Assembly: GCA_964496815.1 (NCBI GenBank)
Contig: CAZCAO010000003.1
Span: forward strand, 1 to 61,778
Length of the DNA: 61,778 bases
Source of the DNA: an uncultured Candidatus Saccharibacteria bacterium
Lineage (GTDB): Bacteria > Patescibacteriota > Saccharimonadia > CAILAD01 > JADZBC01
Reading direction: 5' to 3'
In this document: positions 1 to 61,778 of the stretch, piece by piece
Numbering within the stretch: position 1 is the first letter of the stretch
Layout of the letters: the number at the start of each line of letters is the position of its first letter
Notes under the pieces: generated by a model
Told to the model about the DNA's origin: nothing
The model's database searches: none
What the model saw: only the letters and a program-made list of their open reading frames with translations
Made by a program: the position numbers and the translations under genes

Positions 1-50
1 CAAACGCCCTCCCCGAAAGGAGCGCGTTGGCTCCTCCGGAGAGGGTTGAT

Positions 51-806
51 TCATGGGGTTGAGACTTGCCCATCTTCGCTCAGCGAAGTGAGATTGGTCT
101 CGATGTCTCGCAGCATCTCGAGCTGCTGTCGGTAGTGGTTCAGGCTCTGGATCGAGAACGGGAAGGCACAGATGAGCCCACCGACCACAATCGCCTGACT
201 TTTCTTGCCGTAGAAGGCCCAACCGAGCAGGACTGCCATGGCCTGGAAGAAGAATTTCACCTTGCCGGCCGTTACAGACCCCTCTGGCTCAACCTCGATC
301 CTCCTGGCTACCGTGCCGACTTTCGTGCCCGTCACCAGGACCCGTGCTTCTTGGAGCACGGCGACTGCCAAGACCAGCGAGAGGATCCAGGATCCTTTCT
401 TGTCACGGTGCAGCGACAATGCCAACGCAATCGCGAACAGAGCGAAGAAGAGCTTGTCTGCGATGGGATCGATTGCCTTACCCAGCGTTGTCACGCAGTC
501 AGTGCCGCGTGAAAGCTCTCCGTCAATTCCATCCGTTGAAAGGACGGCAACTGCTGCAACCGCGAGTTTCGCCCGCTCCTTGGTCGACCTCGAGTGGTAG
601 AACCGATACGCCAGCCAGAGCACGCCGACGATGCGGATGCTCGTGACGGTGTTCGGGAGCTGGCGGATATAGATGGGCTTTTTCGTGCCCTCGGGCCACT
701 TGTGGTTAATCCACCGCACAAGGGGGCCCACCAACCAGCGGAAGAACCGCCGAGATGTTTCGGCTCCCCAGTCGGGAAGGCCATGCATCTTTTGCTGAAC
801 GTTCAT
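51..806 (-). CDS. CDP-alcohol phosphatidyltransferase (PgsA/cardiolipin synthase-like), GC-rich
   Basis: PNTVTSIR plus the DGIDGELSR...GKAIDPIAD family motif; several TM segments; AGGAGG SD 4 nt before ATG. Confidence 0.85.
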   Translation of the reverse strand: MNVQQKMHGLPDWGAETSRRFFRWLVGPLVRWINHKWPEGTKKPIYIRQLPNTVTSIRIVGVLWLAYRFYHSRSTKERAKLAVAAVAVLSTDGIDGELSRGTDCVTTLGKAIDPIADKLFFALFAIALALSLHRDKKGSWILSLVLAVAVLQEARVLVTGTKVGTVARRIEVEPEGSVTAGKVKFFFQAMAVLLGWAFYGKKSQAIVVGGLICAFPFSIQSLNHYRQQLEMLRDIETNLTSLSEDGQVSTP

Positions 807-879
807 GGCTCCTCCTAGAGCTCGTCGAATGGGTCAAAGAACGTGCCACTACCTTACAACAGGTTTGGACTATTCTCAA
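807..879 (-). promoter_or_regulatory. sigma70-type promoter (TTGAGA-17-TAAGGT), boxA-like GTTCTTTGA and AGGAGG SD
   Basis: Minus strand: -35 at 874-879, -10 at 851-856, GTTCTTTGA at 834-842, SD at 811-816. Confidence 0.55.
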
Positions 880-949
880 GCTCAAGCAGCACGGGTCTGG
901 CGCCCGGCATGCATAAGCGTTACAATTGTGGAGTAATAAGTAGGCATTC

Positions 950-2218
950 GTGGCATTCAAATTCCCTAAGTTAAAGTCCAGCAAACACAAACAGCCAAAA
1001 GATAAGTACTTGGTGGCGCTTGATATTGGCACGGAGTACGTCAAGGCACTGATTGGCGAAGTTAAGGGCGGTAAGGTAGAGATTATCGGAGTTGGCAGAC
1101 AGCGTCAGCGCCTAACCGATATGGCCAATGGTGCGGTAACCGACATTGCTGGCGTAGTAGAAAACTGCGATGCAGCGCTTAAGCGCGCCGAACAAATGGC
1201 TGGCGTAGTTGGTCGAGATGTGGTGATTGGAATTGCAGGTGAGTTGGTTAAGGGTGGCTCAACGACGATAAGCTATCGACGTGCGCGACCCAACATGCAG
1301 ATTGATGAGACGGAACTCAAAGACATCATAGAGCGTATTCAAAAGGATGCCTTCGAAAAGGTTCGCAAAGAACTCAGCTGGGAAACGGGCTATAAGGAAA
1401 TCGATGTAAAGCTCGTGAATGCAGCAGTGGTGGATGTGTATATCGACGGATACAGAGTGACCAACCCAGTCGGCTTCCAGGGTCGCGATGTCACCATCCA
1501 GATATTCAACGCCTTTGCGCCGATGGTGCATTTAGGCGCGTTACAAACTGTAGCTCGCGATTTGGATCTAAACCTCATTAATATCGCAGCGGAGCCATTT
1601 GCAGTAGCCAAAAGCGTAGGGGCAGATGACTCCACAGAGTTTAGTGCAATATTTATTGACATGGGTGGTGGTACGAGCGACATTGCCGTAGTGAACAATG
1701 GCGGGGTAGAAGGCACCAAGATGTTCGCGATTGCCGGGCGCAGCTTTACCAAACGCATTGCTAGTTCGTTTGGGCTGAGCTTCGAGGAAGCCGAGAAATT
1801 AAAGTTGGAGTATTCGGCAGGTAAATTGAGTGAGAAGAAAACTGACGAGGTAGCTAAAGCCCTCGAAGGCGACATAGACGTATGGCTCAGTGGTGTAGAG
1901 CTTTCATTGCAGGAATTCGATCAACTCGATCATTTGCCAGCGCGGATTATGCTTTGTGGTGGTGCCAGTGCTTTGCCTGAAATCAAGAAGGCATTGAGTT
2001 CGGCTGAGTGGCAGAAGAAGCTACCTTTTGCGCGCAAACCCAAGATTGATTTTGTAAGCCCAAGTGAAGTTAGTCGAGTAGTTGATACTACCGGCAAACT
2101 CGTTAACCAGCAAGACATTACCCCTATGGGCCTGGCCAATTTAGGCCTGGACATTGTCGGGAGTGAGAACTTAAGCGAAAGTATCATACAGCGCTTGAGT
2201 CGAACGCTGAGCTTGTAG
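950..2218 (+). CDS. ftsA: FtsA-family actin-like ATPase
   Basis: LDIGT phosphate-1, AEPFA, DMGGGTSD phosphate-2, LCGGAS adenosine motif, 1C-like insertion, amphipathic C-terminus. Confidence 0.8.
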   Translation: MAFKFPKLKSSKHKQPKDKYLVALDIGTEYVKALIGEVKGGKVEIIGVGRQRQRLTDMANGAVTDIAGVVENCDAALKRAEQMAGVVGRDVVIGIAGELVKGGSTTISYRRARPNMQIDETELKDIIERIQKDAFEKVRKELSWETGYKEIDVKLVNAAVVDVYIDGYRVTNPVGFQGRDVTIQIFNAFAPMVHLGALQTVARDLDLNLINIAAEPFAVAKSVGADDSTEFSAIFIDMGGGTSDIAVVNNGGVEGTKMFAIAGRSFTKRIASSFGLSFEEAEKLKLEYSAGKLSEKKTDEVAKALEGDIDVWLSGVELSLQEFDQLDHLPARIMLCGGASALPEIKKALSSAEWQKKLPFARKPKIDFVSPSEVSRVVDTTGKLVNQQDITPMGLANLGLDIVGSENLSESIIQRLSRTLSL

Positions 2219-2264
2219 CTGAAGGGCATAACTTTTTACATAGTTTTACGTTATAATAATGCTT

Positions 2265-3923
2265 ATGAGTGATGCCGAAATTATTTATCTAGAAGTTGAC
2301 GCCGAGATCACCGAGGCCATCGATAAGCTAAAGAATGCTAAGGGCGAAGCAGTTAAGGTCGTCGTGCCTGCTCGCTCGAGCTTACTGCAGAGTGCTGTGA
2401 ACTTAAAGCTGCTTAAAAAAGCGGCAAAAGACCATAAGAAAGAACTCGCGCTGGTTACGAATGACAAGACGGCGACTTACCTAGCGGCTGGCGTAGGGCT
2501 TGCTGTAGCTGCTAGTCTCAAGGCCGAGCCAAAGGTTCCAGAAGCGATCGAAGAGGCGATCCGTCCAGACATCGTCGAGCAAGAACCAGAGGGCAGTACA
2601 GCTGAAGGTTCGACTAAGAGTAAAAGTAGTGGCTCTGAAAAATCCTCTAGCAGTAAATCTAAAGATGGCACTAAGCCGAAAGATTCTGATGAGCCGGTTG
2701 TAACAAAGCGAGAGATTGGCGATCCTATTGAAGGGGATATTGCTGATAAGGTCACCAAAAAAGGTGCAAAAGTCCCGAATTATAATGACTTTCAGAAGAA
2801 ACTTTGGATTGGGATGGGTGTTTTTGTTGGGATTATCCTGGCGGTAGTCTTAGCGATTACTCTTCCGACTGCTACGTTGACGGTACTCGCTAAAGCCGAC
2901 AAGCTTGGCTTGAATTCGGACTTCATCGTGGACACGTCAGGCGCGCCTACGAATACCGATTCACTTACTTTTGCTGGCACTAAATTGACGTTGCAAAAGG
3001 ATTTGACCCAGAACTTTACTGCTACTGGTAAGAAAGATGTGGGTACTAAGGCGACGGGAGAAGTGACAATCTCTAATGCTTCAAGCTCTGATCCTGTTGG
3101 TATTCCAGCTGGTACAGTGTTATCGAGTCAAGGTAAAAACTTTACCCTTAATGCTGCAACGACAGTGCCAGGTGCAAAACTTCAGGGCGGTAAAATAGTC
3201 CCAGGTAAGGTGAATTCTGCTATTACTGCTTCCACGAATGGAGATGCCTACAATCTCGGAACTACTACATTTGCAGTAGTTGGCTACAATGACAAGGTCA
3301 CTGCTTCTGGTTCTACATCTGGCGGCACATCAAAAACTGTAACCATTGTGTCGCAGTCTGACATCGACGGCGCCAAGCAACAGGCGATAGATACAGCGGC
3401 CAATGCATCAAAAGACGAATTGCTTGCCAAGGCCGATAAAAAGGATGTGGTGTTCGAAGACACCTTCGCGACGACTACTGGCTCGGTTAGCTCCAGCGCC
3501 CCGGTCGATACAGAAGCCGCCAACGGTACGGTTACCGTAAAGGTAACGTACACTGTGGTAACAACGAGTGAAGCGACTGTAAATATACTGCTTGATACAC
3601 TGGCCAAAGACGCCTTACCAGATGGCAATCAGCAGTTGTACCAGAACGGGGCCGACAACGCCAAATATTCATTGCTTCGTGCTGTAAATGATTCACGCTA
3701 TCAGCTCAACGTGAGTGCCGATGCCTACTATGGTAAAAAGATCGATACTGCTCAAATTGCCAAAGCCACTGCCGGTAAGTCCAAAAAGGACGTGACGTCC
3801 ATTGTGCAAAAGGACAACCCAAGTGTTGTGTCTACGCAGGTTAGCAGCAGTCCGTCGCTCATGCCAAATATGCCAGCCCTAGGTAGTCATATCAAAGTTG
3901 TAATCAAGGTGAGTACCGAATAA
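2265..3923 (+). CDS. Membrane-anchored protein with baseplate J/gp47-like external domain
   Basis: N-terminal soluble domain, S/K-rich linker, one TM helix (WIGMGVFVGIILAVVL), then ATGEVTISN..IPAGTVL..F pattern; start set 7 nt after TATAAT. Confidence 0.6.
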   Translation: MSDAEIIYLEVDAEITEAIDKLKNAKGEAVKVVVPARSSLLQSAVNLKLLKKAAKDHKKELALVTNDKTATYLAAGVGLAVAASLKAEPKVPEAIEEAIRPDIVEQEPEGSTAEGSTKSKSSGSEKSSSSKSKDGTKPKDSDEPVVTKREIGDPIEGDIADKVTKKGAKVPNYNDFQKKLWIGMGVFVGIILAVVLAITLPTATLTVLAKADKLGLNSDFIVDTSGAPTNTDSLTFAGTKLTLQKDLTQNFTATGKKDVGTKATGEVTISNASSSDPVGIPAGTVLSSQGKNFTLNAATTVPGAKLQGGKIVPGKVNSAITASTNGDAYNLGTTTFAVVGYNDKVTASGSTSGGTSKTVTIVSQSDIDGAKQQAIDTAANASKDELLAKADKKDVVFEDTFATTTGSVSSSAPVDTEAANGTVTVKVTYTVVTTSEATVNILLDTLAKDALPDGNQQLYQNGADNAKYSLLRAVNDSRYQLNVSADAYYGKKIDTAQIAKATAGKSKKDVTSIVQKDNPSVVSTQVSSSPSLMPNMPALGSHIKVVIKVSTE

Positions 3924-3925
3924 GC

Positions 3926-4342
3926 GTGGACCGCAGGTCTCAAGTAATCCTTGCCTTTGATTACGGCAGCAAGCGAATTGGCGTATCGCTCTATAATCCA
4001 GAAAAGGGTGCTCCTGTGGCTCTAACCACGATCACGGCTGGTCCGCAGATGTGGAGCGAAGTACAACACCTTACATTGCAGCATCGGGCCGGTATGTTTG
4101 TAGTTGGTTGGCCACGCGGACTCGATGGTCAGCATACCCAGCAAACATACGTGGCGGAGCAATTCGCAGAAGATTTAAAGAAGCGGTATGATAAGGAAGT
4201 TGTGCTGCAAGATGAAGTCCTCACGAGCGAGGAAGCTCGTAAGCGACTCGATCCAAAGCTCCCAATTCGTAAGCAGCGGGAGCAGATTGATGCAATAGCT
4301 GCACAAATAATTCTGGAGGACTATCTACGTGAAGCAAAGTAA
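3926..4342 (+). CDS. ruvX: YqgF/RuvX RNase H-fold nuclease (pre-16S rRNA processing)
   Basis: LAFDYGSKRIGVS, VVGWP, QDEVLTS, IDAIAAQIILEDYL. Confidence 0.9.
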   Translation: MDRRSQVILAFDYGSKRIGVSLYNPEKGAPVALTTITAGPQMWSEVQHLTLQHRAGMFVVGWPRGLDGQHTQQTYVAEQFAEDLKKRYDKEVVLQDEVLTSEEARKRLDPKLPIRKQREQIDAIAAQIILEDYLREAK

Positions 4343-5336
4343 ACAGATTATGCTAGGCATAGCAGGAGTGCTGGCGGTTGGTTCGGCATTATTAGTTAGC
4401 TTATGGCTATTTAGCGTGTATGTGCCACAAAACAGTCAAACTACAAAGTCGGTGATCGTGCAGGTTGCCCCCGGCGATTCCGTTGCGCAAATCGGGCAGA
4501 AGCTACGCCAGGATGATTTGGTCTCATCGGCCTTTATTTTTACCCTCTACGCACGGTTTAGCGGTAAGGGTGACAGGCTCATACCTGGCACATACGCGCT
4601 CAAGGGTAGTATGAACATTCCTCAGATCGTGGATTACTTTGCGAGCGGTCGAGTAGCGGCCCGCAAGGTCGTCGTCCCAGAGGGCTATACCGTGGCAAAG
4701 ATTAGTAAATTATGGAATCAAACTGGCTTTGGCGCATCTGATGAATTTGTTCGGGCTGCTAGCAAACAATACGATTACGACTTTTTGCCCCAGCCGAGCA
4801 AAGCTGTGAAGTATCAGGTCGAAGGATATCTATTCCCCGCGACGTATCAGGTGAGTGTGAATGCAACTGCCGAGAGCTTCATTCGCCAAATGCTCGACGC
4901 ATTCGAAGCGCAAGCAGCCCCGGTTATTAAGGCAAATAACACCAGTGGGCTTAAGAGTATGTCAGAAGTTGTGACGCTGGCGTCTGTGGTCGAGCTGGAA
5001 GCTAATGATGCAGTTAACCGAGCGAAAGTCGCCCAGGTGTTCTTGAATAGGTTAGCCAAAGGCATACCGCTACAGAGTGATGTGACGGTTAATTACGCCA
5101 CAGGCAAGAGCAATACCGCCGCGTCAGACATCGTGACGAAGTCTCCATATAATACCTATGTTGTCGCTGCTTTGCCGCCAGGACCGATTTGTAGTCCTGG
5201 AATTGAGGCTATTGAGGCCGTTCTAAAGCCCACCAAGACCGATGATTTGTTCTTTCTGGCAGGTCGCGACGGTCAGGTGTATTACGCCAAAACCCTCCAG
5301 GAGCACAATAAAAACATCGAACGCTACTTAAAGTAG
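4329..5336 (+). CDS. mltG: Endolytic transglycosylase MltG
   Basis: N-terminal TM; EGYLFPATY, LASVVELE, NRL..GIPLQSD, SPYNTY...LPPGPICSPG. Confidence 0.92.
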   Translation: MKQSKQIMLGIAGVLAVGSALLVSLWLFSVYVPQNSQTTKSVIVQVAPGDSVAQIGQKLRQDDLVSSAFIFTLYARFSGKGDRLIPGTYALKGSMNIPQIVDYFASGRVAARKVVVPEGYTVAKISKLWNQTGFGASDEFVRAASKQYDYDFLPQPSKAVKYQVEGYLFPATYQVSVNATAESFIRQMLDAFEAQAAPVIKANNTSGLKSMSEVVTLASVVELEANDAVNRAKVAQVFLNRLAKGIPLQSDVTVNYATGKSNTAASDIVTKSPYNTYVVAALPPGPICSPGIEAIEAVLKPTKTDDLFFLAGRDGQVYYAKTLQEHNKNIERYLK

Positions 5337-5628
5337 TGCCTTTTAGCCTATATATAAGATAAAACGTCGTCTTGACGACCCATTTGAAGCGTGCTAGACT
5401 TACTGAGTAACTTTGCAAAGCATAAGCGTATAGACACTTATGGGGAGCAAACGAGCCTGCACCAGTTTGTCAGATTAGGAGTTTTAACGAAACAAAGGTC
5501 GAACCCTCCGGTCCTGGAATAAACCAGGAGAAGGACAAACCGCAGTATTAACGCAGCACCTTCAGACATTCCACATGCGTTAGAGGAGATGCTTTATTAG
5601 TAGAAAAGCACTTGGCCTCACCTTAAGA

Positions 5629-6798
5629 GTGCGTCACGAATCGTTCGTTGGCGTGGGACGAAGCCATACTTTTTCGAAAATAAAAACTCAGCACACTGCG
5701 GCTCAATTGAACTCAGTTGTGCAAAATAAAACTCGAATTTCTCAGGCTCAAACTGGCCTAACCGAAAAATTACAATTAGACGCCCTTAAAAAGAAGGGAA
5801 GTGAACACAAAGCTGGTTTTGCGCGATTTGGTGTACATGCTGCTATTTTGGCAACTGTAGCTAGTTTCGTCGTGGCTGGTAAATATACCCCTACATTTGC
5901 TCAGGTGGGTGGTAGTGGCGCGGCTGTATCGGCGATTGATCAGACTTCAGAACTAACTACCGGTGCTGTAGTAGCGACGGCTACCAATAGCGTTATTAAG
6001 GCCGACGTGGCGGAGATTGCAAATACGGCGAGCTCTCAGGTGTATTTAGCGACTGCCGGTGATGGCTTCCTAGCGAAAAAGCAGCCCATGCAAGCCGCAG
6101 TGCAGACTCGCGAAGTAAGCAGCTATACCGTGAAGAACGGCGATACGCTTTGGAGTATCTCATCGCAGTTCAACATTACGACCGATACGATTAAGTGGGC
6201 GAATGACCTGGATGAGAACAGCGTGCTTCGACCAGGCACTAAGCTGACGATTCTACCCGTTAACGGTGTTCTCTACACTGCCAAAGGCGGGGAGAGTCTC
6301 TCGGCCCTTGCTACACGCTACCAGGCCAATGCTACTTTGATTGATAGTTTTAATGACTTGCAGGGTGCTGCCCCGAGTGAAGGTATGAAGCTGATTATTC
6401 CAGACGGTGTTATGCCTCAAGTTGCGGCAGCAGGTGCTCCATCGACACCAGCAGTTCGTATAGCTGCTGCTACGCCAGCGCCAGCTTTCTCATACCGAGG
6501 TAATGGTAATGGCTATACACCAGGCCAGTGTACATGGTATGTGGCATCTCGGCGTGCTGTTCCCGGCAACTGGGGTAATGCTATTAGTTGGTACTATAAT
6601 GCGCAAGCGAGTGGTTACGCAGTTGGTGCTGTGCCACGAGCAGGTGCCATCGGCTGGGAGCGCAGTAACCACGTAGTGTACGTTGAGTCTGTGAATCCTG
6701 ATGGTTCAGTTAACATCTCCGAGATGAACTTTAACTACCAAGCCGGTGTATTGCATCGCCGTACGACATCTCCAAGTCAGTTCCTCTATATCTACTAG
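5629..6798 (+). CDS. LysM-repeat + CHAP peptidoglycan hydrolase
   Basis: Two LysM repeats (YTVKNGDTLWSISSQF) and a CHAP domain (GQCTWYV, WGNA, HVVYVE, ISEMN); exact start uncertain. Confidence 0.88.
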   Translation: MRHESFVGVGRSHTFSKIKTQHTAAQLNSVVQNKTRISQAQTGLTEKLQLDALKKKGSEHKAGFARFGVHAAILATVASFVVAGKYTPTFAQVGGSGAAVSAIDQTSELTTGAVVATATNSVIKADVAEIANTASSQVYLATAGDGFLAKKQPMQAAVQTREVSSYTVKNGDTLWSISSQFNITTDTIKWANDLDENSVLRPGTKLTILPVNGVLYTAKGGESLSALATRYQANATLIDSFNDLQGAAPSEGMKLIIPDGVMPQVAAAGAPSTPAVRIAAATPAPAFSYRGNGNGYTPGQCTWYVASRRAVPGNWGNAISWYYNAQASGYAVGAVPRAGAIGWERSNHVVYVESVNPDGSVNISEMNFNYQAGVLHRRTTSPSQFLYIY

Positions 6799-6817
6799 AA
6801 CATTCTAAGGTTCTCGC

Positions 6818-6851
6818 AATAAACACCCCGAATCTTCCTGGGGTGTTTATT
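6818..6851 (+). terminator. Intrinsic terminator, probably bidirectional
   Basis: AATAAACACCCC / GGGGTGTTTATT 12-bp perfect stem. Confidence 0.8.
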
Positions 6852-6870
6852 GTTAGGGTACAATAGATAA

Positions 6871-9021
6871 GTGACTATTCTCGATGAACTTAATCAAGCA
6901 CAGCAATTAGCCGCCACTACGGTGGACGGACCAGTATTGATGTTGGCCGGTGCAGGTAGCGGTAAGACCAAGACGCTGACCCACCGGATTGCCTACTTAC
7001 TTATTGAAAAAGCCGTACCACCATCGAACATCCTGGCGGTGACGTTTACGAACAAAGCAGCCGCTGAAATGCGCGAACGTATCTCCAGGCTCATGGGGGT
7101 TGATGCAAATTCACGAACCTTTTTGCCGTTCCTGGGTACGTTTCATGCCGTGGCCAATAAGATTTTACGCCGTGAAGTTGCGGTTCTGGGATACCCAAGT
7201 AACTTTCTAATTTATGATACAGCTGATAGCCAGGCGGTTCTTAAACAGATTTTGCGTTCCAGGCATTTGGACGAGAAGATGTATAGCCCAGGACTGATGC
7301 TGAATTTGATCTCGTCGGCCAAAAACGAACTTATGAGCCCTGCTCAATATCGAGATGTTGCTTCTGGTAAGATACAGGAAATGGCAGCGGATATTTACCC
7401 CGCTTATCAAGCTGCGCTTAAAGAGGCTGGTGCAATGGACTTTGATGACATGATTATGATCCTTGTGCGGCTGCTTCGAGAGAATAGCGACATATTGAAG
7501 AAGTATCAGGATCAGTTTCGCTATATTATGGTGGATGAGTATCAGGATACGAATCATGCACAGTATCAACTAATTCGCATGCTGGCCGCGGGGCACAGCA
7601 ATATTTGCGTGGTCGGCGATGACTGGCAGAGCATTTACTCCTGGCGCGGCGCTAATTATGAAAACATCCTAAACTTTGAAAAAGATTATCCACAAGCCCA
7701 AGTGGTTAAACTAGAGCAAAACTATCGATCAACGCAGACTATTCTGGATGGCGCGCATAGCGTCATAACCAAAAATACAGCCCGCAGTGAGAAGAAGCTC
7801 TGGACTGATTTGGGTGTCGGCGAAAAAATTATTTGCGAGACAGTGAGTGATGAGCAGGCTGAAGGCAGATTTGTGATTGATACAATTCAGCAGTTGCGAC
7901 GTGCAGATTCGGCTTTGCGCCTGAGTGACTTCGCAGTGCTATATAGAACCAATGCCCAGTCACGTAGCTTAGAAGAAGCCTTCCTCCGCTACAACGTACC
8001 ATACCAAATCATTGGCGGAGTGCGGTTTTACGAGCGTAAGGAAATCAAGGACATCTTGGCCTACCTTAGGTTTTTGTATCAGCCCAATGACCTGGTGAGT
8101 TTGGCGCGAGTGATCAATTTGCCGCCACGAGGCCTTGGCGACACGAGCCTGAATAAGTTCTTTGCTTATGTACGTGGTAATGGCGTGGCAGTTTCCGATG
8201 TGCTGTCTGACCCAGTCCAGGTTGATGGTCTAACACCACGGGCATGCAAGAGTTTTGAACAGTTCGGCACGCTGGTGGACGGCTTACGGTCCGACATCGA
8301 GCGGCTGAGTTTAAGCGATCTTATAGAGGCAGTACTAAGACGTAGCGGTTACCAAGAATGGCTGAGTGATGGCAGTGCGATAGGTGAAGATAGGCTGGAG
8401 AACCTCCAGGAGTTTATTGGGGTGGCAAAGTCCTATGATCACTTAGGCCTGGAAGACTTCTTGACCGAGATTGCCTTGATTGCTGATGTCGATCAATACA
8501 AGGGAGACGCCGATACAGTTACTCTAATGACATTACATGCTGCAAAAGGCTTGGAGTTCAACACTGTTTTTATGGTTGGTATGGAGGAAGGGATTTTTCC
8601 TCATTCTAGAACGTTCTTTGAACCCTCGGAGCTCGAGGAGGAGAGACGGCTTTGTTATGTAGGTATGACGCGTGCTAAGCAGAGATTGTATATGGTGAGT
8701 GCAATGAGTCGCATGCTCTACGGCACGAGTCAGCATAACGTTCCCTCGCGCTTTCTCAGCGATATACCACGTGATTTGGTTGTGGTTACGGCTCCGCAGC
8801 CACAGAGTTCTGCCTCGGCCTTTTCAAGTTTCATGCAGCAGGATGAAAGCTCTAAAGCAACCAGAGCGATCCCGGAGCTGAGTGCAGGAGATAGAGTCGG
8901 CCACCCTGCATTCGGGAGTGGTACCGTAGTCAGTCTAGAGGATTATGAGGCAATTGTGATGTTTGATGGAGTTGGTCGTAAGGCACTCAATTTAGAATAT
9001 GCCCCCTTGCGCAAGCTGTAG
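6871..9021 (+). CDS. pcrA: ATP-dependent DNA helicase PcrA/UvrD
   Basis: AGAGSGKT, VDEYQDTN, VGDDWQSIYSWRGA, YRTNAQSR, TLHAAKGLEF, EEERRLCYVGMTRA, C-terminal Tudor-like tail. Confidence 0.96.
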   Translation: MTILDELNQAQQLAATTVDGPVLMLAGAGSGKTKTLTHRIAYLLIEKAVPPSNILAVTFTNKAAAEMRERISRLMGVDANSRTFLPFLGTFHAVANKILRREVAVLGYPSNFLIYDTADSQAVLKQILRSRHLDEKMYSPGLMLNLISSAKNELMSPAQYRDVASGKIQEMAADIYPAYQAALKEAGAMDFDDMIMILVRLLRENSDILKKYQDQFRYIMVDEYQDTNHAQYQLIRMLAAGHSNICVVGDDWQSIYSWRGANYENILNFEKDYPQAQVVKLEQNYRSTQTILDGAHSVITKNTARSEKKLWTDLGVGEKIICETVSDEQAEGRFVIDTIQQLRRADSALRLSDFAVLYRTNAQSRSLEEAFLRYNVPYQIIGGVRFYERKEIKDILAYLRFLYQPNDLVSLARVINLPPRGLGDTSLNKFFAYVRGNGVAVSDVLSDPVQVDGLTPRACKSFEQFGTLVDGLRSDIERLSLSDLIEAVLRRSGYQEWLSDGSAIGEDRLENLQEFIGVAKSYDHLGLEDFLTEIALIADVDQYKGDADTVTLMTLHAAKGLEFNTVFMVGMEEGIFPHSRTFFEPSELEEERRLCYVGMTRAKQRLYMVSAMSRMLYGTSQHNVPSRFLSDIPRDLVVVTAPQPQSSASAFSSFMQQDESSKATRAIPELSAGDRVGHPAFGSGTVVSLEDYEAIVMFDGVGRKALNLEYAPLRKL

Positions 9022-9068
9022 GATGTAATCTTGTAGCAATACAACTATGATGCTATAATGTCAATATT

Positions 9069-10343
9069 ATGTTTACTGATAACGTGACAATCAAAGTAGT
9101 TGCCGGCCGGGGCGGTAATGGCAAGCTTAGCTTTCGTTCGCAGCACGGTCAGGCCAAAGGCGGACCAGATGGTGGTAATGGCGGTAATGGCGGTGACGTT
9201 ATCCTCAGGGCCGATAGCAATAATTCGACGTTGTCGAAATTTCGCTCCGCTAAGTTATGGAAGGCTGAAAACGGCGTTGACGGGGGATCGAACGAGCGGC
9301 GTGGTCGAAACGCCGATGACCTTGTGCTGACTGTGCTACCTGGCACAAGCGTGTACGCTGAAGGTGTTTTGTTGGCCGATCTCGTCAATGAAGGTGATGA
9401 GGCAGTTATTGCGCACGGCGGCCGGGGCGGCTTTGGTAATGCCCACTTTACTTCCTCGACGCGGCAGGCACCGAAGTTTGCAGAATTAGGTGAGCCTGGC
9501 GAGGAAAAAGAGCTTCAGCTTGAGCTTAAACTCGTTGCCGACGTTGGCTTGGTTGGCTTACCAAATGCCGGTAAGTCTACATTGTTGAGCGTCATTTCTA
9601 ATGCCCGCCCGCAGATTGCAGATTATCCATTCACAACTTTGGTGCCAAATTTAGGCGTAGTCGATATGGATAAACAAACGTTTCTAGTGGCAGATATCCC
9701 TGGATTAATCGAAGGCGCTGCCGAAGGCAAAGGATTGGGTGATGAATTCTTGCGGCATGTCGAGCGCACAAAAGTACTTATTCATTTGATCGATGCTTCG
9801 AGTGAAGATGTCGCGGCTGCTTACAAAACAATTCAGAATGAGCTCAAGAGCTATCGTGTGGATCTATCGGCATTGCCGCAGGTGATCGTGCTCAACAAAA
9901 TCGACGCCCTTGATGAGTCTGGATTGGCCGCAAAGCGTACCCAGCTTGCCAAGGCAGCTAAGTGCAAGGCAGCGGACGTGTATACTATTTCAGCAGTGGC
10001 TAAGACAAACCTAGATATGCTTTTGCGCCATGTGCTGGCTGTGGTTGCGCAGCAAAAAGCCGCCAACAAGCTTGAGGATGAGCAGGCCGAGGAGGCCATG
10101 CCGGTCATTCGGCTCGAAAATGCCGATGAGTTTTGGCAGGTTAGCAAAAACGACGCCGGAGAGTTTGAGGTAGTTGGTGCTGTGCTCGAAGGCTTTGCCA
10201 GGCGTAGCAACCTATCGCAATGGCAGGCCAAGGACAGACTGATTGATATTATGAAAAAGAAAGGCGTTCTGCGTGAAATTCGACGCCAAGGCGGTGCCGA
10301 AGGGGCGAAGATTCGGATTGCCGGAAAGACTCTGGAATGGTAA
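9069..10343 (+). CDS. obgE: GTPase ObgE with C-terminal OCT domain
   Basis: Gly-rich Obg fold, GLPNAGKST, DIPG, NKID. Confidence 0.96.
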   Translation: MFTDNVTIKVVAGRGGNGKLSFRSQHGQAKGGPDGGNGGNGGDVILRADSNNSTLSKFRSAKLWKAENGVDGGSNERRGRNADDLVLTVLPGTSVYAEGVLLADLVNEGDEAVIAHGGRGGFGNAHFTSSTRQAPKFAELGEPGEEKELQLELKLVADVGLVGLPNAGKSTLLSVISNARPQIADYPFTTLVPNLGVVDMDKQTFLVADIPGLIEGAAEGKGLGDEFLRHVERTKVLIHLIDASSEDVAAAYKTIQNELKSYRVDLSALPQVIVLNKIDALDESGLAAKRTQLAKAAKCKAADVYTISAVAKTNLDMLLRHVLAVVAQQKAANKLEDEQAEEAMPVIRLENADEFWQVSKNDAGEFEVVGAVLEGFARRSNLSQWQAKDRLIDIMKKKGVLREIRRQGGAEGAKIRIAGKTLEW

Positions 10344-10891
10344 GGATAAGCTTCGAAGTCGCCGACGTGACAGTGGTTGCCGATACGCAGCCTGATTTGT
10401 TTTCGCCTAAAGGCCTCGATATGGGCACCCAGCTTTTACTTGAGTCGGTAGCTAAAGTTCCTTATTCGCAAGCACTTGATTGGGGCTGCGGCTGGGGTGC
10501 GATAGCTCTATGGCTTGCAAAGTATCGACCGGATGCCAAGGTCGACGCGCTCGATAGTGACATAGCCGCTGTTGAGACTACGTCGGCCAATGCCAAGGCC
10601 GAGAAGCTTACCAATCTCGACATCATCCCTAGTCATGGGTATGCCCAGCTTGATCCGAGCAAGCAGTATGATTTGATATGCTCTAATCCGCCAACGCACC
10701 GCGGTCGTGAAGTCGTTGATACTATGATCGCCCAGTCGTTTGACAGACTCGTGGTTGGGGGCCGACTCATGCTCGTCGTGGAGGCACGGATTAAGCCGTG
10801 GGTGGCTCGAGAAATGACGAAAGTCTTCGGTAGCTACAAAATCCTCAAGCGCGGACCAAAGAACGCAGTGCTTGTCGCTGTTAAAGTCTAG
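10337..10891 (+). CDS. Class I SAM methyltransferase (RsmC/MTS-like)
   Basis: FSPKGLDMGT, LDWGCGWG, NPPTHRG. Confidence 0.85.
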   Translation: MVRISFEVADVTVVADTQPDLFSPKGLDMGTQLLLESVAKVPYSQALDWGCGWGAIALWLAKYRPDAKVDALDSDIAAVETTSANAKAEKLTNLDIIPSHGYAQLDPSKQYDLICSNPPTHRGREVVDTMIAQSFDRLVVGGRLMLVVEARIKPWVAREMTKVFGSYKILKRGPKNAVLVAVKV

Positions 10892-10910
10892 GTTATGCTA
10901 TAATCTTGCT

Positions 10911-11096
10911 ATGGTAAACGTCAAAAAAGCAGACGAATTTTTCAAAAAAGAGATCGAAACCGCCGAGGTCGAGACAAGCGCCCACTATACGTATCGCGAT
11001 GGTTTCCGTTTGGGGCTAGGTTTCTTCGTGGGCTTTCTACTTGGGTCAGTCATCCTGACGACGGTCGTAATGGTTCTTGGCTCGATTATCAGGTAG
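10911..11096 (+). CDS. Small membrane protein
   Basis: ATG 6 nt after TATAAT (10899-10904); C-terminal TM helix GFRLGLGFFVGFLLG. Confidence 0.7.
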   Translation: MVNVKKADEFFKKEIETAEVETSAHYTYRDGFRLGLGFFVGFLLGSVILTTVVMVLGSIIR

Positions 11097-11145
11097 TATA
11101 CCTTGATTTCTAGGTGTAAATAAGGCACAATATGTGCTTAGGTTT

Positions 11146-11221
<76 letters not shown>

Positions 11222-11261
11222 GGAATTATCACCTACTATATAAACATAATGAGGAGAAGGC

Positions 11262-11687
11262 ATGGAAGAAATCGTACGAAAATCGAAAGAAAAAGCCGTG
11301 AGTGGTGCTCTTAAAACGAAGTCCGTTGCTAAAACCCAAGCTGGTGGTTTTGCCACTTTCATACGTGAGCAAGGTGTGGTTGGTTTAGCGGTTGGGTTTA
11401 TCTTGGGTGCGGCGGTAGCGAAGGTTATTACGTCCCTCGTGAATGACATCATTAATCCAATCATTGGAGGCCTCATGGGTCGTACCGAGAGTATCAAAAC
11501 AGCAGTATGGACTGTTGGATCAGTGCAGGTTGCTGTCGGCAGCTTCATTAGTTCGCTCATAGACTTTATGATTATTGCCGCAGTGGTGTACTTTGGGGTA
11601 AAGATACTTCGCCTCGACAGACTAGACGTGAAGGGTGAAAAACAGCTAGCCAAGGTCCCCGCAATTTCTGCCAAGATAGGCAAATAG
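11262..11687 (+). CDS. mscL: Large-conductance mechanosensitive channel
   Basis: FIREQGVVGLAVGFILGAA, SLVNDIINPIIG, GSFISSLIDFMI. Confidence 0.9.
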   Translation: MEEIVRKSKEKAVSGALKTKSVAKTQAGGFATFIREQGVVGLAVGFILGAAVAKVITSLVNDIINPIIGGLMGRTESIKTAVWTVGSVQVAVGSFISSLIDFMIIAAVVYFGVKILRLDRLDVKGEKQLAKVPAISAKIGK

Positions 11688-11730
11688 AGCGGTTTGAACT
11701 ATTGAGATATGCTAAAATAGCTTCAAGAAT

Positions 11731-13008
11731 ATGAAGCAAATTGTTAAAAAAATCCTCGTACGGAAGTTAACCAAGAAGGTTTCAACTCTTTTTGCAAATC
11801 GGGATTTAGTAGTCATTGCCGTAACGGGCACGGTGGGTAAGACTAGTACGAAGGTAGCCATTGCAACCGTTCTGCAGGCAGCAGGCTATAAGGTCGGCTT
11901 TACCGAGGATAGCTATAATAGCGATGTCGGCTTGCCTCTTAGTGTGTTTGGTTTGAAAGTGCCAGATAGACTTAGTAGTATCCGTGGTTGGCGCAGGGTT
12001 TTGCACCGTATGGACGAGATGATAGATGACTTTCCCTACGACGTACTTGTGCAGGAAGTTGCCGAAGACGATCTTGATTTGATGCTGCCATTTATGGAGC
12101 TGATTAAGCCTCGTATTTGTGTAGTCACAGGTGTTTCGTTGGCACATACTGCCAGGATGCAAGACATTGGCAAAATCACTCAGGACATTATTCGACTCGT
12201 CGGGCCTGCCAAAGCTATTATTTGTAATAATGACTTTGCCGAGTTGCGCGAAGCTGCGCTCAGTCCGGTCCTCACATATGCCACCCACGAGCAGGCCGAT
12301 GTTGCGTTGCTAGGGATGAAGCGTATGAGCTCTGGTACACTCGAAGCCGAAATCAAGATTACTGGCCGGACCACCAAGGTCAAGACGCAGCTCGTAGGCC
12401 GTCATAATCTTGCCGCCCTGCTTGCCGCTGCCGCCGTAGCGCATCAGCTTGAGGTGGACGATGCGATAATTGCTAAGGCATTGACTAGTGTGCCCGCTGT
12501 AAAGGGCAGAATGAATCTTTTGCCCGCCGTACAGGGTGCTCGATTGATTGATGATAGCTATAACGCTGCCAGTCCGATTGGGGTATTCGCGGCACTCGAA
12601 ACGCTTAGTGAAATGAAAGGTCGCAAGATCGCAGTGCTAGGTAATATGAACGAATTAGGCGCCAAGAGCGAAGTTGCTCATCGCGAGGTAGGTGAGGCAG
12701 CTGCTAAGATCGTAGATATGCTAATCGTAATTGGTCCAGATGCCGAGAAGTATCTTGCTCCTGCAGCAATTGAAGCGGGTATGGAAAAATCAAATGTGAA
12801 AGTTTTTCGAACGCCTTATGAAGCCGGTCATTTTTTGAAAAAGAAGTTGAGCAAAGGCGACACCGTGCTCGTTAAGGGCTCTCAGAACAAGGTATTCAGC
12901 GAAGAGGTTAGCCGAATTATTCTCGATAAGTCTCTGCGTCCACAAGATGTGTTGGTTCGTCAGTCTGCTTTCTGGCGTCGTAAGAAGAAGAAGGCGTTTG
13001 CGCAATAG
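11731..13008 (+). CDS. murF: Mur ligase, MurF-like
   Basis: VTGTVGKTS, SYNSDVG, IDDSYNAAS, LGNMNELG, VLVKGSQ. Confidence 0.85.
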   Translation: MKQIVKKILVRKLTKKVSTLFANRDLVVIAVTGTVGKTSTKVAIATVLQAAGYKVGFTEDSYNSDVGLPLSVFGLKVPDRLSSIRGWRRVLHRMDEMIDDFPYDVLVQEVAEDDLDLMLPFMELIKPRICVVTGVSLAHTARMQDIGKITQDIIRLVGPAKAIICNNDFAELREAALSPVLTYATHEQADVALLGMKRMSSGTLEAEIKITGRTTKVKTQLVGRHNLAALLAAAAVAHQLEVDDAIIAKALTSVPAVKGRMNLLPAVQGARLIDDSYNAASPIGVFAALETLSEMKGRKIAVLGNMNELGAKSEVAHREVGEAAAKIVDMLIVIGPDAEKYLAPAAIEAGMEKSNVKVFRTPYEAGHFLKKKLSKGDTVLVKGSQNKVFSEEVSRIILDKSLRPQDVLVRQSAFWRRKKKKAFAQ

Positions 13009-13009
13009 C

Positions 13010-13645
13010 ATGGATGGTGAAAAGCATTTAGACGTAGCTCATATATGGCAATTGGATCCTGATTCTCCAATTCCGGAAGACCAAAGACGACGCATGTGCG
13101 CACCTGCATCCGTCAATATGGTTTTGGACTACGTATTTGTGAAGCATGGCGAATATAGTTTCGCCCTGGATGCCATAGTGAAGGAAATGGAGAGCTTCGG
13201 CGGCAGGATAGTCGAGTATGGCTGGAAGCATTCGGCACAGGTCGATACCCTTAAGCACCATGGGCTTGTTGCATGGCGCAGGAACTGGCTCGCCCCCTCC
13301 CAAGATCCGAATTATTTTATACAAAACGAAGGTTATAATCAGGATCAAGTTGATGAGTTCTTAAGTCAGTTGGGGCAGGAGGATCAGAACGGCGGTTCAC
13401 CTCAGGATCGTGCCTGGTTTTGCATTAAACAATCGATCGACAACGGCCTACCTGTCATCATTAGCGTCAAAGCAGGCTTTAGTGAGAATGAAATAGGGCA
13501 CATGGTTGTAGTAAGTGGCTACACCAAGGATACGGTTGAGATCGTTGATCCGCTGCTTCCGCCAGGTGAACAAAAGCGTGTAGATCGAGATTATTTTTGG
13601 GAGTATTTTAAGCTTCAGGCGATTTTTGTCCGGGCTAAGACTTGA
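13010..13645 (+). CDS. C39-like papain-fold cysteine peptidase
   Basis: CAPASVNM (Cys), GHMVVVSGY (His), IVDP (Asp); ATG 1 nt after the murF stop. Confidence 0.75.
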   Translation: MDGEKHLDVAHIWQLDPDSPIPEDQRRRMCAPASVNMVLDYVFVKHGEYSFALDAIVKEMESFGGRIVEYGWKHSAQVDTLKHHGLVAWRRNWLAPSQDPNYFIQNEGYNQDQVDEFLSQLGQEDQNGGSPQDRAWFCIKQSIDNGLPVIISVKAGFSENEIGHMVVVSGYTKDTVEIVDPLLPPGEQKRVDRDYFWEYFKLQAIFVRAKT

Positions 13646-13670
13646 ACTTAACCATTTTTATTGTTAGACT
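13642..13670 (+). promoter_or_regulatory. Promoter of the Leu leader (TTGAAC-17-TAGACT)
   Basis: Exact 17-nt spacing; leader ATG 6 nt after the -10. Confidence 0.7.
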
Positions 13671-13676
13671 ATGCCC

Positions 13677-13730
13677 ATGAAAATTCAAAAACTTAACCTA
13701 CTAGCCCTCTTGCTCCGCTCGTCGCGGTAG
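13677..13730 (+). CDS. Leu-rich attenuator leader peptide MKIQKLNLLALLLRSSR
   Basis: 6 Leu codons within 8 consecutive codons, followed by antiterminator/terminator pairings, upstream of leuS. Confidence 0.8.
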   Translation: MKIQKLNLLALLLRSSR

Positions 13731-13752
13731 GTTTTTGTTGCACCCATTTTTT

Positions 13753-13782
13753 CAAAAGCCGCCGCAGGGCGGCTTTTGGTTT
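13753..13782 (+). terminator. Attenuator terminator
   Basis: CAAAAGCCGCC-GCAG-GGCGGCTTTTG 11-bp perfect stem followed by GTTT. Confidence 0.85.
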
Positions 13783-13832
13783 ACTGCCCTCGGCTTTTAC
13801 TAAACAAACCAGATTAGGATACAATAGACGTT

Positions 13833-16250
13833 ATGAAGAACGACACCCCAAAATACAACCCGCAAGAGATCGAGTCAAAATGGCAAAAGGTTTGGGCCGA
13901 GACAGGCTTGAACAAAACTCCCGATAACCCACATAACAAGTTTTATAACTTGGTTATGTTTCCGTACCCGTCGGGAGACTTGCACATTGGGCATTGGTAT
14001 AATTTTGGTCCAGCTGATACCATTGGTCGGTTTAATCGCATGCACGGTAAAGACGTGCTGCAGCCACTGGGTTATGACTCATTCGGCTTGCCGGCTGAGA
14101 ATGCCGCGATTAAGAAGGGTGTTCCAGCTGAAGTCTGGACTGATGAAAACGTAGGTCGTTTTCGTAATCAGTACAATCGTCTCGGTGGAATGTACGATCT
14201 TGATAAGGAAGTTGATACCTCTAAGCCCGAGTATTATCGCTGGACACAGTGGCTATTCTTGCGCATGCTCAAGGCCGGTAAGGCTTATCAAAATGACGGC
14301 TTGGTAAACTGGTGTCCCAAGGATATGACTGCCCTTGCCAATGAGCAGGTTATTCATGGCGAGTGCGAGCGCTGCGGTACGAAGGTAGAGCGCAAAAAAC
14401 TTAAGCAGTGGTACTTTAAGATCACTGATTATGCTGATGCCTTGCTGTATGACCTGGATGAGCTCAAATGGCCCGAGCGAGTTAAGACTATGCAGCGCAA
14501 CTGGATTGGACGTAGTGAGGGCGCCGAAGTGAAGTTCGAAGTTGAGGGGGACAAACATCTAACGGTCTACACAACTCGCCCCGACACTCTATATGGTGCA
14601 ACGTTCCTGGTTCTTGCGCCCGAGCACGAGCTGGTTGGCGAGTTAACTACCGAAGCCATGCGTGATGAGGTGGAGAAGTACGTTGAGTTAGCTGGAGCCA
14701 AGACGGATGTTGATCGCTTGGAGAACAAAGACAAGACGGGCGTGTTTACCGGCTCATATGCTATCAACCCAGTGAACAATGAGAAGTTGCCTATCTGGAT
14801 TGCTGACTACGTATTAATGGGGTATGGTACGGGCGCTATTATGGCGGTACCCGCTCATGATCAGCGCGATTTTGAGTTTGCCAAAAAGTACGACATCGAA
14901 ATAAAACAGGTTATTGCGGGCGGTGATGTGAGCGAAGCTGCCTATACTGGCGACGGTACGCTAGTTAATTCTGACGCATTGGATGGCATGGACGTTGCTT
15001 CCGCTAAGAGGGCTATCACGCAGCAGTTAGAGGGCAAGGGTAGTGGTCAGGCAAAGGTCCAATACAAGATACGTGATTGGCTAATCAGTCGCCAGCGCTA
15101 CTGGGGTGCGCCTATTCCCATTATCTATTGTGATACTTGCGGGGTAGTGCCAGTACCAGAAGATCAATTGCCAGTCGTATTGCCGCTCGGGCAAAAGTTT
15201 GATGAATCTGGCCAGTCGCCATTAGTGAATCACCCTGACTATACACATGTAGCATGCCCTAGCTGTGGCGGCGATGCCAAGCGTGAGACTGATACCATGG
15301 ACACCTTTGTGGACTCTAGCTGGTATTTCCTGCGCTATCCAAACCCGGACTATACCGAAGGGCCTTTTGATCCTGAAGCAGTCAAAAAGTGGCTACCTGT
15401 TGATAACTACATGGGTGGTATTGAGCATGCCATTCTTCACTTGCTCTACGCTCGGTTCTTTACGAAGTTCTTGCACGAGGAAGGGCTGATTAATTTCAAT
15501 GAGCCATTTATGCGTCTTATTAATCAAGGTATGATTCTTGGTTCAGACGGAGACAAGATGAGTAAACGTAAAGGTAACGTCGTAGACCCATTGGAGTATG
15601 TCGGCAAGTATGGCGCCGATGCAGTGCGTTTGTATTTGATGTTCATGGGGCCATATGAAGAAGGCGGACCTTGGGACCCTCAGCGCTTTGAAGGCACCTA
15701 TCGTTTTATTGGCAAGGTATGGGATCTGTACCGTGACTACGAAGCAGGTGAGGCGAACGCAGCTACAGAAACGGCCTTAGTGCGTCAGCTCCACAAAACC
15801 ATACGAAAAGTTACCAGCGATCTTGAGACTATTAAGTTCAACACCGCTGTTGCAGCTATGATGGAGTTTGTGAAATTTGCTTCATCGGTGCGACGCGACG
15901 GCGCGGTAAGTGAGCAGATGTGGCGCGAGGTTATTGGGCAATTTTGCCTCGTACTTGCACCTTTCACACCACACTTGGCAGAAGAACTTTGGCATGATCT
16001 GGGTAATGAAGAAAGTGTGCATTTGCAAACCTGGCCAAAATACGACGCAGAAATGGTCAAGGTTGATGAAGTAGTCATAGTGATTCAAGTAAACGGCAAA
16101 TTGCGCGGCGAGTTCCTGGCCGCCGCTGGCAGTACAAATGAAGCGCTCGAGGCTGCGGCACGTGAGCTGGCAGCAGACAAAAACTGGTATGAGGGCGAAC
16201 CAAAGAAGATTATTGTGGTACCAAACAAGCTTGTGAATATCGTCGTTTAG
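13833..16250 (+). CDS. leuS: Leucine--tRNA ligase
   Basis: MFPYPSGDLHIGH, CP1 editing domain (TTRPDT, GTGAIMAVPAHDQRD), WLISRQRYWG, KMSKR. Confidence 0.97.
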   Translation: MKNDTPKYNPQEIESKWQKVWAETGLNKTPDNPHNKFYNLVMFPYPSGDLHIGHWYNFGPADTIGRFNRMHGKDVLQPLGYDSFGLPAENAAIKKGVPAEVWTDENVGRFRNQYNRLGGMYDLDKEVDTSKPEYYRWTQWLFLRMLKAGKAYQNDGLVNWCPKDMTALANEQVIHGECERCGTKVERKKLKQWYFKITDYADALLYDLDELKWPERVKTMQRNWIGRSEGAEVKFEVEGDKHLTVYTTRPDTLYGATFLVLAPEHELVGELTTEAMRDEVEKYVELAGAKTDVDRLENKDKTGVFTGSYAINPVNNEKLPIWIADYVLMGYGTGAIMAVPAHDQRDFEFAKKYDIEIKQVIAGGDVSEAAYTGDGTLVNSDALDGMDVASAKRAITQQLEGKGSGQAKVQYKIRDWLISRQRYWGAPIPIIYCDTCGVVPVPEDQLPVVLPLGQKFDESGQSPLVNHPDYTHVACPSCGGDAKRETDTMDTFVDSSWYFLRYPNPDYTEGPFDPEAVKKWLPVDNYMGGIEHAILHLLYARFFTKFLHEEGLINFNEPFMRLINQGMILGSDGDKMSKRKGNVVDPLEYVGKYGADAVRLYLMFMGPYEEGGPWDPQRFEGTYRFIGKVWDLYRDYEAGEANAATETALVRQLHKTIRKVTSDLETIKFNTAVAAMMEFVKFASSVRRDGAVSEQMWREVIGQFCLVLAPFTPHLAEELWHDLGNEESVHLQTWPKYDAEMVKVDEVVIVIQVNGKLRGEFLAAAGSTNEALEAAARELAADKNWYEGEPKKIIVVPNKLVNIVV

Positions 16251-16334
16251 CTAAGGTTGATGCGGTTATTCATTGGCTTGTTGCCCTGCCATTGCCAATT
16301 TGGCCAAAAAGTGCTATGATCGCTAGCGAAGAAT

Positions 16335-16727
16335 ATGCTAATAAACATTCTGGATATAAGCCGAAAGCCCGAGGGGACTACCCAAACTCGTGCCATTCAC
16401 TTTGACACAATAGTAGACGTCGACTTGGCTCAGCCCATAGATGGCGAAGCCGAGATTACGGTTGTCCACCCACAGCTGTTTTCAGCACATGTGCGGGCAA
16501 CAGTAACACTGAACAGGGAGTGTGATCGGTGCTTGAAACGTTACCAGTATTTGCTGGATATAGATTTCTTCGCGGATTTTGCAGATGACCCCGAGGAGGG
16601 TGATTGGCCAATTGAGAACAATCAAATTGACCTTACGCTACCCCTTAGGGAAGAAATATTACTTAGAACCCCGCTCAAAAGCTTATGCTCTCCAGATTGC
16701 AAAGGCATTCTTGATAAGACAAACTAA
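16335..16727 (+). CDS. YceD/DUF177 family protein
   Basis: CDRCL and LCSPDCKG motifs; canonical position before rpmF. Confidence 0.85.
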   Translation: MLINILDISRKPEGTTQTRAIHFDTIVDVDLAQPIDGEAEITVVHPQLFSAHVRATVTLNRECDRCLKRYQYLLDIDFFADFADDPEEGDWPIENNQIDLTLPLREEILLRTPLKSLCSPDCKGILDKTN

Positions 16728-16743
16728 TCAATAGGAACCTTAT

Positions 16744-16911
16744 ATGCCAGTACCAAAAAAACGCACAACCAAAGCCACTAAGGGCCAACGTCGTAGCCAT
16801 GACAGCCTGACCGCCGTTCAGCTCATGACGGAGAAATCCTCTGGTTCTATCGTGCCACGCCGTTTACACAAAGCAGCTAAGCTTGGTTTAGCTCGCGTTA
16901 AGAAAGCTTAA
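16744..16911 (+). CDS. rpmF: 50S ribosomal protein L32 (Cys-free), absent from the ORF track
   Basis: MPVPKKRTTKATKGQRRSH...; 55 aa, translated by hand. Confidence 0.9.
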   Translation: MPVPKKRTTKATKGQRRSHDSLTAVQLMTEKSSGSIVPRRLHKAAKLGLARVKKA

Positions 16912-16916
16912 AATTA

Positions 16917-17390
16917 ATGGCATCCAATCGCCACCTAGGCCGTATTGTAGCTCTACAAAGCTTGTATGAGCATGATTTTCGTAGCTCCTTGCCCGAGCTT
17001 AAGACTGACATTGACGAAATCGTTAAGCGTAATCTAGAAGTCTACGGCGAAAGCATTGATGATACAAGTTTTGTTTACGATTTAGTGCGTGGGACGATTG
17101 AAAACCAAGAAAAAGAAGACGATTTGATCGTACCAGCCGCTCCTGAGTGGCCCATTGATCAGATTGCTAAAGTTGACCGCGCGATTTTGCGACTTGCTCT
17201 TTACGAGCTAGCTATCAAGCGAGATGTACCGCCAAAGGTTGTTATAAATGAGGCGGTTGAATTAGCAAAATCTTTTGGTGGAGACAACTCCAGTAAATTT
17301 ATTAATGGCGTATTAGGTACGATTTACAGACAAAGTGATTTTTATGAACCAGAAGAAGACAAACAAAAGCAAGCTGAGAAGTCAGCGTAA
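16917..17390 (+). CDS. nusB: Transcription antitermination factor NusB
   Basis: RIVALQSLYE, WPIDQIAKVDRAILRL, INEAVELAKSFG, FINGVLG. Confidence 0.95.
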   Translation: MASNRHLGRIVALQSLYEHDFRSSLPELKTDIDEIVKRNLEVYGESIDDTSFVYDLVRGTIENQEKEDDLIVPAAPEWPIDQIAKVDRAILRLALYELAIKRDVPPKVVINEAVELAKSFGGDNSSKFINGVLGTIYRQSDFYEPEEDKQKQAEKSA

Positions 17391-17850
17391 GGGCGACAGC
17401 CGCGCCAAGGCTATACCCGAGTATACCGCGGGCGGAATAGCCTATCGCACATCCGAAGGGGGCGGAGTGGAGTTCTTGTTAATGCAGGATCATCGTTCGC
17501 GCTGGACTATCCCCAAAGGTCACGTTGAGTCTGGTGAGACCTTAGAACAAACAGCTCTGCGCGAGATGCAAGAAGAAACCGGGCTGGCTAAACTAAAAAT
17601 CGTCGACAAGCTTGATAAGGTACACTTTTTTTATCGCCGCGAAGGTAAGTTAATATTTATGACAACCTTCATATTCTTAATGGAGGCTCTTGATCCAGAT
17701 GAGCCTTTGGTGCTCGAAGACACTGACTGGGTACAAGATCTGAAATGGTTTCCAGCTGATCAGGCGCGAGCTTTGATAGAATACAAAGGAACGAAGTTAT
17801 TGCTTGATATTAGTGTCAAAAAGTTAAGAGAGATGGGACTCAATGTTTGA
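17344..17850 (+). CDS. NUDIX hydrolase (Ap4A hydrolase-like)
   Basis: Nudix box GHVESGETLEQTALREMQEETGL; overlaps the nusB 3' end. Confidence 0.88.
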   Translation: MNQKKTNKSKLRSQRKGDSRAKAIPEYTAGGIAYRTSEGGGVEFLLMQDHRSRWTIPKGHVESGETLEQTALREMQEETGLAKLKIVDKLDKVHFFYRREGKLIFMTTFIFLMEALDPDEPLVLEDTDWVQDLKWFPADQARALIEYKGTKLLLDISVKKLREMGLNV

Positions 17851-18529
17851 ACAGAAAAAAATCGAAGATGTACTAGGAGTTAGCTTTAAACAGCCAGAGC
17901 TGATCAAGCGAGCATTTATTCACAGAAGTTACATTAATGAACACCCCAAAGCTGGATTAGAGCACAACGAACGGCTTGAGTTTCTCGGTGATGCTGTGCT
18001 AGAGCTCGTTGTAACGGATCACTTGTACCGTAGTTATGATAATCCTGAGGGCGAGCTAACGAGTTGGCGTAGTGCCTTGGTTAAGACCGAATCACTGGCG
18101 TCTGTGGCAGAACGCTTGGCGCTTGGACAGTACTTATTGATGTCGCACGGCGAGGTGAAGAGTGGCGGCCGGGCTCGTACTGCCTTGCTTGCAAATATGA
18201 TCGAAGCAATTATAGGTGCGATGTATATTGATCAGGGCTATGAAGTAGCAGCGTCATTTATTCACCGAGAGTTAATTGTAGGTCTTCCAGAGATACTCAA
18301 ATCAGGTGCTTACATTGATGCAAAAAGCAAATTCCAGGAGGTAGCACAAGAGCGTGATGGCATTACGCCTCATTACGAGGTTCTCGAAGAGGTTGGACCG
18401 GATCATGATAAAGTCTTTACCGTTGGCGTGTTTCTGGGCAAAAAAGAACTTGGCCGAGGAAATGGTGCTAGCAAGCAGGCTGGCCAGCAAGCAGCAGCAG
18501 CTGATGCCTTGAGTCGTTACCAAAAATAG
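17843..18529 (+). CDS. rnc: Ribonuclease III
   Basis: NERLEFLGDAVL signature, dsRBD (DAKSKFQE..GPDHDKVF..G.GASKQ). Confidence 0.97.
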   Translation: MFEQKKIEDVLGVSFKQPELIKRAFIHRSYINEHPKAGLEHNERLEFLGDAVLELVVTDHLYRSYDNPEGELTSWRSALVKTESLASVAERLALGQYLLMSHGEVKSGGRARTALLANMIEAIIGAMYIDQGYEVAASFIHRELIVGLPEILKSGAYIDAKSKFQEVAQERDGITPHYEVLEEVGPDHDKVFTVGVFLGKKELGRGNGASKQAGQQAAAADALSRYQK

Positions 18530-18560
18530 TACTTTGTTACAAAATATTGCCGGTTCTCTT

Positions 18561-18588
18561 ACCACCTAAGCCAAAAAGGTGGTTTTTG
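18561..18588 (+). terminator. Intrinsic terminator after rnc
   Basis: ACCACCT / AGGTGGT stem plus T-run. Confidence 0.65.
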
Positions 18589-18662
18589 TATTGCGGTGTG
18601 ATTGCCCTGGGGTATAGACTGCCAGAAGCGCAAGTTCTCTAGCACCCGAGGAGGTGATCCTT

Positions 18663-19103
18663 GTGCCGCAGCAAATAGTGTTTACAGTGGTCCAGGATGA
18701 CCTCGGTCATATCGTGATCGATGTGGCTACGCCGTTCAAGTGGATCACGAAAAGAGCCATCCAGGATTCGTTGCGCCTTCAGGGTCCTGACTTCGCGCTT
18801 AGCGCGCAGGAACGGTCCCTGATCGATGACCTCGATGTGTGTCCGAGAGCAAAGCTCTTGGCAGAACGATTCGAGCAAGAAGAATGGGGTTGCGGCTGGA
18901 TAGAGGTCTTCTGGGATGGCCTAGAGATCTTTGTCGCTTCTGGCACGCCTGTTTGCATCGAGAAGCTCTGTGATCAGCTCTGGGACGCTATTCAGGATAT
19001 CGCCGCTGATACCTGGTCTGGCAAACCGCCGGCTCGCAAAGATGCCTTTGGGCTATTCCCGCGTTCTCTGGGTAAGTCAGGCGTCGCATCTAGTCACTTC
19101 TAG
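18663..19103 (+). CDS. Hypothetical protein, GC-rich solitary ORF
   Basis: GGAGGTG SD 6 nt before GTG 18663; own promoter TTGCGG-18-TAGACT; 3' hairpin 19102-19130. Confidence 0.7.
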   Translation: MPQQIVFTVVQDDLGHIVIDVATPFKWITKRAIQDSLRLQGPDFALSAQERSLIDDLDVCPRAKLLAERFEQEEWGCGWIEVFWDGLEIFVASGTPVCIEKLCDQLWDAIQDIAADTWSGKPPARKDAFGLFPRSLGKSGVASSHF

Positions 19104-19206
19104 ACCTCTCGAGTTCACCTGGAGGGGTCTCGAGAACGTAATTATCCCTCTAATAATTGCCCACTGCTTATGCTTAACGGTACAATAGAACTATGCAGGT
19201 GGACGT

Positions 19207-21672
19207 ATGTATCTCAAGAAAATAGAGCTGGTTGGCTTCAAGTCTTTCGGTGGTAGGTCGGCTATTGAATTTAATCAAGGTCTTGTGGCGATCGTGGGGC
19301 CGAATGGTTCAGGCAAAAGTAATGTCGCTGACGCGGTGCGCTGGGTGCTTGGCGAACAGAGCACTCGCCTCCTTCGGCTTAACAAGTCCGAAGAGTTGAT
19401 CTTTGCTGGGACTGATAAGAAGGCCATGGCTAGTATGGCTGAAGTTTCCTTGCTGTTAGATAATTCACAAGCTCGCATGTCGGTTGATGCTCCCGAAGTA
19501 GAGATTGTGCGCAGGCTATACCGTAGTGGCGAGAGTGAATATCGCCTGAATGGCAAAAAAGTTCGACTTGGTGAACTTCAAGAGCTTCTTGCTCAAGCTG
19601 GTTTCGGGCAAAACTCTTACACCGTGATTGGCCAGGGTATGGTCGAAAAAATGCTCTTAACTCCGCCACGCGAACGCAAAGAGTTATTCGAAGAGGCTAG
19701 TGGTACAAAGCAGTTTGAAATTCGTCGTGCCAGATACATTAAGAGCTTGGAGCAAACACGGCAAAATATGGTCGAACTACAACAGCTTATTAGCGAGCTT
19801 GAGCCTCAACATGCTGCCGCCCTTGCCGACTCAGCAGCTTTGGCAGCCCGCCATGAGCTTGAGGGGCAAATTCGTGATGCCAAGCAGGCGTTGTTGCTCA
19901 CCGAAGTCATTCAGACCAAGGCTAATTTGGCGGCTATCGAAACGAATATTGCCCGCTATACAGCACAACGCGACGAGCTACACGAAAAATACAATTTACT
20001 ACAGGCTCAGCGCGAAGAGCACAATAAGCAGCGCGAAGACATGCAGAAACAACGTCGACGAGCCATTGCAGATCATACCAAGCTATCTGCAGAGCGGCTG
20101 ACCATAGCCGAACAGATTGCTGTCTTAAAGGCTCAGCAGGCTATGGTGGGCACGGACACAAATGCCGATAAGCAGCACGAAAAAGCAGAACTCACGAAAC
20201 AGTTAAAAACCATAGTTAAAAAGGTCGCAACTATCGAGGGCAAGATCGGGAGTGTCACAGAGCGTATTGCAGATTACGACAAGAAGGTTACACACATTGA
20301 GTCTGTCCTCAAGGAGCTTAATACACTCCTCGGTTCGCACCGTCGACATTTACAGCGAGGGCAGAAGCGTGAGTACTTGAATCATGCCCTAGGCTTGTTA
20401 AATCTGCTTGCCCACAATGACAATGTCGCCACCATGGACAAGGCAGATCGTGAGTTGGCGTTGCATAAGATGAGACGTATGATCAAGCTAGCTCTCGAAG
20501 ATCAATCAGAGCTGATTGCCCAGGAAATTACGAGTCTTCAGACGAAGATTACTCGGCAAATGAGCAAGCGTGAGGAATTGGCCGAACAGCGCAATATGGA
20601 GATAATTCGCTTGCGTGGCTTGGAACTAGACCAGGCAGGTTATCAGGAAGATAAGGTTAAGTGTGAGGAGCGTATTGCCGAGCTCACTAATCTAGTCGAA
20701 GCCGATGCACGTCATGACGCCGATAGCGTTACGGCGCTGGCAAAACAGGAAGCAACTTTGCGAGCTAAGCTTGCCATCCTCGATGATGGGATCGCAAAAG
20801 CGCAGCAGATTATCGCGGTGGAAGAAAACTTTGTAGCAGGTCAGGCAAACAAGCAGGACCGCGCTATTGAGGATCTTATAGCCCGTCAGGCGGAAATTTC
20901 AACCTTATTGCAGGAGGAAACACGTCAGGCCAAACAGCTGACCAAACAGCTACAGCAAAAGCAGTCGGCATATGAAACTTCGTATGGTTCTCTTACCGAT
21001 ACACTAGCTGCCAAGCCCCATATGACAGCAGAGCAGCTTGCAAAGCTTGAGGCTCGGCTTGAAGCGACAGAGCGCATTGAGGCTAGCTCTATCCAAAGAG
21101 CTCAAGAGCTTGGCGAACGCCTTAAGAGGCTTCAAGGCCAATATGCCGACCTTGAAGGCGCTGCTAATGACACCGAGGCATTGATTACTCGCTTGGACAA
21201 GGATATTCAAAAACGCTTTACGGATAACTTCCAGGCGATCAACAAGAAGTTCGGTCATTTTTTCGGCGAATTGTTTGGGGGTGGTACAGGTCAGTTGGTC
21301 TATCAGGCTCGAGATGATGGTGAGTATGGTATCGAGATTACCGCCACGCCTCCTGGTAAACGCACCCAACAGCTTGCCATGCTGTCTGGCGGCGAACGTT
21401 CGCTAGGTGCGATAGCCCTGCTAGCGGCGATTATGGCCGTTAACCCAAGCCCCTTTGTTGTGCTTGATGAGGTTGATGCGGCACTCGACGATGCAAATTC
21501 GCAGAAATTCAACAAGATCCTGAAGGAACTTGAGGCCAAAATCCAGCTTATTGTGATTACTCATAATCACGAAACTATGCAGGCAGCCCAGCAGCTTATT
21601 GGCATTACAAGTGATACTCATGGGGTCGCTATGGCGGTTTCGGCACAACTCAGTTCTACTACCCCTGTATAG
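19207..21672 (+). CDS. smc: SMC-family ATPase, short (821 aa), no recognisable hinge
   Basis: GPNGSGKSN, VIGQG Q-loop, LSGGE, VLDEVDAALD, ITHN; coiled coils between. Confidence 0.85.
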   Translation: MYLKKIELVGFKSFGGRSAIEFNQGLVAIVGPNGSGKSNVADAVRWVLGEQSTRLLRLNKSEELIFAGTDKKAMASMAEVSLLLDNSQARMSVDAPEVEIVRRLYRSGESEYRLNGKKVRLGELQELLAQAGFGQNSYTVIGQGMVEKMLLTPPRERKELFEEASGTKQFEIRRARYIKSLEQTRQNMVELQQLISELEPQHAAALADSAALAARHELEGQIRDAKQALLLTEVIQTKANLAAIETNIARYTAQRDELHEKYNLLQAQREEHNKQREDMQKQRRRAIADHTKLSAERLTIAEQIAVLKAQQAMVGTDTNADKQHEKAELTKQLKTIVKKVATIEGKIGSVTERIADYDKKVTHIESVLKELNTLLGSHRRHLQRGQKREYLNHALGLLNLLAHNDNVATMDKADRELALHKMRRMIKLALEDQSELIAQEITSLQTKITRQMSKREELAEQRNMEIIRLRGLELDQAGYQEDKVKCEERIAELTNLVEADARHDADSVTALAKQEATLRAKLAILDDGIAKAQQIIAVEENFVAGQANKQDRAIEDLIARQAEISTLLQEETRQAKQLTKQLQQKQSAYETSYGSLTDTLAAKPHMTAEQLAKLEARLEATERIEASSIQRAQELGERLKRLQGQYADLEGAANDTEALITRLDKDIQKRFTDNFQAINKKFGHFFGELFGGGTGQLVYQARDDGEYGIEITATPPGKRTQQLAMLSGGERSLGAIALLAAIMAVNPSPFVVLDEVDAALDDANSQKFNKILKELEAKIQLIVITHNHETMQAAQQLIGITSDTHGVAMAVSAQLSSTTPV

Positions 21673-21771
21673 GGATTGACTTTTACCCTGGTTTATAGGT
21701 AGAATAGTGTGTATTGATTTTAACCCCTGTCAGAACTCTTTAGGTAGGCAGGCTAATATGAAAAGGAAACT

Positions 21772-22269
21772 ATGCTCGTAATTAGATTGGCCCGTGGAGG
21801 TCGCAAGAAATACCCAGTGTACCGCATCGTAGCCGCTGACAAGCGTCGTGCCGCTACCGGTAAGTCCGTTGCTATTTTGGGCACATACAACCCGCATACC
21901 AAGGAGCTTAGCTTCAAGAAAGACGATCTTGCTAAGTATATTGCCAATGGCGCCCAGCCATCAGAGGCTGTGCTGCGTCTGATGCGCAAAGACGGCATTG
22001 AGCTGCCTAAGTGGGCAGTAATTGTCGACAAGCACCGCAAGCCGAAGAAAGAGCCAGAAGCTGTCGAAGAAAAGCCAGCAGAATCAGCAGAAGGTGAAGC
22101 GACTGTCGAAGTTGCCACTGAAGCTACCGAGGCGAAGGAAGAAGTTGCTGCTGAGACGCACAACGTCGATAACGCCGAAGCCGCTGAAGCCAAAGACGAC
22201 ACCGCTACGACTGAAGCTGTGGCAGACGCCGCTGTAGAAACTGCTCAGGCCGAGAAAGCCGCCGAGTAA
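21772..22269 (+). CDS. rpsP: 30S ribosomal protein S16 with long acidic C-terminal extension
   Basis: MLVIRLARGG, YRIVAAD, LGTYNP, GAQPSEAV. Confidence 0.95.
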   Translation: MLVIRLARGGRKKYPVYRIVAADKRRAATGKSVAILGTYNPHTKELSFKKDDLAKYIANGAQPSEAVLRLMRKDGIELPKWAVIVDKHRKPKKEPEAVEEKPAESAEGEATVEVATEATEAKEEVAAETHNVDNAEAAEAKDDTATTEAVADAAVETAQAEKAAE

Positions 22270-22287
22270 CCACTAGCTGACGTATCC

Positions 22288-22319
22288 AAGAAGCCTGCAT
22301 GACAAAGCAGGCTTCTTTC
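22288..22319 (+). terminator. Intrinsic terminator after rpsP
   Basis: AAGAAGCCTGC / GCAGGCTTCTT 11-bp stem. Confidence 0.8.
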
Positions 22320-22353
22320 GTTACAATAAAGGCATAATTGTAAGGAGTTGATG

Positions 22354-22755
22354 ATGTCCGACACGACCGAAATGGATCAAGCCTTTGTAGAATACGTAGT
22401 CAAAGCCATAGTGGATAACCCAGATAAAGTAGTGGTTACACGATCAGTTGATGATCGCGGGGTATTGCTTGAGCTGAGCGTTGACCCAGAGGATATGGGT
22501 AAGATTATCGGTAAAGCAGGTGCTACTGCCAAATCGATCCGCACTTTATTGCGCGTGCTTGGTGCCAAAAGCGATGCACGGTTTAATCTAAAGATCGTTG
22601 AGCCTGAAGGGGGCGAGACTTCGCCACGCAATCATGAGGAAACAGCGACAGCACAGCATGATCAGTCTGATCAGCCCGAGGAAGAAGACCGTACGGCAGC
22701 TATTAAGGCCAAGGCTCGCGAAGGTCTCGATGGGCTTGATGATTTAGACATATAG
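22354..22755 (+). CDS. khpA: KH-domain RNA-binding protein KhpA
   Basis: DMGKIIGKAGATAKSIR GxxG motif; follows rpsP; AAGGAG SD. Confidence 0.9.
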   Translation: MSDTTEMDQAFVEYVVKAIVDNPDKVVVTRSVDDRGVLLELSVDPEDMGKIIGKAGATAKSIRTLLRVLGAKSDARFNLKIVEPEGGETSPRNHEETATAQHDQSDQPEEEDRTAAIKAKAREGLDGLDDLDI

Positions 22756-22775
22756 ATAGTTCACGGCTTACAGAA

Positions 22776-22802
22776 GCACCCCGTCTACATACGGGGTGTT
22801 TG
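22776..22802 (+). terminator. Intrinsic terminator after khpA
   Basis: GCACCCCGT / ACGGGGTGT stem plus T-run. Confidence 0.7.
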
Positions 22803-22858
22803 ACTTTGGGTATAAACATGCGCACAATAAGCATAAGAATTAATTAAGGAAACAGAGA

Positions 22859-23845
22859 ATGGGACCGACTCGGCCTACCGAACCAAGAGCAGACGGCGCC
22901 AAGAAGGATGATTTCCCGAGCATAACGCGTGCTGAGCGTGCACGAGACCTCCAGGAAGAGTTACGTGCAGTAGCCTCTACCGATGGCTGGGAACCTCAAT
23001 CTTTTCGCCAGGATAATCCCACGCATGACTCACCGGGCAGTGAATCCAGTGCTACCACATTCGCAAGTCTCGGCACGCTAACCCCGGGACAGATCGATAG
23101 GATCGGATATCTAAAGCATGGCAGGCATCGAAGCGCCGAGGTTCCACCGGACTTAACTGTAGATGTCCCAGAATCGATGTGGCCAAAAATGAAGCACGTA
23201 GATAGGCTAGTTCGATCGGGCAGTGATCACGTTGTTACTGAAGAAGTGGCAAGCCGCATTGGGACTACTGAAGGAAGGGTTAGGAGCCTAGATACTACCA
23301 CACCAAGTGGTCCGCTCAACATCGAAATGTCTATTGCAGGTATAAGGCCTACTGATGGCGAAACCAATGGAACATCTGGTCGTCATCACATGGAGACTGC
23401 CGAGAGGAGGGGCTTAAGGCAAGAAATTAGCCGCGAGGTTCAGGGGCTAGCAACAGAACTCTACAAGAGAAATCCAAGTTTGTATTCATCTATGTCTGTG
23501 GAGGATTTCACGAGAACGTTCGCTGAATATGTGAAAGACAAAGAAGAACTTGCGACCATAGAGTTGGGTGAAATTCAAGATGAATCCGCACAAGTTGCTC
23601 AAATAGAGCGAATCCTAGGCGAGCTTGGGCCAGACGTTGGCGCCCAATGGGTTCTTGACGCACTTACTGATCAGGTAGACTTACCGGACATGCCTCAGCA
23701 CCAGACATTCGAGAACTTCATAGCAAAGGTACTAGAAAATAAAAAGCAGGCGATTGAAGCGGCTAAGATCCGGGCGCAACGACAGCGCGAATATATGGCC
23801 GAAAAGTATGGCGAGGATCCTCATATAGACCGAGGTATTAACTAA
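22859..23845 (+). CDS. Hypothetical protein
   Basis: 328-aa ORF with own promoter TTGACT-17-CACAAT and AAGGA SD. Confidence 0.75.
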   Translation: MGPTRPTEPRADGAKKDDFPSITRAERARDLQEELRAVASTDGWEPQSFRQDNPTHDSPGSESSATTFASLGTLTPGQIDRIGYLKHGRHRSAEVPPDLTVDVPESMWPKMKHVDRLVRSGSDHVVTEEVASRIGTTEGRVRSLDTTTPSGPLNIEMSIAGIRPTDGETNGTSGRHHMETAERRGLRQEISREVQGLATELYKRNPSLYSSMSVEDFTRTFAEYVKDKEELATIELGEIQDESAQVAQIERILGELGPDVGAQWVLDALTDQVDLPDMPQHQTFENFIAKVLENKKQAIEAAKIRAQRQREYMAEKYGEDPHIDRGIN

Positions 23846-23878
23846 CGACTTAGCTTATAGCATGCTACAATAGCAGCT

Positions 23879-24553
23879 ATGAAAATTAGTATAGTTACAT
23901 TGTTTCCAGAAATGTTCGAGGGGCCGTTTGCGCACTCCATGATGTGGAAGGCACAAAAGGAAGGTCTCCTAGAGCTCGACGTTGTGAATCTGCGTGATTA
24001 CGGCGAAGGACCGCGCAAGACCGTTGATGATACTCCATACGGTGGTGGTGCTGGTATGGTGCTGAAGTGCGAGCCGGTGTTTGCTTGCATTGAGGAGATT
24101 AAGCAAAAATCACCGAGCGCAAAGGTGCTGATGATGACGCCACGTGGCAAGAAGTATTCTCAGCGAGAGGCGCAGCGACTCAGTGTTGAGCAACACCTTG
24201 TAGTACTTTGCGGCCATTATGAGGGCTTCGATGAACGGATCCTGAGTATTGTAGATGAAGAGATATCGATGGGTGATTTTGTACTAACTGGCGGCGAAAT
24301 TCCTGCTATGGCAATAATTGACAGTGCAGTACGGCTTATTCCTGGCGTGCTCGGTCATGCTGACTCCGCCCACGATGAATCATTTAGTATTGGACTACTT
24401 GAGTACCCACAGTACACGAGGCCCGAAGAGTTTCGAGGCATGAAAGTGCCAGAGGTGCTCAAAGGCGGAAACCATGCCGAGATCGCCCAGTGGCGTAAGG
24501 CTCAGTCGATAGAGAAGACCAAACAGGCTCGACCCGACCTACTAGACTTCTAG
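23879..24553 (+). CDS. trmD: tRNA (m1G37) methyltransferase TrmD
   Basis: VDDTPYGGGAGMV, CGHYEGFDER, SMGDFVLTGGE, YPQYTRP. Confidence 0.97.
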   Translation: MKISIVTLFPEMFEGPFAHSMMWKAQKEGLLELDVVNLRDYGEGPRKTVDDTPYGGGAGMVLKCEPVFACIEEIKQKSPSAKVLMMTPRGKKYSQREAQRLSVEQHLVVLCGHYEGFDERILSIVDEEISMGDFVLTGGEIPAMAIIDSAVRLIPGVLGHADSAHDESFSIGLLEYPQYTRPEEFRGMKVPEVLKGGNHAEIAQWRKAQSIEKTKQARPDLLDF

Positions 24554-24610
24554 CCATTATTTGACCATTATTGCGCTTATGCCTATACTGGTAAATGATA
24601 ACCATAGGCT

Positions 24611-25738
24611 ATGATGAATCCAGTAAAACCTGAAGCAGGTGGCGTTAAACCACCCGAACAGAACGCAGAGCAGGCTAACAACGACCAAGGTAAGCAGCTT
24701 CAAGCTGATTTGTTGGCTATTGCTGCTTCGCAGGCAGAAGTACCAACAGATGAGTCAACCGAGGTAGCGGCTGCTCCTACTATGGGACGAGCCGAGGCGA
24801 AGGGCGCAGCAATTGGCAGAAAAATCGATAACCTTGCCGAACGTGGTAGCGATGCCGTTGCATCTGGTAAAGAAAAGCTCAGTGGTGCAGCTGATACTTT
24901 GGCCGAAAAAGCCTACGATGCGGCTGGTGCAGTTGATCGCGGCATCAAAAGCATTAAAGAACGAGCTAAAGGCGTACGTGAGCGGGTCGAGAAGGGCGCT
25001 GATCTAGCAACTGAAAAGCGCAAAGACGCTGTGGCTGCTGCCAAAGAAAAGTCTAAGAAGGCCATGCTCGTCACGATTGGTTTGAGCATCGCAGGAGCCG
25101 AGGCAGTCGCGAACATTCCTGAAAACGTGAAGAAGCAAGGCAAAAAGATCGGCGAGACCCTCAATCGTTGGGCTTCAAAAGCCATGGAGAGAATTTCCGG
25201 CCGTATTAAGAAGACCAAAGAGAGTGTTTCCAACGTCATTAGTGGTGCTGCCGAGAAAGTCGGCGATGTAGTCGAGTCGGGGCTGGAAGCAGTAGATAAG
25301 AAATTAAAGGACTGGGAAGCTAGGCTCCAAGAGGCTCGTGAGCGCGCCGAGGCTGCTGCCGAAGAGGCACGTAGAAAAGAGCTCGCAAAGGCTTACGTCG
25401 AGGCTCGAGTTGAGCAGGCAGCGGATATTGCCCGCAAGGCAGCTGAGAAAGAAACCAACGGCAAAACCAGCGAGGAGCTCGAAGGCTTACTTAAGGACAT
25501 GGGTGAAGAAGCGGCAATCGAGGACGCCGATGTGGCTGCCGACAAGGCTGCGGCGAGCGTTGCTATGCCAGAGGCACCAGCTGAAGTCAGTTCGGCGAGT
25601 GAGGTACCAGTAGAGAGCACGCTTGATAGCGGCGAAGCAGCTGCGCCTGTTGCCGAGTCTACACCTGAGCCCGACGCCGAAGTATCTGCGACACCAACAC
25701 CTGCGCCGAGCGCAGCTCCACAGCCAATAGCCGCATAA
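24611..25738 (+). CDS. Ala/Lys/Glu-rich helical low-complexity protein (LEA/apolipoprotein-like)
   Basis: Composition; own promoter TTGACC-17-TATACT; Pro/Ala/Glu-rich tail. Confidence 0.75.
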   Translation: MMNPVKPEAGGVKPPEQNAEQANNDQGKQLQADLLAIAASQAEVPTDESTEVAAAPTMGRAEAKGAAIGRKIDNLAERGSDAVASGKEKLSGAADTLAEKAYDAAGAVDRGIKSIKERAKGVRERVEKGADLATEKRKDAVAAAKEKSKKAMLVTIGLSIAGAEAVANIPENVKKQGKKIGETLNRWASKAMERISGRIKKTKESVSNVISGAAEKVGDVVESGLEAVDKKLKDWEARLQEARERAEAAAEEARRKELAKAYVEARVEQAADIARKAAEKETNGKTSEELEGLLKDMGEEAAIEDADVAADKAAASVAMPEAPAEVSSASEVPVESTLDSGEAAAPVAESTPEPDAEVSATPTPAPSAAPQPIAA

Positions 25739-25748
25739 TGAGGAAACA

Positions 25749-26129
25749 ATGATGCAAGAAACGATTGAAGAGATTATTCTAAAAGAGCTTGGTGCCGAGG
25801 GGATGGCCGAGGAGGCCAAACAGCAAATGCTCGATGACATTTCTGAGAGTGTTCAAAACTACTTCATTGCTTTTAGTTATCAGAAGCTTAGTGAGGCCGA
25901 TAAGCAAGAGCTAGAGAGGCTAATCGACGCTGGTGATGAGGCTGCTCAAGACGCCTTCCTAGCAGAAAAAATCCCAAACAGGTCTGAGGTTATCCAGCAG
26001 GCTGTCGACCAGACGGTGGCTGATATCCGCGAGTCCCAGGCAGAGCTCGATGCGGAGCTAGCCGATATGAATAATTCCGTCGCGCAGCCGCCACTTACTC
26101 CGCCGACTCCACCCGCCCCGGCAGTCTAG
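25749..26129 (+). CDS. Small acidic helical protein (resembles DUF5663-type CPR proteins)
   Basis: ELG.EGM.EE.KQQML..I...V...F...LSEAD..EL..L pattern recalled from CPR; Pro-rich tail. Confidence 0.6.
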   Translation: MMQETIEEIILKELGAEGMAEEAKQQMLDDISESVQNYFIAFSYQKLSEADKQELERLIDAGDEAAQDAFLAEKIPNRSEVIQQAVDQTVADIRESQAELDAELADMNNSVAQPPLTPPTPPAPAV

Positions 26130-26181
26130 GACTTTTGAGCTATGTTGTGGTTGGTCTAAATATTTGCTAGTATAGATACCT

Positions 26182-27126
26182 ATGACAAGTGTTATCTCCG
26201 TTAAAAATGTTAAGAAATACTTCGGCGATGTGAAGGCCTTAAATGGCGTTAGCATTGAAGTTGAAAAGGGCAAGATCTATGGCCTGCTAGGTCCTAATGG
26301 TGCTGGCAAAACCACTTTGGTACGAGCTTTGGCAACCCTGCTTGAGACGGATAGCGGCAAGATTCAGATTAATGGCCTAGATGTTGCAGCTAACCAAGAT
26401 GAAGTAAGGCGTATGATTGGATTGGCTGGTCAGTTTGCGGCGATTGATGAGTTTTTGACTGGCCGCGAAACACTCATGATGGTAGCTCGGTTGTATCACG
26501 TTCCCAAAAAGGAAGCCAAAAAAAGAACTGAGGAATTGCTGGAGCGATTAAGTTTGGTAGATGCGGCAGATCGTCCTGCTAAAACATATTCGGGCGGTAT
26601 GCGTCGTCGCTTGGATCTAGGAGCAAGCTTAGTGGGTAAACCTGACATTATTTTTATGGATGAGCCGACTACGGGGCTGGACCCGCGTACCCGTCAAGAA
26701 CTTTGGGAAATTATTCGCGAGCTCGTCGACGAAGGCCGCACTTTGCTTTTGACCACCCAGTACTTAGAAGAAGCTGATGCACTGTGTGATTACATTAGTA
26801 TTATTGATCGCGGTAAAGTAGTGCAGGAGGGTACTGCCAATCAACTTAAGGCAAGCCTGGGTCGCGATGTAGTTGAGGTGCATGTGGCATCAGTCGACCA
26901 GGAGCAGGCGATGAGTCTCATGAAAACAATCGCGAAGTCAGAGCCAAAAGTCGATGAAATGACACGTTCGATCAGTATTCGGGCCGCCAAAGGAACCGAT
27001 ACGCTTTTGAAAGTAGTGGCAGTTTTTGGTGAAGCAAAAGTTAAGATCCGTGACATCTCCGTGCATCGCCCAAGCCTGGACGATGTGTTCTTGGCAGTGA
27101 CCGGCAAAAAAGGGAAAAAGTCATGA
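26182..27126 (+). CDS. DrrA-type ABC exporter ATP-binding subunit
   Basis: GPNGAGKTT, YSGGMRRRLD, MDEPTTGLDP, TTQYLEEAD. Confidence 0.93.
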   Translation: MTSVISVKNVKKYFGDVKALNGVSIEVEKGKIYGLLGPNGAGKTTLVRALATLLETDSGKIQINGLDVAANQDEVRRMIGLAGQFAAIDEFLTGRETLMMVARLYHVPKKEAKKRTEELLERLSLVDAADRPAKTYSGGMRRRLDLGASLVGKPDIIFMDEPTTGLDPRTRQELWEIIRELVDEGRTLLLTTQYLEEADALCDYISIIDRGKVVQEGTANQLKASLGRDVVEVHVASVDQEQAMSLMKTIAKSEPKVDEMTRSISIRAAKGTDTLLKVVAVFGEAKVKIRDISVHRPSLDDVFLAVTGKKGKKS

Positions 27127-27890
27127 AGGCAGCCTTGCTTGGTATGAGTGATATTTGGGTATTGATTAAGCGCAACCTGATGCGTTTCCGCCGTACTCCT
27201 CAGGTAGTGGTGTTTTCGTCTATTCAGCCGATTATGTTTTTGACCCTATTTAACTATGTATTCGGTGGGGCAATTGGTGTGGCAACCGCCGGGCCGTACA
27301 TTAATTTCCTGCTCCCAGGCATCATCGCGCAATCTGCATTATTTGGTACACTCCAGACGCCAATCGCATTGATAGAAGATTTGGATCGTGGTTCGATTGA
27401 TCGATTCCGTAGTCTGCCGATTCTTCGAGCTGCAGTACTGGCGGCGCGAACCGTGAGTGACAATATGCGTACTATCTTTGTGCTCCTACTCTTGTTTGGG
27501 GTCGGTGTAATTATGGGCTTTGATGCTACCGCTCCAGCTTGGCATGTGGCAGGCGCTTTGGCACTCGTAGCATTCTTTAGCTACGCGTTCTCTTGGCTGA
27601 TGGCTGCTATGGGGCTCTTTATTCGCAATGGTGAAGCCATGCAGACCGCCGGTTTCTTGCTTGTTTTCCCACTTACGTTCGCTAGCTCAGTTTTTGTACC
27701 CGTTCAGAGTATGCCCGAATGGCTCCAGGTATTTTCACGCAACCAGCCTGTTACGCAAATTGTGAATGCTACACGTGCACTTATGTTCGGCGGAGACTTA
27801 AAGGCGGTTTGGATAACACTCGCTTGGGCCGTTGGTATTTTGGCTGTCGGAGTGCCGCTAGCCATATGGAAGTATCGACGAACCGTTTAG
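27123..27890 (+). CDS. DrrB-type ABC-2 permease
   Basis: 6 TM, GSIDRFRSLP, SSVFVPVQSMP.WLQ.F..NQPVT. Confidence 0.92.
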   Translation: MKAALLGMSDIWVLIKRNLMRFRRTPQVVVFSSIQPIMFLTLFNYVFGGAIGVATAGPYINFLLPGIIAQSALFGTLQTPIALIEDLDRGSIDRFRSLPILRAAVLAARTVSDNMRTIFVLLLLFGVGVIMGFDATAPAWHVAGALALVAFFSYAFSWLMAAMGLFIRNGEAMQTAGFLLVFPLTFASSVFVPVQSMPEWLQVFSRNQPVTQIVNATRALMFGGDLKAVWITLAWAVGILAVGVPLAIWKYRRTV

Positions 27891-27963
27891 TTACTAGCTC
27901 TAGAAATATCACGGAGTTTCAGGTAAAATATCAGGGTTCTTTTTAGGATATGTTCTTGAACGA

Positions 27964-28038
27964 TGGGACGTGGCCAAGTGGTAAGGCGCTTGATTCTGGC
28001 TCAAGAGATCGAAGGTTCGACCCCTTCCGTCCCAGCCA
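27964..28038 (+). tRNA. tRNA-Gln(CTG)
   Basis: T1-A72 acceptor TGGGACG/CGTCCCA, anticodon arm CTTGA-TTCTGGC-TCAAG, encoded CCA. Confidence 0.96.
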
Positions 28039-28049
28039 AGTATTTATTT

Positions 28050-28071
28050 GGGCTCAACAGAGCCCTTTTTT
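28050..28071 (+). terminator. Terminator after tRNA-Gln
   Basis: GGGCTC-AACA-GAGCCC plus T6. Confidence 0.8.
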
Positions 28072-28126
28072 GATTCTGCCCGGATTATGTGCACATGTTA
28101 TAATGAAGCCATAATACAGGCTTTAT

Positions 28127-29731
28127 ATGAACAAGATTGAAAAGAAAATCCTAATAATGCTCGCCATGGCACAGTTTATCCTAACGTTAGACTCAACTGT
28201 GATGAATGTATCCATTTCAACCTTAGTAGTAGACCTTAATACGACGGTTAGTGGTATCCAGGCAGCGATTACATTCTATACCCTCATCATGGCCGCATTT
28301 ATGATTCCGGGCGCAAAGATTGGTGACATGATCGGCCGCAAGAAGGCATTTATGCTTGGTGTCGTAATATACGGCATGGGCTCCTTTATTACAGCAGTTA
28401 GCCAGGGTTTGCCATCTCTACTATTTGGCTGGTCATTGCTGGAGGGCTTAGGGGCTGCGCTGATGATTCCAGCTATGCTCTCACTCATTGCTAGTAACTA
28501 TCCAAGCGGGCCGAAGCGTGTCAAAGCCTACGCAACGGTAGCAGCTATTGGGGCGATCGGTGCGGCCGTAGGGCCGATTGTGGGAGGATTACTAACTACT
28601 TACGCCACCTGGCGATTAGCTTTTCTGGGTGAAGTCCTTGTCGTGATTTACATTATTCTTAGAGGTAAGGTCATTAAGGACTCAGCCCTAGCTGAAAAGG
28701 TGGGGTCATTTGATTGGGTAGGTACAATTCTTTCTGCTAGCGGTCTGAGTGTATTAATCCTTGGTATTTTGCAGGCAAGTAAATATGGCCTGTTGATTGC
28801 TCGGCAGGCTGTCGAGCTTGGAGGTCAGGAAGTCATTCCCGTAGGAGGGGTGTCCCCGACGGTGTTGCTGACTATACTGGGAGTCGGCTTGCTCGCTTTC
28901 TTTGCAGCTTGGCAGAATCGTCGCAAAAAGCATGGGCAAGCAGTCCTTATTGATATGAAGATTTTTAGTAATAAAGTCGTTCGCGCTGGTACCGGCACTA
29001 TCTTCTTTCAACTCATGCTACTCGGTGGCGTAATGTACGGATTGTCTTTGTACCTGCAAATGCAGTTGGGCTACAACGCAATCCAGACTGGGCTCACCAT
29101 GTTGCCGCTTTCTGCAGCGATTTTACTTTTGGCAAGTAGAGGTAGCATTATGGCCGGCAAGTTTTCAAGTAGAACAATTGTGCGAGTTGGGTTCACGGCC
29201 ATGCTTTTCGGGTCCGCCTGGCTGGGATATAAGGCGAACCAGAACCCAGATGGTCTAGCCTTTTTGCCTAGCTTAGCTTTGTTTGGGGCAGGTATGGGGA
29301 TGATTGCATCTCAGCTGCAGAACACTGTTCAGAATTCAGTGGACGAGAAGAGCTCTGCCGAAACGTCTGGCTTGATGTCCACTTTTCAGTTTTTGGGGCA
29401 AAGCTTCGGCACCGCCATAAGTGGTGTCTTAATCGTGGTAACATTCATTAGCGTTGGCACTGGCCTCGTAGCTCAAAATCAAGACCTTAATACAGCCCAG
29501 AAGGATCAACTGACGGCTGCTATAGAGACTAAGCCACAGATTCTGAGTGATGCCCAGGTGAAGCAGGCTGTTGCTGTTTTACCGCCAAGTACCGCACAAA
29601 CAGTAACTGACATAAATGCAGAAACACGCCAGGCTGCCCTTAGTGGTATGTTTGTGCTCCTTAGTATCTTAAGTTTGTTCGGTTTGCTGGCTACGAGAAA
29701 TTTGCCAAGTAACAAACCCCATATTGCTTAG
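28127..29731 (+). CDS. MFS transporter (DHA2-like, about 14 TM)
   Basis: LDSTVMNVSI, GAKIGDMIGRKK motif A, EGLGAAL, GPIVGG. Confidence 0.9.
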   Translation: MNKIEKKILIMLAMAQFILTLDSTVMNVSISTLVVDLNTTVSGIQAAITFYTLIMAAFMIPGAKIGDMIGRKKAFMLGVVIYGMGSFITAVSQGLPSLLFGWSLLEGLGAALMIPAMLSLIASNYPSGPKRVKAYATVAAIGAIGAAVGPIVGGLLTTYATWRLAFLGEVLVVIYIILRGKVIKDSALAEKVGSFDWVGTILSASGLSVLILGILQASKYGLLIARQAVELGGQEVIPVGGVSPTVLLTILGVGLLAFFAAWQNRRKKHGQAVLIDMKIFSNKVVRAGTGTIFFQLMLLGGVMYGLSLYLQMQLGYNAIQTGLTMLPLSAAILLLASRGSIMAGKFSSRTIVRVGFTAMLFGSAWLGYKANQNPDGLAFLPSLALFGAGMGMIASQLQNTVQNSVDEKSSAETSGLMSTFQFLGQSFGTAISGVLIVVTFISVGTGLVAQNQDLNTAQKDQLTAAIETKPQILSDAQVKQAVAVLPPSTAQTVTDINAETRQAALSGMFVLLSILSLFGLLATRNLPSNKPHIA

Positions 29732-29796
29732 TTGTGCTGCAATCCCGACCTACTTGATCTATGGGCGTATAATAGAAGTGTAAGAGGAGACACGAC

Positions 29797-30204
29797 ATGC
29801 GAGGACCAATTGATTATATAGTTGTAGGATTTGAGGGAAATAAGTTTAATGGTAGTGTGATGCAGGCGCTCGCTGACGCCATTGAGCAAGGAGTTATTGG
29901 ACTTGTAGCGTTAGCGGTTGTTAGTAAAGACTCCGAAGGCGTAGTATCTAAATTAGACATTGCAGAAGCTGGGGATGATACAATGACGGCCTTTGTAGAG
30001 AAGTACCGGCCGAGTGACGACGTAGTGGGGAGTGATGATATTGATGAAGTTGGCGATTTGCTTGAGAAGAACTGTACAGCAGGGCTGTTGGTTGTGGAGC
30101 AATTGTGGGCCAAGCCACTCAAAAAGGCTTTACTTGATGCCAAGGGCGTACTAATCGCCGAAGGTCGAATTCATCCTGAAGCAGCCAGCGATTTAGAAAT
30201 TTAA
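29797..30204 (+). CDS. DUF6325-like protein
   Basis: GPIDYIVVGF, EQLWAKPL..AL....G.LIAEGRI. Confidence 0.75.
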   Translation: MRGPIDYIVVGFEGNKFNGSVMQALADAIEQGVIGLVALAVVSKDSEGVVSKLDIAEAGDDTMTAFVEKYRPSDDVVGSDDIDEVGDLLEKNCTAGLLVVEQLWAKPLKKALLDAKGVLIAEGRIHPEAASDLEI

Positions 30205-30219
30205 GGAAGGAGGAAACTT

Positions 30220-30477
30220 ATGCCAGGATTACTAAGGGGAATAGCAAGAACAGCAGTCATATCGGGGACGGCAACTCATGTTTCGAACAATGTTTCACGC
30301 CGTCAGGCAGCTCGATGGGCTGCGGAGGAGGCAGGGCAGCCAGCTTCGCCGGCGCAAGTTCAAGCTGGAGCAGGAGATCCCTATGCCGAGCTAGAGAAAT
30401 TGGCTGGCCTCAAGGATCAAGGCTTGATTACACAGGAAGAATTTGATGCAAAAAAGAAGCAACTATTAGGCCTATAG
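30220..30477 (+). CDS. SHOCT-domain small protein
   Basis: ELEKLAGLKDQGLITQEEFDAKKKQLL; N-terminus MPGLLRGIARTAV. Confidence 0.85.
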   Translation: MPGLLRGIARTAVISGTATHVSNNVSRRQAARWAAEEAGQPASPAQVQAGAGDPYAELEKLAGLKDQGLITQEEFDAKKKQLLGL

Positions 30478-30489
30478 TCTTGATTATAG

Positions 30490-30529
30490 AACGAGAAAAG
30501 CCAGCCTTTAGGCTGGCTTTTCTCGTTTT
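30490..30529 (+). terminator. Strong bidirectional-type terminator
   Basis: AACGAGAAAAGCCAGCC-TTTA-GGCTGGCTTTTCTCGTT 17-bp perfect stem. Confidence 0.85.
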
Positions 30530-30612
30530 GCTTGCCAGATAAACAAATCTGAGTATCATAACAAGTAAGACGCATCAGCGTTTGTACCTACTTTCACCCC
30601 AAAGGGGGCACT

Positions 30613-31350
30613 ATGAAGAATCATGAAAAGCGCCCCCTGGATAATACAGTAGTGATTATCGCGGCGGGCACGTTTGTAGCTAACTGGTATGCTCAGTTCG
30701 TTTATGGCTCGCTCAAGCGGGCCGTCGAAGAGCGCGGCTATCCGGTTCTCATTCTGGCGATTCCTCACTTGGGCCTTGGCCCGATGGAAGGAGCGTTGGA
30801 TACGATGCACGCGACAATCCTGCAGACGTTTCCGACACAGCAGTTCGTGCTGATCGGTCACAGTCAGGGCGGTAGTCACATCATGGGCCTCAAGCGCCGG
30901 CTGGGTAGTCGAGTCATCAAGACTCTGCAGCTGTCTGCGCCGAACCACGGCACCCGCTTGGCAAACTTGGGCGGATGGCTCAAGGCCTTTCCAGCGATCG
31001 GCAACATGGCAGCTCATTCGCCAGTACTGCGCGAGCTGCGGTCGCTGGAGGAGATTGTCGAAGAGGTTGAGGCGATGGAGATCGTTAGCGTCATGAGCCT
31101 GTTCGACCAGTTGGTGTTGCCGTTCTTTGCCTCGATCCTCAAAGGAGCACAGAACATCGTGATCGCGCCAAAGGTGCTGCACCCACTGCTCATGAAGTTG
31201 GGTTTTCGGCGAAGCAATGGAGTCGAGCTGGTTGACGGTATCGCCGACCACCTTTCCATCATCTCGCACGATGTCGTTCTTCGCCTGATCGACCAGATGT
31301 TCGATGAACTTGAGGCAACATGCATTCAGGGGCAGCGCAGCCCCCGGTAG
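30613..31350 (+). CDS. Alpha/beta hydrolase (lipase/esterase), GC-rich solitary ORF
   Basis: LIGHSQGG nucleophile elbow, SAPNHGT, DQLV acid, DHLSI His. Confidence 0.85.
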   Translation: MKNHEKRPLDNTVVIIAAGTFVANWYAQFVYGSLKRAVEERGYPVLILAIPHLGLGPMEGALDTMHATILQTFPTQQFVLIGHSQGGSHIMGLKRRLGSRVIKTLQLSAPNHGTRLANLGGWLKAFPAIGNMAAHSPVLRELRSLEEIVEEVEAMEIVSVMSLFDQLVLPFFASILKGAQNIVIAPKVLHPLLMKLGFRRSNGVELVDGIADHLSIISHDVVLRLIDQMFDELEATCIQGQRSPR

Positions 31351-31432
31351 GAGCTCCTAGCCTAACCTGCCGGGGGCTCTTATCGTTATGGGCGGTCCAG
31401 GTGTATAATAAGAGTGTTAACGAGGACAGACT

Positions 31433-31834
31433 ATGCTAGGTTGGGTTGAAGATATTGAAAAAGCAACGTTAGAAAACGAGAACTTTCGTGCAGCTCTTTT
31501 TACTGGGGCTCACAGTCAGCTAACGGTTATGAGTATAGAAGTGGGTGGCGAAATTGGCCTAGAAGTTCACCCGGATAATGATCAGTTTCTGCGTATAGAA
31601 CAAGGTAAGGCAAAGGTGGAGTTTGGCGAAAGCCAAGACAAGCTAACCGAAAGCTATGACGTAGAGGACGACTGGGCAATTATTGTGCCTGCCGGCGTGT
31701 GGCACAATGTGACCAATACTGGTAACGAAGCATTGAAGGTGTACTCGATTTATTCGCCTGCTCACCATCCTGAGGGAACGGTACATAAAACCAAAGCCGA
31801 TGCCGATGCAGCCGAGGTGGCTGAACACAAGTAG
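31433..31834 (+). CDS. Cupin-domain protein
   Basis: EVHPDNDQFLRIEQG, IVPAGVWHNV. Confidence 0.88.
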   Translation: MLGWVEDIEKATLENENFRAALFTGAHSQLTVMSIEVGGEIGLEVHPDNDQFLRIEQGKAKVEFGESQDKLTESYDVEDDWAIIVPAGVWHNVTNTGNEALKVYSIYSPAHHPEGTVHKTKADADAAEVAEHK

Positions 31835-31861
31835 TCAGATTAAGACTGCACAAGAGTAGCC

Positions 31862-31894
31862 ACAATCAACGCCCCGCACGAGGGCGTTGATTGT
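31862..31894 (+). terminator. Terminator-like hairpin after the cupin gene
   Basis: ACAATCAACGCCC / GGGCGTTGATTGT 13-bp stem. Confidence 0.75.
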
Positions 31895-31917
31895 CGGTTA
31901 GGCTAGCATAAACAAGA

Positions 31918-32964
31918 ATGAACAATAATAAGATGCAAATTTCAGATTATAGTTATACACTACCCAAAGAGAAGATCGCGCAACATCCTCCAAGAGTCAG
32001 GGGTACGTCTCGTTTGCTTGTGTTACACCGTGATTCGGGAACTGTAGTAGACAAGCAGTATGCTGACATCGCTGACTTTTTGCAGCCTGGTGACGTGTTG
32101 GTTATGAACGATACGAAGGTTATTAAAGCACGGCTTATTGCTCAAGATGAGCAGGGTAGGTCGATAGAGCTCGTATTGCTCGAAAAGCATGGCCACATCG
32201 AGGACAAGCATCATCACAAAGTACTGTATCGAGGCAAGTTGAGTGAAGGTGATGTGCTTAGAGTTGGCTCAACGGAACTGGGCGTAGAGTCCATAGAAGA
32301 TGGCGGGCTAGCGATTCTTGCCTCGGCCGAAGACATTGATGCGCTTGCCGATGCTCAGGGCAGGGTGCCACTACCACCCTACATGAAACGCGATGCCACG
32401 GCAGAGGACGAGCAGCGCTACCAAACCGTCTTTGCGCGCGAGAAGGGTTCGGTAGCAGCACCTACTGCTTCGCTGAATATGACAGAGGAGCTGCTTGATT
32501 TACTGCGCGCCAAAGGGGTTGTGGTTTGCTCGTTGACACTGCATGTGGGTTTGGGCACGTTTCTACCAATCCGTTCAGACAATGTCGAGGACCACACAAT
32601 GCATAGTGAGTATTATGAAATTCCATCGGCGACAATTGAATACATCCGTGAGGCGAAGGAAACTGGCGGGCGAGTTGTTGCTTTGGGCACTACGGTAGCG
32701 AGAACGTTAGAGTTCGCCAGCGCTGATATTCTGTCACCTCATAGCCCACGATATCTCAGTGGTGAAGCCAATATATTTATCTACCCAGGATATACATTCA
32801 AGTTGGTTGATGCGCTGTTGACGAACTTCCACGCGCCCAAGAGTACGGTACTCATGTTAGCGGCAGCGTTTGCTAGCTGGGATAATTTGCAATCGGCTTA
32901 TGGGCATGCGCTCAAGAATAACTATCAATTCCTTAGCTATGGCGACAGTATGTTGATACTATAG
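31918..32964 (+). CDS. queA: SAM:tRNA ribosyltransferase-isomerase QueA
   Basis: PLPPYMKR, YQTVFA, GSVAAPTA, TLHVGLGTF, TNFHAPKST, SYGDSML. Confidence 0.96.
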   Translation: MNNNKMQISDYSYTLPKEKIAQHPPRVRGTSRLLVLHRDSGTVVDKQYADIADFLQPGDVLVMNDTKVIKARLIAQDEQGRSIELVLLEKHGHIEDKHHHKVLYRGKLSEGDVLRVGSTELGVESIEDGGLAILASAEDIDALADAQGRVPLPPYMKRDATAEDEQRYQTVFAREKGSVAAPTASLNMTEELLDLLRAKGVVVCSLTLHVGLGTFLPIRSDNVEDHTMHSEYYEIPSATIEYIREAKETGGRVVALGTTVARTLEFASADILSPHSPRYLSGEANIFIYPGYTFKLVDALLTNFHAPKSTVLMLAAAFASWDNLQSAYGHALKNNYQFLSYGDSMLIL

Positions 32965-32968
32965 TCCT

Positions 32969-34192
32969 ATGACAAAATTTGGATTTAACATACATCATGA
33001 ACTTGAGGGCACTTTGGCCAGAACTGGTGAGATTACTACCCCACATGGGGTGATTCAGACCCCCGCCTTTATTACTGTTGGTACGAAGGCGACGGTTAAG
33101 GCAGTTGCTCCAGAACAGGTTAGGGAGTTGGGCTCCCAGGCAGTTTTGGCAAACACATATCATTTGTATCTCAAGCCAGGCAGCGACATAGTGCGCGACA
33201 TGGGCGGTTTGCACAATTTTATGAACTGGGATGGCCCGATGTTTACTGACTCGGGCGGCTTTCAGGTCTTTTCACTCGGTGAGGCCTACGGTAAGGGTGT
33301 GAGCAAAGTTGCGAGCGGAGACGATACGGTGCAGCCTGACAAGCGTCCGAGCGGCAAGCAACTGATGAACATCGATGACGAGGGTGTGACGTTCCATTCG
33401 CACACCGACGGCAGTAAGCATCGCTTAACACCAGAGAAGTCTATGCAGATCCAACATGACCTGGGCGCGGATATTATCTTCGCCTTTGATGAATGTACTT
33501 CGCCGCAAGCGGATTATGATTATCAAAAGCAGGCACTCGAGCGAACACACGCCTGGGCAGCCCGAAGTTTGGCAGAGCATCGTAAGCTCGGACCCAATAG
33601 TCCAGAAGGTAAGCCACAGGCTCTGTTTGGCATTGTGCAGGGTGGTCGCCACGAGGATTTGCGCCGACACTCAGCCAAAGTAATCGGTAGCATGGGCTTT
33701 GATGGCTTTGGTATCGGCGGGTCGTTTAATAAGCATGATATGCCAACTGCCGTTCGTTGGGTGTGTGAAACGCTACCTAAAGCCAAGCCACGTCACTTGC
33801 TCGGCATCGGTGAGCCGATCGATTTGTTCGAAGGAATCGAAAACGGCATTGATACTTTTGATTGCGTGAGTCCAACACGCGTGGCCCGCAATAGCGCCGT
33901 ATACACCAAGAGCGGTCGGGTGAACTTGAGTAACGCAAAGTATATGCGCATGTCGGGTCCGATTGTGGAGGATTGTGAGTGCTACACCTGCCAAAACTAT
34001 AGCTTGGCCTACCTGTCTCATTTAGTACGAGCCGAAGAGATGCTCTCGGCCACATTGCTATCAATTCATAATCTACACTTCATATCGCAGCTTGTAGGCG
34101 ACATCCGCACATCACTCATCGACGGAAGCTTCTTTGAGTTTAAGAACAGGTTCCTCAGTTCGTATTACCATATGGAGCCGAAGCTACACTAG
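32969..34192 (+). CDS. tgt: tRNA-guanine transglycosylase
   Basis: TDSGGFQVFSL, FDECT, GIVQGG, PRHLLG, DTFDCV, CECYTC..H zinc site. Confidence 0.96.
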   Translation: MTKFGFNIHHELEGTLARTGEITTPHGVIQTPAFITVGTKATVKAVAPEQVRELGSQAVLANTYHLYLKPGSDIVRDMGGLHNFMNWDGPMFTDSGGFQVFSLGEAYGKGVSKVASGDDTVQPDKRPSGKQLMNIDDEGVTFHSHTDGSKHRLTPEKSMQIQHDLGADIIFAFDECTSPQADYDYQKQALERTHAWAARSLAEHRKLGPNSPEGKPQALFGIVQGGRHEDLRRHSAKVIGSMGFDGFGIGGSFNKHDMPTAVRWVCETLPKAKPRHLLGIGEPIDLFEGIENGIDTFDCVSPTRVARNSAVYTKSGRVNLSNAKYMRMSGPIVEDCECYTCQNYSLAYLSHLVRAEEMLSATLLSIHNLHFISQLVGDIRTSLIDGSFFEFKNRFLSSYYHMEPKLH

Positions 34193-34281
34193 GAGCTTTC
34201 TTGGTCAGCAACACAAGCAGTTCGGGAACACCACGCAGATCGCAGAATAGTCACTGAAGAGAAAGCCCGGTCTGGGGAGGC

Positions 34282-36552
34282 TTAGACTGGGAGCTTGACT
34301 GTAAAAATACTTCCTTTACTGCTTGAGTGTTCAAGTATGACTTCACCACCATTGCGTTGTGCCAGACTCTGGGCGATGTAAAGTCCTAAGCCCGTTCCCC
34401 CGATTTCGCGGGTAAGTGAATTGTCTAATCTCGCAAACTTCCTAAAGAGTCTTTTGCGATCGATTGTTTTTATACCACTTCCGGTGTCGGTTACACTTAG
34501 TAGCACCCACTTACCATGTTCTTTGAGCTCCAAACTCACATAGCCTTTGGTAGTATACTTGATCGCGTTCTCAGTGATCTTCGTAATGATTTCTTTAATC
34601 TCGTTCGGGTCGCCTTTTAAATTTATCTTCTTCTCATGACCACTGAAGCTAAGGGCGATTTTTTTTGCTTCAGCTTTTGGACGCACCCTGCGAACTACAT
34701 CATCAATGACAGTCACATAATCAAATTTTGTTTTGTTTTCATAGTGGGGCGCTGTGCCATTATCGATTTCGGAAACAGTCATGATGTCCTTGAATAGCTC
34801 TGCAAGTTGGGCGGTAGACTCATATGCTTGTTGAACGAGAGGCTTGGTGTCCTTGTCTAGCTTCCCAATATCAGGATCTAATGCGTTGGCAAGATTCCCC
34901 TGAACTATTGTTAGAGGAGTGCGCATTTCATGAGATGCGGTTACGATAAATTCATTTCGTTCCTTCTCAGCAAGCTTTTGCTTGGTGATATCCTCAATAA
35001 GCAGCACGCTGCCAATACAGTCGTTTCTGCTACCAATAATAGGCGATATAATAAGGTGGAGTGTCCGCTTCTCGAGCATAACTTCTGGAATATCGGCAAG
35101 CTTGCATTCCGCATGTACTTTTTCAAAGTTCTCTTTGACTCCTAGTTTGTGTAATACAGCCTCAACTGCTTTGCCGGTCTTTGACTTTATTTGGAACAAG
35201 TCCTGAGCAACTTCATTGAGCTCCAGCACTTTCATATTCTCATCAAGCATAATAAAGCCAACAGGAAGACTTGCAATTGAGGCTTCCAGTTTAGCGTGTT
35301 CGGTATAGAGTTGCTCGGTTCGTTCAATAACCTTTTCTTCTACTTTGCGCTCTTCCTCGGCCAACTGCGCATATGCTCGTTTGAGGTTGGAGATGTCTGT
35401 CATGACAAAGACATAACCAGCCAGCCGGCCATGTTCGTCGAGCACACTACTTAAAGCAAGATCAATTGGCGTGATTTTATTAGTATGCTGCGCTACAACG
35501 GTCAGGTTCTCGAGTCGTAGTTTCTTGGTGAGTTTGGGGTCCGTAGCCAAATGTTCTTGAATTTTTTTAAAATGCTGCGGCGCAAAGAAGCTACTAATTT
35601 GCTTACGGCTAGTTGACTCAGAGTTTATTCCAAAAACTTTTTCAGCGTTTGCGTTGGAATATTCAAGGGCGAAATTCTGGTCTGTTACAACTACAGTTTC
35701 TGCCATAGTCTCTAGGATGTTTGTGGCTATTGCCGCTGGATTAATGCTGAATAGGCTGTAACGGATTATTCCGTAACACATTACTACTGCCATCAGGGTG
35801 GAGAAAAAGCTATCAAGTGGTAAAAAGAATGGCAAATTCAGGTACGCCGGAATAACATTCGTCACAGTGGAACCAATGATGGGTATAAGCACTGCAATGA
35901 GCATCAATGTAGCCTGTTTTTTTCTTTTTCCTTTACGCTCTTTGTTATAAAACTTTATCAGTAGGCCAATAATAATGAAGCTAAGGACTTGGAACCAAGC
36001 TAAATAAAGGGCGCCCATTGGCCCTAAAACTATTTCATAGCCCCAAAATCTAGGAATCATCGCTGTGCTGATACGACGAAACACGAAGTTACTCGAAAGT
36101 GCCAGGATGATTACCATAAATGAAGTACCCATAGTTAGTAGCCAAGGCAAGATGTGCTCATCGCCATCATCTCTGGTGTAATAGAGTAGGAACATGAGTA
36201 ATCCTGGTATCCCGATCATCGAAGACAGTGGTATGCCAGCCCTTATTATGAGTGCGGTGTACCTATCTGCAGCTGCAAAGGTAAGGAGATCTGTTAGGGA
36301 CCATGTTAATACCCCTAATAAAAAAAGTATGAGCCAAGCAACCCCTTTGATAGTTCGGCGATTTTTGTTTACAAGTACGAGAAGATAAATGTTTAAGATA
36401 ACGGACGAGAGGGGAACAAGCATGATTGGCACGAGTTTGAATGAAAGTGCCGGGGATATTGTGTCGGTTGAAGTTAGGATTGTCGCTAAAATAAGGCCAA
36501 TAAAGACCAGTGGCGCGATTATCATCGTGGCTTTGAGTAGTTTATTATGCAT
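34282..36552 (-). CDS. Sensor histidine kinase (7TM N-terminus, two PAS-like domains, HisKA, HATPase)
   Basis: ASHEMRTPL H-box, ENAIKYT N-box, DTGSG, GGTGLGL; start set 7 nt after TATAAT (36560-36565). Confidence 0.92.
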   Translation of the reverse strand: MHNKLLKATMIIAPLVFIGLILATILTSTDTISPALSFKLVPIMLVPLSSVILNIYLLVLVNKNRRTIKGVAWLILFLLGVLTWSLTDLLTFAAADRYTALIIRAGIPLSSMIGIPGLLMFLLYYTRDDGDEHILPWLLTMGTSFMVIILALSSNFVFRRISTAMIPRFWGYEIVLGPMGALYLAWFQVLSFIIIGLLIKFYNKERKGKRKKQATLMLIAVLIPIIGSTVTNVIPAYLNLPFFLPLDSFFSTLMAVVMCYGIIRYSLFSINPAAIATNILETMAETVVVTDQNFALEYSNANAEKVFGINSESTSRKQISSFFAPQHFKKIQEHLATDPKLTKKLRLENLTVVAQHTNKITPIDLALSSVLDEHGRLAGYVFVMTDISNLKRAYAQLAEEERKVEEKVIERTEQLYTEHAKLEASIASLPVGFIMLDENMKVLELNEVAQDLFQIKSKTGKAVEAVLHKLGVKENFEKVHAECKLADIPEVMLEKRTLHLIISPIIGSRNDCIGSVLLIEDITKQKLAEKERNEFIVTASHEMRTPLTIVQGNLANALDPDIGKLDKDTKPLVQQAYESTAQLAELFKDIMTVSEIDNGTAPHYENKTKFDYVTVIDDVVRRVRPKAEAKKIALSFSGHEKKINLKGDPNEIKEIITKITENAIKYTTKGYVSLELKEHGKWVLLSVTDTGSGIKTIDRKRLFRKFARLDNSLTREIGGTGLGLYIAQSLAQRNGGEVILEHSSSKGSIFTVKLPV

Positions 36553-36603
36553 AGGCCTTATTATACGCAATATGTCTGCTAAGCATAAGTATTTATGCCT
36601 AAA

Positions 36604-37059
36604 TTATATTGTCTGCAGGGTGCTTGCGATATTCTCGATGCCTCCACCGAATACTAGAGTAAAGGCGATCAGAACAAATAGGACAATCCCTAGGCTAGGC
36701 CACAGCTCTCTCAAGAGCCGTGCTGGTCGAATCTTACCATTGTAACGGTGGTCTTTCACGATGGTAACGATCGAGCCGAGGTTAATGAGGAGTGCGATCA
36801 ATGGAAAAACAACAGCCCAGAGTATAACGACTAGGGGCTGGAATACCCACATACTATAGAACTGAGCCAGACTGTCAGATTCTGGCAAGCTGAGTCGATA
36901 CAGAATACTAATAGCAATTATGACGGCAAATGGAGTGATAAGAGCTATTCCGGTCGCGGCATTGTGTTCGTATAGCGCTCGGATCTTACGTAGATGTCGG
37001 AGTTGAGCCAGGTGGTATCGACTTACTTTCTTGCCCGAATTATTCTTATGCTTTTTCAT
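36604..37059 (-). CDS. Hypothetical membrane protein (3 TM)
   Basis: ATG 6 nt after TATAAT (37066-37071); hydrophobic segments. Confidence 0.75.
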   Translation of the reverse strand: MKKHKNNSGKKVSRYHLAQLRHLRKIRALYEHNAATGIALITPFAVIIAISILYRLSLPESDSLAQFYSMWVFQPLVVILWAVVFPLIALLINLGSIVTIVKDHRYNGKIRPARLLRELWPSLGIVLFVLIAFTLVFGGGIENIASTLQTI

Positions 37060-37142
37060 AAGTCCATTATAGACTTTTTGTAGGATATGTCGATATCTGG
37101 ATTGCTCTGGCGCAAAGGGGGCGAATGTAGAATAATAGTACT

Positions 37143-38393
37143 ATGAAGTATTCCCAATTATTCTCACAAACTAGCAAGAACGTGTCTGAACAGGAAAAGT
37201 CACTCAACGCGCAGCTTTTAACTCGCGCTGGTTTTGTAGACCAGCTTATGGCTGGCGTGTATAGTTATTTACCATTGGGCCTGATCACACTCCGTAAGAT
37301 TGAAAACATTGTCCGTAGGCGTATGAACGAGCTTGGTTCTCAGGAGGTGCTTATGCCAACGTTGCACCCGAGTTCGATATGGAAGACGACAGGCGGCTGG
37401 GATAGTATTGACGTACTGTTTAAGATAAATAGCCGTACGGGCAATGAATATGCCCTTGGCCAAAGTGAAGAAGAAGTAGTCGCGCCACTAGTACTGAGTC
37501 GCGCCCAGTCGTATCGCAATTTGCCGCTATCGGTATACCAAATTGGCTGGAAGTACCGGGATGAACTGCGCGCTAAATCTGGCATTATGCGCGGTCGAGA
37601 ATTCCTCATGAAAGACATGTATAGCTTTCATACAAGCCAGGAAGACTTTGACGCGTACTATAAGAAGGCGAAAGATGTTTACATCGAGGTGTTTAAGGAG
37701 CTCGGCCTAGAAGCAAAAGTCACCGAAGCCTCGGGTGGTAACTTCACCGACAAAGTGTCCTACGAATTCGAAGTATTAACCGACGCTGGTGAAGATACAA
37801 TTTATTATTGTGACTCTTGTGATTTTTGTGTTGAAGACGAGATTGCCGAGGTACGATCAGGCGATACGTGCCCACGTTGTGGCAAAGGCAAACTTAAAGA
37901 GGCTAAGGCGGCCGAGGTGGGCAATGTGTTTGACCTCGGACAAAAGTTTTCTAAGGCCTTTGACCTAGCTTATACCGACAGTGATGGTAAGAAGCAGTAC
38001 GCAATTATGGGCTGTTACGGCATAGGCGTTAGTAGGGTTATGGGCGTGATCGCCGAAAAACATCATGACGACAAAGGCTTAGTTTGGCCAGAAAACGTCG
38101 CCCCATTTAAATACCACATCGTGGCACTACCAGACGATGCTAATATTGAGGCTGGAGCTAAAATATATAGCCAGCTGGGTGCAGAGGATTGTTTGTTTGA
38201 TGATCGTAGTGAGGTGAGTCCAGGAGCAAAGTTTGCTGATGCTGATTTGATTGGTTGCCCTGTGCAGATTGTGGTGTCGCGCAAAACACTGGAGCAGGAT
38301 TCAGTCGAGGTAGTTAGTAGGAATGGTTCATTTGAAACTTTTATGCTGCCAGTCGCGGAAGTTCAAGATATCGAAAGCCACTTATCTGCATAG
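37143..38393 (+). CDS. proS: Proline--tRNA ligase, short form without INS editing domain
   Basis: GVYSYLPLG, YQIGWKYRDELR..SGIMRGREFLMKD, EVGNVFDLG, MGCYGIGVSR, FADADLIG. Confidence 0.95.
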   Translation: MKYSQLFSQTSKNVSEQEKSLNAQLLTRAGFVDQLMAGVYSYLPLGLITLRKIENIVRRRMNELGSQEVLMPTLHPSSIWKTTGGWDSIDVLFKINSRTGNEYALGQSEEEVVAPLVLSRAQSYRNLPLSVYQIGWKYRDELRAKSGIMRGREFLMKDMYSFHTSQEDFDAYYKKAKDVYIEVFKELGLEAKVTEASGGNFTDKVSYEFEVLTDAGEDTIYYCDSCDFCVEDEIAEVRSGDTCPRCGKGKLKEAKAAEVGNVFDLGQKFSKAFDLAYTDSDGKKQYAIMGCYGIGVSRVMGVIAEKHHDDKGLVWPENVAPFKYHIVALPDDANIEAGAKIYSQLGAEDCLFDDRSEVSPGAKFADADLIGCPVQIVVSRKTLEQDSVEVVSRNGSFETFMLPVAEVQDIESHLSA

Positions 38394-38399
38394 GCCCTC

Positions 38400-38660
38400 A
38401 TGTCTGATTTTAAAGACAAAGTTTACGAAGTAGTACGTCAAATACCGAAAGGCGTGGTTATGACGTACGGAGAGGTGGCCAAGGCCGCCGGCAGTCCAGG
38501 TGCTGCGCGCGCTGTAGGTACAGTGCTGAGTAAGAATTATGACCCTAGCGTCCCTTGTCATCGTGTAGTTCGAAGCGACGGCAGTGCAGGGGAGTACAAC
38601 CGCGGACGTGATCAAAAGCTACAGATACTAAATCGTGAAGGTGTGTATAACCTTCATTAG
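38400..38660 (+). CDS. Minimal O6-alkylguanine alkyltransferase (MGMT C-terminal domain)
   Basis: TYGEVA, AARAVG, VPCHRVV. Confidence 0.88.
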   Translation: MSDFKDKVYEVVRQIPKGVVMTYGEVAKAAGSPGAARAVGTVLSKNYDPSVPCHRVVRSDGSAGEYNRGRDQKLQILNREGVYNLH

Positions 38661-38683
38661 TCGAGGTTTGCTATACTATCCTT

Positions 38684-39274
38684 ATGGCCGTAACTAAGAC
38701 AGCTTTACAGACAGAGAGTCAGACTGCGCTTGGTCTTACATCCTTTTTAGGCGGGGCAGCGCTTTTCTTCACGGGTATTCTTATCGCTCAGATCAATAAT
38801 TTCTCCTCAACCATTAAGGTACCCATCGCTTATCTGATAATATCTACCTTCGCGTTTATCTTCGCCTCAATAATTTACGCAAATGTTAGCGGGCAGATAA
38901 GGATGAATAGACTTGGCGTAGTGAAGAGGTCTATTCTTGTCGCAAATTCGTTATCCGAGTTTTTAGGTATATACCTGTTTATTATTGCGATTCCAATGGT
39001 GCTAAGTGCGATTACGAGTGACTTAGTGTTGCGCTATATCGTAGACGTAGCTGCGATTATAAGTTTAGTTCTGTATACGCATTCGAGCTTTTCAATTTTT
39101 CGAAGGAGTTTCACCGCTAGGTCGGGTTATTACTTTTCGGGTAGCCTTATTGCGGCCATGTTGGTACTGTATGGTATTCAAGGGGTGAATAACACTCTTT
39201 ACGTCGGGTCTTCGGTTTTTCTAATACTCGTACTGCTAGCTGCCACGATTCTTTCTGAAGAGAGTAAGCAGTGA
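38684..39274 (+). CDS. Hypothetical membrane protein (about 6 TM)
   Basis: Hydrophobic throughout; ATG 6 nt after TATACT. Confidence 0.75.
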   Translation: MAVTKTALQTESQTALGLTSFLGGAALFFTGILIAQINNFSSTIKVPIAYLIISTFAFIFASIIYANVSGQIRMNRLGVVKRSILVANSLSEFLGIYLFIIAIPMVLSAITSDLVLRYIVDVAAIISLVLYTHSSFSIFRRSFTARSGYYFSGSLIAAMLVLYGIQGVNNTLYVGSSVFLILVLLAATILSEESKQ

Positions 39275-40074
39275 CGAGCCTAAAGATCTTCTCCTGGAAC
39301 GTGAATGGTATTCGCGCCGTGTTGCGTAAAGACGCTTTTTTGCCGTTCATCGACGAGCACAAGCCAGACATTCTTTGCCTGCAAGAAACTAAAGCAAAAC
39401 GTGAGCAAGTTGAACTTGATTTGCCAGATTATGCCGAGTATTGGAACTCCGCCCAAAGGCCGGGCTATTCTGGTACGGCTATCTTTTCAAAGACTGAGCC
39501 ATTGCACGTTGTTAATGGGTTGCCCAAAGAAATAATTGCCAAGTACGATATGGCCGATGGCTACGGAGACCCAAATGCTGAAGGGCGCGTTATGACCGCC
39601 GAATACAACGATTTTTATCTTGTAACGGTATATACTCCAAACGCCAAGGACGACTTGTCGCGTATTCCATTACGGCATAAGCATTGGGATCCGGCGTTTT
39701 TGGACTATTGCCAAATGCTGGAAAAGAAAAAACCAGTCGTGTTTTGCGGCGACTTGAACGTGGCTCATACCGAGGACGACTTGGCTCGGCCTAAGCCGAA
39801 CGTCGGCAAAAAGGGCTTTACCGATGAAGAGCGCGAGGGTTTTCAGAACTTTATTGATGCCGGCTTCGTGGATACACTCCGTATGTTTCACCAGGGCAAT
39901 GGCTATTACACATGGTGGTCACATTGGGGTGGTGCGCGGGCGAATAACGTTGGCTGGCGTATTGATTATGTTTTGGTTTCAGCTTCACTAAAGGACAAGG
40001 TAGTGTCGGCAGACATTTACCCAGAAGTGATTGGTTCCGATCATTGCCCAGTTAGTGTCGAATTAGATATATAA
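39271..40074 (+). CDS. xth: Exodeoxyribonuclease III / AP endonuclease
   Basis: SWNVNGIRA, LQETK, YTPN, GDLNVAH, GWRIDY, SDHCP. Confidence 0.96.
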   Translation: MTSLKIFSWNVNGIRAVLRKDAFLPFIDEHKPDILCLQETKAKREQVELDLPDYAEYWNSAQRPGYSGTAIFSKTEPLHVVNGLPKEIIAKYDMADGYGDPNAEGRVMTAEYNDFYLVTVYTPNAKDDLSRIPLRHKHWDPAFLDYCQMLEKKKPVVFCGDLNVAHTEDDLARPKPNVGKKGFTDEEREGFQNFIDAGFVDTLRMFHQGNGYYTWWSHWGGARANNVGWRIDYVLVSASLKDKVVSADIYPEVIGSDHCPVSVELDI

Positions 40075-40147
40075 TGCTTCGTAAATGAGGGAGGCCCCTG
40101 CCGGAGATCGTCGTTGATCTCGAGCAGGGGCCTTGGTTGGTTGGGTT

Positions 40148-40813
40148 CTATCGCAGGGCGTAGTGCCGTGCTTCGATCATCTCCCAGAGAGCAACGATGC
40201 GGTCCGAGACCTGGTTGACGGTCCAAGTGCTGGTGTCGATCTGGACGGCATCTGGGTGCTTGATCATCGGAGACGTCTTGCGCGAGGCGTCCTTGTTGTT
40301 GCGACTGACGAGGTCCTCGACGCTACAGCCCCTGCGAGAGGCTGCGATGACGGGGTCGCACGTGAGCCAGATCTTCAGTTCGGAGTCGGGAATCTCCCAG
40401 GCCCCCGCTCGACCCTCGATGATGCTGAGAGGTCGATCCGCGATAAAGCGCCTTGCAAGGCTTTCCACCACCTTGCGTACTTCTGGAATTTCTGCAACGT
40501 AGGGAACGAAGCGGTCGACCTCGGGCGCGTGGAGAACACCGGAGCAGCTCGCCCCGTTGACACTGCTCACGCTGCCGTCGGCGAACTCAAGCTCGTATCC
40601 CCGGACGGTGCGGCCCGCCAGCCCAGGCTCTACAATCAAGTTCGCTCCTCCCCAGCCTTCGTTCATGAGCTGAAGCGCGAAAGCGCGGTAGATCTCGCCG
40701 GAGTTGAGATAGTCGCAGCCAAGCTTCCTGCCGGTTGCTTCGCCATTCGAGCTTGTGCCCGTTCCTCCTCCTCCATCGATGACGATGACTCGCTGTTTTA
40801 CTCGAGAAGCCAT
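40148..40813 (-). CDS. Cytidylate kinase-like protein with degenerate P-loop, GC-rich solitary ORF
   Basis: IVIDGGGGTGTSS, NSGEIYRA, IIEGR, KIWLT, SPM..HPDA..IDTS; start from SD AAGGGAG and promoter TTGTCT-17-TAGGAT. Confidence 0.8.
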   Translation of the reverse strand: MASRVKQRVIVIDGGGGTGTSSNGEATGRKLGCDYLNSGEIYRAFALQLMNEGWGGANLIVEPGLAGRTVRGYELEFADGSVSSVNGASCSGVLHAPEVDRFVPYVAEIPEVRKVVESLARRFIADRPLSIIEGRAGAWEIPDSELKIWLTCDPVIAASRRGCSVEDLVSRNNKDASRKTSPMIKHPDAVQIDTSTWTVNQVSDRIVALWEMIEARHYALR

Positions 40814-40983
40814 GACTTCTCCCTTCTTGATCGAGAGATGTAAGGGAACCAGATATATCCTACAATCATAATTGAGACCAGACAAGCATGTGCAGTTTGT
40901 GGCCATGTAGTCTTGATTAGAGTGGCCATTTCTGATAGAATAACAACCAATTGTTTAGTATTAGTAATTAGGAACACAACAAT

Positions 40984-41157
40984 ATGGCAAAGAAAATGGC
41001 ACGCGAGCTGATTGTGCTGAAGAACCCAAAAACGGGCACTCTGTACTTTACTCGCAAAAACAAGACAAATAGCCCGGACAAGATTTCACTTAAGAAATTT
41101 GATAAGGCAACTCGTAAGGTCGAGGTATTTACCGAAACCAAGATGAAGCTCGGCTAA
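40984..41157 (+). CDS. rpmG: 50S ribosomal protein L33 (Cys-free), absent from the ORF track
   Basis: MAKKMARELIVLKNPKTGTLYFTRKNKTNSPDKISLKKFD...; 57 aa, translated by hand. Confidence 0.9.
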   Translation: MAKKMARELIVLKNPKTGTLYFTRKNKTNSPDKISLKKFDKATRKVEVFTETKMKLG

Positions 41158-41171
41158 GCCGAGCTTTTTTT
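41146..41171 (+). terminator. Terminator overlapping the rpmG end, with the stop codon as its loop
   Basis: AAGCTCGGC-TAA-GCCGAGCTT plus T-run. Confidence 0.8.
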
Positions 41172-41200
41172 GTACATCCTAATCTGGTATTATCCTAAGT

Positions 41201-41875
41201 ATGAAAAAGAAATTCGGTCCAATCTTTATTACCCTAGCAATTATTGCCACTATACTATTTGTGGTATTTGCCGTGCTGAACCCCAGCAATGATAGTAAAC
41301 CAAGTGACAATGCAGATAAGCCTAAAGTTGTAGCTAACGATGCGCAAAAAGCCCAGATGAAGCAAGGCAACAGCAAAGGCAATATGGCATCTAAAGTTGT
41401 GGTAACTGAGTTTGGTGATTTTCAGTGTCCTGCTTGTGCCAATGTCGAGGAGATACTCAAGCAGAGTGTATGGCCGCAGTATGGCGAGAAGGTAGGATTT
41501 GTATTCAAACATTTCCCGCTGACTCAGATTCACAAGAACGCATTGAGCTCTGCTTATGCGTCAGAAGCGGCTGCCGTGCAGGGCAAGTTCTGGGAAATGC
41601 ATGACATTCTTTATGCCAAGCAGACAGAATGGAGTGAGCTAGCTGACCCGCAAAGCAAATATGAAGGGTACGCCTCGCAGCTTGGTTTGGATGTGGCGAA
41701 GTTCAAACAAGACATGAAGTCCAAAGCGACCAAGGACAAAGTAGAAAATGACAAAAAGCTAGGCGAAGACCTGAAGCTACCTGGCACCCCGAGCTTCTTC
41801 GTGAATGGTGTGCTCGTGGAGCTGAATGCTATCACTGATTTAACAAATGCAATTGAAAAAGCTCTCGCGCAATAA
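41201..41875 (+). CDS. dsbA: Membrane-anchored DsbA-family oxidoreductase
   Basis: N-terminal TM, EFGDFQCPAC, FKHFPL, KFWEMHD, GTPSFFVNG. Confidence 0.9.
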   Translation: MKKKFGPIFITLAIIATILFVVFAVLNPSNDSKPSDNADKPKVVANDAQKAQMKQGNSKGNMASKVVVTEFGDFQCPACANVEEILKQSVWPQYGEKVGFVFKHFPLTQIHKNALSSAYASEAAAVQGKFWEMHDILYAKQTEWSELADPQSKYEGYASQLGLDVAKFKQDMKSKATKDKVENDKKLGEDLKLPGTPSFFVNGVLVELNAITDLTNAIEKALAQ

Positions 41876-42305
41876 ACTCATCGCTGGCATTATGGTCGTC
41901 CTGGCGTCACTCGGACTACTTGATGCTGCACTGCTAACCCAGCAGCATTATAGCGGCAAAGTTTTACCATGTTCGATTACGCGAGGTTGCGAAACTGTCC
42001 TGACGAGCAAGTATTCAGAGGTTTTTGGCATCCCTGTTGCCCTGTTCGGTGTGGCATTTTATGTTGGGATGCTGATTTTGGCACTCTACTATATACAACT
42101 CCAACACGTCTGGCTCAAAAGAGTACTGTTGCTCGGTGGAATCGTTGGTTTTGTAAGTTCAATGGTGCTTGTGTATATCCAGGGCGCCATAATTGGGGCC
42201 TGGTGTCAGTACTGCTTGCTCTCAGCTCTTAGCTCGACACTATTGCTCATATTGAGCGGGCTACTATTTACAACCAAGGAGGATACAGCGCATGAAAAAG
42301 CTTGA
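41847..42305 (+). CDS. VKOR-family disulfide-bond formation protein
   Basis: CSITRGCETVL..YS..FGIP and AWCQYC. Confidence 0.9.
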   Translation: MQLKKLSRNKLIAGIMVVLASLGLLDAALLTQQHYSGKVLPCSITRGCETVLTSKYSEVFGIPVALFGVAFYVGMLILALYYIQLQHVWLKRVLLLGGIVGFVSSMVLVYIQGAIIGAWCQYCLLSALSSTLLLILSGLLFTTKEDTAHEKA

Positions 42306-42621
42306 ACACATTATTGAGTTTTACGGTGAGACCTGTCCGCATTGCATTGCACTTAAGCCGATTGTCAAAGGACTCGAGAAGGATCTTGGGGTTGAAATTC
42401 GAAAATTGGAAGTGTGGAACGACGACAAGAATAAAAAACTCATGATGGAGTACGAAGACATTATCGGAGATGCCTGTGGTGGCTTTGCTGCAGTACCGGC
42501 ACTGGTAAATACCAAGACCAAGCAGGCACTTTGCGGCATGCACGACGCCAAAGACATCCAGGCCTTGATTGAGGGAGCTGACTGTAGTGGTAATGTTTGT
42601 AAGCCGCATACCAAAGTCTAG
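42292..42621 (+). CDS. Thioredoxin-like protein
   Basis: FYGETCPHC, AVPAL; four extra Cys. Confidence 0.8.
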   Translation: MKKLEHIIEFYGETCPHCIALKPIVKGLEKDLGVEIRKLEVWNDDKNKKLMMEYEDIIGDACGGFAAVPALVNTKTKQALCGMHDAKDIQALIEGADCSGNVCKPHTKV

Positions 42622-42694
42622 CTAGATTCGTTTGAAGGCTTACGCCTAAAAGAGTACAATGTAAGCATAAGAACTGAGAACTAAAGGAGGGTGC

Positions 42695-43711
42695 ATGGCG
42701 CTAATACGCGTTGCTATTAATGGTTTTGGTAGAATCGGTCGTAATGCGTTTAAGTTGGCGATGGCGAATCCCGCCCTGGAAGTTGTTGCGATTAACGACC
42801 TAACCGATACAGCTACCTTGGCACACTTGCTGCGTCACGACAGTAACTATGGCGAGTATCATGCAGAAGTTGTCGCCGGTGACGGCTTTATAACCGTAGC
42901 GGATAAAAAGGTACAAGTAACCGCTATAAAGGAGCCCAATAAGCTGCCTTGGGACAAGTTAGGCGTTGACGTTGTCATAGAGTCGACCGGTCGTTTTACT
43001 GAATACGAAGATCTGAAGCTACACCTTGCGGCGGGTGCCAAAAAAGTCGTTCTCTCGGCACCCGAAAAGGACGACACTCATGGTGACACCTACGTGATTG
43101 GTGCGAATGAGCATCAGCTCAAAAGTGATCATAAAATTATCTCAAATGCTTCCTGTACAACCAACTGTATTGCCCCTGTGATGGCAGTACTCGAGCAGGA
43201 GCTTGGCGTAGCAAAGTCGCTTATGACGACTGTGCATTCATATACGGCTAGTCAGATGCTTCAGGATGGGCCGGCCAAAGACTTACGCGAAGCACGGGCT
43301 GCGGCACAGAATATTGTACCTACAACCACCGGGGCGGCGATTGCTGCCGCACTTACCGTTCCTAGTCTGAAGGGTCACTTTGATGGTTTGAGCGTTCGGG
43401 TGCCATCGCCAGTCGTGTCATTAAGCGACATTACCTTTGTGGCCAAACGAAAAACATCGATCGAAGAAGTGAATAAGATTTTACGTCACGCAGCAGCTAC
43501 GAGCCACCGAGGCATTATCGAAGTAACAGACCAGGAGCTCGTCTCAGTTGATTTTAAAGGTAACCCGCATTCCGCAATAGTCGATGCCAAACTGACCAAC
43601 GTGGTAGATGGCGATTTGGTCAAGGTTGTAGCTTGGTACGACAACGAGTGGGGCTATTCGAATAGGCTTGTAGAAATGGTCGAGCTGGCGGGTAACTCGA
43701 TAAAAAAGTAA
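42695..43711 (+). CDS. gap: Type I glyceraldehyde-3-phosphate dehydrogenase
   Basis: INGFGRIGR, SNASCTTNC, AWYDNEWGYS. Confidence 0.97.
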   Translation: MALIRVAINGFGRIGRNAFKLAMANPALEVVAINDLTDTATLAHLLRHDSNYGEYHAEVVAGDGFITVADKKVQVTAIKEPNKLPWDKLGVDVVIESTGRFTEYEDLKLHLAAGAKKVVLSAPEKDDTHGDTYVIGANEHQLKSDHKIISNASCTTNCIAPVMAVLEQELGVAKSLMTTVHSYTASQMLQDGPAKDLREARAAAQNIVPTTTGAAIAAALTVPSLKGHFDGLSVRVPSPVVSLSDITFVAKRKTSIEEVNKILRHAAATSHRGIIEVTDQELVSVDFKGNPHSAIVDAKLTNVVDGDLVKVVAWYDNEWGYSNRLVEMVELAGNSIKK

Positions 43712-44160
43712 TGAAAGTTTATATTGCCTCTGACCATGCTGGATACACCAAGAAGCAGCATTTAGCAGACAGGCTGTCGAGTGAGTTCGTCGTTATAGAT
43801 TTGGGCCCAGAGCAGCTCAACCCTGGTGATGATTATCCAGTTTTTGCTGAACGAGTTGCCCGGGCAGTAGTAGATGACGTGGGCTCGATGGGCGTCTTGG
43901 TGTGCGATAGCGGCCAAGGTATGGAGATAGCGGCCAATAAGGTCGACGGCGTAAGGGCTGCCGTGGCATGGAACGAGCACATTGCCTATGAGACGCGTAG
44001 AGATAATGATAGTAATGTCCTGAGCCTTCCGGCGGCCGAGTTGAGTGAGGATGAAATGCTCAAGATTGTCCGAACTTGGCTAGCAACGAAATTTTCTGAC
44101 GAGGACCGGCACAAGCGGCGACTAGAAGAGATCAAGGATATCGAGGAGAGTAATGGCTAA
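43711..44160 (+). CDS. rpiB: Ribose-5-phosphate isomerase B
   Basis: SDHAG, DDYP, VCDSGQGM..AANK..GVRAA, RHKRR. Confidence 0.93.
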   Translation: MKVYIASDHAGYTKKQHLADRLSSEFVVIDLGPEQLNPGDDYPVFAERVARAVVDDVGSMGVLVCDSGQGMEIAANKVDGVRAAVAWNEHIAYETRRDNDSNVLSLPAAELSEDEMLKIVRTWLATKFSDEDRHKRRLEEIKDIEESNG

Positions 44161-44782
44161 AATCGTACCCGCGATACTGGCTTCTAACCCGGAAGAGTAC
44201 CAGCAAAAGATACGACTGGTACGACAATTGACTGATCGTTATCAGCTTGACGTGATCGACTCAGAATATGCGGATAACCCGACATTAGATTTACGTCAAA
44301 TTGAGCCACGCAGGGATATGCTCTGCGATGTACACCTTATGTCCAGGCGGCCGCTTCATTACCTTAACGACATCCTGGCACTTAAGCCACACATGGTTAT
44401 CTTTCAGTATGAAGGTGCGGAGGATCTTGTATCTGCACTTGAGAAGGTTAAGGCGCGCGGGGTTCTGGTAGGCCTTGCGCTTAACCCGGCTACAGAGGTG
44501 GATGAAGTTGGTTCGTTATTGCCACAGATTGATCATGTTCTTATCATGGCCTATACTGCAGGCTTTGCCGGCCAAACACTACAGCCTAAGGTGTTGAAAA
44601 AAGCTGATACTACTAGACAACTGGCCCCAACGCTTGAGGTCGGACTCGATGGTGGGGTTAGTGAAGATACGCTTGCGAAAATTGCCAAGGCTAAATTTGA
44701 CGTTGTTAATACAAATTCTTATCTCTTTGGCTCTGACGATGTATTGAGTCGCTATTCCGAGTTGATGGAAGCCCTAGCATGA
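44153..44782 (+). CDS. rpe: Ribulose-phosphate 3-epimerase
   Basis: DVHLM, GLALNPAT, LIMA..AGFAGQ, LDGG. Confidence 0.88.
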   Translation: MAKIVPAILASNPEEYQQKIRLVRQLTDRYQLDVIDSEYADNPTLDLRQIEPRRDMLCDVHLMSRRPLHYLNDILALKPHMVIFQYEGAEDLVSALEKVKARGVLVGLALNPATEVDEVGSLLPQIDHVLIMAYTAGFAGQTLQPKVLKKADTTRQLAPTLEVGLDGGVSEDTLAKIAKAKFDVVNTNSYLFGSDDVLSRYSELMEALA

Positions 44783-45651
44783 ATCGACTGAGTACTAAAC
44801 AACTAGAGTTGAAGGCAACTGCGATTCGAGAGGACGTTATTCAAATGCTTTTGGCGGCTGGCAGTGGTCATACTGCTGGACCTCTTGGCATGGCAGATGT
44901 AGTGACTGCACTTTACTTCGAAGTTCTGAATCACGATCCGAAGAAGCCACGCTGGAAAGGTCGTGATAGACTTGTCCTGTCTAACGGACATATCGTGCCG
45001 GTTCTTTACGCGGCTTTGGCAGAATCTGACTATCTTCCAAAGTCTGAGCTGTTGACTCTTCGTAAGTTCGGTAGTCGCTTACAGGGTCACCCAGAGCGAC
45101 TTCGTCTGCCAGGACTCGAGACGACGAGTGGTCCGCTGGGATCTGGGCTGAGTCAGGCCATTGGAATGGCGCTCGGCTTACGCATGGATGACAGTAGAGA
45201 ACAGCGGGTATATTGCTTGACCGGAGACGGGGAGCTCGATGAAGGTAATATATGGGAGGCAGTTATGCTGGCGGGGAAGCAGCGCTTGTCTAACCTGACA
45301 GTAATTATTGATCGAAATAACATCCAAATTGATGGCCCGACCGAAGACGTTATGCCGCTTGAACCGTTGGCTATGAAATGGCAGGCGTTTAATTGGCATG
45401 TGATCGAGATCGATGGCCATAACTTCGAGGAGATTATTGCGGCTTGCAACTTAGCTAAAGCCGTTTATGAGCGCCCAACATGCATTATAGCTCACACTAT
45501 TCCTGGCAAAGGCGTTGATTTCATGCAAAACGATTTTCGATGGCACGGCTATGATCCTGCCGGTGATCGCGAGAAACAGCGTCGCGACTATCACGCAGCG
45601 CTCGAAAAACTCAGAACTCTTAACGGGCAGATTAGGAGTGAACACGAATGA
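44779..45651 (+). CDS. Transketolase, N-terminal subunit
   Basis: SGHTAG, LSNGH, LQGHP, GDGELDEG TPP motif. Confidence 0.95.
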   Translation: MNRLSTKQLELKATAIREDVIQMLLAAGSGHTAGPLGMADVVTALYFEVLNHDPKKPRWKGRDRLVLSNGHIVPVLYAALAESDYLPKSELLTLRKFGSRLQGHPERLRLPGLETTSGPLGSGLSQAIGMALGLRMDDSREQRVYCLTGDGELDEGNIWEAVMLAGKQRLSNLTVIIDRNNIQIDGPTEDVMPLEPLAMKWQAFNWHVIEIDGHNFEEIIAACNLAKAVYERPTCIIAHTIPGKGVDFMQNDFRWHGYDPAGDREKQRRDYHAALEKLRTLNGQIRSEHE

Positions 45652-46637
45652 TCCAGCCATCTCAGCATTTGAATCCTGATATATACTCAGACAAACTTGA
45701 GCATGCTCCGACGCGGCGTGGTTTTGGTGAAGGATTGCTTGAGGTAGGCAAGAGTGACAGTAGCGTGGTTGCACTATGTGCTGATTTAACAGAGTCAACT
45801 CAAATGCAGTTGTTTCGTGATGAGTTTCCAGATCGTTTTATTGAGGTTGGTATAGCCGAGCAGAATCTTGTAACTGTGGCCAGTGGGCTAGCCGCTGTTG
45901 GCAAAAAGCCGTTCGTGAGTAGCTATGCGGCTTTCTCGCCCGGTCGTAATTGGGAACAAATTCGTACGACGATTGCTCTGAACGATCAGCCAGTTGTAAT
46001 CGTCGGATCACATGCTGGCTTGTCGGTTGGTCCAGATGGCGCTACTCACCAGATGCTCGAAGACATAGCACTGATGCGTGTGCTGCCAAATATGACCGTA
46101 CTCGTGCCGGCCGACATTCATGAAGCTCGCAAGGCTGTCTTGGCTGTTGCAAACTTAGGCCACCCTGCCTACATTCGCCTAGCACGCGAAAAAACCGCTG
46201 TCATAACTACTCCCGAGACACCTTTTGAGATTGGTAAGGCACAAATACTTCATGAAGGCGAAGACGTGGCAATTTTTGCATGCGGCCCATTGCTGCACGA
46301 AGCTCTATTGGCCGCTCGGGCGCTCGAGCAGGCTGGCGTGAGGGCAGAAGTAGTTAACGTGGCAACCATCAAGCCCCTAGATGAATCAACTATCATTGCA
46401 AGCGTACGCAAAACGGGCGCAGTAGTAACCGTAGAAGAAGGCCAGGTCGCTGGTGGTCTAGGAGGTGTCATTGCAGAGTTATTGGTTGAGCAGCTACCCA
46501 CGCCGCTTCGCCGCATAGGGGTTGCTGATAAGTTCGGTCAGTCTGGCAATGTAGCCCAACTTTGGCAGGCTTATGGCCTCAATGCTGAAGCTATTACCAC
46601 CGCTGCTCAGGATGTAGTAAAAAGGAAGGTGATATGA
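45648..46637 (+). CDS. Transketolase, C-terminal subunit
   Basis: GIAEQN, GPDGATHQ, YIRLAR, VTVEE. Confidence 0.95.
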   Translation: MIQPSQHLNPDIYSDKLEHAPTRRGFGEGLLEVGKSDSSVVALCADLTESTQMQLFRDEFPDRFIEVGIAEQNLVTVASGLAAVGKKPFVSSYAAFSPGRNWEQIRTTIALNDQPVVIVGSHAGLSVGPDGATHQMLEDIALMRVLPNMTVLVPADIHEARKAVLAVANLGHPAYIRLAREKTAVITTPETPFEIGKAQILHEGEDVAIFACGPLLHEALLAARALEQAGVRAEVVNVATIKPLDESTIIASVRKTGAVVTVEEGQVAGGLGGVIAELLVEQLPTPLRRIGVADKFGQSGNVAQLWQAYGLNAEAITTAAQDVVKRKVI

Positions 46638-47590
46638 AGACTGACGTGCTATGTGTTGGCCCTGCCTACGCCGAGATTGTCTATACTACAAAAACTTTTG
46701 AAGTTAGCTTGTTACCCGAACGCATCCGAACGCTCGTGAATAACCATGCTTCAGTTGAGGCTAATGAAGTAATTTTTGGCGGTGGCGGCGGTGGATACAT
46801 TGCAGCCCTCACCTGCGCACGGCTTGGCCTGAACGTCGCATTGGCCACTCAAGTCGGCCAGGACAATCTTGGCTGTGAACTCTTGCGTAAGCTGAGTAGT
46901 GCTGGCGTGCATACCGAGCCATCAGAGCAAACCACACAATCTGCTACGAGCATCTGTACACTTCTTCGTTCTGCCAAGGACGACCTCTTTGCCATTAGTA
47001 GCAATGATAACAAGCGGAGTTATGGCAAGGCCTTTGTGACTGGTTTGCCGAGTAGAGCCTGGCTTTACCTTAGTGGTCCATTCGCTGATTTGGGCGACCT
47101 CAAGCTCTTGTTGTCGTCAGCTGCGAAAGCAAAAACGCTTGTAGCTATTAGGCTGACGAGTCGTGATTTGTCGAATGCCCGTCGTATTCTAAAACATTTA
47201 GCAATGGCCGACATTTGTTTTTTCGATCGTGATGATGCGGAAATGTTAACGCACCAGACCGATGTGCGCTCAGCGCTTGGCTCATTGCGGGCGAGTGGGC
47301 TGAAGACGATCGTGGTACTTGATGATACGAAATACGCCCATGGCCTTCATGATGGTTTTTATTATGAAACCAAACAACGCTCAACTTTAAAACGGATTAA
47401 TGAGACGGGCATGAGCGAAGCTTTTGCGCCTGCTTTTTTGGCAAGCTACTTGCGCGAGCCTAACTTTGAAGATGCCTTGAGTTTTGGGCTTCATACGGCT
47501 CGTTCAGTGGCGCACTTTGTTGGTTCCGAAGCTGGCATCCCAAAGAATATCCCACAGAGACATGGGAAAGTACGGAAGAACTTCATATAA
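46634..47590 (+). CDS. PfkB-family kinase homologue, degenerate active site
   Basis: GGGG..AALTCARLG, VGQDNLG; NETGMSEAF in place of DTTGAGDAF. Confidence 0.75.
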   Translation: MKTDVLCVGPAYAEIVYTTKTFEVSLLPERIRTLVNNHASVEANEVIFGGGGGGYIAALTCARLGLNVALATQVGQDNLGCELLRKLSSAGVHTEPSEQTTQSATSICTLLRSAKDDLFAISSNDNKRSYGKAFVTGLPSRAWLYLSGPFADLGDLKLLLSSAAKAKTLVAIRLTSRDLSNARRILKHLAMADICFFDRDDAEMLTHQTDVRSALGSLRASGLKTIVVLDDTKYAHGLHDGFYYETKQRSTLKRINETGMSEAFAPAFLASYLREPNFEDALSFGLHTARSVAHFVGSEAGIPKNIPQRHGKVRKNFI

Positions 47591-48627
47591 TGACTAATGG
47601 AGGGCAGCATATGCATTATGGACTTGATGTTTTAGCAGTTGGAGATGTGGTGACTGATGCTTTTATTCGGCTAGGCAAGCACGAGGCCGAGATTGATAAA
47701 GACAGTCGGGATCGTCATCCGTTGTTATGTATGACCTATGGCTCGAAGATACCTTTTGAAGAGGCGATCATTATTCCTGCAGTCGGGAATAGTGCCAACG
47801 CAGCGGTTGCGAGTGCACGGCTAGGCTTGCGGGTTGGTTTTTATAGTAATGTCGGTGATGATCAGGTGGGCAAAGATATTATTCGGGCATTAAACCGCCA
47901 CGATATCTCCACGGAGTATGTACACATTAACCACGGTATGAAGTCAAACTATCACTATGTACTGTGGTATGGAGCCGACCGAACAATTTTGATAAAGCAT
48001 GAAGACTACAAATACGCCTGGCCAAACATCACTTCCTATAACAAGCCGGCCTGGATATATTTGAGCTCTGTCGGCGAGGCTGCCGATGGTTTGCATGATG
48101 AGATTGCCGACTACCTTGTGCAGAACACTGACGTTAAGTTAGCTTTCCAGCCAGGCACCTTCCAGATGAAACTTGGTCCACAGCGTCTGAAGAAGCTCTA
48201 TGCATCCACCTATCTCTTGGCTTGTAATCTAGAGGAAGCTCAGACAATAACGGGACAAAAGTCTTCGAACCCAGCGTCTTTGATCAAGAAACTCCATGAA
48301 CTTGGACCGAGCGTCGTAGTGGTTACAGATGGTCCGAAGGGATCCTATGCTTCCAATGGCGATCAGCTTTGGTCGATGCCGATCTACCCAGATCCAGACC
48401 CCCCTTTGGAGCGAACTGGGGCAGGGGATGCCTATACATCAACTTTCGTTGCTGCTTTGGCGCGGGGCGAAAATATTCCTACGGCGATGGCATGGGGGTC
48501 GATTAACTCTATGAGTGTAGTCCAGAAGGTTGGTGCTCAGGCCGGTTTACTTACTAAGCACGAGATTGATGGATTTATGCAGCAGGCACCAAAAGACTTT
48601 TGCGCAAAACTGGAAGGCAAATCGTGA
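47590..48627 (+). CDS. PfkB-family carbohydrate kinase
   Basis: GNSANAAVASARLG, VGDDQVG, VTDGPKG, ERTGAGDAY. Confidence 0.92.
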   Translation: MTNGGQHMHYGLDVLAVGDVVTDAFIRLGKHEAEIDKDSRDRHPLLCMTYGSKIPFEEAIIIPAVGNSANAAVASARLGLRVGFYSNVGDDQVGKDIIRALNRHDISTEYVHINHGMKSNYHYVLWYGADRTILIKHEDYKYAWPNITSYNKPAWIYLSSVGEAADGLHDEIADYLVQNTDVKLAFQPGTFQMKLGPQRLKKLYASTYLLACNLEEAQTITGQKSSNPASLIKKLHELGPSVVVVTDGPKGSYASNGDQLWSMPIYPDPDPPLERTGAGDAYTSTFVAALARGENIPTAMAWGSINSMSVVQKVGAQAGLLTKHEIDGFMQQAPKDFCAKLEGKS

Positions 48628-49544
48628 TCTATGATGTTGCAATAATTGGTGCCGGCCCAGCGGGTATGACGGCTGGTGTATACGCAGCCCGCAAAAAACT
48701 TAAAACAATCTTGCTTAGTAAGGATATCGGAGGGCAGGCTGCCTGGAGTAGTGATATAGAAAACTACCTTGGTTTCAGCATGATTACTGGCGCTGATTTG
48801 GTAGCTAAATTTGAGCATCATCTTGAAAAGTTTAAAGATGATGTGGAGCTACGGATTTTGCAACAGGGCGTCAGTGGCATAGTTAAGCACAAGGATGGCT
48901 TTGAGGTAGCGGCTGATGGCAAGAAGATACACGCCAAAGTTGTTATTGTATCTGGCGGCAAAGTCCCTAGGCATTTAGGAGTACAGGGTGAGGATGAGTT
49001 CTTGAATAAAGGCGTGACGTACTGCGCATGGTGTGATGGTCCGATCTTCGCCGGCAAAGACATTGCTATCATCGGTGGCGGTAATTCAGCGCTCGATGCC
49101 GCTCTGAACGTCGCTAAGATAGTTGGCCAAATTTATATCGTGAACAACACCCCGGCTTTGACGGCCGATCCAATTATGATTGAAAAAGTACGTGGCTTTC
49201 ACAACATCCGCATCATTAATAATGCCGAAGTAGTCAAGGTTGCTGGAGCGAAGTTTGTGAATTCTATAGAGATTAAAGACCACGAAAAAGGGACTCACAA
49301 AACCCTGCATGTCGAAGGGGTCTTTATTGAGATCGGGTCTTTGCCGGCCACTGATTACCTCAAAGATTTTTTGAAGCTTAACGAACAAGGTGAGGTAGTG
49401 GTTGATAAATACAATATGACGAGTGTGCCTGGTGTATTTGCTGCCGGTGACATCACTGATGTGGTAGAAAAACAAGTTATTATTGCTGCTGGCGAGGGTG
49501 CCAAGGCAGCTATCCAGGCCGCTCAATATTTGAGTCGACTCTAG
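48624..49544 (+). CDS. trxB: Thioredoxin reductase / AhpF-C-terminal-like flavoprotein
   Basis: IIGAGPAG, TYCAWCDG, GGGNSA, FAAGD; GTG start overlapping the pfkB stop. Confidence 0.9.
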   Translation: MIYDVAIIGAGPAGMTAGVYAARKKLKTILLSKDIGGQAAWSSDIENYLGFSMITGADLVAKFEHHLEKFKDDVELRILQQGVSGIVKHKDGFEVAADGKKIHAKVVIVSGGKVPRHLGVQGEDEFLNKGVTYCAWCDGPIFAGKDIAIIGGGNSALDAALNVAKIVGQIYIVNNTPALTADPIMIEKVRGFHNIRIINNAEVVKVAGAKFVNSIEIKDHEKGTHKTLHVEGVFIEIGSLPATDYLKDFLKLNEQGEVVVDKYNMTSVPGVFAAGDITDVVEKQVIIAAGEGAKAAIQAAQYLSRL

Positions 49545-49602
49545 AGGCTAGAAGCCCGAAAAAGTCTGTGCTATACTATACTTGTTAAAGTAAGGGTCTA
49601 CC

Positions 49603-49851
49603 ATGAACCGTGATGATAATCCAGTAATCGTATACACCACTCCAACTTGCCATTTCTGTGGGGCAGTTAAAGAGTATCTAAAAGATAAAAAGGTTGCATA
49701 CAAGGAAGTTAATGTGCAGGCTGACCCAGCAGCGGCCGACGAAATGATTAAGAAATCGGGACAAATGGGCGTGCCGGTAATCGACATTGACGACCAGATT
49801 GTGATCGGCTTTAATAAGCCTAAGCTCGATGAATTGCTCACCGCGGCATAA
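49603..49851 (+). CDS. Glutaredoxin/NrdH-like protein
   Basis: YTTPTCHFC, GQMGVPV, VIGF. Confidence 0.92.
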   Translation: MNRDDNPVIVYTTPTCHFCGAVKEYLKDKKVAYKEVNVQADPAAADEMIKKSGQMGVPVIDIDDQIVIGFNKPKLDELLTAA

Positions 49852-49935
49852 CCATAGGCAAAGCACTAAAAACAGCTGAGCTTTTTTTGCTCTGCCACCA
49901 ATGCCCGCTGCTCGCCACTTTGCTATGATAGTCTC

Positions 49936-50024
49936 ATAGGGTGAGTTTAGGTTTAGTCGCAAGACGCGCAGGAGCTGGAGGCATACAAATACACCGACAT
50001 CGTATTAAAGCGAGTCGGTTTTTT
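49936..50024 (+). ncRNA. Candidate small RNA of unknown family
   Basis: Extended -10 TGcTATGAT (49921-49929), GTC-GCAA-GAC GNRA hairpin, terminator ACCGAC..GTCGGT plus T-run; no convincing ORF. Confidence 0.35.
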
Positions 50025-50065
50025 GTAATAGGACGGTTTTGGTGTTGATAGCTTATAATGATGAT

Positions 50066-52054
50066 ATGTCACTATTTCATCTCCAGTCTAAATATCAGCC
50101 AAGCGGCGATCAGCCAGAAGCAATTAGGGCCTTGCAGGACGGACTCGATCAGAGCATGCGCGAGCAGACGCTACTCGGTGTAACGGGTTCGGGCAAGACG
50201 TTTACTATGGCAAATATCATTGCTCAGGCTGGTCGACCTACTCTGATATTGAGCCATAACAAAACCTTGGCGGCTCAATTGTATGGTGAGTTTAAAGAGT
50301 TTTTCCCTAATCACGCCGTGCACTACTTTGTAAGTTATTTTGATTACTACCAGCCAGAAGCCTACATAGTACGGAGTGATACGTACATAGAAAAGGATAG
50401 TGCGATCAACGAAGAGATTGATCGCTTGCGGCACGCCGCTACGAGTTCACTTTTGAGTCGTCGTGATGTCATCATCATCGCATCGGTGAGTTGTATTTAT
50501 GGCATTGGTAGTGTGACTGATTATGCAGACATGACTATGCACTTGAAAGTCGGCGAGGTGCGTAAGCGAGACAAAATGCTTCGCCAGCTTAATGACATTC
50601 AATACGCTCGCAACGATACGAGTTTCGAACGTGGTGTGTTTAGGGTGCGAGGTGAAAACGTAGATGTTTTTCCAATTGGGGAAGAAAACGCCTATCGACT
50701 GGAGTTCTTTGGTGACACGCTTGAGCGCATCGTTCAGATAGATCCACTGACGGGCGAGATTACCAAGTCGCTAGATGAGCTGAGTATTTATCCGGCCAAG
50801 CATTATGTAACGCCACGTGAGCAGCTTGAGCGAGCAATGGAAAAAATTCGAGCTGAGGCACAGGAGCGTGTGGCGTACTTTAAAGCAAACGATCAACACC
50901 TCGAAGCCCAGCGACTGGAGAGCCGTATTAAATACGACCTTGAGATTATGCAGCAAACTGGCTTCGTGAAAGGGATAGAAAACTATTCTCGTTATTTAAC
51001 GAACCGCGAACCTGGCGACCAACCTGCTACACTCATGGATTACTTCCCTGATGACTATCTAATGTTTGTAGACGAGTCGCACATTACGCTCCCGCAAGTC
51101 AGGGGTATGTTTAATGGTGATCGGGCCCGCAAGGAAGTACTGGTTGAGCATGGCTTCCGTCTTCCATCAGCCTTGGACAATCGGCCGTTGACGTTTACGG
51201 AGTTTGATCGTCATATTAATCAAGCAATTTATGTTTCTGCCACCCCAAATGAATATGAGCTCAGTCGATCTGGTAAGGTGGTAGAGCAAATTATTCGACC
51301 AACTGGCTTGCTTGATCCGATTATCGAAGTTCGCCCGGTAGAACACCAGGTGGATGATTTGATAGCCGAAATCCGTAAGCGTATCGGCAAAGGACAGCGA
51401 TCGCTGGTAACTACACTTACTAAGCGCATGGCGGAAGACCTCACAGAGTACCTGCAGGATATCGGTATCAAGGTTCAGTATCTACATAGTGACGTGTCGA
51501 CCTTTGATAGGACGGATATTCTGCGCGATTTGCGGCTAGGTGTATACGACGTAGTGGTAGGTATTAATCTTTTGCGTGAAGGACTCGATTTGCCCGAGGT
51601 GAGCTTGGTAGCGATAATCGACGCTGACAAGGAAGGCTTCCTGCGCAGTGAAAGCTCACTGATCCAGACGATTGGTAGAGCAGCGCGTCACCAAGAGGGC
51701 ACGGTGATTATGTATGCGGATAACATGACAGGTTCGATGGAGCGAGCTATCAAAGTCACTCGGGATCGTCGCAAGGTGCAAGAGGACTACAATGCTAAGC
51801 ACGGCATTACGCCGGCCAGTATTCGCAAGGCTATTGAAGAACGTATGCACGAGGAGCTGGAGGCTGAGAAGGCTGACGTGAAGGTGATCGACTTTGCCAA
51901 AGTACCGAAGGATGAGCTGAAGTACCTGCAGCGCCAGTTGAAGGAACAAATGCAGCTTGCGGCTGCCAATCTGCAGTTTGAGAAGGCGGCCGAATTACGG
52001 GATCAGCTTGGAGAAATCGACGATATAATTCAAGGAAAGAGGATGACTAAATGA
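50066..52054 (+). CDS. uvrB: Excinuclease ABC subunit B
   Basis: GVTGSGKT, HNKTLAAQL, YDYYQPE-like hairpin, DESH, QTIGRAAR, C-terminal UVR motif; start 6 nt after TATAAT. Confidence 0.97.
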   Translation: MSLFHLQSKYQPSGDQPEAIRALQDGLDQSMREQTLLGVTGSGKTFTMANIIAQAGRPTLILSHNKTLAAQLYGEFKEFFPNHAVHYFVSYFDYYQPEAYIVRSDTYIEKDSAINEEIDRLRHAATSSLLSRRDVIIIASVSCIYGIGSVTDYADMTMHLKVGEVRKRDKMLRQLNDIQYARNDTSFERGVFRVRGENVDVFPIGEENAYRLEFFGDTLERIVQIDPLTGEITKSLDELSIYPAKHYVTPREQLERAMEKIRAEAQERVAYFKANDQHLEAQRLESRIKYDLEIMQQTGFVKGIENYSRYLTNREPGDQPATLMDYFPDDYLMFVDESHITLPQVRGMFNGDRARKEVLVEHGFRLPSALDNRPLTFTEFDRHINQAIYVSATPNEYELSRSGKVVEQIIRPTGLLDPIIEVRPVEHQVDDLIAEIRKRIGKGQRSLVTTLTKRMAEDLTEYLQDIGIKVQYLHSDVSTFDRTDILRDLRLGVYDVVVGINLLREGLDLPEVSLVAIIDADKEGFLRSESSLIQTIGRAARHQEGTVIMYADNMTGSMERAIKVTRDRRKVQEDYNAKHGITPASIRKAIEERMHEELEAEKADVKVIDFAKVPKDELKYLQRQLKEQMQLAAANLQFEKAAELRDQLGEIDDIIQGKRMTK

Positions 52055-53166
52055 GCTTGCAAGGTCCTGAACAGTCCGGAGTAAGGGTTGAGAAAACCAA
52101 ACTAGCAATGGCTAAGGACACAGTACAAGAACTTAATAAAATTGCTTCAGAAACGCAACGCCGCGAACAAGCATGGAGCGAGTATGCTGGCTATGGTTCA
52201 GAATATCAGCGTCGCAATGATGAGCGTGTTCGCATCGGTAGGGCTAAAATTGATCACTTCGGTGGCGATGCCTTGACGATGATCGCTAGTATTAACACAG
52301 AAAAACTTGATCCTGCAACTGGCCAAAGAGCAGAGAATCAAAGAGCCAGAGGGCTAGTAGAGGGTAAGGCAGCCGACCTACATGATTACAATCCCGAATC
52401 ACAAAATCATGCAGATATTGAGGCGGCCTATCTTGATTACCTTGAGGCAACTCCACCTGATCAGCGTTTAGTTGTTTTTGAAGGTGATGAGCGTAGTGAA
52501 GCTGATACTCCCGACAGGGACGCTGCAATTGATGCTGCTAGTGAGACGGGCATGATGCAGTTTTTTGCTCGACGCGATGGCGTACCAGCAGTGAGTGGTG
52601 AACCCAGTGATGCCGAGATTGCTCAATACACCGAAGCCCGTGGCGTGTCTCCGGAGGAACTTACCCTTGTGCTCATGCTCCGTAATTTAACTCATGACAT
52701 AAGCAAGCCTTTGCCGGAAGATATATCCCTTCAGGTTTACGGTGAAGCAGCAGTTAACGGATCGCCTGGCTTCCAGCATATTCCAGATACAGACAAGGAT
52801 CGAATGATAGAACAGAACCCTGAAATTATTGAAGCGCTTAAGGACCAAGCACGATCATTAGTCATGAATATGAACGAACATTTGGCAGAACTGGGTCTTC
52901 CGCAATTTGCCATTCGCGAGGATGGCACAATTGGTTTTAGTTCCGTAGAGGATCGTGCTGCCTTGGCTAAAGCATGGGATCCACGATCAGATGGCCGACT
53001 AGCCGAGATCCATACCATTATCACTGAGGCGCGCGATCGTCACATCTTCGACCTTATTACTCAGGCAATTACTGACGGCAAGAAGCCCTTCGTAGTATAC
53101 GGAGGGTCGCACGTGATGAGCCTAGAGCCAGCCTTTGAAGCATATTTTGCAAATCAGTCGCCCTAG
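52051..53166 (+). CDS. Hypothetical protein with TraB/GumN/Tiki-like signature
   Basis: [18 protein letters not shown]....[13 protein letters not shown]. Confidence 0.6.
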
Positions 53167-53171
53167 TACAC

Positions 53172-53200
53172 TTGAAAAACACCGTGTTTATGTGTATAGT
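53172..53200 (+). promoter_or_regulatory. uvrA promoter (TTGAAA-17-TATAGT) with palindrome AAACAC-C-GTGTTT
   Basis: Palindrome at 53177-53189 inside the spacer. Confidence 0.6.
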
Positions 53201-53235
53201 TAAGCGTTGATTTAACAAGTGAGGATAGGGCATAT

Positions 53236-56052
53236 ATGGCTGATAAAATCGTCATTAAGGGTGCTCGCGAGCACAACCTCAAAAACATAGACCTCGAAAT
53301 ACCCCGCGATAAACTGGTGGTGATTACGGGTCTCTCCGGCTCCGGAAAATCCTCACTTGCCTTTGATACTATCTATGCTGAAGGTCAGCGCCGGTATGTC
53401 GAGAGCTTGAGTGCCTATGCCAGGCAGTTCCTTGGCTTGATGGAAAAGCCCGACGTTGATCAAATCGAGGGCTTGAGCCCAGCTATTTCGATCGACCAGA
53501 AGTCAAGTTCGCGTAATCCACGTTCGACCGTAGCCACGGTAACGGAAATATACGACTACCTACGTTTGCTTTTCGCGCGCATTGGTGTGCCGCATGATCC
53601 CACTACCGGCGAGGTCTTAACCAAGCAAACTCCAGCCCAGATTGTTGATTCGATTCGTCAGTACCCCAAAGGAACCAAGATCGTTATTTTAGCTCCAATC
53701 GTGAAGGACAAAAAGGGCGAGCATCGGCATTTGCTTAGCGAAATCCAAAAAGCTGGCTATTCGCGGGTACGCCTAAATGGCACTCTCATGCCGATTGACG
53801 AAGTTCCAGAGCTTGACCGCCAGAAGAAGCACACCATTGAGGTGGCAGTGGATCGTATGACGCTCGACCCCGAAGAGCCACAGCAAAGATTGGTGGAATC
53901 AGTTGAGCAGGCGCTGCACTTGGGTGAAGGTGTTATTACTGTGCAGGATCATGACACGGGCGAAGAGCGAGTCTTTAGCGAACACTACACTACTGCTGAC
54001 TCGGGCTTTTCATTACCCGAAATCGAGCCAAGGCTGTTTTCATTTAACTCCCCACACGGAGCTTGTCCGAAGTGTACAGGGCTCGGCTCATTACTTATTG
54101 TTGACCCCGATATGGTGATTCCAAATCGCCGCTTGAGTGTTGTGGAGGGCGCTATTCGGCCGTGGAGCCGTACGACTTCGCGCATGACGTGGTATACCAA
54201 GCTGCTCGAGGCTGTGGCAGAGAAGCACAAGTTCAAACTCGACGTTCCGGTCGAAAAACTCAGTCCAAAGGAGATAGAAATTCTACTCTACGGCACGGGT
54301 GATGAGGAGATTGGTGTACGTGGTCCGGGCGGCCGAACCTATAAGACGACGTTCGAAGGTATTATCCCGAACTTGGAGCGACGCTATCGTGAGAGCGACA
54401 GTGACTTTGTCAAAAAAGAAATTGAGCGCTACATGACTACCCAGGAGTGTCAGGAATGTCATGGCAAGCGACTCAAGCCAGAGGTTTTAGCTATCACGGT
54501 GAACGATAAATCGATTGCCGACCTAACTGACATGGCAGTCGAGGATGCGCTTAAAACGTTTTCTGGTCTAGAGCTCAATGCCCAGGAAAAGCAAATCGCT
54601 GCACAGATTCTCAAAGAGATTAGTGAGCGGCTCAAGTTCCTTAACGATGTAGGCCTGAACTACCTTACATTGAATAGAAGTGCAAATACCTTGGCTGGAG
54701 GTGAGGCACAACGTATTCGTTTGGCTACGCAGATTGGTTCGAGCCTAATGGGTGTGCTCTACATTCTCGACGAGCCATCGATTGGACTGCATCAGCGCGA
54801 CAATGACCGTTTGATCAGTACGCTGCAGCGTTTGCGTGACCTGGGCAATACCGTGATTGTGGTAGAACACGACGAAGACACTATTCGCGCCAGTGACTTT
54901 GTAGTCGACATTGGTCCACTCGCTGGTGAGCATGGCGGCGAGGTGATAGCTATTGGTACTCCTGATGAAGTCGCCAAGAGTAAAGATTCTTTGACCGGTC
55001 AGTATTTGAGTGGGACTAAGAAGATCGAGGTGCCCAAGCAGCGCCGCAAGCCGACCGACAAAAAGCTACGCATCGTGGGCGCAACCGAAAACAACCTCAA
55101 GGACGTATCGGTTGATATCCCGCTTGGCATTATGACGGTTGTAACAGGCGTGTCCGGTTCTGGTAAGTCATCACTGATTAATGACATCTTGGCGCGCAAG
55201 CTAAGCCAGGAATACCACCGTGCGCAGGAGCCAGCTGGCAAGCACCAAGAGATTCTAGGCACAGAGCATTTGGATAAAGTTATCGACATCAACCAGTCGC
55301 CAATTGGCCGTACGCCGCGCTCTAATCCTGCCACCTACACAGGAGCCTTTACCGACATCCGTGATTTGTTCGCCATGGTGCCGGAAGCCAAGATTCGTGG
55401 CTATAGCTCTGGTCGATTTAGCTTTAATGTAAAAGGTGGCCGCTGTGAGACCTGTAAAGGTGACGGTATAATCAAGATCGAAATGCACTTTTTGCCTGAC
55501 GTGTATGTGACATGCGAGACGTGCCATGGCAAGCGCTATAATCGTGAAGCACTCGAGATTCTGTATAAGGGCAAAACGATTGCCGATGTCCTAGAGATGA
55601 CGGTAGATGACGCTTGTGACTTCTTTGGTAACATCCCAGCCGTATACCGTAAGCTTGAAACGCTGCGCAGCGTTGGCTTGGGCTATATTCGATTAGGGCA
55701 ATCTGCCACCACGCTCTCAGGCGGGGAGGCGCAGCGCATTAAGCTGGCAAGTGAGCTGTCCAAGCGGGCTACTGGCCGAACCCTCTACATTTTGGACGAG
55801 CCAACCACTGGATTGCACTTTGAAGACGTCAAGAAGTTGCTCGAAGTACTCAACGCGCTTGTAACCATGGGCAATTCGATGCTGATCATCGAACACAACC
55901 TAGACGTTGTGAAGTGTGCCGATTGGTTGATCGATCTAGGCCCCGAGGGCGGAAGCGGCGGCGGCATGGTGATTGCCGAGGGCACACCAGAGCAGGTCGC
56001 CAAGGTGGATAAATCTCACACCGGCCAATACTTACAGAAGCTGCTTAAATAG
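53236..56052 (+). CDS. uvrA: Excinuclease ABC subunit A
   Basis: Two ABC cassettes ([25 protein letters not shown] twice), zinc fingers CPKC/CQEC, CETC twice. Confidence 0.98.
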
Positions 56053-56072
56053 AACTTGCGTACTTAAAACAG

Positions 56073-56100
56073 AAACACCACTCGTTCTGAGTGGTGTTTT
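56073..56100 (+). terminator. Bidirectional terminator after uvrA
   Basis: AAACACCACTC-GTTCT-GAGTGGTGTTT. Confidence 0.85.
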
Positions 56101-56106
56101 CGTAAT

Positions 56107-56188
56107 CCCGACCTAAACCTAGACGGTGTCTAAACTTGGGTCGGGGCCGGAGGTACGAAGCGTCGTTGCTTCTTGGTGTACCTCCGGC
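56107..56188 (-). other. Two abutting long hairpins 3' of the GC-rich ORF
   Basis: 56146-56188 (11+5 bp, loop AACGAC on minus) and 56107-56145 (about 17 bp, three G-U pairs on minus). Confidence 0.7.
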
Positions 56189-56195
56189 GAGCCGA

Positions 56196-56966
56196 CTACT
56201 TCTTCTTGCCGTGCTTCGGCGGCTCCTGCCCCTTGGGCTGCTGCATCCGGGCGCGGATGGCCCGGTCGCGAGCCGACTTCTCGGCCTTGCGCGGGTCCTT
56301 GCCCTTGCCCCGACGGCCACCGTCGCTCCCGGAGGAGCTGCGGTGGATGTTCGTCAGGTGCTTGGCCACACCCCGGAGCTGTCCGATGTGGACGCTCTTG
56401 CCCTTGCCGGCGAGGATCTTGTCGATCGCGCGCTGGCTGTCGGGGCGGAGGTTGCTCCAGCCGACGATGACACCCATGAAGTACGAGTCCTCGATCAGGG
56501 GCTTGATCTCGGCGATCAGCTGCTCCTTCTCGGTCTCCTCGGCCTCCTTGACGTCGAGCTCGGCGATGACCCGCTCGAGGACCGCGTTGCGGGCCTCGGT
56601 GCGGGTGCGGCTGGCCTCCTTCAGCTCGGCCACGAGTGCCTTGCGGATGTCCTCTCGGACGAAGGCCTTCCACAGCGCCGTCTGCACGGTGCCGTTCAGC
56701 CACAGCCGGTTCAGGCGCCCCAGGGCGCTCTGAGCCGACTTCTCCTGCTTCAGCTGCTCGCGCAGCTGGAAGAGGTTCTTCGTGGCCTGCGGGTGGGTCC
56801 CGAACAGGTGCTTGGCCGCCTCGGCCGTCTCCGACCAGGCCAGGGCCTCGTCGACGGTCTGGAACCGGACGCCACCGGCGATGGCGATGATGATCGCCTC
56901 CTTGGCGGTGTCGGTCGCGGTGATCGCGAGGGTGGACTGGGACTGGATGTCTTCGGTGGTGGCCAT
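56196..56966 (-). CDS. Hypothetical helical protein with basic C-tail, very GC-rich
   Basis: 256 aa from MATTEDIQ; CAGGAGAG SD; G/C-ending codons; hand-counted lines 65-75% GC. Confidence 0.8.
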   Translation of the reverse strand: MATTEDIQSQSTLAITATDTAKEAIIIAIAGGVRFQTVDEALAWSETAEAAKHLFGTHPQATKNLFQLREQLKQEKSAQSALGRLNRLWLNGTVQTALWKAFVREDIRKALVAELKEASRTRTEARNAVLERVIAELDVKEAEETEKEQLIAEIKPLIEDSYFMGVIVGWSNLRPDSQRAIDKILAGKGKSVHIGQLRGVAKHLTNIHRSSSGSDGGRRGKGKDPRKAEKSARDRAIRARMQQPKGQEPPKHGKKK

Positions 56967-57007
56967 GCGGCTCTCCTGTGAGTCTTTGGATTGGATTTCC
57001 GCTGGCA

Positions 57008-57076
57008 GACTCTTGGCCAGTACGGATAGCCGCAAAGCAAGGGGGCTGCTTCACAGGTATCCGCAGACCAAGAGTC
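57008..57076 (-). promoter_or_regulatory. 69-nt, 30-bp hairpin in the 5' UTR
   Basis: 11+8+11 bp with CCCCC loop; G-U pairs work only on the minus strand. Confidence 0.7.
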
Positions 57077-57149
57077 AATAGTCACTAACAAATAAGTAGT
57101 CGGTTGTAAATGTGCACTCAAGGTTGTAACAACGTTGAGCGTGATAAGT

Positions 57150-57178
57150 ATGATAGCACAGATAGAATAAAATGTCAA
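57150..57178 (-). promoter_or_regulatory. Near-consensus promoter TTGACA-17-TATCAT with extended TG
   Basis: Plus-strand TGTCAA 57173-57178 and ATGATA 57150-57155. Confidence 0.75.
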
Positions 57179-57203
57179 TACTCTATGACAAAAATATATT
57201 AAC

Positions 57204-57246
57204 AAAAGGGAAGGGGTCGCAGCAACCTGATGGTTACTGCGACCCC
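57204..57246 (-). terminator. Terminator after the 57247 ORF
   Basis: GGGGTCGCAGTAACC-ATCA-GGTTGCTGCGACCCC followed by TTCCCTTTT (minus strand). Confidence 0.8.
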
Positions 57247-57582
57247 TTAGGGCCGCTCGAGTGGCTTGGTGTTGTGTTCGGCGGCAATCTGACGCAGGAT
57301 GCGCTCGCGCTCATGTCCGCCGTTGTCTTCGACGCTCCCCAGCGATCGTTGTACGAGCAGCGAGAACAGCTCTTCATTCAACTTGGGGCCGAAGGTGTGA
57401 ACCCCCTGGTCGTAGAGGGCTGCGATGTGAGCCTCTGCATCAAGGAGCTCCCATGGCCGTTCGTCACTTGGTTCTGCACCTGCGTGCATCTCGGTAGCTT
57501 CAAGCATCTCGCGCTGGGCTACCAGGATGTCGATCAGCGTGAGTGCCAACTGCGGCACCAGGCTGTCGTGCTGGTCGCGCAA
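57247..57582 (-). CDS. Hypothetical protein, GC-rich; may start at ATC 57624
   Basis: Open frame between promoter TTGCAT-17-TATAAT and a terminator directly after the stop. Confidence 0.65.
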   Translation of the reverse strand: MRDQHDSLVPQLALTLIDILVAQREMLEATEMHAGAEPSDERPWELLDAEAHIAALYDQGVHTFGPKLNEELFSLLVQRSLGSVEDNGGHERERILRQIAAEHNTKPLERP

Positions 57583-57729
57583 GGCATGTTGCAGTTGGGC
57601 TGTAAGGGACTTTTGGGTAAGGATTTTGGCCTCCAGGGCTCGGACTGACGGGACAAATAGATTATAGACCTCGGCAAATAGTTATGCAATGCATATTAGA
57701 ATCTAGCAATAGTTGTTATAATGTTACGG

Positions 57730-59199
57730 ATGAATCAACATCTCAAAGAAAAACTTAAACAACTCCCGATGAACCCCGGGGTGTATCTATATAAAGATGT
57801 GCAGGGAAATATTATCTACATCGGTAAGGCATCTATCTTAAAGCGCAGGGTGTCTTCGTATTTTAAAAAAAAGCACCAAGATACGAAAACCCCAATATTG
57901 GTTGAAAACATCGCGGATGTTGATTGGATCGTAACGAGCTCAGAGATCGAGGCGTTGTTTTTGGAATCCGAGCTCGTTAAGCGACATAAGCCGCTCTATA
58001 ACGTAGAATTGCGAGATGATAAAAACTTCCTATATATCAAAGTTACGACCCAAGAAGACTTCCCCAGAGTTAGCTATGTGCGTAGGCCGCAGGATGACAA
58101 GGCGACGTATTTTGGCCCATTCATATCTGGCGGCAGTGTGCGTTCTGCTATGCGCTACTTGCGTAGGATATTTCCGTACATTACCGACGCTGCTTGGCCC
58201 AGGGTAAGTGCCCTACAGCACCAGATTGGTGTTTCACCACCACCAGACATTAGCTCGGCGGACTATCGGGCGAATCTACGCAAGCTGATGATGATATTGC
58301 GAGGTAACAGTACGAAGCTTATTCGCGAGATAGAGCGTGCCATGAAGCAGGCGTCAAAAGCCAATCGGTTTGAAGAAGCAGCCAAACTACGCGATCAGTA
58401 TTTAGCACTGCTATCGTTGTCGCAAAAGAGTGTGTTTGGCAAAGAAGAGACCTTTGATTTAACACTGGACCAGGCCCTTAATGGTTTGAGCGATAGGTTT
58501 GGCTTAACTGGTCCACCGAAGCGCATTGAGGCCTATGACATATCGAACTTTGCGGGTGGTGATGCAGTAAGTAGTATGATCGTGTTTACCAATGGCCTGC
58601 CCGATCAGCGTGAATACCGCCATTTTAAAATGCGTACCAAAGGTCCAAATGATTTTGCTATGATGGCGGAGACGATGCGACGACGCTTTAGCGGCAAGCA
58701 TGATTGGCCTAAGCCGGATCTTATACTGATTGACGGCGGCAAAGGTCAGCTTTCGGCCGCGAGTGAGGTGCTCGAAGAACTCGGCGTAAACATACCGCGC
58801 TTTGGATTGGCCAAGAGGCACGAAGAGGTTGTGCGAATTAAGGATCAGGTATCTAGTAGGGCAATCATAAAGCCACAAGAAGACGATGAGCTACTGGAGG
58901 AAGAAGTATTTACTACCTTGCGCATACAGCACAGTTCACCGTCCCTTCAGCTATTACAGCGCGTGCGCGATGAGGCACATCGGTTTGCGGTAAGTTACCA
59001 CACACATCTGCGGGATAAGCGCACCAAGACATCGCTATTGGATGGCATACCTGGTGTCGGCCCTGTGACGCGCCGTAAACTAGTGCGTAGTTTTGGCAGT
59101 GTGACCGGGGTTCGTCAGGCGTCTGTAGAGGAATTACGAGTCATCGTTGGTGCAAAGGCCGAGCTGGTTTTCGAAGCCATTCACAGTCAGGAAAGTTAA
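57730..59199 (+). CDS. uvrC: Excinuclease ABC subunit C
   Basis: GIY-YIG (PGVY, YIGKA, LE..L.K...P.YN), YDISN, LILIDGGKGQ, RDEAHRFA, HhH; start 7 nt after TATAAT. Confidence 0.96.
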   Translation: MNQHLKEKLKQLPMNPGVYLYKDVQGNIIYIGKASILKRRVSSYFKKKHQDTKTPILVENIADVDWIVTSSEIEALFLESELVKRHKPLYNVELRDDKNFLYIKVTTQEDFPRVSYVRRPQDDKATYFGPFISGGSVRSAMRYLRRIFPYITDAAWPRVSALQHQIGVSPPPDISSADYRANLRKLMMILRGNSTKLIREIERAMKQASKANRFEEAAKLRDQYLALLSLSQKSVFGKEETFDLTLDQALNGLSDRFGLTGPPKRIEAYDISNFAGGDAVSSMIVFTNGLPDQREYRHFKMRTKGPNDFAMMAETMRRRFSGKHDWPKPDLILIDGGKGQLSAASEVLEELGVNIPRFGLAKRHEEVVRIKDQVSSRAIIKPQEDDELLEEEVFTTLRIQHSSPSLQLLQRVRDEAHRFAVSYHTHLRDKRTKTSLLDGIPGVGPVTRRKLVRSFGSVTGVRQASVEELRVIVGAKAELVFEAIHSQES

Positions 59200-59231
59200 T
59201 CCACTAACCTGCCATATGGTATAATGAAACA

Positions 59232-59588
59232 ATGTTAAAGCGCTTTTTATATAGCTGGGCAGTGAACTTTATTGGCCTCACCATCGCCGCTCAATTGTTT
59301 TCAGGCATACAGTATCAGGACAAGTTACGCGTACTCGTGGTAGCGAGTTTGGTTTTTGGTCTGGTTAACGCGTTAATCCGACCTTTAGCAATCATTCTTT
59401 CGCTGCCAGCGATTATGCTCACACTCGGTCTTTTTACGCTCGTTATTAATACTGGAATGCTGTATTTGACCAGTGCTATATATGAGCCATTTAATATCAC
59501 CTCGGTCTGGTCGGCTCTTGGAGCGGTTATGATCGTTTGGCTTGTTAACTACACTGCCATTAGCCTAATGAAGGAGCAAAAATCATGA
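59232..59588 (+). CDS. 4-TM phage holin-like family protein (YvlD-like)
   Basis: GLVNALIRP...LSLP....TLGLF..VIN. Confidence 0.85.
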   Translation: MLKRFLYSWAVNFIGLTIAAQLFSGIQYQDKLRVLVVASLVFGLVNALIRPLAIILSLPAIMLTLGLFTLVINTGMLYLTSAIYEPFNITSVWSALGAVMIVWLVNYTAISLMKEQKS

Positions 59589-59803
59589 AGCAAATTCTAC
59601 AGTATATTACCCTCGTGAGTGCCTTGCTACTGACGGTGGTCATATTGCTACAAAACCAGGGTGCAGGCCTGGGTGGTGCTTGGGGTGGGGAAGGTAACTT
59701 TTACCGATCTAAGCGTGGCGCCGAAAAGGCATTGTTCATTGGCACAATTGTAATCGCAACTGTTTTTGTAGGAAGTTTATTGGGCGGTTTAATCATTAAG
59801 TAA
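59585..59803 (+). CDS. secG: Preprotein translocase subunit SecG
   Basis: ILLQ..GAGLGGAWGG....RSKRGAEK. Confidence 0.92.
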   Translation: MKQILQYITLVSALLLTVVILLQNQGAGLGGAWGGEGNFYRSKRGAEKALFIGTIVIATVFVGSLLGGLIIK

Positions 59804-61530
59804 TGTGGTCCTATCTCAAATTTAGATGGCATCGTCAGGGACGGCGCTTGCGTAAGCAAATTTGGGTGGGGCGTCGCTGGCTGAGCAATTATTTAGACCG
59901 GCATGTGTACGGTGCGTGGCAAAAGCTTGGGCCGCTGCGCTGGATGTTTGTGTCTTGGCTCGTGATTGTCACGATATCTATCTGGGGTGTGTTAAGCGGC
60001 ATCAGTAACTTGGATTCATTTTTTATCACCACCCGGCCTGAACGAGGCGGCGTTTATACAGAAGGCTTGCTGGGTGAAGTTCGTATTCTGAATCCAATTC
60101 TGCCCGAGAACACTGCCACGAGTGATGTCAATCGATTGATCTTCAATGGCTTAACACGCATTGGTACGGATCGCAAGATTGAGCCAGATTTGGCAGAGCG
60201 CTGGGAGGTTTCGGCCGACCAAAAGAGCTACACGTTCTATTTACGTAAAGGCGTAACGTGGCATGATGGCCAGCCCTTTACTGCCAAAGACGTTGCCTTT
60301 ACCGTCGCGGCGATACAAAATCCTGATAGTAAGTCGCCGTTGGCCTACAACTGGCAGGGTATCAAATACGAAATTTTGAATGAAAGAACGATTAAATTCA
60401 CCCTGCCTAATAGCTACACCGCGTTCTTGTCGGCTACAACGGTTGGAATACTGCCTAGTCATTTGCTTGACTCGATTCAGTTATCAGCACTGCGGATTAA
60501 TCCATTCAGCCAGAGACCAATTGGCACAGGTCCATACGTACTTGATGATTTCGGTACTGGCAAAGGACTGATTACTCTCCGCGCGTACAGCGACTATTTC
60601 CGTGGCCGACCGAGGATAGATGAGGTCCACTTTGCGCTCTATGCTACGCCAGCCGCCTTGCTCGACGGCTATGCGCGTAAGCAGATTATGGGAGTGTCCC
60701 AGCTAAATGCCACCCAGCTTGTTTCGGCACAAAAGAATGAAGCATTGAAGATCCACGAATACAGTTTGCCAGCGTACGTTGGGTTGTTTTACAACACCAA
60801 GAATCCATATTTGGCCGACCAGGTGGTACGGCAGGGTATAGCGCAGGCTGTAGACCGGGATAGTTTGATTGCTGGTTCACTTTCGAGTCGAGCAGTGCCA
60901 GTTTATTATCCTATTTTGCCCGGCCAACCTGGGTTTAACCCCAAAGCAAATCGCTACCCACACGACTTGCCTGCTGCACAACGCATTCTGCAGTCCAAAA
61001 AGCTGACTAAACCACTGCAGCTTGTGACGCTTAAATCTCCAGAATACAGTGCCGTAGCACGACAGATCGGTCAGCAGCTCGAGCTGGCTGGGCTACCGGT
61101 ACAGGTTAAGGAAGTTGATATAGTTAGCTTGCAGCAAAATCATATTCGACCAAGAAACTATGATTTGCTTCTGTACGGACAGAATGCCGGTGTTGATTCG
61201 GACGTGTATTCCTTCTGGCATTCAAGCCAGATTGCAGACCCAGGGCTCAATGTTTCGAATTACAAGAACCCTGAGGCCGATAAACTACTCGAGGCTGCTC
61301 GGCTGGGTCGCGATCCGAGTGTTCGGGCTGCAAAATATGCTAGTTTCGTAGAGGTATGGGCAAAGGATGTGCCGGCGGTTTTGCTCTACAGCCCTCTGTA
61401 CCTGTATGGGCAAGACGTTCGCATAGAGGGTGTCGTGAATGGCAAAATTGCTGAACCAAGTGATCGGTTAAATGGTATTGAAACTTGGTTTATGAAGCGA
61501 GTACGAGTCCTCAAGAGCGATCGGTCATAA
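59803..61530 (+). CDS. Family 5 (peptide/nickel) solute-binding protein with N-terminal TM anchor
   Basis: IFNGL....PDLAERWEVS.D...YTFYLRKGVTWHDG.PFTAKDV, PIGTGPY. Confidence 0.9.
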   Translation: MWSYLKFRWHRQGRRLRKQIWVGRRWLSNYLDRHVYGAWQKLGPLRWMFVSWLVIVTISIWGVLSGISNLDSFFITTRPERGGVYTEGLLGEVRILNPILPENTATSDVNRLIFNGLTRIGTDRKIEPDLAERWEVSADQKSYTFYLRKGVTWHDGQPFTAKDVAFTVAAIQNPDSKSPLAYNWQGIKYEILNERTIKFTLPNSYTAFLSATTVGILPSHLLDSIQLSALRINPFSQRPIGTGPYVLDDFGTGKGLITLRAYSDYFRGRPRIDEVHFALYATPAALLDGYARKQIMGVSQLNATQLVSAQKNEALKIHEYSLPAYVGLFYNTKNPYLADQVVRQGIAQAVDRDSLIAGSLSSRAVPVYYPILPGQPGFNPKANRYPHDLPAAQRILQSKKLTKPLQLVTLKSPEYSAVARQIGQQLELAGLPVQVKEVDIVSLQQNHIRPRNYDLLLYGQNAGVDSDVYSFWHSSQIADPGLNVSNYKNPEADKLLEAARLGRDPSVRAAKYASFVEVWAKDVPAVLLYSPLYLYGQDVRIEGVVNGKIAEPSDRLNGIETWFMKRVRVLKSDRS

Positions 61531-61584
61531 GTCTGTACTGACCTGGGCGGGCTGTAGTACAATGCAGTAGTTCGCGAGGCTTGT

Positions 61585-61735
61585 GTCCAGGTATGACGCT
61601 AAACTACCTGTATAAAAATATGAGCCGCGGTGGTGCTGCGTGAAACGTAAATATGCGTAGACACCAGCGTGTCATGAGATACGAGGTCCAAGTATGACGA
61701 TAAACTACTGATTTGAAATACGAGCCGCGGTGGTG
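61585..61735 (+). repeat. Degenerate tandem duplication, period about 100 bp, including the tRNA-Leu 5' end
   Basis: GTCCARGTATGACGMTAAACTAC...AAATAYGAGCCGCGGTGGTG at 61585-61635 and 61686-61735. Confidence 0.85.
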
Positions 61736-61778
61736 GAATGGTAGACACGCTAGCTTCAGGTGCTAGTGGGAGCAATCC
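61724..61778 (+). tRNA. tRNA-Leu(CAG), truncated by the window end
   Basis: GCCGCGG acceptor, GTG-GAATGGTAGA-CAC D arm, CTAGC-TTCAGGT-GCTAG anticodon arm, long variable arm GGGAGCAATCC. Confidence 0.93.

Follow-up and report, generated by a model that had tools for sequence, protein, structure and literature searches.

The six GC-rich open reading frames (ORFs) dispersed along the window, a 61,778-nt stretch of a Saccharibacteria genome, are probably single-gene units that sit in fixed slots, exchange their alleles by homologous recombination and maintain a GC-rich codon choice. In the mechanism that we propose, these ORFs would belong to a class of autonomous single-gene units found throughout the genome, each placed in a fixed gap between core genes. 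Every slot would be framed by a promoter and leader (sometimes long and structured) on one side and by a slot-specific GC hairpin, usually without a U-tract, on the other, with a fast-evolving, GC-rich ORF held between the two halves. Alleles, and at times ORFs without detectable similarity, would be exchanged among related species, the likely route being DNA uptake (ComEC) and then homologous recombination that depends on RecA and crosses over within the conserved frames; even a housekeeping-type enzyme would be displaced in place, as type A versus type B of a cytidylate-kinase-like gene (cmk) suggest.

The genome of the window (G000, compared with genomes labeled G001–G007) is that of an epibiont; it measures ~0.8 Mb and has a GC content of 49% (0.49 on each of 6 contigs) and a median GC3 of 0.495, a baseline taken from 380 crude ORF calls. 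All six reading frames located in the initial annotation are open (Table 1), and the GC-rich deviation ascribed to them is clear for five and merely marginal for slot 2. Genome-wide, 29 ORFs have a GC3 of at least 0.65 and GC-rich segments make up ~11% of the assembly; the class is genome-wide, and the second gene class suspected from the window is indeed compositionally distinct, its members consisting of a predicted promoter, a Shine-Dalgarno (SD) sequence, an ORF and a U-less GC hairpin. Ribosomal-protein genes, tuf and fusA have a GC3 of 0.37–0.54, so the bias of the class differs from that of highly expressed genes. GC-rich ORFs are more often opposite in strand to their neighbors (52 vs. 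22%, p = 0.001) and close to contig ends (24 vs. 4%, p = 0.0006), a pattern that loci variable within populations would be expected to show. The dN/dS ratio is 0.13–0.35 in the slot ORFs measured (0.13 in slot 4, 0.35 in slot 5 and 0.16 in slot 6); these are therefore real proteins under purifying selection. The units had been described as each standing alone between host genes, which does not hold for every ORF because slots 5 and 6 share the uvrA–uvrC gap, and rpmG lies beside slot 4. GARP amino acids are slightly enriched. One class member outside the window bears LGFP repeats, which are cell-wall-binding repeats typical of Actinomycetota.

Table 1. Positions of slot ORFs, their frames and adjoining features in the window, with composition of the ORFs.
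Feature	Position	Strand	GC	GC3	Robust z	Description
Slot 1 3′ frame	1–50	−				Two-tier GC hairpin (~8–47) right after stop; contig end here
Slot 1 ORF	51–806	−	0.585	0.74	~4.3	CDP-alcohol phosphatidyltransferase (PgsA-like), hypervariable; Pfam PF01066, E 4.7e-19
Slot 1 5′ frame	807–930	−				SD AGGAGG, leader, weak promoter TTGAGA-17-TAAGGT at ~879–851
Slot 2 ORF	18663–19103	+	0.549	0.605	~2.0	rnc–smc gap; marginal class member
Slot 2 hairpin	19101–19131	+				Overlaps stop codon; predicted fold
Slot 3 promoter-like site	30532–30559	+				TTGCCA-16-TATCAT, 10/12 matches, 53 nt upstream of ATG
Slot 3 ORF	30613–31350	+	0.568	0.70	~3.7	Alpha/beta-hydrolase-like; weak Pfam Abhydrolase matches
Slot 3 hairpin	31333–31392	+				AGCCCCCGG...CCGGGGGCT; overlaps stop; kept in five genomes
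Slot 4 hairpin	40092–40133	−				Common to convergent xth gene; −33 kcal/mol
Slot 4 ORF	40148–40813	−	0.607	0.72	~4.0	Cytidylate-kinase-like, allele type A; Pfam PF02224, E 1e-28
Slot 4 leader and promoter	40814–40894	−				Promoter-like site, 9/12; breakpoint ~40880
rpmG	40984–41154					Small gene adjoining slot 4
uvrA terminator	56073–56099					Adjoins slot 5 hairpins
Slot 5 downstream hairpins	56107–56187	−				Two, conserved: 56147–56187 and ~56107–56146
Slot 5 ORF	56196–56966	−	0.680	0.957	~8.2	256-aa all-helical protein, basic C-terminal tail
Slot 5 promoter and leader	56967–57178	−				TTGACA-17-TATCAT at 57178–57150, 11/12; leader ~180 nt
Slot 6 hairpin	57211–57248	−				17-bp stem; sole one of six with T-rich tail
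Slot 6 ORF	57247–57582	−	0.607	0.71	~3.9	TTG start uncertain

A GC-rich hairpin starts 0–17 nt past the stop codon of all six ORFs, and five of the six lack a U-tract, as the initial annotation had it; host genes such as rpmG and uvrA do possess T-tracts. Measured against the canonical intrinsic terminator (a stem followed directly by a U-tract), the class has the stem in every case and the T-rich tail in slot 6 only, and the U-less 3′ hairpins probably act as terminators or as stabilizers of the mRNA 3′ end. Five of the six starts are preceded, at a distance of 5–9 nt, by an SD-like sequence; none accompanies the TTG of slot 6, which, given also that the G003 ortholog begins further in, makes this start codon doubtful. 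Promoters resembling those of sigma70, claimed for all six units, are predicted at slots 3, 4, 5, and 6 (at least 9/12 matches), and slots 1 and 2 have weak matches only. The further claim that many host genes are leaderless could not be established, since a crude count places SD-like motifs at 37–53% of the other ORFs. Slots 3 and 4 have the top two hairpin matches in the window (18.6 bits, E 0.0016, and E 0.0023, respectively) to R1, a model derived from repeated hairpins that lie on other contigs, and they are likewise the best window matches of a genus-specific hairpin family with 4–14 copies per genome; the slot 1 hairpin matches R1 weakly. Shared sequence was not detected among the six hairpins, and a CAACG(A)C apical motif in those of slots 1, 4, and 5 is not clearly enriched and is lost in orthologous hairpins.

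All six slots are syntenic in the same-genus genomes, and in each slot the promoter/leader and the 3′ hairpin are conserved and the intervening ORF is hypervariable. The slot 1 protein shares just 36–45% identity with its syntenic homologs within the genus, and its closest relative among 5.8 billion proteins is 45% identical. Its hairpin (−29.5 kcal/mol) is 80–100% identical in G003, G006, G001, and G002, compared with 30–60% for the neighboring coding sequence; its 5′ frame, in which the promoter stands back to back with the −10 box of an ftsA-like gene, is 89–100% identical to that of G003, and the SD and first codons are invariant in five genomes. G002 and G003 are near-identical genomes whose alleles at slots 1 and 4 are nevertheless unrelated: the flanks are 98–100% identical, whereas the coding DNA of these two slots is only 33–80% identical.

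At slot 4, the ORF is 84–86% identical to those of G001, G004, and G006 but 33–35% identical to its counterparts at this locus in G002 and G003, and the cmk identity matrix separates two allele classes, in disagreement with UvrA-based relationships. Sliding identity switches near position 40880 from G001-like (95–98%) to G003-like (77–92%), with the other breakpoint near 40130: G000 carries a G001-type cmk allele within G003-type flanks. The leader and SD move together with the allele; the hairpin, both stems of which show compensatory changes across G000, G001, G006, and G003, is G003-like and goes with the slot, not with the gene. From such mosaics, seen in a few genomes, we infer that crossovers fall within the frames.

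The slot 5 protein is 86% identical in G002/G003 and ~35–36% identical in G001. The gene is missing from G006 and G007, and in three other families it occupies different loci. Its downstream hairpin in G000 is nearly identical to that of G001 though the genes are 36% identical, and that of G003 differs by compensatory changes. The leader contains a long conserved hairpin (−41 to −49 kcal/mol in G000, G003, and G001), is conserved far above the coding sequence and has no match in Rfam. No match was found to the protein in Pfam, or to its AlphaFold2 model (pLDDT 83) among PDB or viral folds. The slot 6 ORF is 72% identical to that of G003, and the ORFs at this position in G001, G006, and G007 are merely 18–19% identical; its hairpin is kept, with compensatory changes, in G000, G003, G001, and G006. 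The slot 2 protein is 69% identical to that of G003, 29% to that of G006 and 17% to that of G001, so that the last has no detectable similarity to it. Neither the slot 2 nor the slot 6 ORF has a known domain, and at both slots replacement by an unrelated gene and extreme divergence would look the same. Exchange is indicated by the slot 4 mosaic, by the G002–G003 differences at slots 1 and 4, by presence/absence at slot 5 and by dissimilarity in G001 at slots 2 and 6, of which only the evidence from slots 1 and 4 is decisive for allele replacement. Slot 3 looks to have descended essentially vertically, merely faster than its neighbors: its identities (82% in G002/G003, 78% in G001, 49–55% in G005/G006, and 43–47% in other families) track the UvrA ranking.

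The GC-richness of the units persists across this divergence. Three slot 5 orthologs, with protein identities of 86% and 36%, have GC3 values of 0.96, 0.95, and 0.96; the neighboring uvrC has a pS of 0.80 (saturated) and a GC3 of 0.51. GC3 is 0.63–0.74 in slot 1 (5/5 orthologs) and 0.56–0.72 across five orthologs of slot 3, and the homologs checked for composition (slots 1, 3, 4, and 5) are all GC-rich, including those from other genera and families of the order (slots 1, 4, and 5). As judged from these comparisons, GC-richness appears to be a property of the gene families themselves and no relic of foreign origin, actively maintained while neighboring neutral sites were randomized. The retention of a GC3 of 0.7–0.96 in a 49% GC genome through saturating divergence therefore calls for a local, strong force, either silent-site selection or biased repair; homologous recombination alone does not explain it. 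Selection on transcripts or their decoding is tentatively ranked first, as a possibility short of an even chance; GC-biased repair tied to exchange is a somewhat doubtful second, and continual re-import from an unsampled GC-rich pool a distinctly unlikely third.

The alternative that fares best is that the GC-richness arises without selection, as a side effect of GC-biased gene conversion where recombination has its hot spots, which we consider unlikely. The three marks of that process are present, namely recombination, high GC chiefly at third positions and fast protein evolution, and the slight enrichment of GARP amino acids agrees with it, but the flanking core genes, where crossovers take place, have ordinary GC3 values (uvrC is the example). 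Biased repair of heteroduplexes would be expected to act on those homologous flanks rather than on alleles of ~35% identity, which cannot form heteroduplex. The GC3 values are moreover family-specific and stable (0.96 in slot 5, ~0.70 in slots 1, 3, and 4), and we know of no bacterial case of GC-biased conversion with an effect this large.

Less probable still is repeated capture from high-GC donors (actinobacterial hosts, their phages or plasmids), with GC as a donor signature not yet worn down. A GC3 of up to 0.96 and U-less GC hairpins do resemble Actinomycetota, where the LGFP repeats of the class member outside the window would also fit, and the slot alleles show great diversity and have unsampled donors. 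Against this stand the same families in the same slots genus-wide, the GC-rich members checked in other families, and a GC3 of 0.95–0.96 held at 36% protein identity next to saturated synonymous sites. Relatives outside Saccharibacteria, and donors of the slot alleles, were not found in 5.8 billion proteins, 185,579 species genomes, and phage and plasmid records; among solved structures, the top match to the cmk-like protein has an E-value of only ~1e-15, so its solved relatives are not close. Genus-wide synteny, GC-rich homologs and the stable GC3 of slot 5 therefore mean that these genes are not recent imports, and the recent or repeated acquisition put forward in the initial annotation is not upheld. 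The slot genes do not fit a recently acquired islet, their relatives in these searches being Saccharibacteria only and their composition showing no decay. Compositional islands in bacteria are routinely taken as recent horizontal transfer, a reading that clearly fails here.

There is also a small chance that the units form a dedicated "second dialect" of interface or arms-race genes, kept in conserved expression frames and continually reshuffled between species, in which the near-saturated use of G/C-ending codons is functional, or that the hairpin and leader frames are recombination sites of a cassette system whose recombinase is not recognizable. Possible reasons for functional G/C-ending codons are decoding by the retained tRNAs for G-ending codons under particular conditions, protection of the transcript against nucleases, and activity of genes or transcripts in the high-GC host.

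The self-contained cassettes of the initial annotation, moved by an unidentified system, survive in part: their coding parts are exchangeable, and a dedicated recombination system is not borne out. It is very improbable that the 3′ hairpins (perhaps with the leaders) serve such a system as recombination sites, like attC or REP sequences. In its favor, breakpoints recur between stop codon and hairpin, hairpin conservation far exceeds what neutrality would predict, and a multicopy hairpin family exists of which slots 3 and 4 hold the best matches in the window. However, the six hairpins lack shared sequence, their CAACG(A)C motif is not kept in orthologs, they remain with the slot, the second breakpoint lies inside the promoter, and there are no arrays. 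The absence of integrases and transposases from the window was confirmed for PF00589 and PF01797 in a six-frame search of the whole assembly. The HUH Y1 transposase (PF01797) is absent from G000–G007, being present in just 3 of 41 genomes of the order, and all seven genus genomes combine its lack with a single Xer-type recombinase. This tyrosine recombinase (~306 aa, none in the window) occurs once per genome and is conserved order-wide, as expected of an Xer-type enzyme. With no HUH enzyme, one Xer-like recombinase, and hairpin and promoter tied to the slot, ordinary homologous recombination therefore suffices. ComEC and RecA are found in all near-complete genus genomes, and natural competence of Saccharibacteria has been published (PMC10187176, PMC10633639); we infer that the route is transformation followed by homologous recombination. 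Purely vertical residence with very fast evolution in situ, the least probable account, would suit the genus-wide synteny and the slot 3 ranking, and may apply to slot 3, but it is refuted for slots 1 and 4 by the cmk mosaic and the discordance of G002/G003 flanks and coding sequences, and is at odds with the patchy presence of the slot 5 gene.

If fixed slots with exchanged alleles are the correct reading, the core chromosome of an ultra-small, naturally competent parasite would contain fixed "sockets" whose coding sequences are swapped between species. The swapped genes include cmk-like and PgsA-like enzymes, which suggests targets of a conflict in which hosts, phages or competitors are the other party, and the slot genes are concrete candidates for genetic work now that transformable Saccharibacteria strains exist. 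In metagenome assemblies, contig breaks fall at the slot loci, and predictors of horizontal transfer would mislabel slot genes.

Among known systems, minimal mobile elements of Neisseria (MMEs; Saunders and Snyder, 2002; Snyder et al., 2007), in the definition quoted in PMC3082526, come close and work on the principle proposed here: a pair of conserved flanks encloses whole-gene cassettes that differ from genome to genome, the units are dispersed with one or two genes each, and homologous recombination after natural transformation (the presumptive route here) moves cassettes that carry no recombinase. Differing contents between conserved flanks are found here at slot 4 (cmk classes 33% identical), slot 5 (presence/absence) and slots 2 and 6 (ORFs 17–19% identical in G001), and breakpoints lie inside conserved frames in genomes with RecA and ComEC, no HUH transposase and no extra tyrosine recombinase. 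In contrast to MMEs, each unit in Saccharibacteria has its own promoter/leader and a structured 3′ hairpin as part of the conserved frame; most cassettes represent diverged alleles of a single family, housekeeping-type enzymes included, and GC-rich codon usage, held against the genome average, extends to the whole class.

Phage morons are similar in their self-contained promoter, ORF and hairpin (predicted here), frequent antisense orientation to neighbors and deviant composition, but the slot units are old and syntenic and have no prophage context, being flanked by uvrA, uvrC, rnc, smc, xth, rpmG, and the ftsA-like gene; phage matches for slot genes were not found by sequence or fold. Integron cassettes are likewise exchangeable single-gene units ending in an imperfect hairpin; the slot units differ in having their own promoter-like sites and SD sequences and in being dispersed outside any array, with IntI, attI, and Pc absent, and their hairpins, unlike attC, are slot-specific and left in place when the ORF is swapped. 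Hairpin elements of the REP/RAYT or IS200/IS605 type do not match either, the HUH Y1 transposase being absent from G000–G007.

Horizontally acquired islets reportedly follow the amelioration model of Lawrence and Ochman; the slot genes resemble them as sharp compositional islands with atypical codon usage, but their composition does not decay across saturating divergence (GC3 0.95–0.96) and a donor lineage was not found. Xenologous gene displacement in situ, said to have been described by Omelchenko et al. in 2003, is matched by the replacement of a 33%-identical cmk type B by type A at one conserved locus, except that the cmk case here belongs to a recurrent pattern, tied to slots, in which many genes take part.

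All six ORFs (slots 1–6; coordinates in the table) are open as proposed in the initial annotation, with GC of 0.55–0.68 and GC3 of 0.605–0.957 against a median GC3 of 0.495 over 380 crude ORF calls; their description as compositional outliers holds strongly for five and marginally for slot 2. The extra GC is concentrated at the third position of codons, with just a small increase in GC1 and GC2; C-ending and G-ending codons are both in use, and in slot 5 codons ending in A or T make up only 5%. A GC-rich hairpin lies 0–17 nt 3′ of the stop codon of every ORF, followed by a T-rich tail only at slot 6. An SD-like sequence and a promoter of its own had been ascribed to each ORF; the former was found in five of the six, and a promoter-like site matching at least 9/12 in four.

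The source genome assembly comprises 381 kb and is 52% complete, with a GC of 0.49 on all six contigs; genomes of relatives span 0.6–1.2 Mb. Most genes of the window are on the + strand, GC skew is positive throughout, and near-identical genes in named records belong to Candidatus Saccharibacteria or Saccharimonadia MAGs. At a threshold of GC3 ≥ 0.65, the genome contains 29 GC-rich ORFs. Compared with other ORFs, they more frequently run against the locally prevailing strand (52% vs. 22%, p = 0.001), have opposite-strand genes on both sides (38% vs. 11%) and carry a strong 3′ hairpin (41% vs. 11% of ordinary ORFs), and a position no more than 1.5 kb from a contig end is six times as frequent among them (24% vs. 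4%, p = 0.0006). The second gene class that had been suggested from the six ORFs is thus real, because composition, layout and hairpin enrichment hold genome-wide. Contigs of the source genome and of the same-genus genome G001 both end immediately 3′ of the slot 1 hairpin (window 1–50; start of G001 contig C5), which, with the enrichment at contig ends, fits loci that are variable within the sampled populations; GC-rich loci appear to fragment metagenome assemblies. Assembly chimerism or contamination was rejected, since core genes flank the units on both sides and the units recur in several independent assemblies. The GC-rich stretch at 25259–25825 (GC1 0.75, GC3 0.51) corresponds to the Ala/Glu-rich tail of a low-complexity protein of 375 aa and was excluded from the class because amino-acid composition drives its GC. 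Further members include a ThyX-type thymidylate synthase, a thymidine-kinase-like ORF and, outside the window, a gene with LGFP repeats (contig C5, 23411–24496; GC3 0.76); the LGFP repeat is a cell-wall-binding element typical of Actinomycetota.

Features of the GC-rich slots and associated elements (source genome; contig C3 is the window)
Feature	Contig	Position	Strand	Remarks
Slot 1	C3	51–806	−	CDP-alcohol phosphatidyltransferase (Pfam)
Slot 2	C3	18663–19103	+	No Pfam family
Slot 3	C3	30613–31350	+	Weak alpha/beta-hydrolase match (Pfam)
Slot 4	C3	40148–40813	−	Diverged cytidylate kinase (Pfam)
Slot 5	C3	56196–56966	−	No Pfam family
Slot 6	C3	57247–57582	−	No Pfam family
Slot 5 promoter and leader	C3	56967–57178	−	Predicted; 11/12 promoter match, leader ~180 nt
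Second hairpin, CCCGACC...GGTCGGG	C3	56107–56146		Between uvrA terminator and slot 5 hairpin
rpmG (ribosomal protein L33)	C3	40984–41154	+	Between slot 4 and dsbA-like gene; classical T-tract terminator
tRNA Ala-GGC	C3	11146–11221
tRNA Gln-CUG	C3	27964–28038
R1 hairpin family, example	C4	7184–7241
R1 hairpin family, example	C1	142851–142906

Relatedness was gauged by UvrA identity to the source genome (G000), which is 98% for G002 and G003, 93% for G001, G005 and G006, 84% for G007 (all of the same genus) and 76–82% for other families of the order. Each of the six ORFs has a counterpart in the corresponding gap of same-genus genomes, and the counterparts checked (slots 1, 3, 4, and 5), including homologs from other families of the order, are all GC peaks (0.55–0.69, vs. 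0.42–0.53 in the flanks). Synonymous sites of uvrC, beside slot 5, are saturated between G000 and G003 (pS 0.80; GC3 0.51 and 0.52). In the same two genomes, GC3 of the slot 5 gene is 0.96 and 0.95, and its ortholog in G001, with 36% protein identity, has GC3 of 0.96. A foreign relic could not outlast such divergence, so the GC-rich bias is an equilibrium kept by an active force. The tested slot genes have dN/dS of 0.13–0.35 and hence encode real proteins under purifying selection. No relatives of the slot 1, 4, and 5 proteins were found outside Saccharibacteria in 5.8 billion proteins, 185,579 species genomes, and phage and plasmid records. Repeated capture from a high-GC host, which had been offered as one origin, is therefore unsupported, given the same-gap counterparts, the GC3 kept through saturating divergence and the lack of a donor outside Saccharibacteria.

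Around the slot 1 ORF, the hairpin (1–48) and the promoter/leader/SD block (about 800–966) are 80–100% identical across five genomes, and the CDS between them is 30–60% identical in DNA and 36–45% in protein. At slot 4, four genomes share the hairpin, whose two stems both show compensatory changes. The hairpin and rpmG side of the G000 locus resemble G003; the ORF, SD and leader (about 40130–40880) are 78–98% identical to G001/G006 vs. 23–57% to G003. The cmk-like genes at this slot fall into two allele classes with 30–36% identity between them: type A in G000, G001, G004, and G006, and type B in G002, G003, and G005, the latter 51–54% identical to proteins of G007 and of a further genome, G022. 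This distribution conflicts with the UvrA-based relationships. G002 and G003 have slot 4 flanks that are 98–100% identical, but their CDSs are only 60–80% (slot 4) and 33–68% (slot 1) identical; divergence in place cannot yield near-identical flanks around divergent CDSs, and both slots have undergone allele replacement. The type A gene of G006 (C1:130189–130851) contains an in-frame TAG despite 84% identity to the G000 gene and may be a pseudogene or reflect an assembly error.

The remaining slots vary in how far they follow this pattern. The slot 5 hairpin of G000 nearly matches its G001 counterpart in sequence, and the G000 gene resembles that of G003; the gene is absent from the uvrA–uvrC gap in G006 and G007, and homologs sit elsewhere in three other families, in at least one (G017) within a GC-rich island. 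Slot 2 and 6 proteins are 69–72% identical in G003 and 17–29% in G001, G006, and G007, and the slot 6 hairpin is conserved across G000, G003, G001, and G006. Slot 3 is the conservative case, with gene and hairpin in all five genomes and identities that track the species ranking.

The cassettes that had been postulated are thus correct in form, as conserved frames (promoter/leader on one side, 3′ hairpin on the other) around swapped ORFs, but the new recombination machinery proposed to move them is not needed. HUH Y1 transposases were not found in the genus genomes, and the one tyrosine recombinase of each is conserved order-wide, as expected of a Xer-type enzyme. Every near-complete genus genome encodes ComEC and RecA, and natural competence of Saccharibacteria has been demonstrated experimentally (PMC10187176, PMC10633639). 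The simplest mechanism for slot exchange would be that cells take up relatives' DNA, which then undergoes homologous recombination, crossing over within the conserved frames. Such exchange resembles that of the minimal mobile elements of Neisseria, whole-gene cassettes exchanged between conserved flanks by homologous recombination; what that label alone does not cover is the locally maintained GC-rich codon usage, which is puzzling.

Several forces might hold GC3 high. Selection on silent sites of slot transcripts is a tentative explanation that is consistent with family-specific, stable GC3 levels. It also agrees with a tRNA set that has kept species restricted to G-ending codons (Glu-CUC, Gln-CUG, Leu-CAA, and a partial Leu-CAG). 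On contigs C1, C2, and C3, this roughly half-complete genome carries Glu-CUC, Gln-CUG, and Leu-CAA together with Ala-GGC; such a set is an unusual luxury for a genome size of about 0.8 Mb and may be relevant to how the GC-rich class is decoded. GC-biased repair tied to recombination would match the finding of rapidly evolving proteins, high GC3 and recombination together, but it is rather unlikely, as the flanks have ordinary GC3 and the effect size is poorly matched. A steady inflow of genes from a GC-rich pool not yet sampled would also keep GC3 high and is improbable. Expression-linked translational selection was rejected, since GC3 is 0.37–0.54 in tuf, fusA and the cluster of ribosomal-protein genes.

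A covariance model common to the 3′ hairpins, as envisaged in the initial annotation, was borne out only as a loose resemblance of slots 3 and 4. The six hairpins gave self-matches only (blastn-short, E ≤ 1). A model (R1) built from a 40–86-nt hairpin repeat family of other contigs, with 4–14 copies in every genus genome and 0–1 in most other genera, had its two best window matches at the slot 3 and 4 hairpins, on the correct strand (E about 0.002 by rough calibration); these are weak relatives (18 bits), slot 1 is marginal and strong members lie outside the window. The likeness, a loose one that does not amount to a common site, consists of GCCCC...GGGGC stems flanked by CCAAG and TCT..AT. 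An apical hairpin motif, CAACG(A)C, present at slots 1, 4, and 5, occurs genome-wide in six hairpins, against 1.7 on average when loops are permuted, a weak enrichment that ties another permutation; it was rejected as a defining signal because it is lost in orthologous hairpins and lies on the opposite strand in G003. Ordinary T-tract terminators follow host genes, rpmG and uvrA among them. We infer that the U-less hairpins serve as slot-resident terminators or 3′ stabilisers and, incidentally, also supply homology for exchange.

The genes bordering the slots belong to the core set (an ftsA-like gene, rnc/smc, a cupin gene, xth/rpmG/dsbA, and uvrA/uvrC). rpmG falls below the length limit of the ORF list and was missing from the initial annotation. 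For the 256-aa slot 5 product, AlphaFold2 predicts a confident model (pLDDT 83) that is all-helical, its C-terminal helix being basic; no matching fold turned up in PDB or BFVD. Phage or plasmid provenance was rejected on this ground and because tblastn of phage/plasmid records gave no match. The slot 5 leader contains a 70-nt hairpin (−41 to −49 kcal/mol), is conserved far more than the CDS in G000, G003, and G001, and has no Rfam match; it is a candidate cis-regulatory RNA. The second hairpin beyond the slot 5 gene is nearly invariant in the same three genomes. At the far end of the window, a direct repeat (61585–61635/61686–61735) copies the upstream region and first bases of tRNA-Leu(CAG), which is truncated by the contig end and resembles tRNA-Leu(UAG) on contig C2; the repeat region (61585–61778) may record a past insertion at the tRNA.

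Follow-up and report, generated by a model that had tools for sequence, protein, structure and literature searches.

The 187-nt gap between a Peptidase_C39_2 family gene and leuS, on a contig of an uncultured Candidatus Saccharibacteria bacterium, raises the question of whether the synthesis of leucyl-tRNA synthetase in this organism is adjusted by a leader peptide, and whether leuS is indeed the gene under such control. To our knowledge, almost nothing is known of how CPR bacteria regulate their genes, and CPR episymbionts rely on their hosts for most amino acids. The DNA analysed here (the window) is a stretch of 61,778 nt; its host assembly amounts to 381 kb and is 52% complete, and the genomes of relatives measure 0.6-1.0 Mb. 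According to the original prediction, a classical leader-peptide attenuator precedes leuS. The architecture of such an element was borne out by folding, by conservation in eight distinct leader sequences (from seven genomes of the genus and one metagenome variant), and by a second leader of Tyr type; its control over leuS is what we infer. Judged on sequence, the element is probably a ribosome-mediated transcription attenuator that senses Leu, a reading to which we give a probability of roughly 0.65, and the chances that leuS is its target appear to be about even. The features of the locus are collected in Table 1.

Table 1. Features of the leuS leader region, numbered by position in the window.
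Feature	Start	End	Strand	Description	Basis
Peptidase_C39_2 family gene	12947	13645	+	5' neighbour of the leader	Pfam PF13529, E 1.3e-12
Promoter P1	13642	13670	+	-35 TTGAAC 13642-13647, 17-nt spacer, -10 TAGACT 13665-13670	sequence
Putative leaderless leader ORF	13677	13730	+	17 codons, peptide MKIQKLNLLALLLRSSR, ATG 13677, stop TAG 13728-13730	sequence
Region 1	13686	13702	+	5' strand of helix 1:2, includes AACCUACU; codons 4-9 with Leu6, Leu8, and Leu9	MFE and consensus folds
Region 2	13724	13740	+	GCGGUAGGUUUUUGUUG, contains the stop codon; partner is region 1 or region 3	folding
Region 3	13753	13765	+	CAAAAGCCGCCGC, terminator 5' arm	masked-ribosome folding
Intrinsic terminator	13753	13782	+	stem 13753-13763 with 13768-13778, U-tract TTTTGGTTT	about -21 kcal/mol
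Post-terminator segments	13784	13798	+		folding, covariation, shuffles
Promoter P2	13796	13825	+	-35 TTTACT, 18-nt spacer, -10 TACAAT 13820-13825	promoter scan
leuS, leucyl-tRNA synthetase	13833	16250	+	805 aa	Pfam tRNA-synt_1_2 at 6e-70; also tRNA-synt_1, Anticodon_1

The promoter TTGAAC-17-TAGACT of the original prediction is present in the sequence, and the TGA stop codon of the C39 gene overlaps its -35 hexamer. Here only 8 of its 12 hexamer positions agree with the consensus, which is why the promoter scan does not list it; the match at the same place in relatives reaches 9 to 12 of 12. The seven other sequences have TTGACA, TTGACT, or TTGACG here, then a 17-nt spacer and TATAAT, TAGACT, or TAAACT, and the combination in G001 is TTGACA-17-TATAAT. 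The leader ATG lies 6 nt 3' of the P1 -10 hexamer. The P1 transcript would begin at or beside the A of this ATG, so that the 17-codon leader would be translated from a leaderless RNA. Leaderless starts appear to be common, and thus usual, in this genome: a TAnnnT hexamer stands 5-8 nt 5' of the ATG in about 65 of 374 long ORFs, and about 150 of the same 374 have a Shine-Dalgarno (SD) sequence. All of the Leu codons claimed for the leader ORF were located, namely CTT at 13692, CTA at 13698, CTA at 13701, CTC at 13707, TTG at 13710, and CTC at 13713. Leu thus accounts for six of 16 leader residues, compared with 9.6% genome-wide (binomial p = 0.003).

Two hairpins, helix 1:2 and helix 3:4 (the terminator), fold in every leader sequence. 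The terminator is kept in all eight and is located where it had been predicted, with an 11-bp stem that reads CAAAAGCCGCC, a GCAG loop, and GGCGGCTTTTG at 13753-13778, followed by GTTT. The core of region 2, CGGTAGGTTT, is likewise invariant in all eight sequences, and its flanks vary only in G006 and G002. In masked folding, where the RNA covered by the ribosome is hidden and the nascent chain is folded up to the terminator loop, an A site at Leu8 or Leu9 leaves region 2 free to pair with the terminator 5' arm over its full length. The resulting antiterminator 2:3 has 13 bp with one bulged A (GCGGU-A-GGUUUUUG with CAAAAGCC-GCCGC) and an energy of -16.6 kcal/mol here, within a range of -14.6 to -16.6 across the eight sequences. 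The antiterminator proposed originally, GGTTTTTG at 13730-13737 with CAAAAGCC at 13753-13760, is therefore a real pairing, but only a part of this longer helix. When the A site is placed at the last Leu, just an 8-bp part forms (about -7 kcal/mol), and with the ribosome at UAG no competitor is left and the terminator alone folds. The locus thus combines a Leu-codon ORF, an intrinsic terminator, an antiterminator that excludes it in silico, a helix 1:2 that covers the codons, and a UAG inside region 2.

Dinucleotide shuffling of the upstream part matches the energy of the antiterminator in nine of 2000 cases. By total nascent-RNA energy alone, the leader does not stand out among the 49 terminators predicted in the genome (mean -12.8, sd 6). 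The whole GC core arm is sequestered by the upstream 40 nt at four of these 49 terminators, and the best energy belongs to the leuS leader. Helices 1:2, 2:3, and 3:4 have no covariation support because they are almost invariant, with paired cells in the eight sequences at 91% for helix 1:2, 93% for helix 2:3, and within 91-93% for all three.

A covariance model was built from six leaders and searched over 60 genomes of the order. It matched one copy in each of the seven genomes of the genus (E 1e-24 to 1e-30), always 5' of leuS, and the leader was absent from all 53 other genomes of the order. Among these 60 genomes, the conserved Leu-rich ORF upstream of leuS that the original prediction suggested looking for occurs only in the genus. 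Weak extra matches of the model (at G000:C2:55416, in G050, and in others) are merely terminators of similar style. A degenerate DNA pattern of the leader gave no match in genome contigs outside the close relatives, and its single match in metagenome contigs, which falls within coding sequence on an unrelated contig, is due to chance. Metagenome contigs with LeuS homologues yielded the one further variant and two near-duplicates. Close relatives are represented in JGI 3300043411, 3300056999, and 3300013121, in ENA ERZ22302045, and in SRR7082978.

The other seven leader peptides are MKIQQLNLLGVLLSASR, MKIQQLNLLGLLLPASR, MKVQQQLNLAVLLLRAPR, MKVQRQLNLLALLLCAPR, MKVQQQLNLLGLLLRSSR, MKVQQHLNLLGLLLRSPR, and MKSQQLNLLGLLLRSPR. 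All eight leaders are 17-18 codons long, contain five or six Leu in the pattern L-N-L-L-x-L-L-L, and keep the reading frame and the stop codon; the sole indel within the ORF measures 3 nt, whereas indels of 1 and 4 nt occur in the spacer that follows. Leu columns show six synonymous and two nonsynonymous variants (CTT/CTC, CTA/CTG/CTC, TTG/TTA, CTC/CTT), as against four synonymous and 12 nonsynonymous in the other variable columns (Fisher p 0.03), so that selection is directed at the Leu codons, the reading frame, and the surroundings of the stop rather than at the whole peptide. Such a codon pattern is expected for a regulatory leader and points to translation of the small ORF. The leader DNA is 75-84% identical between G000 and G004-G006, whereas leuS reaches only 65% over its first 900 nt. 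A Leu run that was not conserved had been named as grounds for rejecting the attenuator; the Leu codons are in fact kept across the eight distinct sequences.

From these features we infer transcription start, leader translation, stalling at Leu codons, the choice between termination and read-through, and a larger amount of LeuRS from read-through RNA. In the absence of translation, regions 1 and 2 would pair and terminator 3:4 would form. When Leu-tRNA is plentiful, the ribosome would reach the UAG within region 2 and cover this region, the terminator would form, and the P1 transcript would stop near 13780. Under Leu-tRNA shortage, the ribosome would halt on Leu codons within region 1, with Leu8 and Leu9 as the best positions; region 2, thereby left free, would pair along the entire terminator 5' arm, and RNA polymerase would continue. 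The read-through RNA would, in this genome, cross P2 into leuS, and the starvation-induced P1 transcript would add to a constitutive leaderless transcript from P2.

Behind the terminator, we also identified sequences that may refold the RNA. Segment 4' (CTGCCC, 13784-13789) is able to pair with GGGCGG of the terminator 3' arm, and region 5 (CGGCTTTT, 13791-13798), which follows the U-tract, is complementary to AAAAGCCG (13754-13761), comprising the terminator 5' flank and arm. The pairs of this helix 3:5 are AAAAGCCG with CGGCUUUU in G000, G002, and G003, UUCCAGGCCG with CGGCCUGGAA in G004 and G005, and UCCAGACCG with CGGUCUGGA in G006. The helix covaries, with both sides changed in four of eight pairs and a score reached by none of 500 shuffles. 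In five of the six sequences tested, no more than 15 of 5000 shuffles reached the complement of 8-10 nt, and the comparable complement at the other 48 terminators of the genome has at most 6 nt. G001 lacks the 3:5 complement, and L049, with nearly the same sequence there, pairs partly. The arm sequence occurs a third time in G004-G006, about 20 nt farther downstream, and the same segment is its possible partner. Helix 3:5 is possible only in RNA that extends past the terminator, which argues that read-through transcripts exist and matter. A helix that brackets the terminator is not part of the classical attenuator model.

A second leader of this kind was found elsewhere in the genome. Two genome-wide scans of the 52%-complete genome for small ORFs beside terminators gave very few candidates, and in only two of them, the Leu leader and a Tyr leader, did an amino-acid run fit the next gene; the same two scans found no paralogous leader of Ile type. 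The Tyr leader, on another contig (G000:C1, about 152460-152640), shows the order TATAGT, 6 nt, and ATG, and is a leaderless ORF, MSKHELRAFSYYYTDTFRGGY, with a Tyr-Tyr-Tyr run. At its end, the codons GUGGCGGCU are perfectly complementary to the terminator arm AGCCGCCAC over 9 nt. Masked folding yields an antiterminator of -18.3 kcal/mol for a ribosome positioned on the Tyr codons, whereas placing the ribosome at the stop allows the terminator alone to fold. The peptide is identical in three relatives, where the nucleotide changes are synonymous only. One genome from another family carries a different leaderless Tyr-rich ORF, MIQFLQSSVTKYSYRAYGGIFCYR, with a complementary segment and a terminator, before its own chorismate mutase gene. 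The genes behind the Tyr leader encode chorismate mutase and prephenate dehydrogenase. An analogous leader, as sought before other synthetases, thus exists, but the gene behind it is not a synthetase. The host had also been presumed to be an amino-acid auxotroph; because chorismate mutase and prephenate dehydrogenase are encoded in its genome, it is not a complete auxotroph at this level.

The link between the element and leuS is less direct. The second -10 hexamer (TACAAT) and the leaderless start of leuS that had been predicted were both found, and this layout recurs in most of the other genera examined and at about 65 other genes of this genome. The P2 -10 hexamer ends 7 nt 5' of the leuS ATG, and P2 lies about 50 nt past the terminator. 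In other genera just a -10 hexamer precedes leuS, usually 6-7 nt from the ATG, with the distance reaching 14 nt in a few. No SD stands at a working distance from the leuS AUG (AGGA is 13 nt upstream), so that read-through RNA may be translated poorly. In five of the eight sequences (G000, G001, G002, G003, and L049), P2 and leuS directly follow the terminator. In G004, G005, and G006 the leader is 400-490 nt 5' of leuS and another ORF stands between them, which is SD-led and of 43-49 aa in G005 and G006, and unrelated and of 107 aa in G004; a strong hairpin without a U-tract comes next, and then the conserved P2. No paralogue of the small ORF of G005 and G006 was found, and a single weak match to it is a chance similarity within another gene. 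A contig with an 83% identical LeuS keeps the C39-leuS neighbourhood with 28 nt between the genes and has no leader; this close relative has lost it. Concerning the claim that leuS has both a constitutive and a starvation-inducible transcript, the conserved layout of P2 favours the former, and the latter is only presumed, given the intervening P2, the missing SD, the inserted ORFs, and the loss of the leader.

These observations bear on an alternative that we consider unlikely, namely that the element is a true Leu-sensing attenuator with a main target other than leuS, either whatever stands immediately 3' of the terminator, such as the small ORFs in G004-G006, or P2 itself, modulated by overrunning transcription, with leuS expressed essentially from P2. 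It would account for the presence of P2 in every member of the genus and in most of the other genera examined that have no leader, for the SD-led ORF between leader and leuS in three of eight sequences, and for a leuS without an SD for long transcripts. However, nothing except P2 and leuS lies behind the terminator in the other five sequences, and the inserted ORFs do not amount to a conserved target, since G004 has a different one from G005/G006. Because no U-tract accompanies the hairpins that follow these ORFs, transcription could run on into leuS. Moreover, it would have to be a coincidence that Leu codons stand before leuS and, in parallel, Tyr codons before the chorismate mutase and prephenate dehydrogenase genes.

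Slightly less likely still is a stand-alone small gene beside leuS, encoding either a hydrophobic peptide of 17-18 aa or a small RNA of roughly 105 nt. The strong promoter and strong terminator, together with a separate promoter for leuS, would suit such a gene, as would the facts that the leader stays where genes have been inserted before leuS and that it can be lost. Against a functional peptide, conservation is confined to the Leu positions, the frame, and the stop context, the remaining residues vary freely, and the hydrophobic core of 8 residues is too short for a membrane helix. A small gene would also leave unaccounted for a stop codon placed inside a segment with two possible pairing partners, a covarying helix across the terminator that makes sense only in read-through RNA, and the Tyr-type twin before tyrosine-branch genes.

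The weakest reading, already disfavoured and very improbable, takes the hairpin as a mere terminator of the upstream Mur ligase-C39 operon, with the small ORF and promoter-like hexamers present by chance; it draws on a plain terminator at the same position in another genus and on similar CCAAAAGCC...GGCTTTTGG terminators elsewhere in the genome, but the promoter, ATG, frame, Leu codons, and stop are kept in eight sequences whose neighbouring coding DNA is 65% identical, and G006 keeps the leader even though its upstream gene encodes a DUF5715 protein in place of the C39 peptidase. The plain terminator that follows the C39 gene at this place in the other genus (L012) nevertheless suggests that the terminator of the leuS leader may also, or mainly, end the upstream operon.

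Starting from the Leu-sensing attenuator as the preferred reading, a broader scheme can be offered as a doubtful but conceivable extension. Saccharibacteria may carry a small set of leaderless attenuators, one of Leu type for leuS or small ORFs and one of Tyr type for chorismate mutase and prephenate dehydrogenase, in which helix 3:5, once the choice between termination and read-through has been made, would give the read-through RNA a new fold and could serve as a processing or stability signal that decides the expression of the SD-less leuS or of the inserted ORFs.

Among known systems, E. coli pheST with its pheM leader is the textbook synthetase attenuator, with Phe codons and an SD-led leader. 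It resembles the present locus in placing synthetase genes under a leader peptide of cognate codons, with alternative hairpins and a terminator, and differs in the identity of the codons and in the SD-led translation of the leader. The helix geometry found here is that of the trp, leu, his, and pheST attenuators. Enterobacterial leuL (RF00512) shares the Leu-codon run, including CUA, and the 1:2 / 2:3 / 3:4 logic, but the genes under its control are biosynthetic and it has an SD-led leader. T-box leaders (RF00230) also sense tRNA charging and control terminator read-through before synthetase genes; unlike the proposed element, they sense uncharged tRNA directly, without a ribosome. None of these families was recognized at the locus: a cmscan search of 13000-14500 against Rfam (E up to 10) returned only chance-level matches, to mir-6 and P9, and no match to Leu_leader (RF00512) or other leader families. 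T-box (RF00230) had no match at the locus or elsewhere in the 52%-complete genome, and the Rfam scan 5' of the IleS-like gene in this genome gave none either.

The nearest parallel comes from Streptomyces, where classical attenuators 5' of leuS were predicted by Seliverstov et al. 2005 (PMC1262725), who cited E. coli pheST as a parallel case. In S. lividans TK24, a leaderless 12-codon LeuL2 (MRAVRLLLSEPR) with a hairpin and a U-stretch 5' of leuS was seen by transcriptomics (PMC8079986). Leader-peptide attenuation of leuS has thus already been reported in Streptomyces, and the design is not new. As in our sequences, the Streptomyces attenuator has a leaderless Leu-rich ORF and a Rho-independent terminator 5' of leuS. 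The peptide ends are also alike, LLLSEPR* in LeuL2 and LLLRSPR* in G005 and G006, a likeness seen from the published peptide alone. In contrast, Streptomyces belongs to another phylum, the ORF described here is longer (17-18 codons with 5-6 Leu), and the Saccharibacteria locus has a second promoter, a leaderless start of leuS, and a covarying helix after the terminator. No description of leader-peptide attenuation in Saccharibacteria was found in the papers searched. Since the mechanism is textbook knowledge and known for Streptomyces leuS, the gain would be one of breadth and not of principle.

If the Leu-sensing reading is true, the switches before leuS and the tyrosine-branch genes would mean that these bacteria directly monitor tRNA charging, and that leaderless translation is able to drive attenuation outside Actinobacteria. 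The sequences concerned are short and concrete and could be tested in a heterologous host. Attenuators and T-box-like leaders would, moreover, coexist within one tiny genome. Finally, we also identified sub-threshold T-box-like leaders in the genus, with a AAGGUGGCACCGCG box and a terminator, which precede an operon ending in a trpS-like gene.

A candidate second attenuator is carried on C1, another contig of the window's genome (G000), and is followed by genes encoding chorismate mutase (CM_2) and prephenate dehydrogenase. The leaderless ORF of this candidate reads MSKHELRAFSYYYTDTFRGGY. The next terminator has a 5' arm to which the 3' end of this ORF, GUGGCGGCU, is complementary. The arrangement is kept in three other genomes of the genus (G001-G003). 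In G023, which belongs to another family, the equivalent position holds a leaderless ORF that is Tyr-rich but of different sequence.

Leaderless mRNAs appear to be one of the main ways in which the G000 organism expresses its genes, because a TAnnnT hexamer, frequently in the form GGTAYAAT, is located 5-8 nt before the ATG in about 65 of the 374 long ORFs of the whole genome. In G025, a genome of another genus, a leaderless ORF (MNNKLRHHYAYLIQIARVSHQQPNMILSVARGEV) lacking a Leu run precedes leuS, and its TAATG overlap with the leuS start suggests translational coupling, not attenuation.

Coordinates of leader-associated features in the window and in extracted loci (L-numbers)
Feature	Genome	Position	Strand	Remarks
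Candidate second attenuator	G000	C1 about 152460-152640 (L071 660-838)	+	outside window; leaderless ORF + terminator
Leaderless ORF, 34 codons	G025	L005 about 1365-1500		overlaps leuS start
Covarying helix	G000	window 13754-13761 with 13791-13798		terminator 5' arm + segment behind U-tract; also in L038, L039, L040
Small inserted ORF	G005	L038 1706-1837		between leader terminator and leuS promoter
Small inserted ORF	G006	L040 1698-1847		as above
Small inserted ORF	G004	L039 1200-1523		as above
T-box-like leader	G002	L051 1501-1760		sub-threshold, 27-32 bits (all four)
T-box-like leader	G003	L052		
T-box-like leader	G006	L053		
T-box-like leader	G001	L054		

T-box-like leaders were found in four other genomes of the genus and not within the 52%-complete G000. 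In G002 and G003 the copies have a terminator as well as the AAGGUGGCACCGCG box, and they are followed by a 266-aa ORF and then a trpS-like gene; the G001 copy is located upstream of an IleS-like gene.

The helix across the leuS-leader terminator is accompanied in G004-G006 by a third, competing copy of the terminator-arm sequence further 3'. The inserted ORFs of G005 and G006 are SD-led, encode 43-49 aa and share the conserved motif YPQAESCP.YGT, and that of G004 is an unrelated ORF of 107 aa, for which no Pfam match was found; behind each of the three lies a long hairpin that has no U-tract.

Many Saccharibacteria LeuS proteins (950-1090 aa) contain a NUDIX domain (PF00293) inserted after the editing domain, such as the homologues P0007, P0009, P0017 and many others, and locus L047. 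The window LeuS (805 aa) is without this insertion, and the LeuS open frames of G004-G006 are longer and more divergent (981-1138 aa, 53-58% identity).

Follow-up and report, generated by a model that had tools for sequence, protein, structure and literature searches.

Single stem-loops that prolong the life of bacterial mRNAs are known from the leaders of Escherichia coli ompA and Bacillus subtilis aprE and ermC, and from the terminators of the Bacillus thuringiensis cry genes. Other bacterial messages pair their own 5′ and 3′ regions. In the very stable hbs mRNA of B. subtilis, leader hairpins precede a 14-nt leader segment, which pairs with its full complement just upstream of the terminator and restrains cleavage by RNase Y (Braun, Durand & Condon 2017; PMC5737220). 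In hok mRNAs, which code for a peptide of ~50 aa and are countered by the antisense Sok RNA, the tac and fbi elements pair the 5′ end to the 3′ end with covariation, and this end pairing indirectly locks the ribosome-binding site (PMC9841398). The 3′ UTR of Staphylococcus aureus icaR pairs with the Shine-Dalgarno (SD) region; this pairing acts negatively, since it blocks initiation and triggers decay by RNase III (PMC3868564).

Here we describe a single-gene unit on the minus strand of a 61,778-nt stretch of DNA from an uncultured Candidatus Saccharibacteria bacterium (contig CAZCAO010000003.1; hereinafter the window). It lies between uvrA, which is convergent to it, and uvrC, and comprises a promoter, leader hairpins, a 256-aa ORF, two abutting 3′ hairpins and a terminator, with a GC content of 65–70% against a background of ~49%. 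Its neighbors are uvrA, uvrC and one orphan gene; in three other genomes, the genes beside related units are orphans too and give no functional hint. The elements listed in a preliminary description of this DNA, the GC-rich gene included, were all recovered at their places. The anatomy and its conservation were established in silico and by comparison: the same frame recurs in 15 of 15 units from three families at protein identities down to ~25%, and the hairpins, whose conservation had been set as the point to be checked, are kept in every homologue found. The frame of promoter, UTRs and hairpins is conserved better than the protein it encloses (83–90% nucleotide versus 37% amino acid identity between the window and the related genome G003); in the same comparison, uvrA retains 91.5% amino acid identity with just 51% identity at third positions. 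Between the conserved frames, the ORF ranges from 106 to 475 aa across genomes.

The promoter (57191–57150) has the form TTGACA-17-TATCAT with a TG extension (57178–57150), with the −35 hexamer TTGACA at 57178–57173 and the extended −10 element TG-n-TATCAT at 57158–57150. With 11 of 12 consensus matches, it bears out the earlier claim of a near-consensus promoter, and every unit of the family is preceded by the same promoter type. An inverted repeat (TGTCA-N8-TGACA) in an upstream AT-rich stretch overlaps the −35 element. From the predicted transcription start near 57143, the leader would measure ~177 nt, in line with the earlier estimate of about 175 nt. It would open with hairpin 1 (57141–57115), an 11-bp stem-loop of −8.5 kcal/mol that corresponds to the 25-nt hairpin previously placed at 57116–57140; it is 5′-terminal, ~2 nt from the predicted start, and a hairpin occupies this position in 15/15 folded units. 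Hairpin 2, the long leader hairpin (57076–57008), is 69 nt long with 30 bp, six of them G-U pairs; on the coding strand its folding energy is −41.6 kcal/mol (z = −8.0). On the opposite strand the fold is far weaker (−27.2 kcal/mol), and hairpin 2 is therefore strand-specific. Its 3′ arm (CCGUACUGGCCAAGRGUC) is kept genus-wide; in the L003 type this arm shifts register and pairs with a 5′ arm of different sequence, giving a perfect 21-bp helix. The leader ends in the translation initiation region (57007–56964), which carries a conserved UGCCAGCGG motif, the SD sequence AGGAGAG (56977–56971) and the AUG (56966–56964), and lies partly in a local stem. As a whole, the 5′ UTR folds with z = −6.3, and none of 200 shuffles was equally stable.

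After the stop codon come the two abutting hairpins of the preliminary description, at 56188–56146 and 56145–56107. The base of 3′ hairpin a (GCCGG/CCGGC) is conserved and its inner stem occurs in three different complementary versions among the homologues; 3′ hairpin b has 17 bp with G-U pairs, and its sequence is kept genus-wide. The pair folds at −47.5 kcal/mol (z = −8.0) and equally well on the other strand (−48.9 kcal/mol), so that the strand specificity claimed for the hairpins at large holds for the long leader hairpin but not for these. An intrinsic terminator absent from the earlier list follows (56099–56063; an 11-bp stem, with the hairpin at 56099–56073, and a U tract), which is bidirectional and shared by the unit and the convergent uvrA. 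The whole 3′ UTR folds with z = −7.5 (0/200 shuffles equally stable). A search against Rfam, covering this region, the whole window and 15 related loci, recovered no known family, hammerhead ribozymes included.

A feature missed by the preliminary description is that a segment of the predicted leader is complementary to the 3′ end of its own mRNA. The 5′ box (CCGACUACUU; 57103–57094) finds its partner in the 3′ box (AAGUAGUCGG; 56201–56192), which spans the stop codon UAG (56198–56196). The predicted pairing in the window is 10 bp long, and in the minimum free energy (MFE) structure of the full-length mRNA the helix extends to ~21 bp with G-U pairs (57103 to ~57080); all 10 box pairs are present in the MFE, with a mean pair probability of 0.988. 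Full-length folds likewise have the boxes paired in the MFE in 6/6 units (mean pair probability 0.98–0.995). In the sister families the partner directly precedes the terminator and the complement is perfect over 14–16 nt; for four of six units, none of 300 shuffles was as good. Taken alone, the 10-nt complement of the window genus is not significant (score 10 versus a control mean of 9); the pairing in this genus rests on its conserved position, one compensatory change and the thermodynamic prediction. The compensatory change is seen in the L003 type, where CCAACUACUU pairs with AAGUAGUUGG: the CCGAC.../...GUCGG of the window genus is replaced by CCAAC.../...GUUGG (G-C to A-U).

Computation and comparison alike attest compensated complementarity in the sister families: in 13 units, 93.8% of cells pair, versus 30–50% with the partner slid, and in three pairs both partners vary (A-U/G-C, C-G/U-A, A-U/U-A). 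None of 500 shuffles reached the covariation score, and the compensatory changes amount to just two or three evolutionary events. Each of 12 genomes in the order has exactly one forward and one reverse box, in cis, 1.0–1.9 kb apart and of the same variant; in 341 genomes outside the order only single boxes occur, at the rate of the controls. The window and G003 begin to diverge at the start and stop codons rather than at the boxes. We also considered the boxes as a palindromic operator and rejected this, for in the G047-type variant the palindromic core is broken and the 5′/3′ complementarity is intact. Separately, a fold of the aligned units, in which one sequence had been aligned at wrong coordinates, displayed a covarying GAGUC/GACUC helix.

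The coding region itself (P0001; 56966–56196, 256 aa) is strongly biased in composition. Its GC content at the three codon positions is 0.64/0.44/0.96 (GC3 0.957), versus a GC3 of 0.51 ± 0.085 for the ORFs of this 49% GC genome. The high GC is limited to the CDS, ending exactly at the start and stop codons, with UTRs and flanks at 45–50% GC. Comparison shows that it has been maintained: the homologues have GC3 values of 0.87–0.96 at 25–37% protein identity. By comparison, groEL genes beside related units have GC3 values of 0.42–0.46; the GC3 of the unit is therefore not the usual high-expression codon usage of the lineage. The CDS also folds more stably than its synonymous-codon shuffles (z = −4.5 in the window, and −2.5, −6.5 and −5.4 in the others compared; 0/40 shuffles as stable in each case), a signal not unique to the unit, given that z ranged from −0.1 to −3.2 among control genes of this genome. 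ORFs running antisense across the CDS were set aside as artefacts rather than genes, because a GC3 near 1 bars stop codons from the matching reverse frame.

The encoded protein consists of a helical domain, a Gly/Ser linker and an Arg/Lys-rich C-terminal helix (GKGKDPRKAEKSARDRAIRARM...KKK). The AlphaFold2 model (pLDDT 85) is all-helical, with a disordered linker followed by a basic helix at residues 225–241, in agreement with the helical protein with a K/R-rich tail noted previously. Only the Arg-rich helix of this otherwise fast-evolving protein is conserved family-wide, and a nucleic-acid binder is the most likely role. Scans of both proteins, the 256-aa one included, against Pfam, PHROGs, PADLOC and NCBIfam yielded only sub-threshold noise; Foldseek searches with the model returned no relative (best E = 0.69 in the PDB and 0.83 in BFVD), and neither did a profile search against PDB sequences. 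We also entertained a multi-copy effector family with a common C-terminal signal, which was rejected because the tail occurs once per genome.

Sequence searches recovered homologues in 10 cluster representatives among 1.84 billion and in three proteins among 5.8 billion, and all genome matches fall within one order of Saccharibacteria. The gene had been called an orphan, which is apt as to its narrow range and inexact in that relatives exist, though only in this order. No match was confirmed when a metagenome collection was scanned with protein patterns, and 14-mer DNA scans of metagenome and viral collections turned up isolated matches attributable to chance, none of them a real unit. The hairpin region has a single match in its genome, and the tail and the boxes likewise occur once per genome. 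The unit is syntenic even at 35% protein identity. In the sister genome G006, which is without the gene, a decayed promoter (AAAGTATTGGCC...TATTAT) abuts the uvrA stop codon, which indicates that the gene was deleted there and that this is not a clean empty site. Genomic comparison thus indicates that the unit is native and vertically inherited with loss, neither foreign nor mobile.

Set beside hbs, the unit shares leader hairpins and end complementarity, an organism of the RNase Y/RNase J kind, and a candidate counterpart to the small basic nucleic-acid-binding product of hbs. RNase Y and RNase J scored above the curated cut-off in seven of seven near-complete genomes of the family; the assembly from which the window comes, which is 52% complete, yielded neither. 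The sister-family units have the exact hbs topology, with a box of 14–16 nt between hairpins 1 and 2 and its partner before the terminator, whereas in the window genus the 3′ partner lies over the stop codon. The unit differs further from hbs in its 30-bp leader hairpin, two long 3′ hairpins and coding region of 96% GC3, and in that its frame is conserved across the order while the protein changes almost wholly. The two have no sequence or protein homology. Like ompA, aprE, ermC and cry mRNAs, it has a 5′-terminal stem-loop and stable 3′ stem-loops; those, however, are single elements on ordinary coding sequences, and the unit combines them all with end pairing and a recoded, structured CDS. 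Like icaR, it has a 3′ UTR predicted to pair with its own 5′ UTR to form dsRNA in an organism with RNase III, but here the pairing would fall ~120 nt before the SD and seems protective.

By analogy, the best reading of the unit is an hbs-like but more extreme mRNA that would withstand RNase Y, RNase J and 3′ exonucleases. Its transcription, the lifetime of its RNA, the RNases blocked and the role of its protein are inferred, as follows. The near-consensus promoter would drive a transcript opening with the 5′-terminal hairpin; the next leader segment would pair with the transcript's own 3′ end, and the 30-bp leader hairpin would come after it. The coding region, almost wholly of G/C-ending codons, would follow, and the two long 3′ hairpins and the terminator would close the unit. 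Such a message would offer no single-stranded end or AU-rich stretch to RNase J (a 5′ exonuclease), RNase Y (an endonuclease) or 3′ exonucleases, so that it would be long-lived. On this view, the high GC3 would be a feature of the RNA that has been maintained and would not point to a foreign origin. In the window genus, where the 3′ partner lies over the stop codon, terminating ribosomes would open the closure, which would thus be tied to the untranslated state. A structured CDS could slow translation, and greater stability need not therefore mean more protein. That the unit is a native single gene of one Saccharibacteria order whose mRNA forms a closed, nuclease-resistant structure is the explanation we favor, at slightly better than even confidence. 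It upholds the stabilized half of the earlier suggestion of an RNase III-processed, highly stabilized mRNA, for which the conserved hairpins, the 5′-terminal hairpin, the compensated end pairing and the folding of the CDS make it the best-supported reading.

The processed half of that suggestion leads to an alternative that we consider rather unlikely, though compatible with the favored explanation, namely that the leader hairpin or the end helix is mainly a cleavage site at which RNase III would activate or destroy the message, comparable to the stems on either side of rRNA or to the icaR duplex. The icaR 5′/3′-UTR duplex is a proven substrate (PMC3868564). As claimed previously, the window encodes rnc (an ORF near 17.9 kb marked by an ERLEFLGD motif), and hairpin 2, with 30 bp, provides at least about two helical turns, besides its perfect 21-bp counterpart in L003; the end helix, however, has just 10–16 bp. 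G-U pairs, interruptions and bulges often weaken RNase III cleavage, and the irregularities of hairpin 2 (six G-U pairs, a 1-nt interruption and a 2-nt bulge) are all retained in close relatives. Nothing points to RNase III in preference to RNase Y or RNase J. A lock like that of hok, with the end-paired full-length mRNA stable and untranslatable until trimmed at its 3′ end, would account for covarying 5′–3′ end pairing, a hallmark of hok (PMC9841398), and for a strong promoter, a compact, very structured and stable full-length mRNA, and an AUG partly within a local stem. Yet leaving out the 3′ box does not alter the predicted unpaired probability of the SD and AUG in any of four units, and on this ground we rejected a translational lock. 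Moreover, the product is a soluble helical protein of 256 aa rather than a small hydrophobic membrane peptide, and PADLOC, Pfam and NCBIfam contain no toxin match. A consensus scan found no antisense promoter toward the leader, the plus-strand candidates of 9/12 matches lying at or upstream of the promoter and pointing away. With the gene deleted in G006 from an otherwise unchanged locus, the hok-like arrangement is improbable, and the earlier notion of a tightly repressed toxin-like gene is not supported.

The remaining alternatives concern DNA rather than RNA, or the host. The boxes are inverted repeats flanking an ORF that varies greatly in length between conserved frames, the distribution is patchy, and the loci differ by family (uvrA–uvrC here, groEL–pgi elsewhere), as might befit a mobile or exchangeable cassette whose hairpins or inverted boxes function as DNA, be it as ssDNA transposon ends, invertase or integrase sites, or operator pairs. 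We nevertheless think this very improbable, and the earlier suggestion of ssDNA hairpin ends of a mobile unit is not supported: there is one copy per genome, syntenic as described above, with no adjacent transposase, integrase or invertase, and every unit found is oriented alike with respect to the promoter. Outside the repeats come the promoter, hairpin 1 and the terminator, all conserved, so that the repeats cannot be the ends of an element; divergence starts from the start and stop codons rather than the boxes, the G006 "empty site" bears a decayed promoter, the G047 type loses the palindromic core and not the complementarity, and the leader hairpin is 14 kcal/mol weaker on the opposite strand.

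Actinobacteria are the hosts of cultured Saccharibacteria, and the codon usage of the unit resembles that of high-GC Actinobacteria, both of which count toward a recent import from a high-GC donor, either an actinobacterial host or its phage, with composition not yet ameliorated; so does the sharp island of 65–70% GC in a 49% GC genome. This account is largely refuted, and we place it lowest of all: homologues are as rare as given above and confined in genomes to one Saccharibacteria order, the high GC ends precisely at the start and stop codons and not across a whole insert, no phage family or BFVD match was obtained, and a GC3 of 0.87–0.96 is held in syntenic homologues whose synonymous sites are saturated. 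Scarcely more credible, on what the sequence offers, is a self-contained ribonucleoprotein destined for delivery to the host, in which the Arg-rich helix would bind the conserved hairpins or the end helix of its own closed mRNA, the GC3-rich CDS, with codons like those of high-GC Actinobacteria, would be translated in the host, and the variable N-terminal domain would be engaged in an arms race with hosts.

If the favored explanation of a closed, nuclease-resistant mRNA is correct, the unit would be a natural message uniting every known stabilizing device and kept by selection, with a frame short enough for direct reporter work. It would also supply a testable reason for the GC-rich orphan genes of mid- and low-GC Saccharibacteria genomes, which are usually ascribed to transfer from actinobacterial hosts and which, in this case, would instead reflect selection at the level of the RNA. 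A frame that outlasts its protein cargo would mark a locus under unusual selection in an epibiotic lineage of reduced genomes.

The unit lies on the minus strand between two plus-strand genes, uvrA (53236-56052) and uvrC (57721-59199), in a Saccharibacteria (Patescibacteria) assembly of 381 kb (6 contigs, 52% complete); 85%-identical copies are present in two public records. A second minus-strand gene in the same interval, a 111-aa orphan (57582-57247; GC3 0.71) with no family match in our scans (Pfam and PHROG among them), is not part of the unit, since it has its own terminator (57211-57248, minus strand) and persists alone between uvrA and uvrC, with the large gene absent, in G006, a genome of the same genus, and in G007 of a sister genus. 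Reading along the minus strand, we located a promoter, TTGACA-17-TG-n-TATCAT (57178-57150; 11/12 matches), a predicted transcription start near 57143, hairpin 1 (57141-57115), a linker with CCGACUACUU (57103-57094), hairpin 2 (57076-57008; 69 nt, 30 bp), and the Shine-Dalgarno (SD) sequence AGGAGAG followed by the AUG at 56966. The 256-aa ORF ends at a UAG (56198-56196), after which come two abutting hairpins (56188-56146 and 56145-56107) and a terminator common to the unit and uvrA (56099-56073). The UTR folds are much stabler than shuffles (z=–6.3 and –7.5). The preliminary description had placed the promoter, hairpins, and GC-rich ORF correctly; the strand-specificity that it ascribed to the hairpins holds at the 5′ end (hairpin 2: –41.6 kcal/mol on the coding strand versus –27.2 on the other) and fails for the 3′ pair, which is equally stable on either strand.

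Several further features of the locus are observed. An inverted repeat, TGTCA-N8-TGACA (57173-57191, minus), overlaps the –35 hexamer; every unit of this genus keeps it, as do three genomes of another family (G046, G052, and G053), whereas other units have plain AT-rich sequence in its place. It may serve as an operator or be no more than an UP element. A GAGUC at the 3′ foot of hairpin 2 (57008-57012, minus) has two candidate partners, namely the GACUC at the 5′ foot (57072-57076) and another about 15 nt before the SD (56981-56985). Both versions covary, with GGGUC pairing with GACCC in G003, a genome of the same genus, and at the related locus L003, a hint that the region around the ribosome-binding site may take up an alternative conformation. 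Several long ORFs (up to 319 aa) that overlap the gene within 56119-57081, in different frames and also on the opposite (plus) strand, were rejected as genes: a GC3 near 1 leaves no room for stop codons in the corresponding reverse frame, making them by-products of composition.

Comparison of 15 units from three families recovered one frame throughout. All begin with an AT-rich upstream stretch, TTGACA, and an extended –10, followed by a hairpin directly at the predicted 5′ end, the linker, a long hairpin with the base GGUCUyCGG...CCGrAGACC, the SD, a GC3-rich ORF (0.87–0.96; 0.60–0.74 in one genus group), long 3′ hairpins, and a terminator. Thus, the hairpins on whose conservation among homologues the earlier proposal depended have the same layout in 15/15 units. 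Between the window and G003, nucleotide identity is 88% in the promoter, 83% in the 5′ UTR, and 90% in the 3′ UTR, while the encoded proteins share 37% of their residues; for uvrA the figures are 91.5% at the amino acid level and 51% at third codon positions. Elsewhere the frame encloses ORFs of 106 to 475 aa that are beyond the reach of the protein profile. In the families f2 and f4 the unit is located between groES-groEL and pgi (L286, i.e., G047:C1:36000-52000, L287, and L288), beside more GC3-rich orphan genes, none with a Pfam match; one such companion is a conserved protein of ~140 aa with the motif RAQPLALLN..V..NPEPW.

The protein itself matched no family in Pfam, PHROG, PADLOC, or NCBIfam; two relatives were found among 5.8 billion proteins and ten in a profile search of 1.84 billion cluster representatives. 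Within the class just 16 of 401 genomes have a match, all in the same order. At L003 (35% protein identity) the same two genes stand between uvrC and uvrA, with the same promoter type, hairpins, and high GC. This synteny and the confinement of relatives to one order argue against a foreign origin of the gene. The suggestion that the hairpins are the ends of a mobile unit is likewise contradicted by the synteny at L003, by the single occurrence of the hairpin region in the genome, and by a decayed promoter copy (AAAGTATTGGCC...TGTATTAT versus AGAGTATTGACA...TGCTATCAT) that abuts the uvrA stop codon at the gene-less site of G006. The last points to deletion in G006 rather than insertion in the window's lineage. 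The contig of L034 (G005:C39) stops exactly with the 3′ end of uvrA, at the point where the unit should start, so that this 'absence' is an assembly break; some others in draft genomes may likewise be breaks at the hairpin-rich GC island.

The two ends of the mRNA are complementary. In f2 and f4 a leader segment between hairpins 1 and 2, GACAAAACGUUUGGAA (the 5′ box), is the exact complement of UUCCAAACGUUUUGUC (the 3′ box), directly before the terminator. All five genomes of one genus instead pair ...AAAGUG... with ...CACUUU..., and two other genomes pair ...GGU with ACC.... Across 13 units 93.8% of cells pair, versus 30–50% with slid partners; in three pairs both bases change, and although compensatory events are few, the covariation score was reached by 0/500 shuffles. 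In each of twelve genomes of the order a single forward box and a single reverse box occur in cis, 1.0–1.9 kb from each other, and 341 genomes outside the order yielded box singletons only, at the control rate. The window's genus uses a different partner: CCGACUACUU pairs with AAGUAGUCGG across the stop codon, and in the L003 type both sides have changed jointly (CCAAC.../...GUUGG); the 10-mer complement of this genus is not significant alone. Full-length folds pair both boxes in the minimum-energy structure of 6/6 units (mean pair probability 0.98–0.995), the end helix of the window growing to about 21 bp with G-U pairs. Three observations speak against a role of the boxes at the DNA level: the repeats do not enclose the conserved promoter, hairpin 1, or terminator; the units begin to diverge at the start and stop codons rather than at the boxes; and complementarity is preserved where a palindromic core is not.

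The coding region has 65–70% GC versus about 49% around it, with 0.64/0.44/0.96 at codon positions 1/2/3 (mean GC3 of the genome's ORFs 0.51 ± 0.085). As the high GC ends at the start and stop codons and is retained in syntenic homologues despite what must be saturation of their synonymous sites, it is maintained by a directional force that acts on the coding RNA. The codon usage customary in this lineage for high expression does not account for it, as groEL adjoining related units has a GC3 of 0.42–0.46. Against synonymous codons shuffled within each amino acid, native coding sequences gave z=–4.5, –2.5, –6.5, and –5.4, with 0/40 shuffles as stable for each of the four tested; since control genes of the same genome range from –0.1 to –3.2, the comparison is suggestive but does not decide the matter. 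These observations are most simply united by selection for a compact message with few AU-rich single strands. About 16 ORFs of the same assembly have a GC3 of at least 0.78 and ordinary flanks, including, outside the window, those at C1 60.7-61.6 and 144-159 kb, C4 7.2-8.4 and 38.5-45.7 kb, and C6 13.8-14.3 kb, so that the gene stands at the extreme end of a class. In two of these ORFs (C1:60697-61074 and C4:7257-7658, each on the minus strand) there is also a 14–17-nt perfect complement between leader and 3′ UTR (0/200 shuffles as good).

All near-complete genomes of the family encode RNase Y and RNase J. In organisms of this kind, such as Bacillus subtilis, a 5′-terminal hairpin blocks RNase J and 5′-end sensing, RNase Y finds few sites in structured, GC-rich RNA, and 3′ exonucleases are stopped by 3′ hairpins. 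In the B. subtilis hbs mRNA a 14-nt interaction between leader and pre-terminator segments limits RNase Y cleavage and makes for a stabler transcript (PMC5737220); units of the sister families have the same topology. Given these nucleases and this precedent, the unit is best read as a probable closed-loop, long-lived mRNA. Terminating ribosomes would open the end helix in the window's genus, where its 3′ partner lies across the stop codon, and closure would presumably mark mRNA that is not being translated. Predicted SD/AUG accessibility is the same with the 3′ box removed, which lends no support to a translational lock of the hok kind. RNase III processing of the transcript is possible; rnc lies within the window.

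An AlphaFold2 model of the protein (13-sequence alignment; pLDDT 85, pTM 0.68) has eleven helices, a disordered Gly/Ser linker, and a basic helix at 225–241; Foldseek searches of PDB and BFVD recovered no relative (best E=0.69 and 0.83). The sole widely common segment is the C-terminal basic tail, G+G+.P+KA.K.ARD+.IRA.M..PKGQKP, which occurs once per genome. In composition only, it is like arginine-rich RNA-binding peptides and the basic tails of ribosome-rescue factors; that the protein binds nucleic acid is a guess.

The devices are known singly, as 5′ stabilisers, 3′ retroregulators, and the 5′/3′ pairing of hbs, icaR, and hok; a limited literature search found no relevant description of their combination. 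What appears to be new is the presence of all of them together with a coding region kept at 96% GC3, in a frame conserved across an order while its cargo changes.
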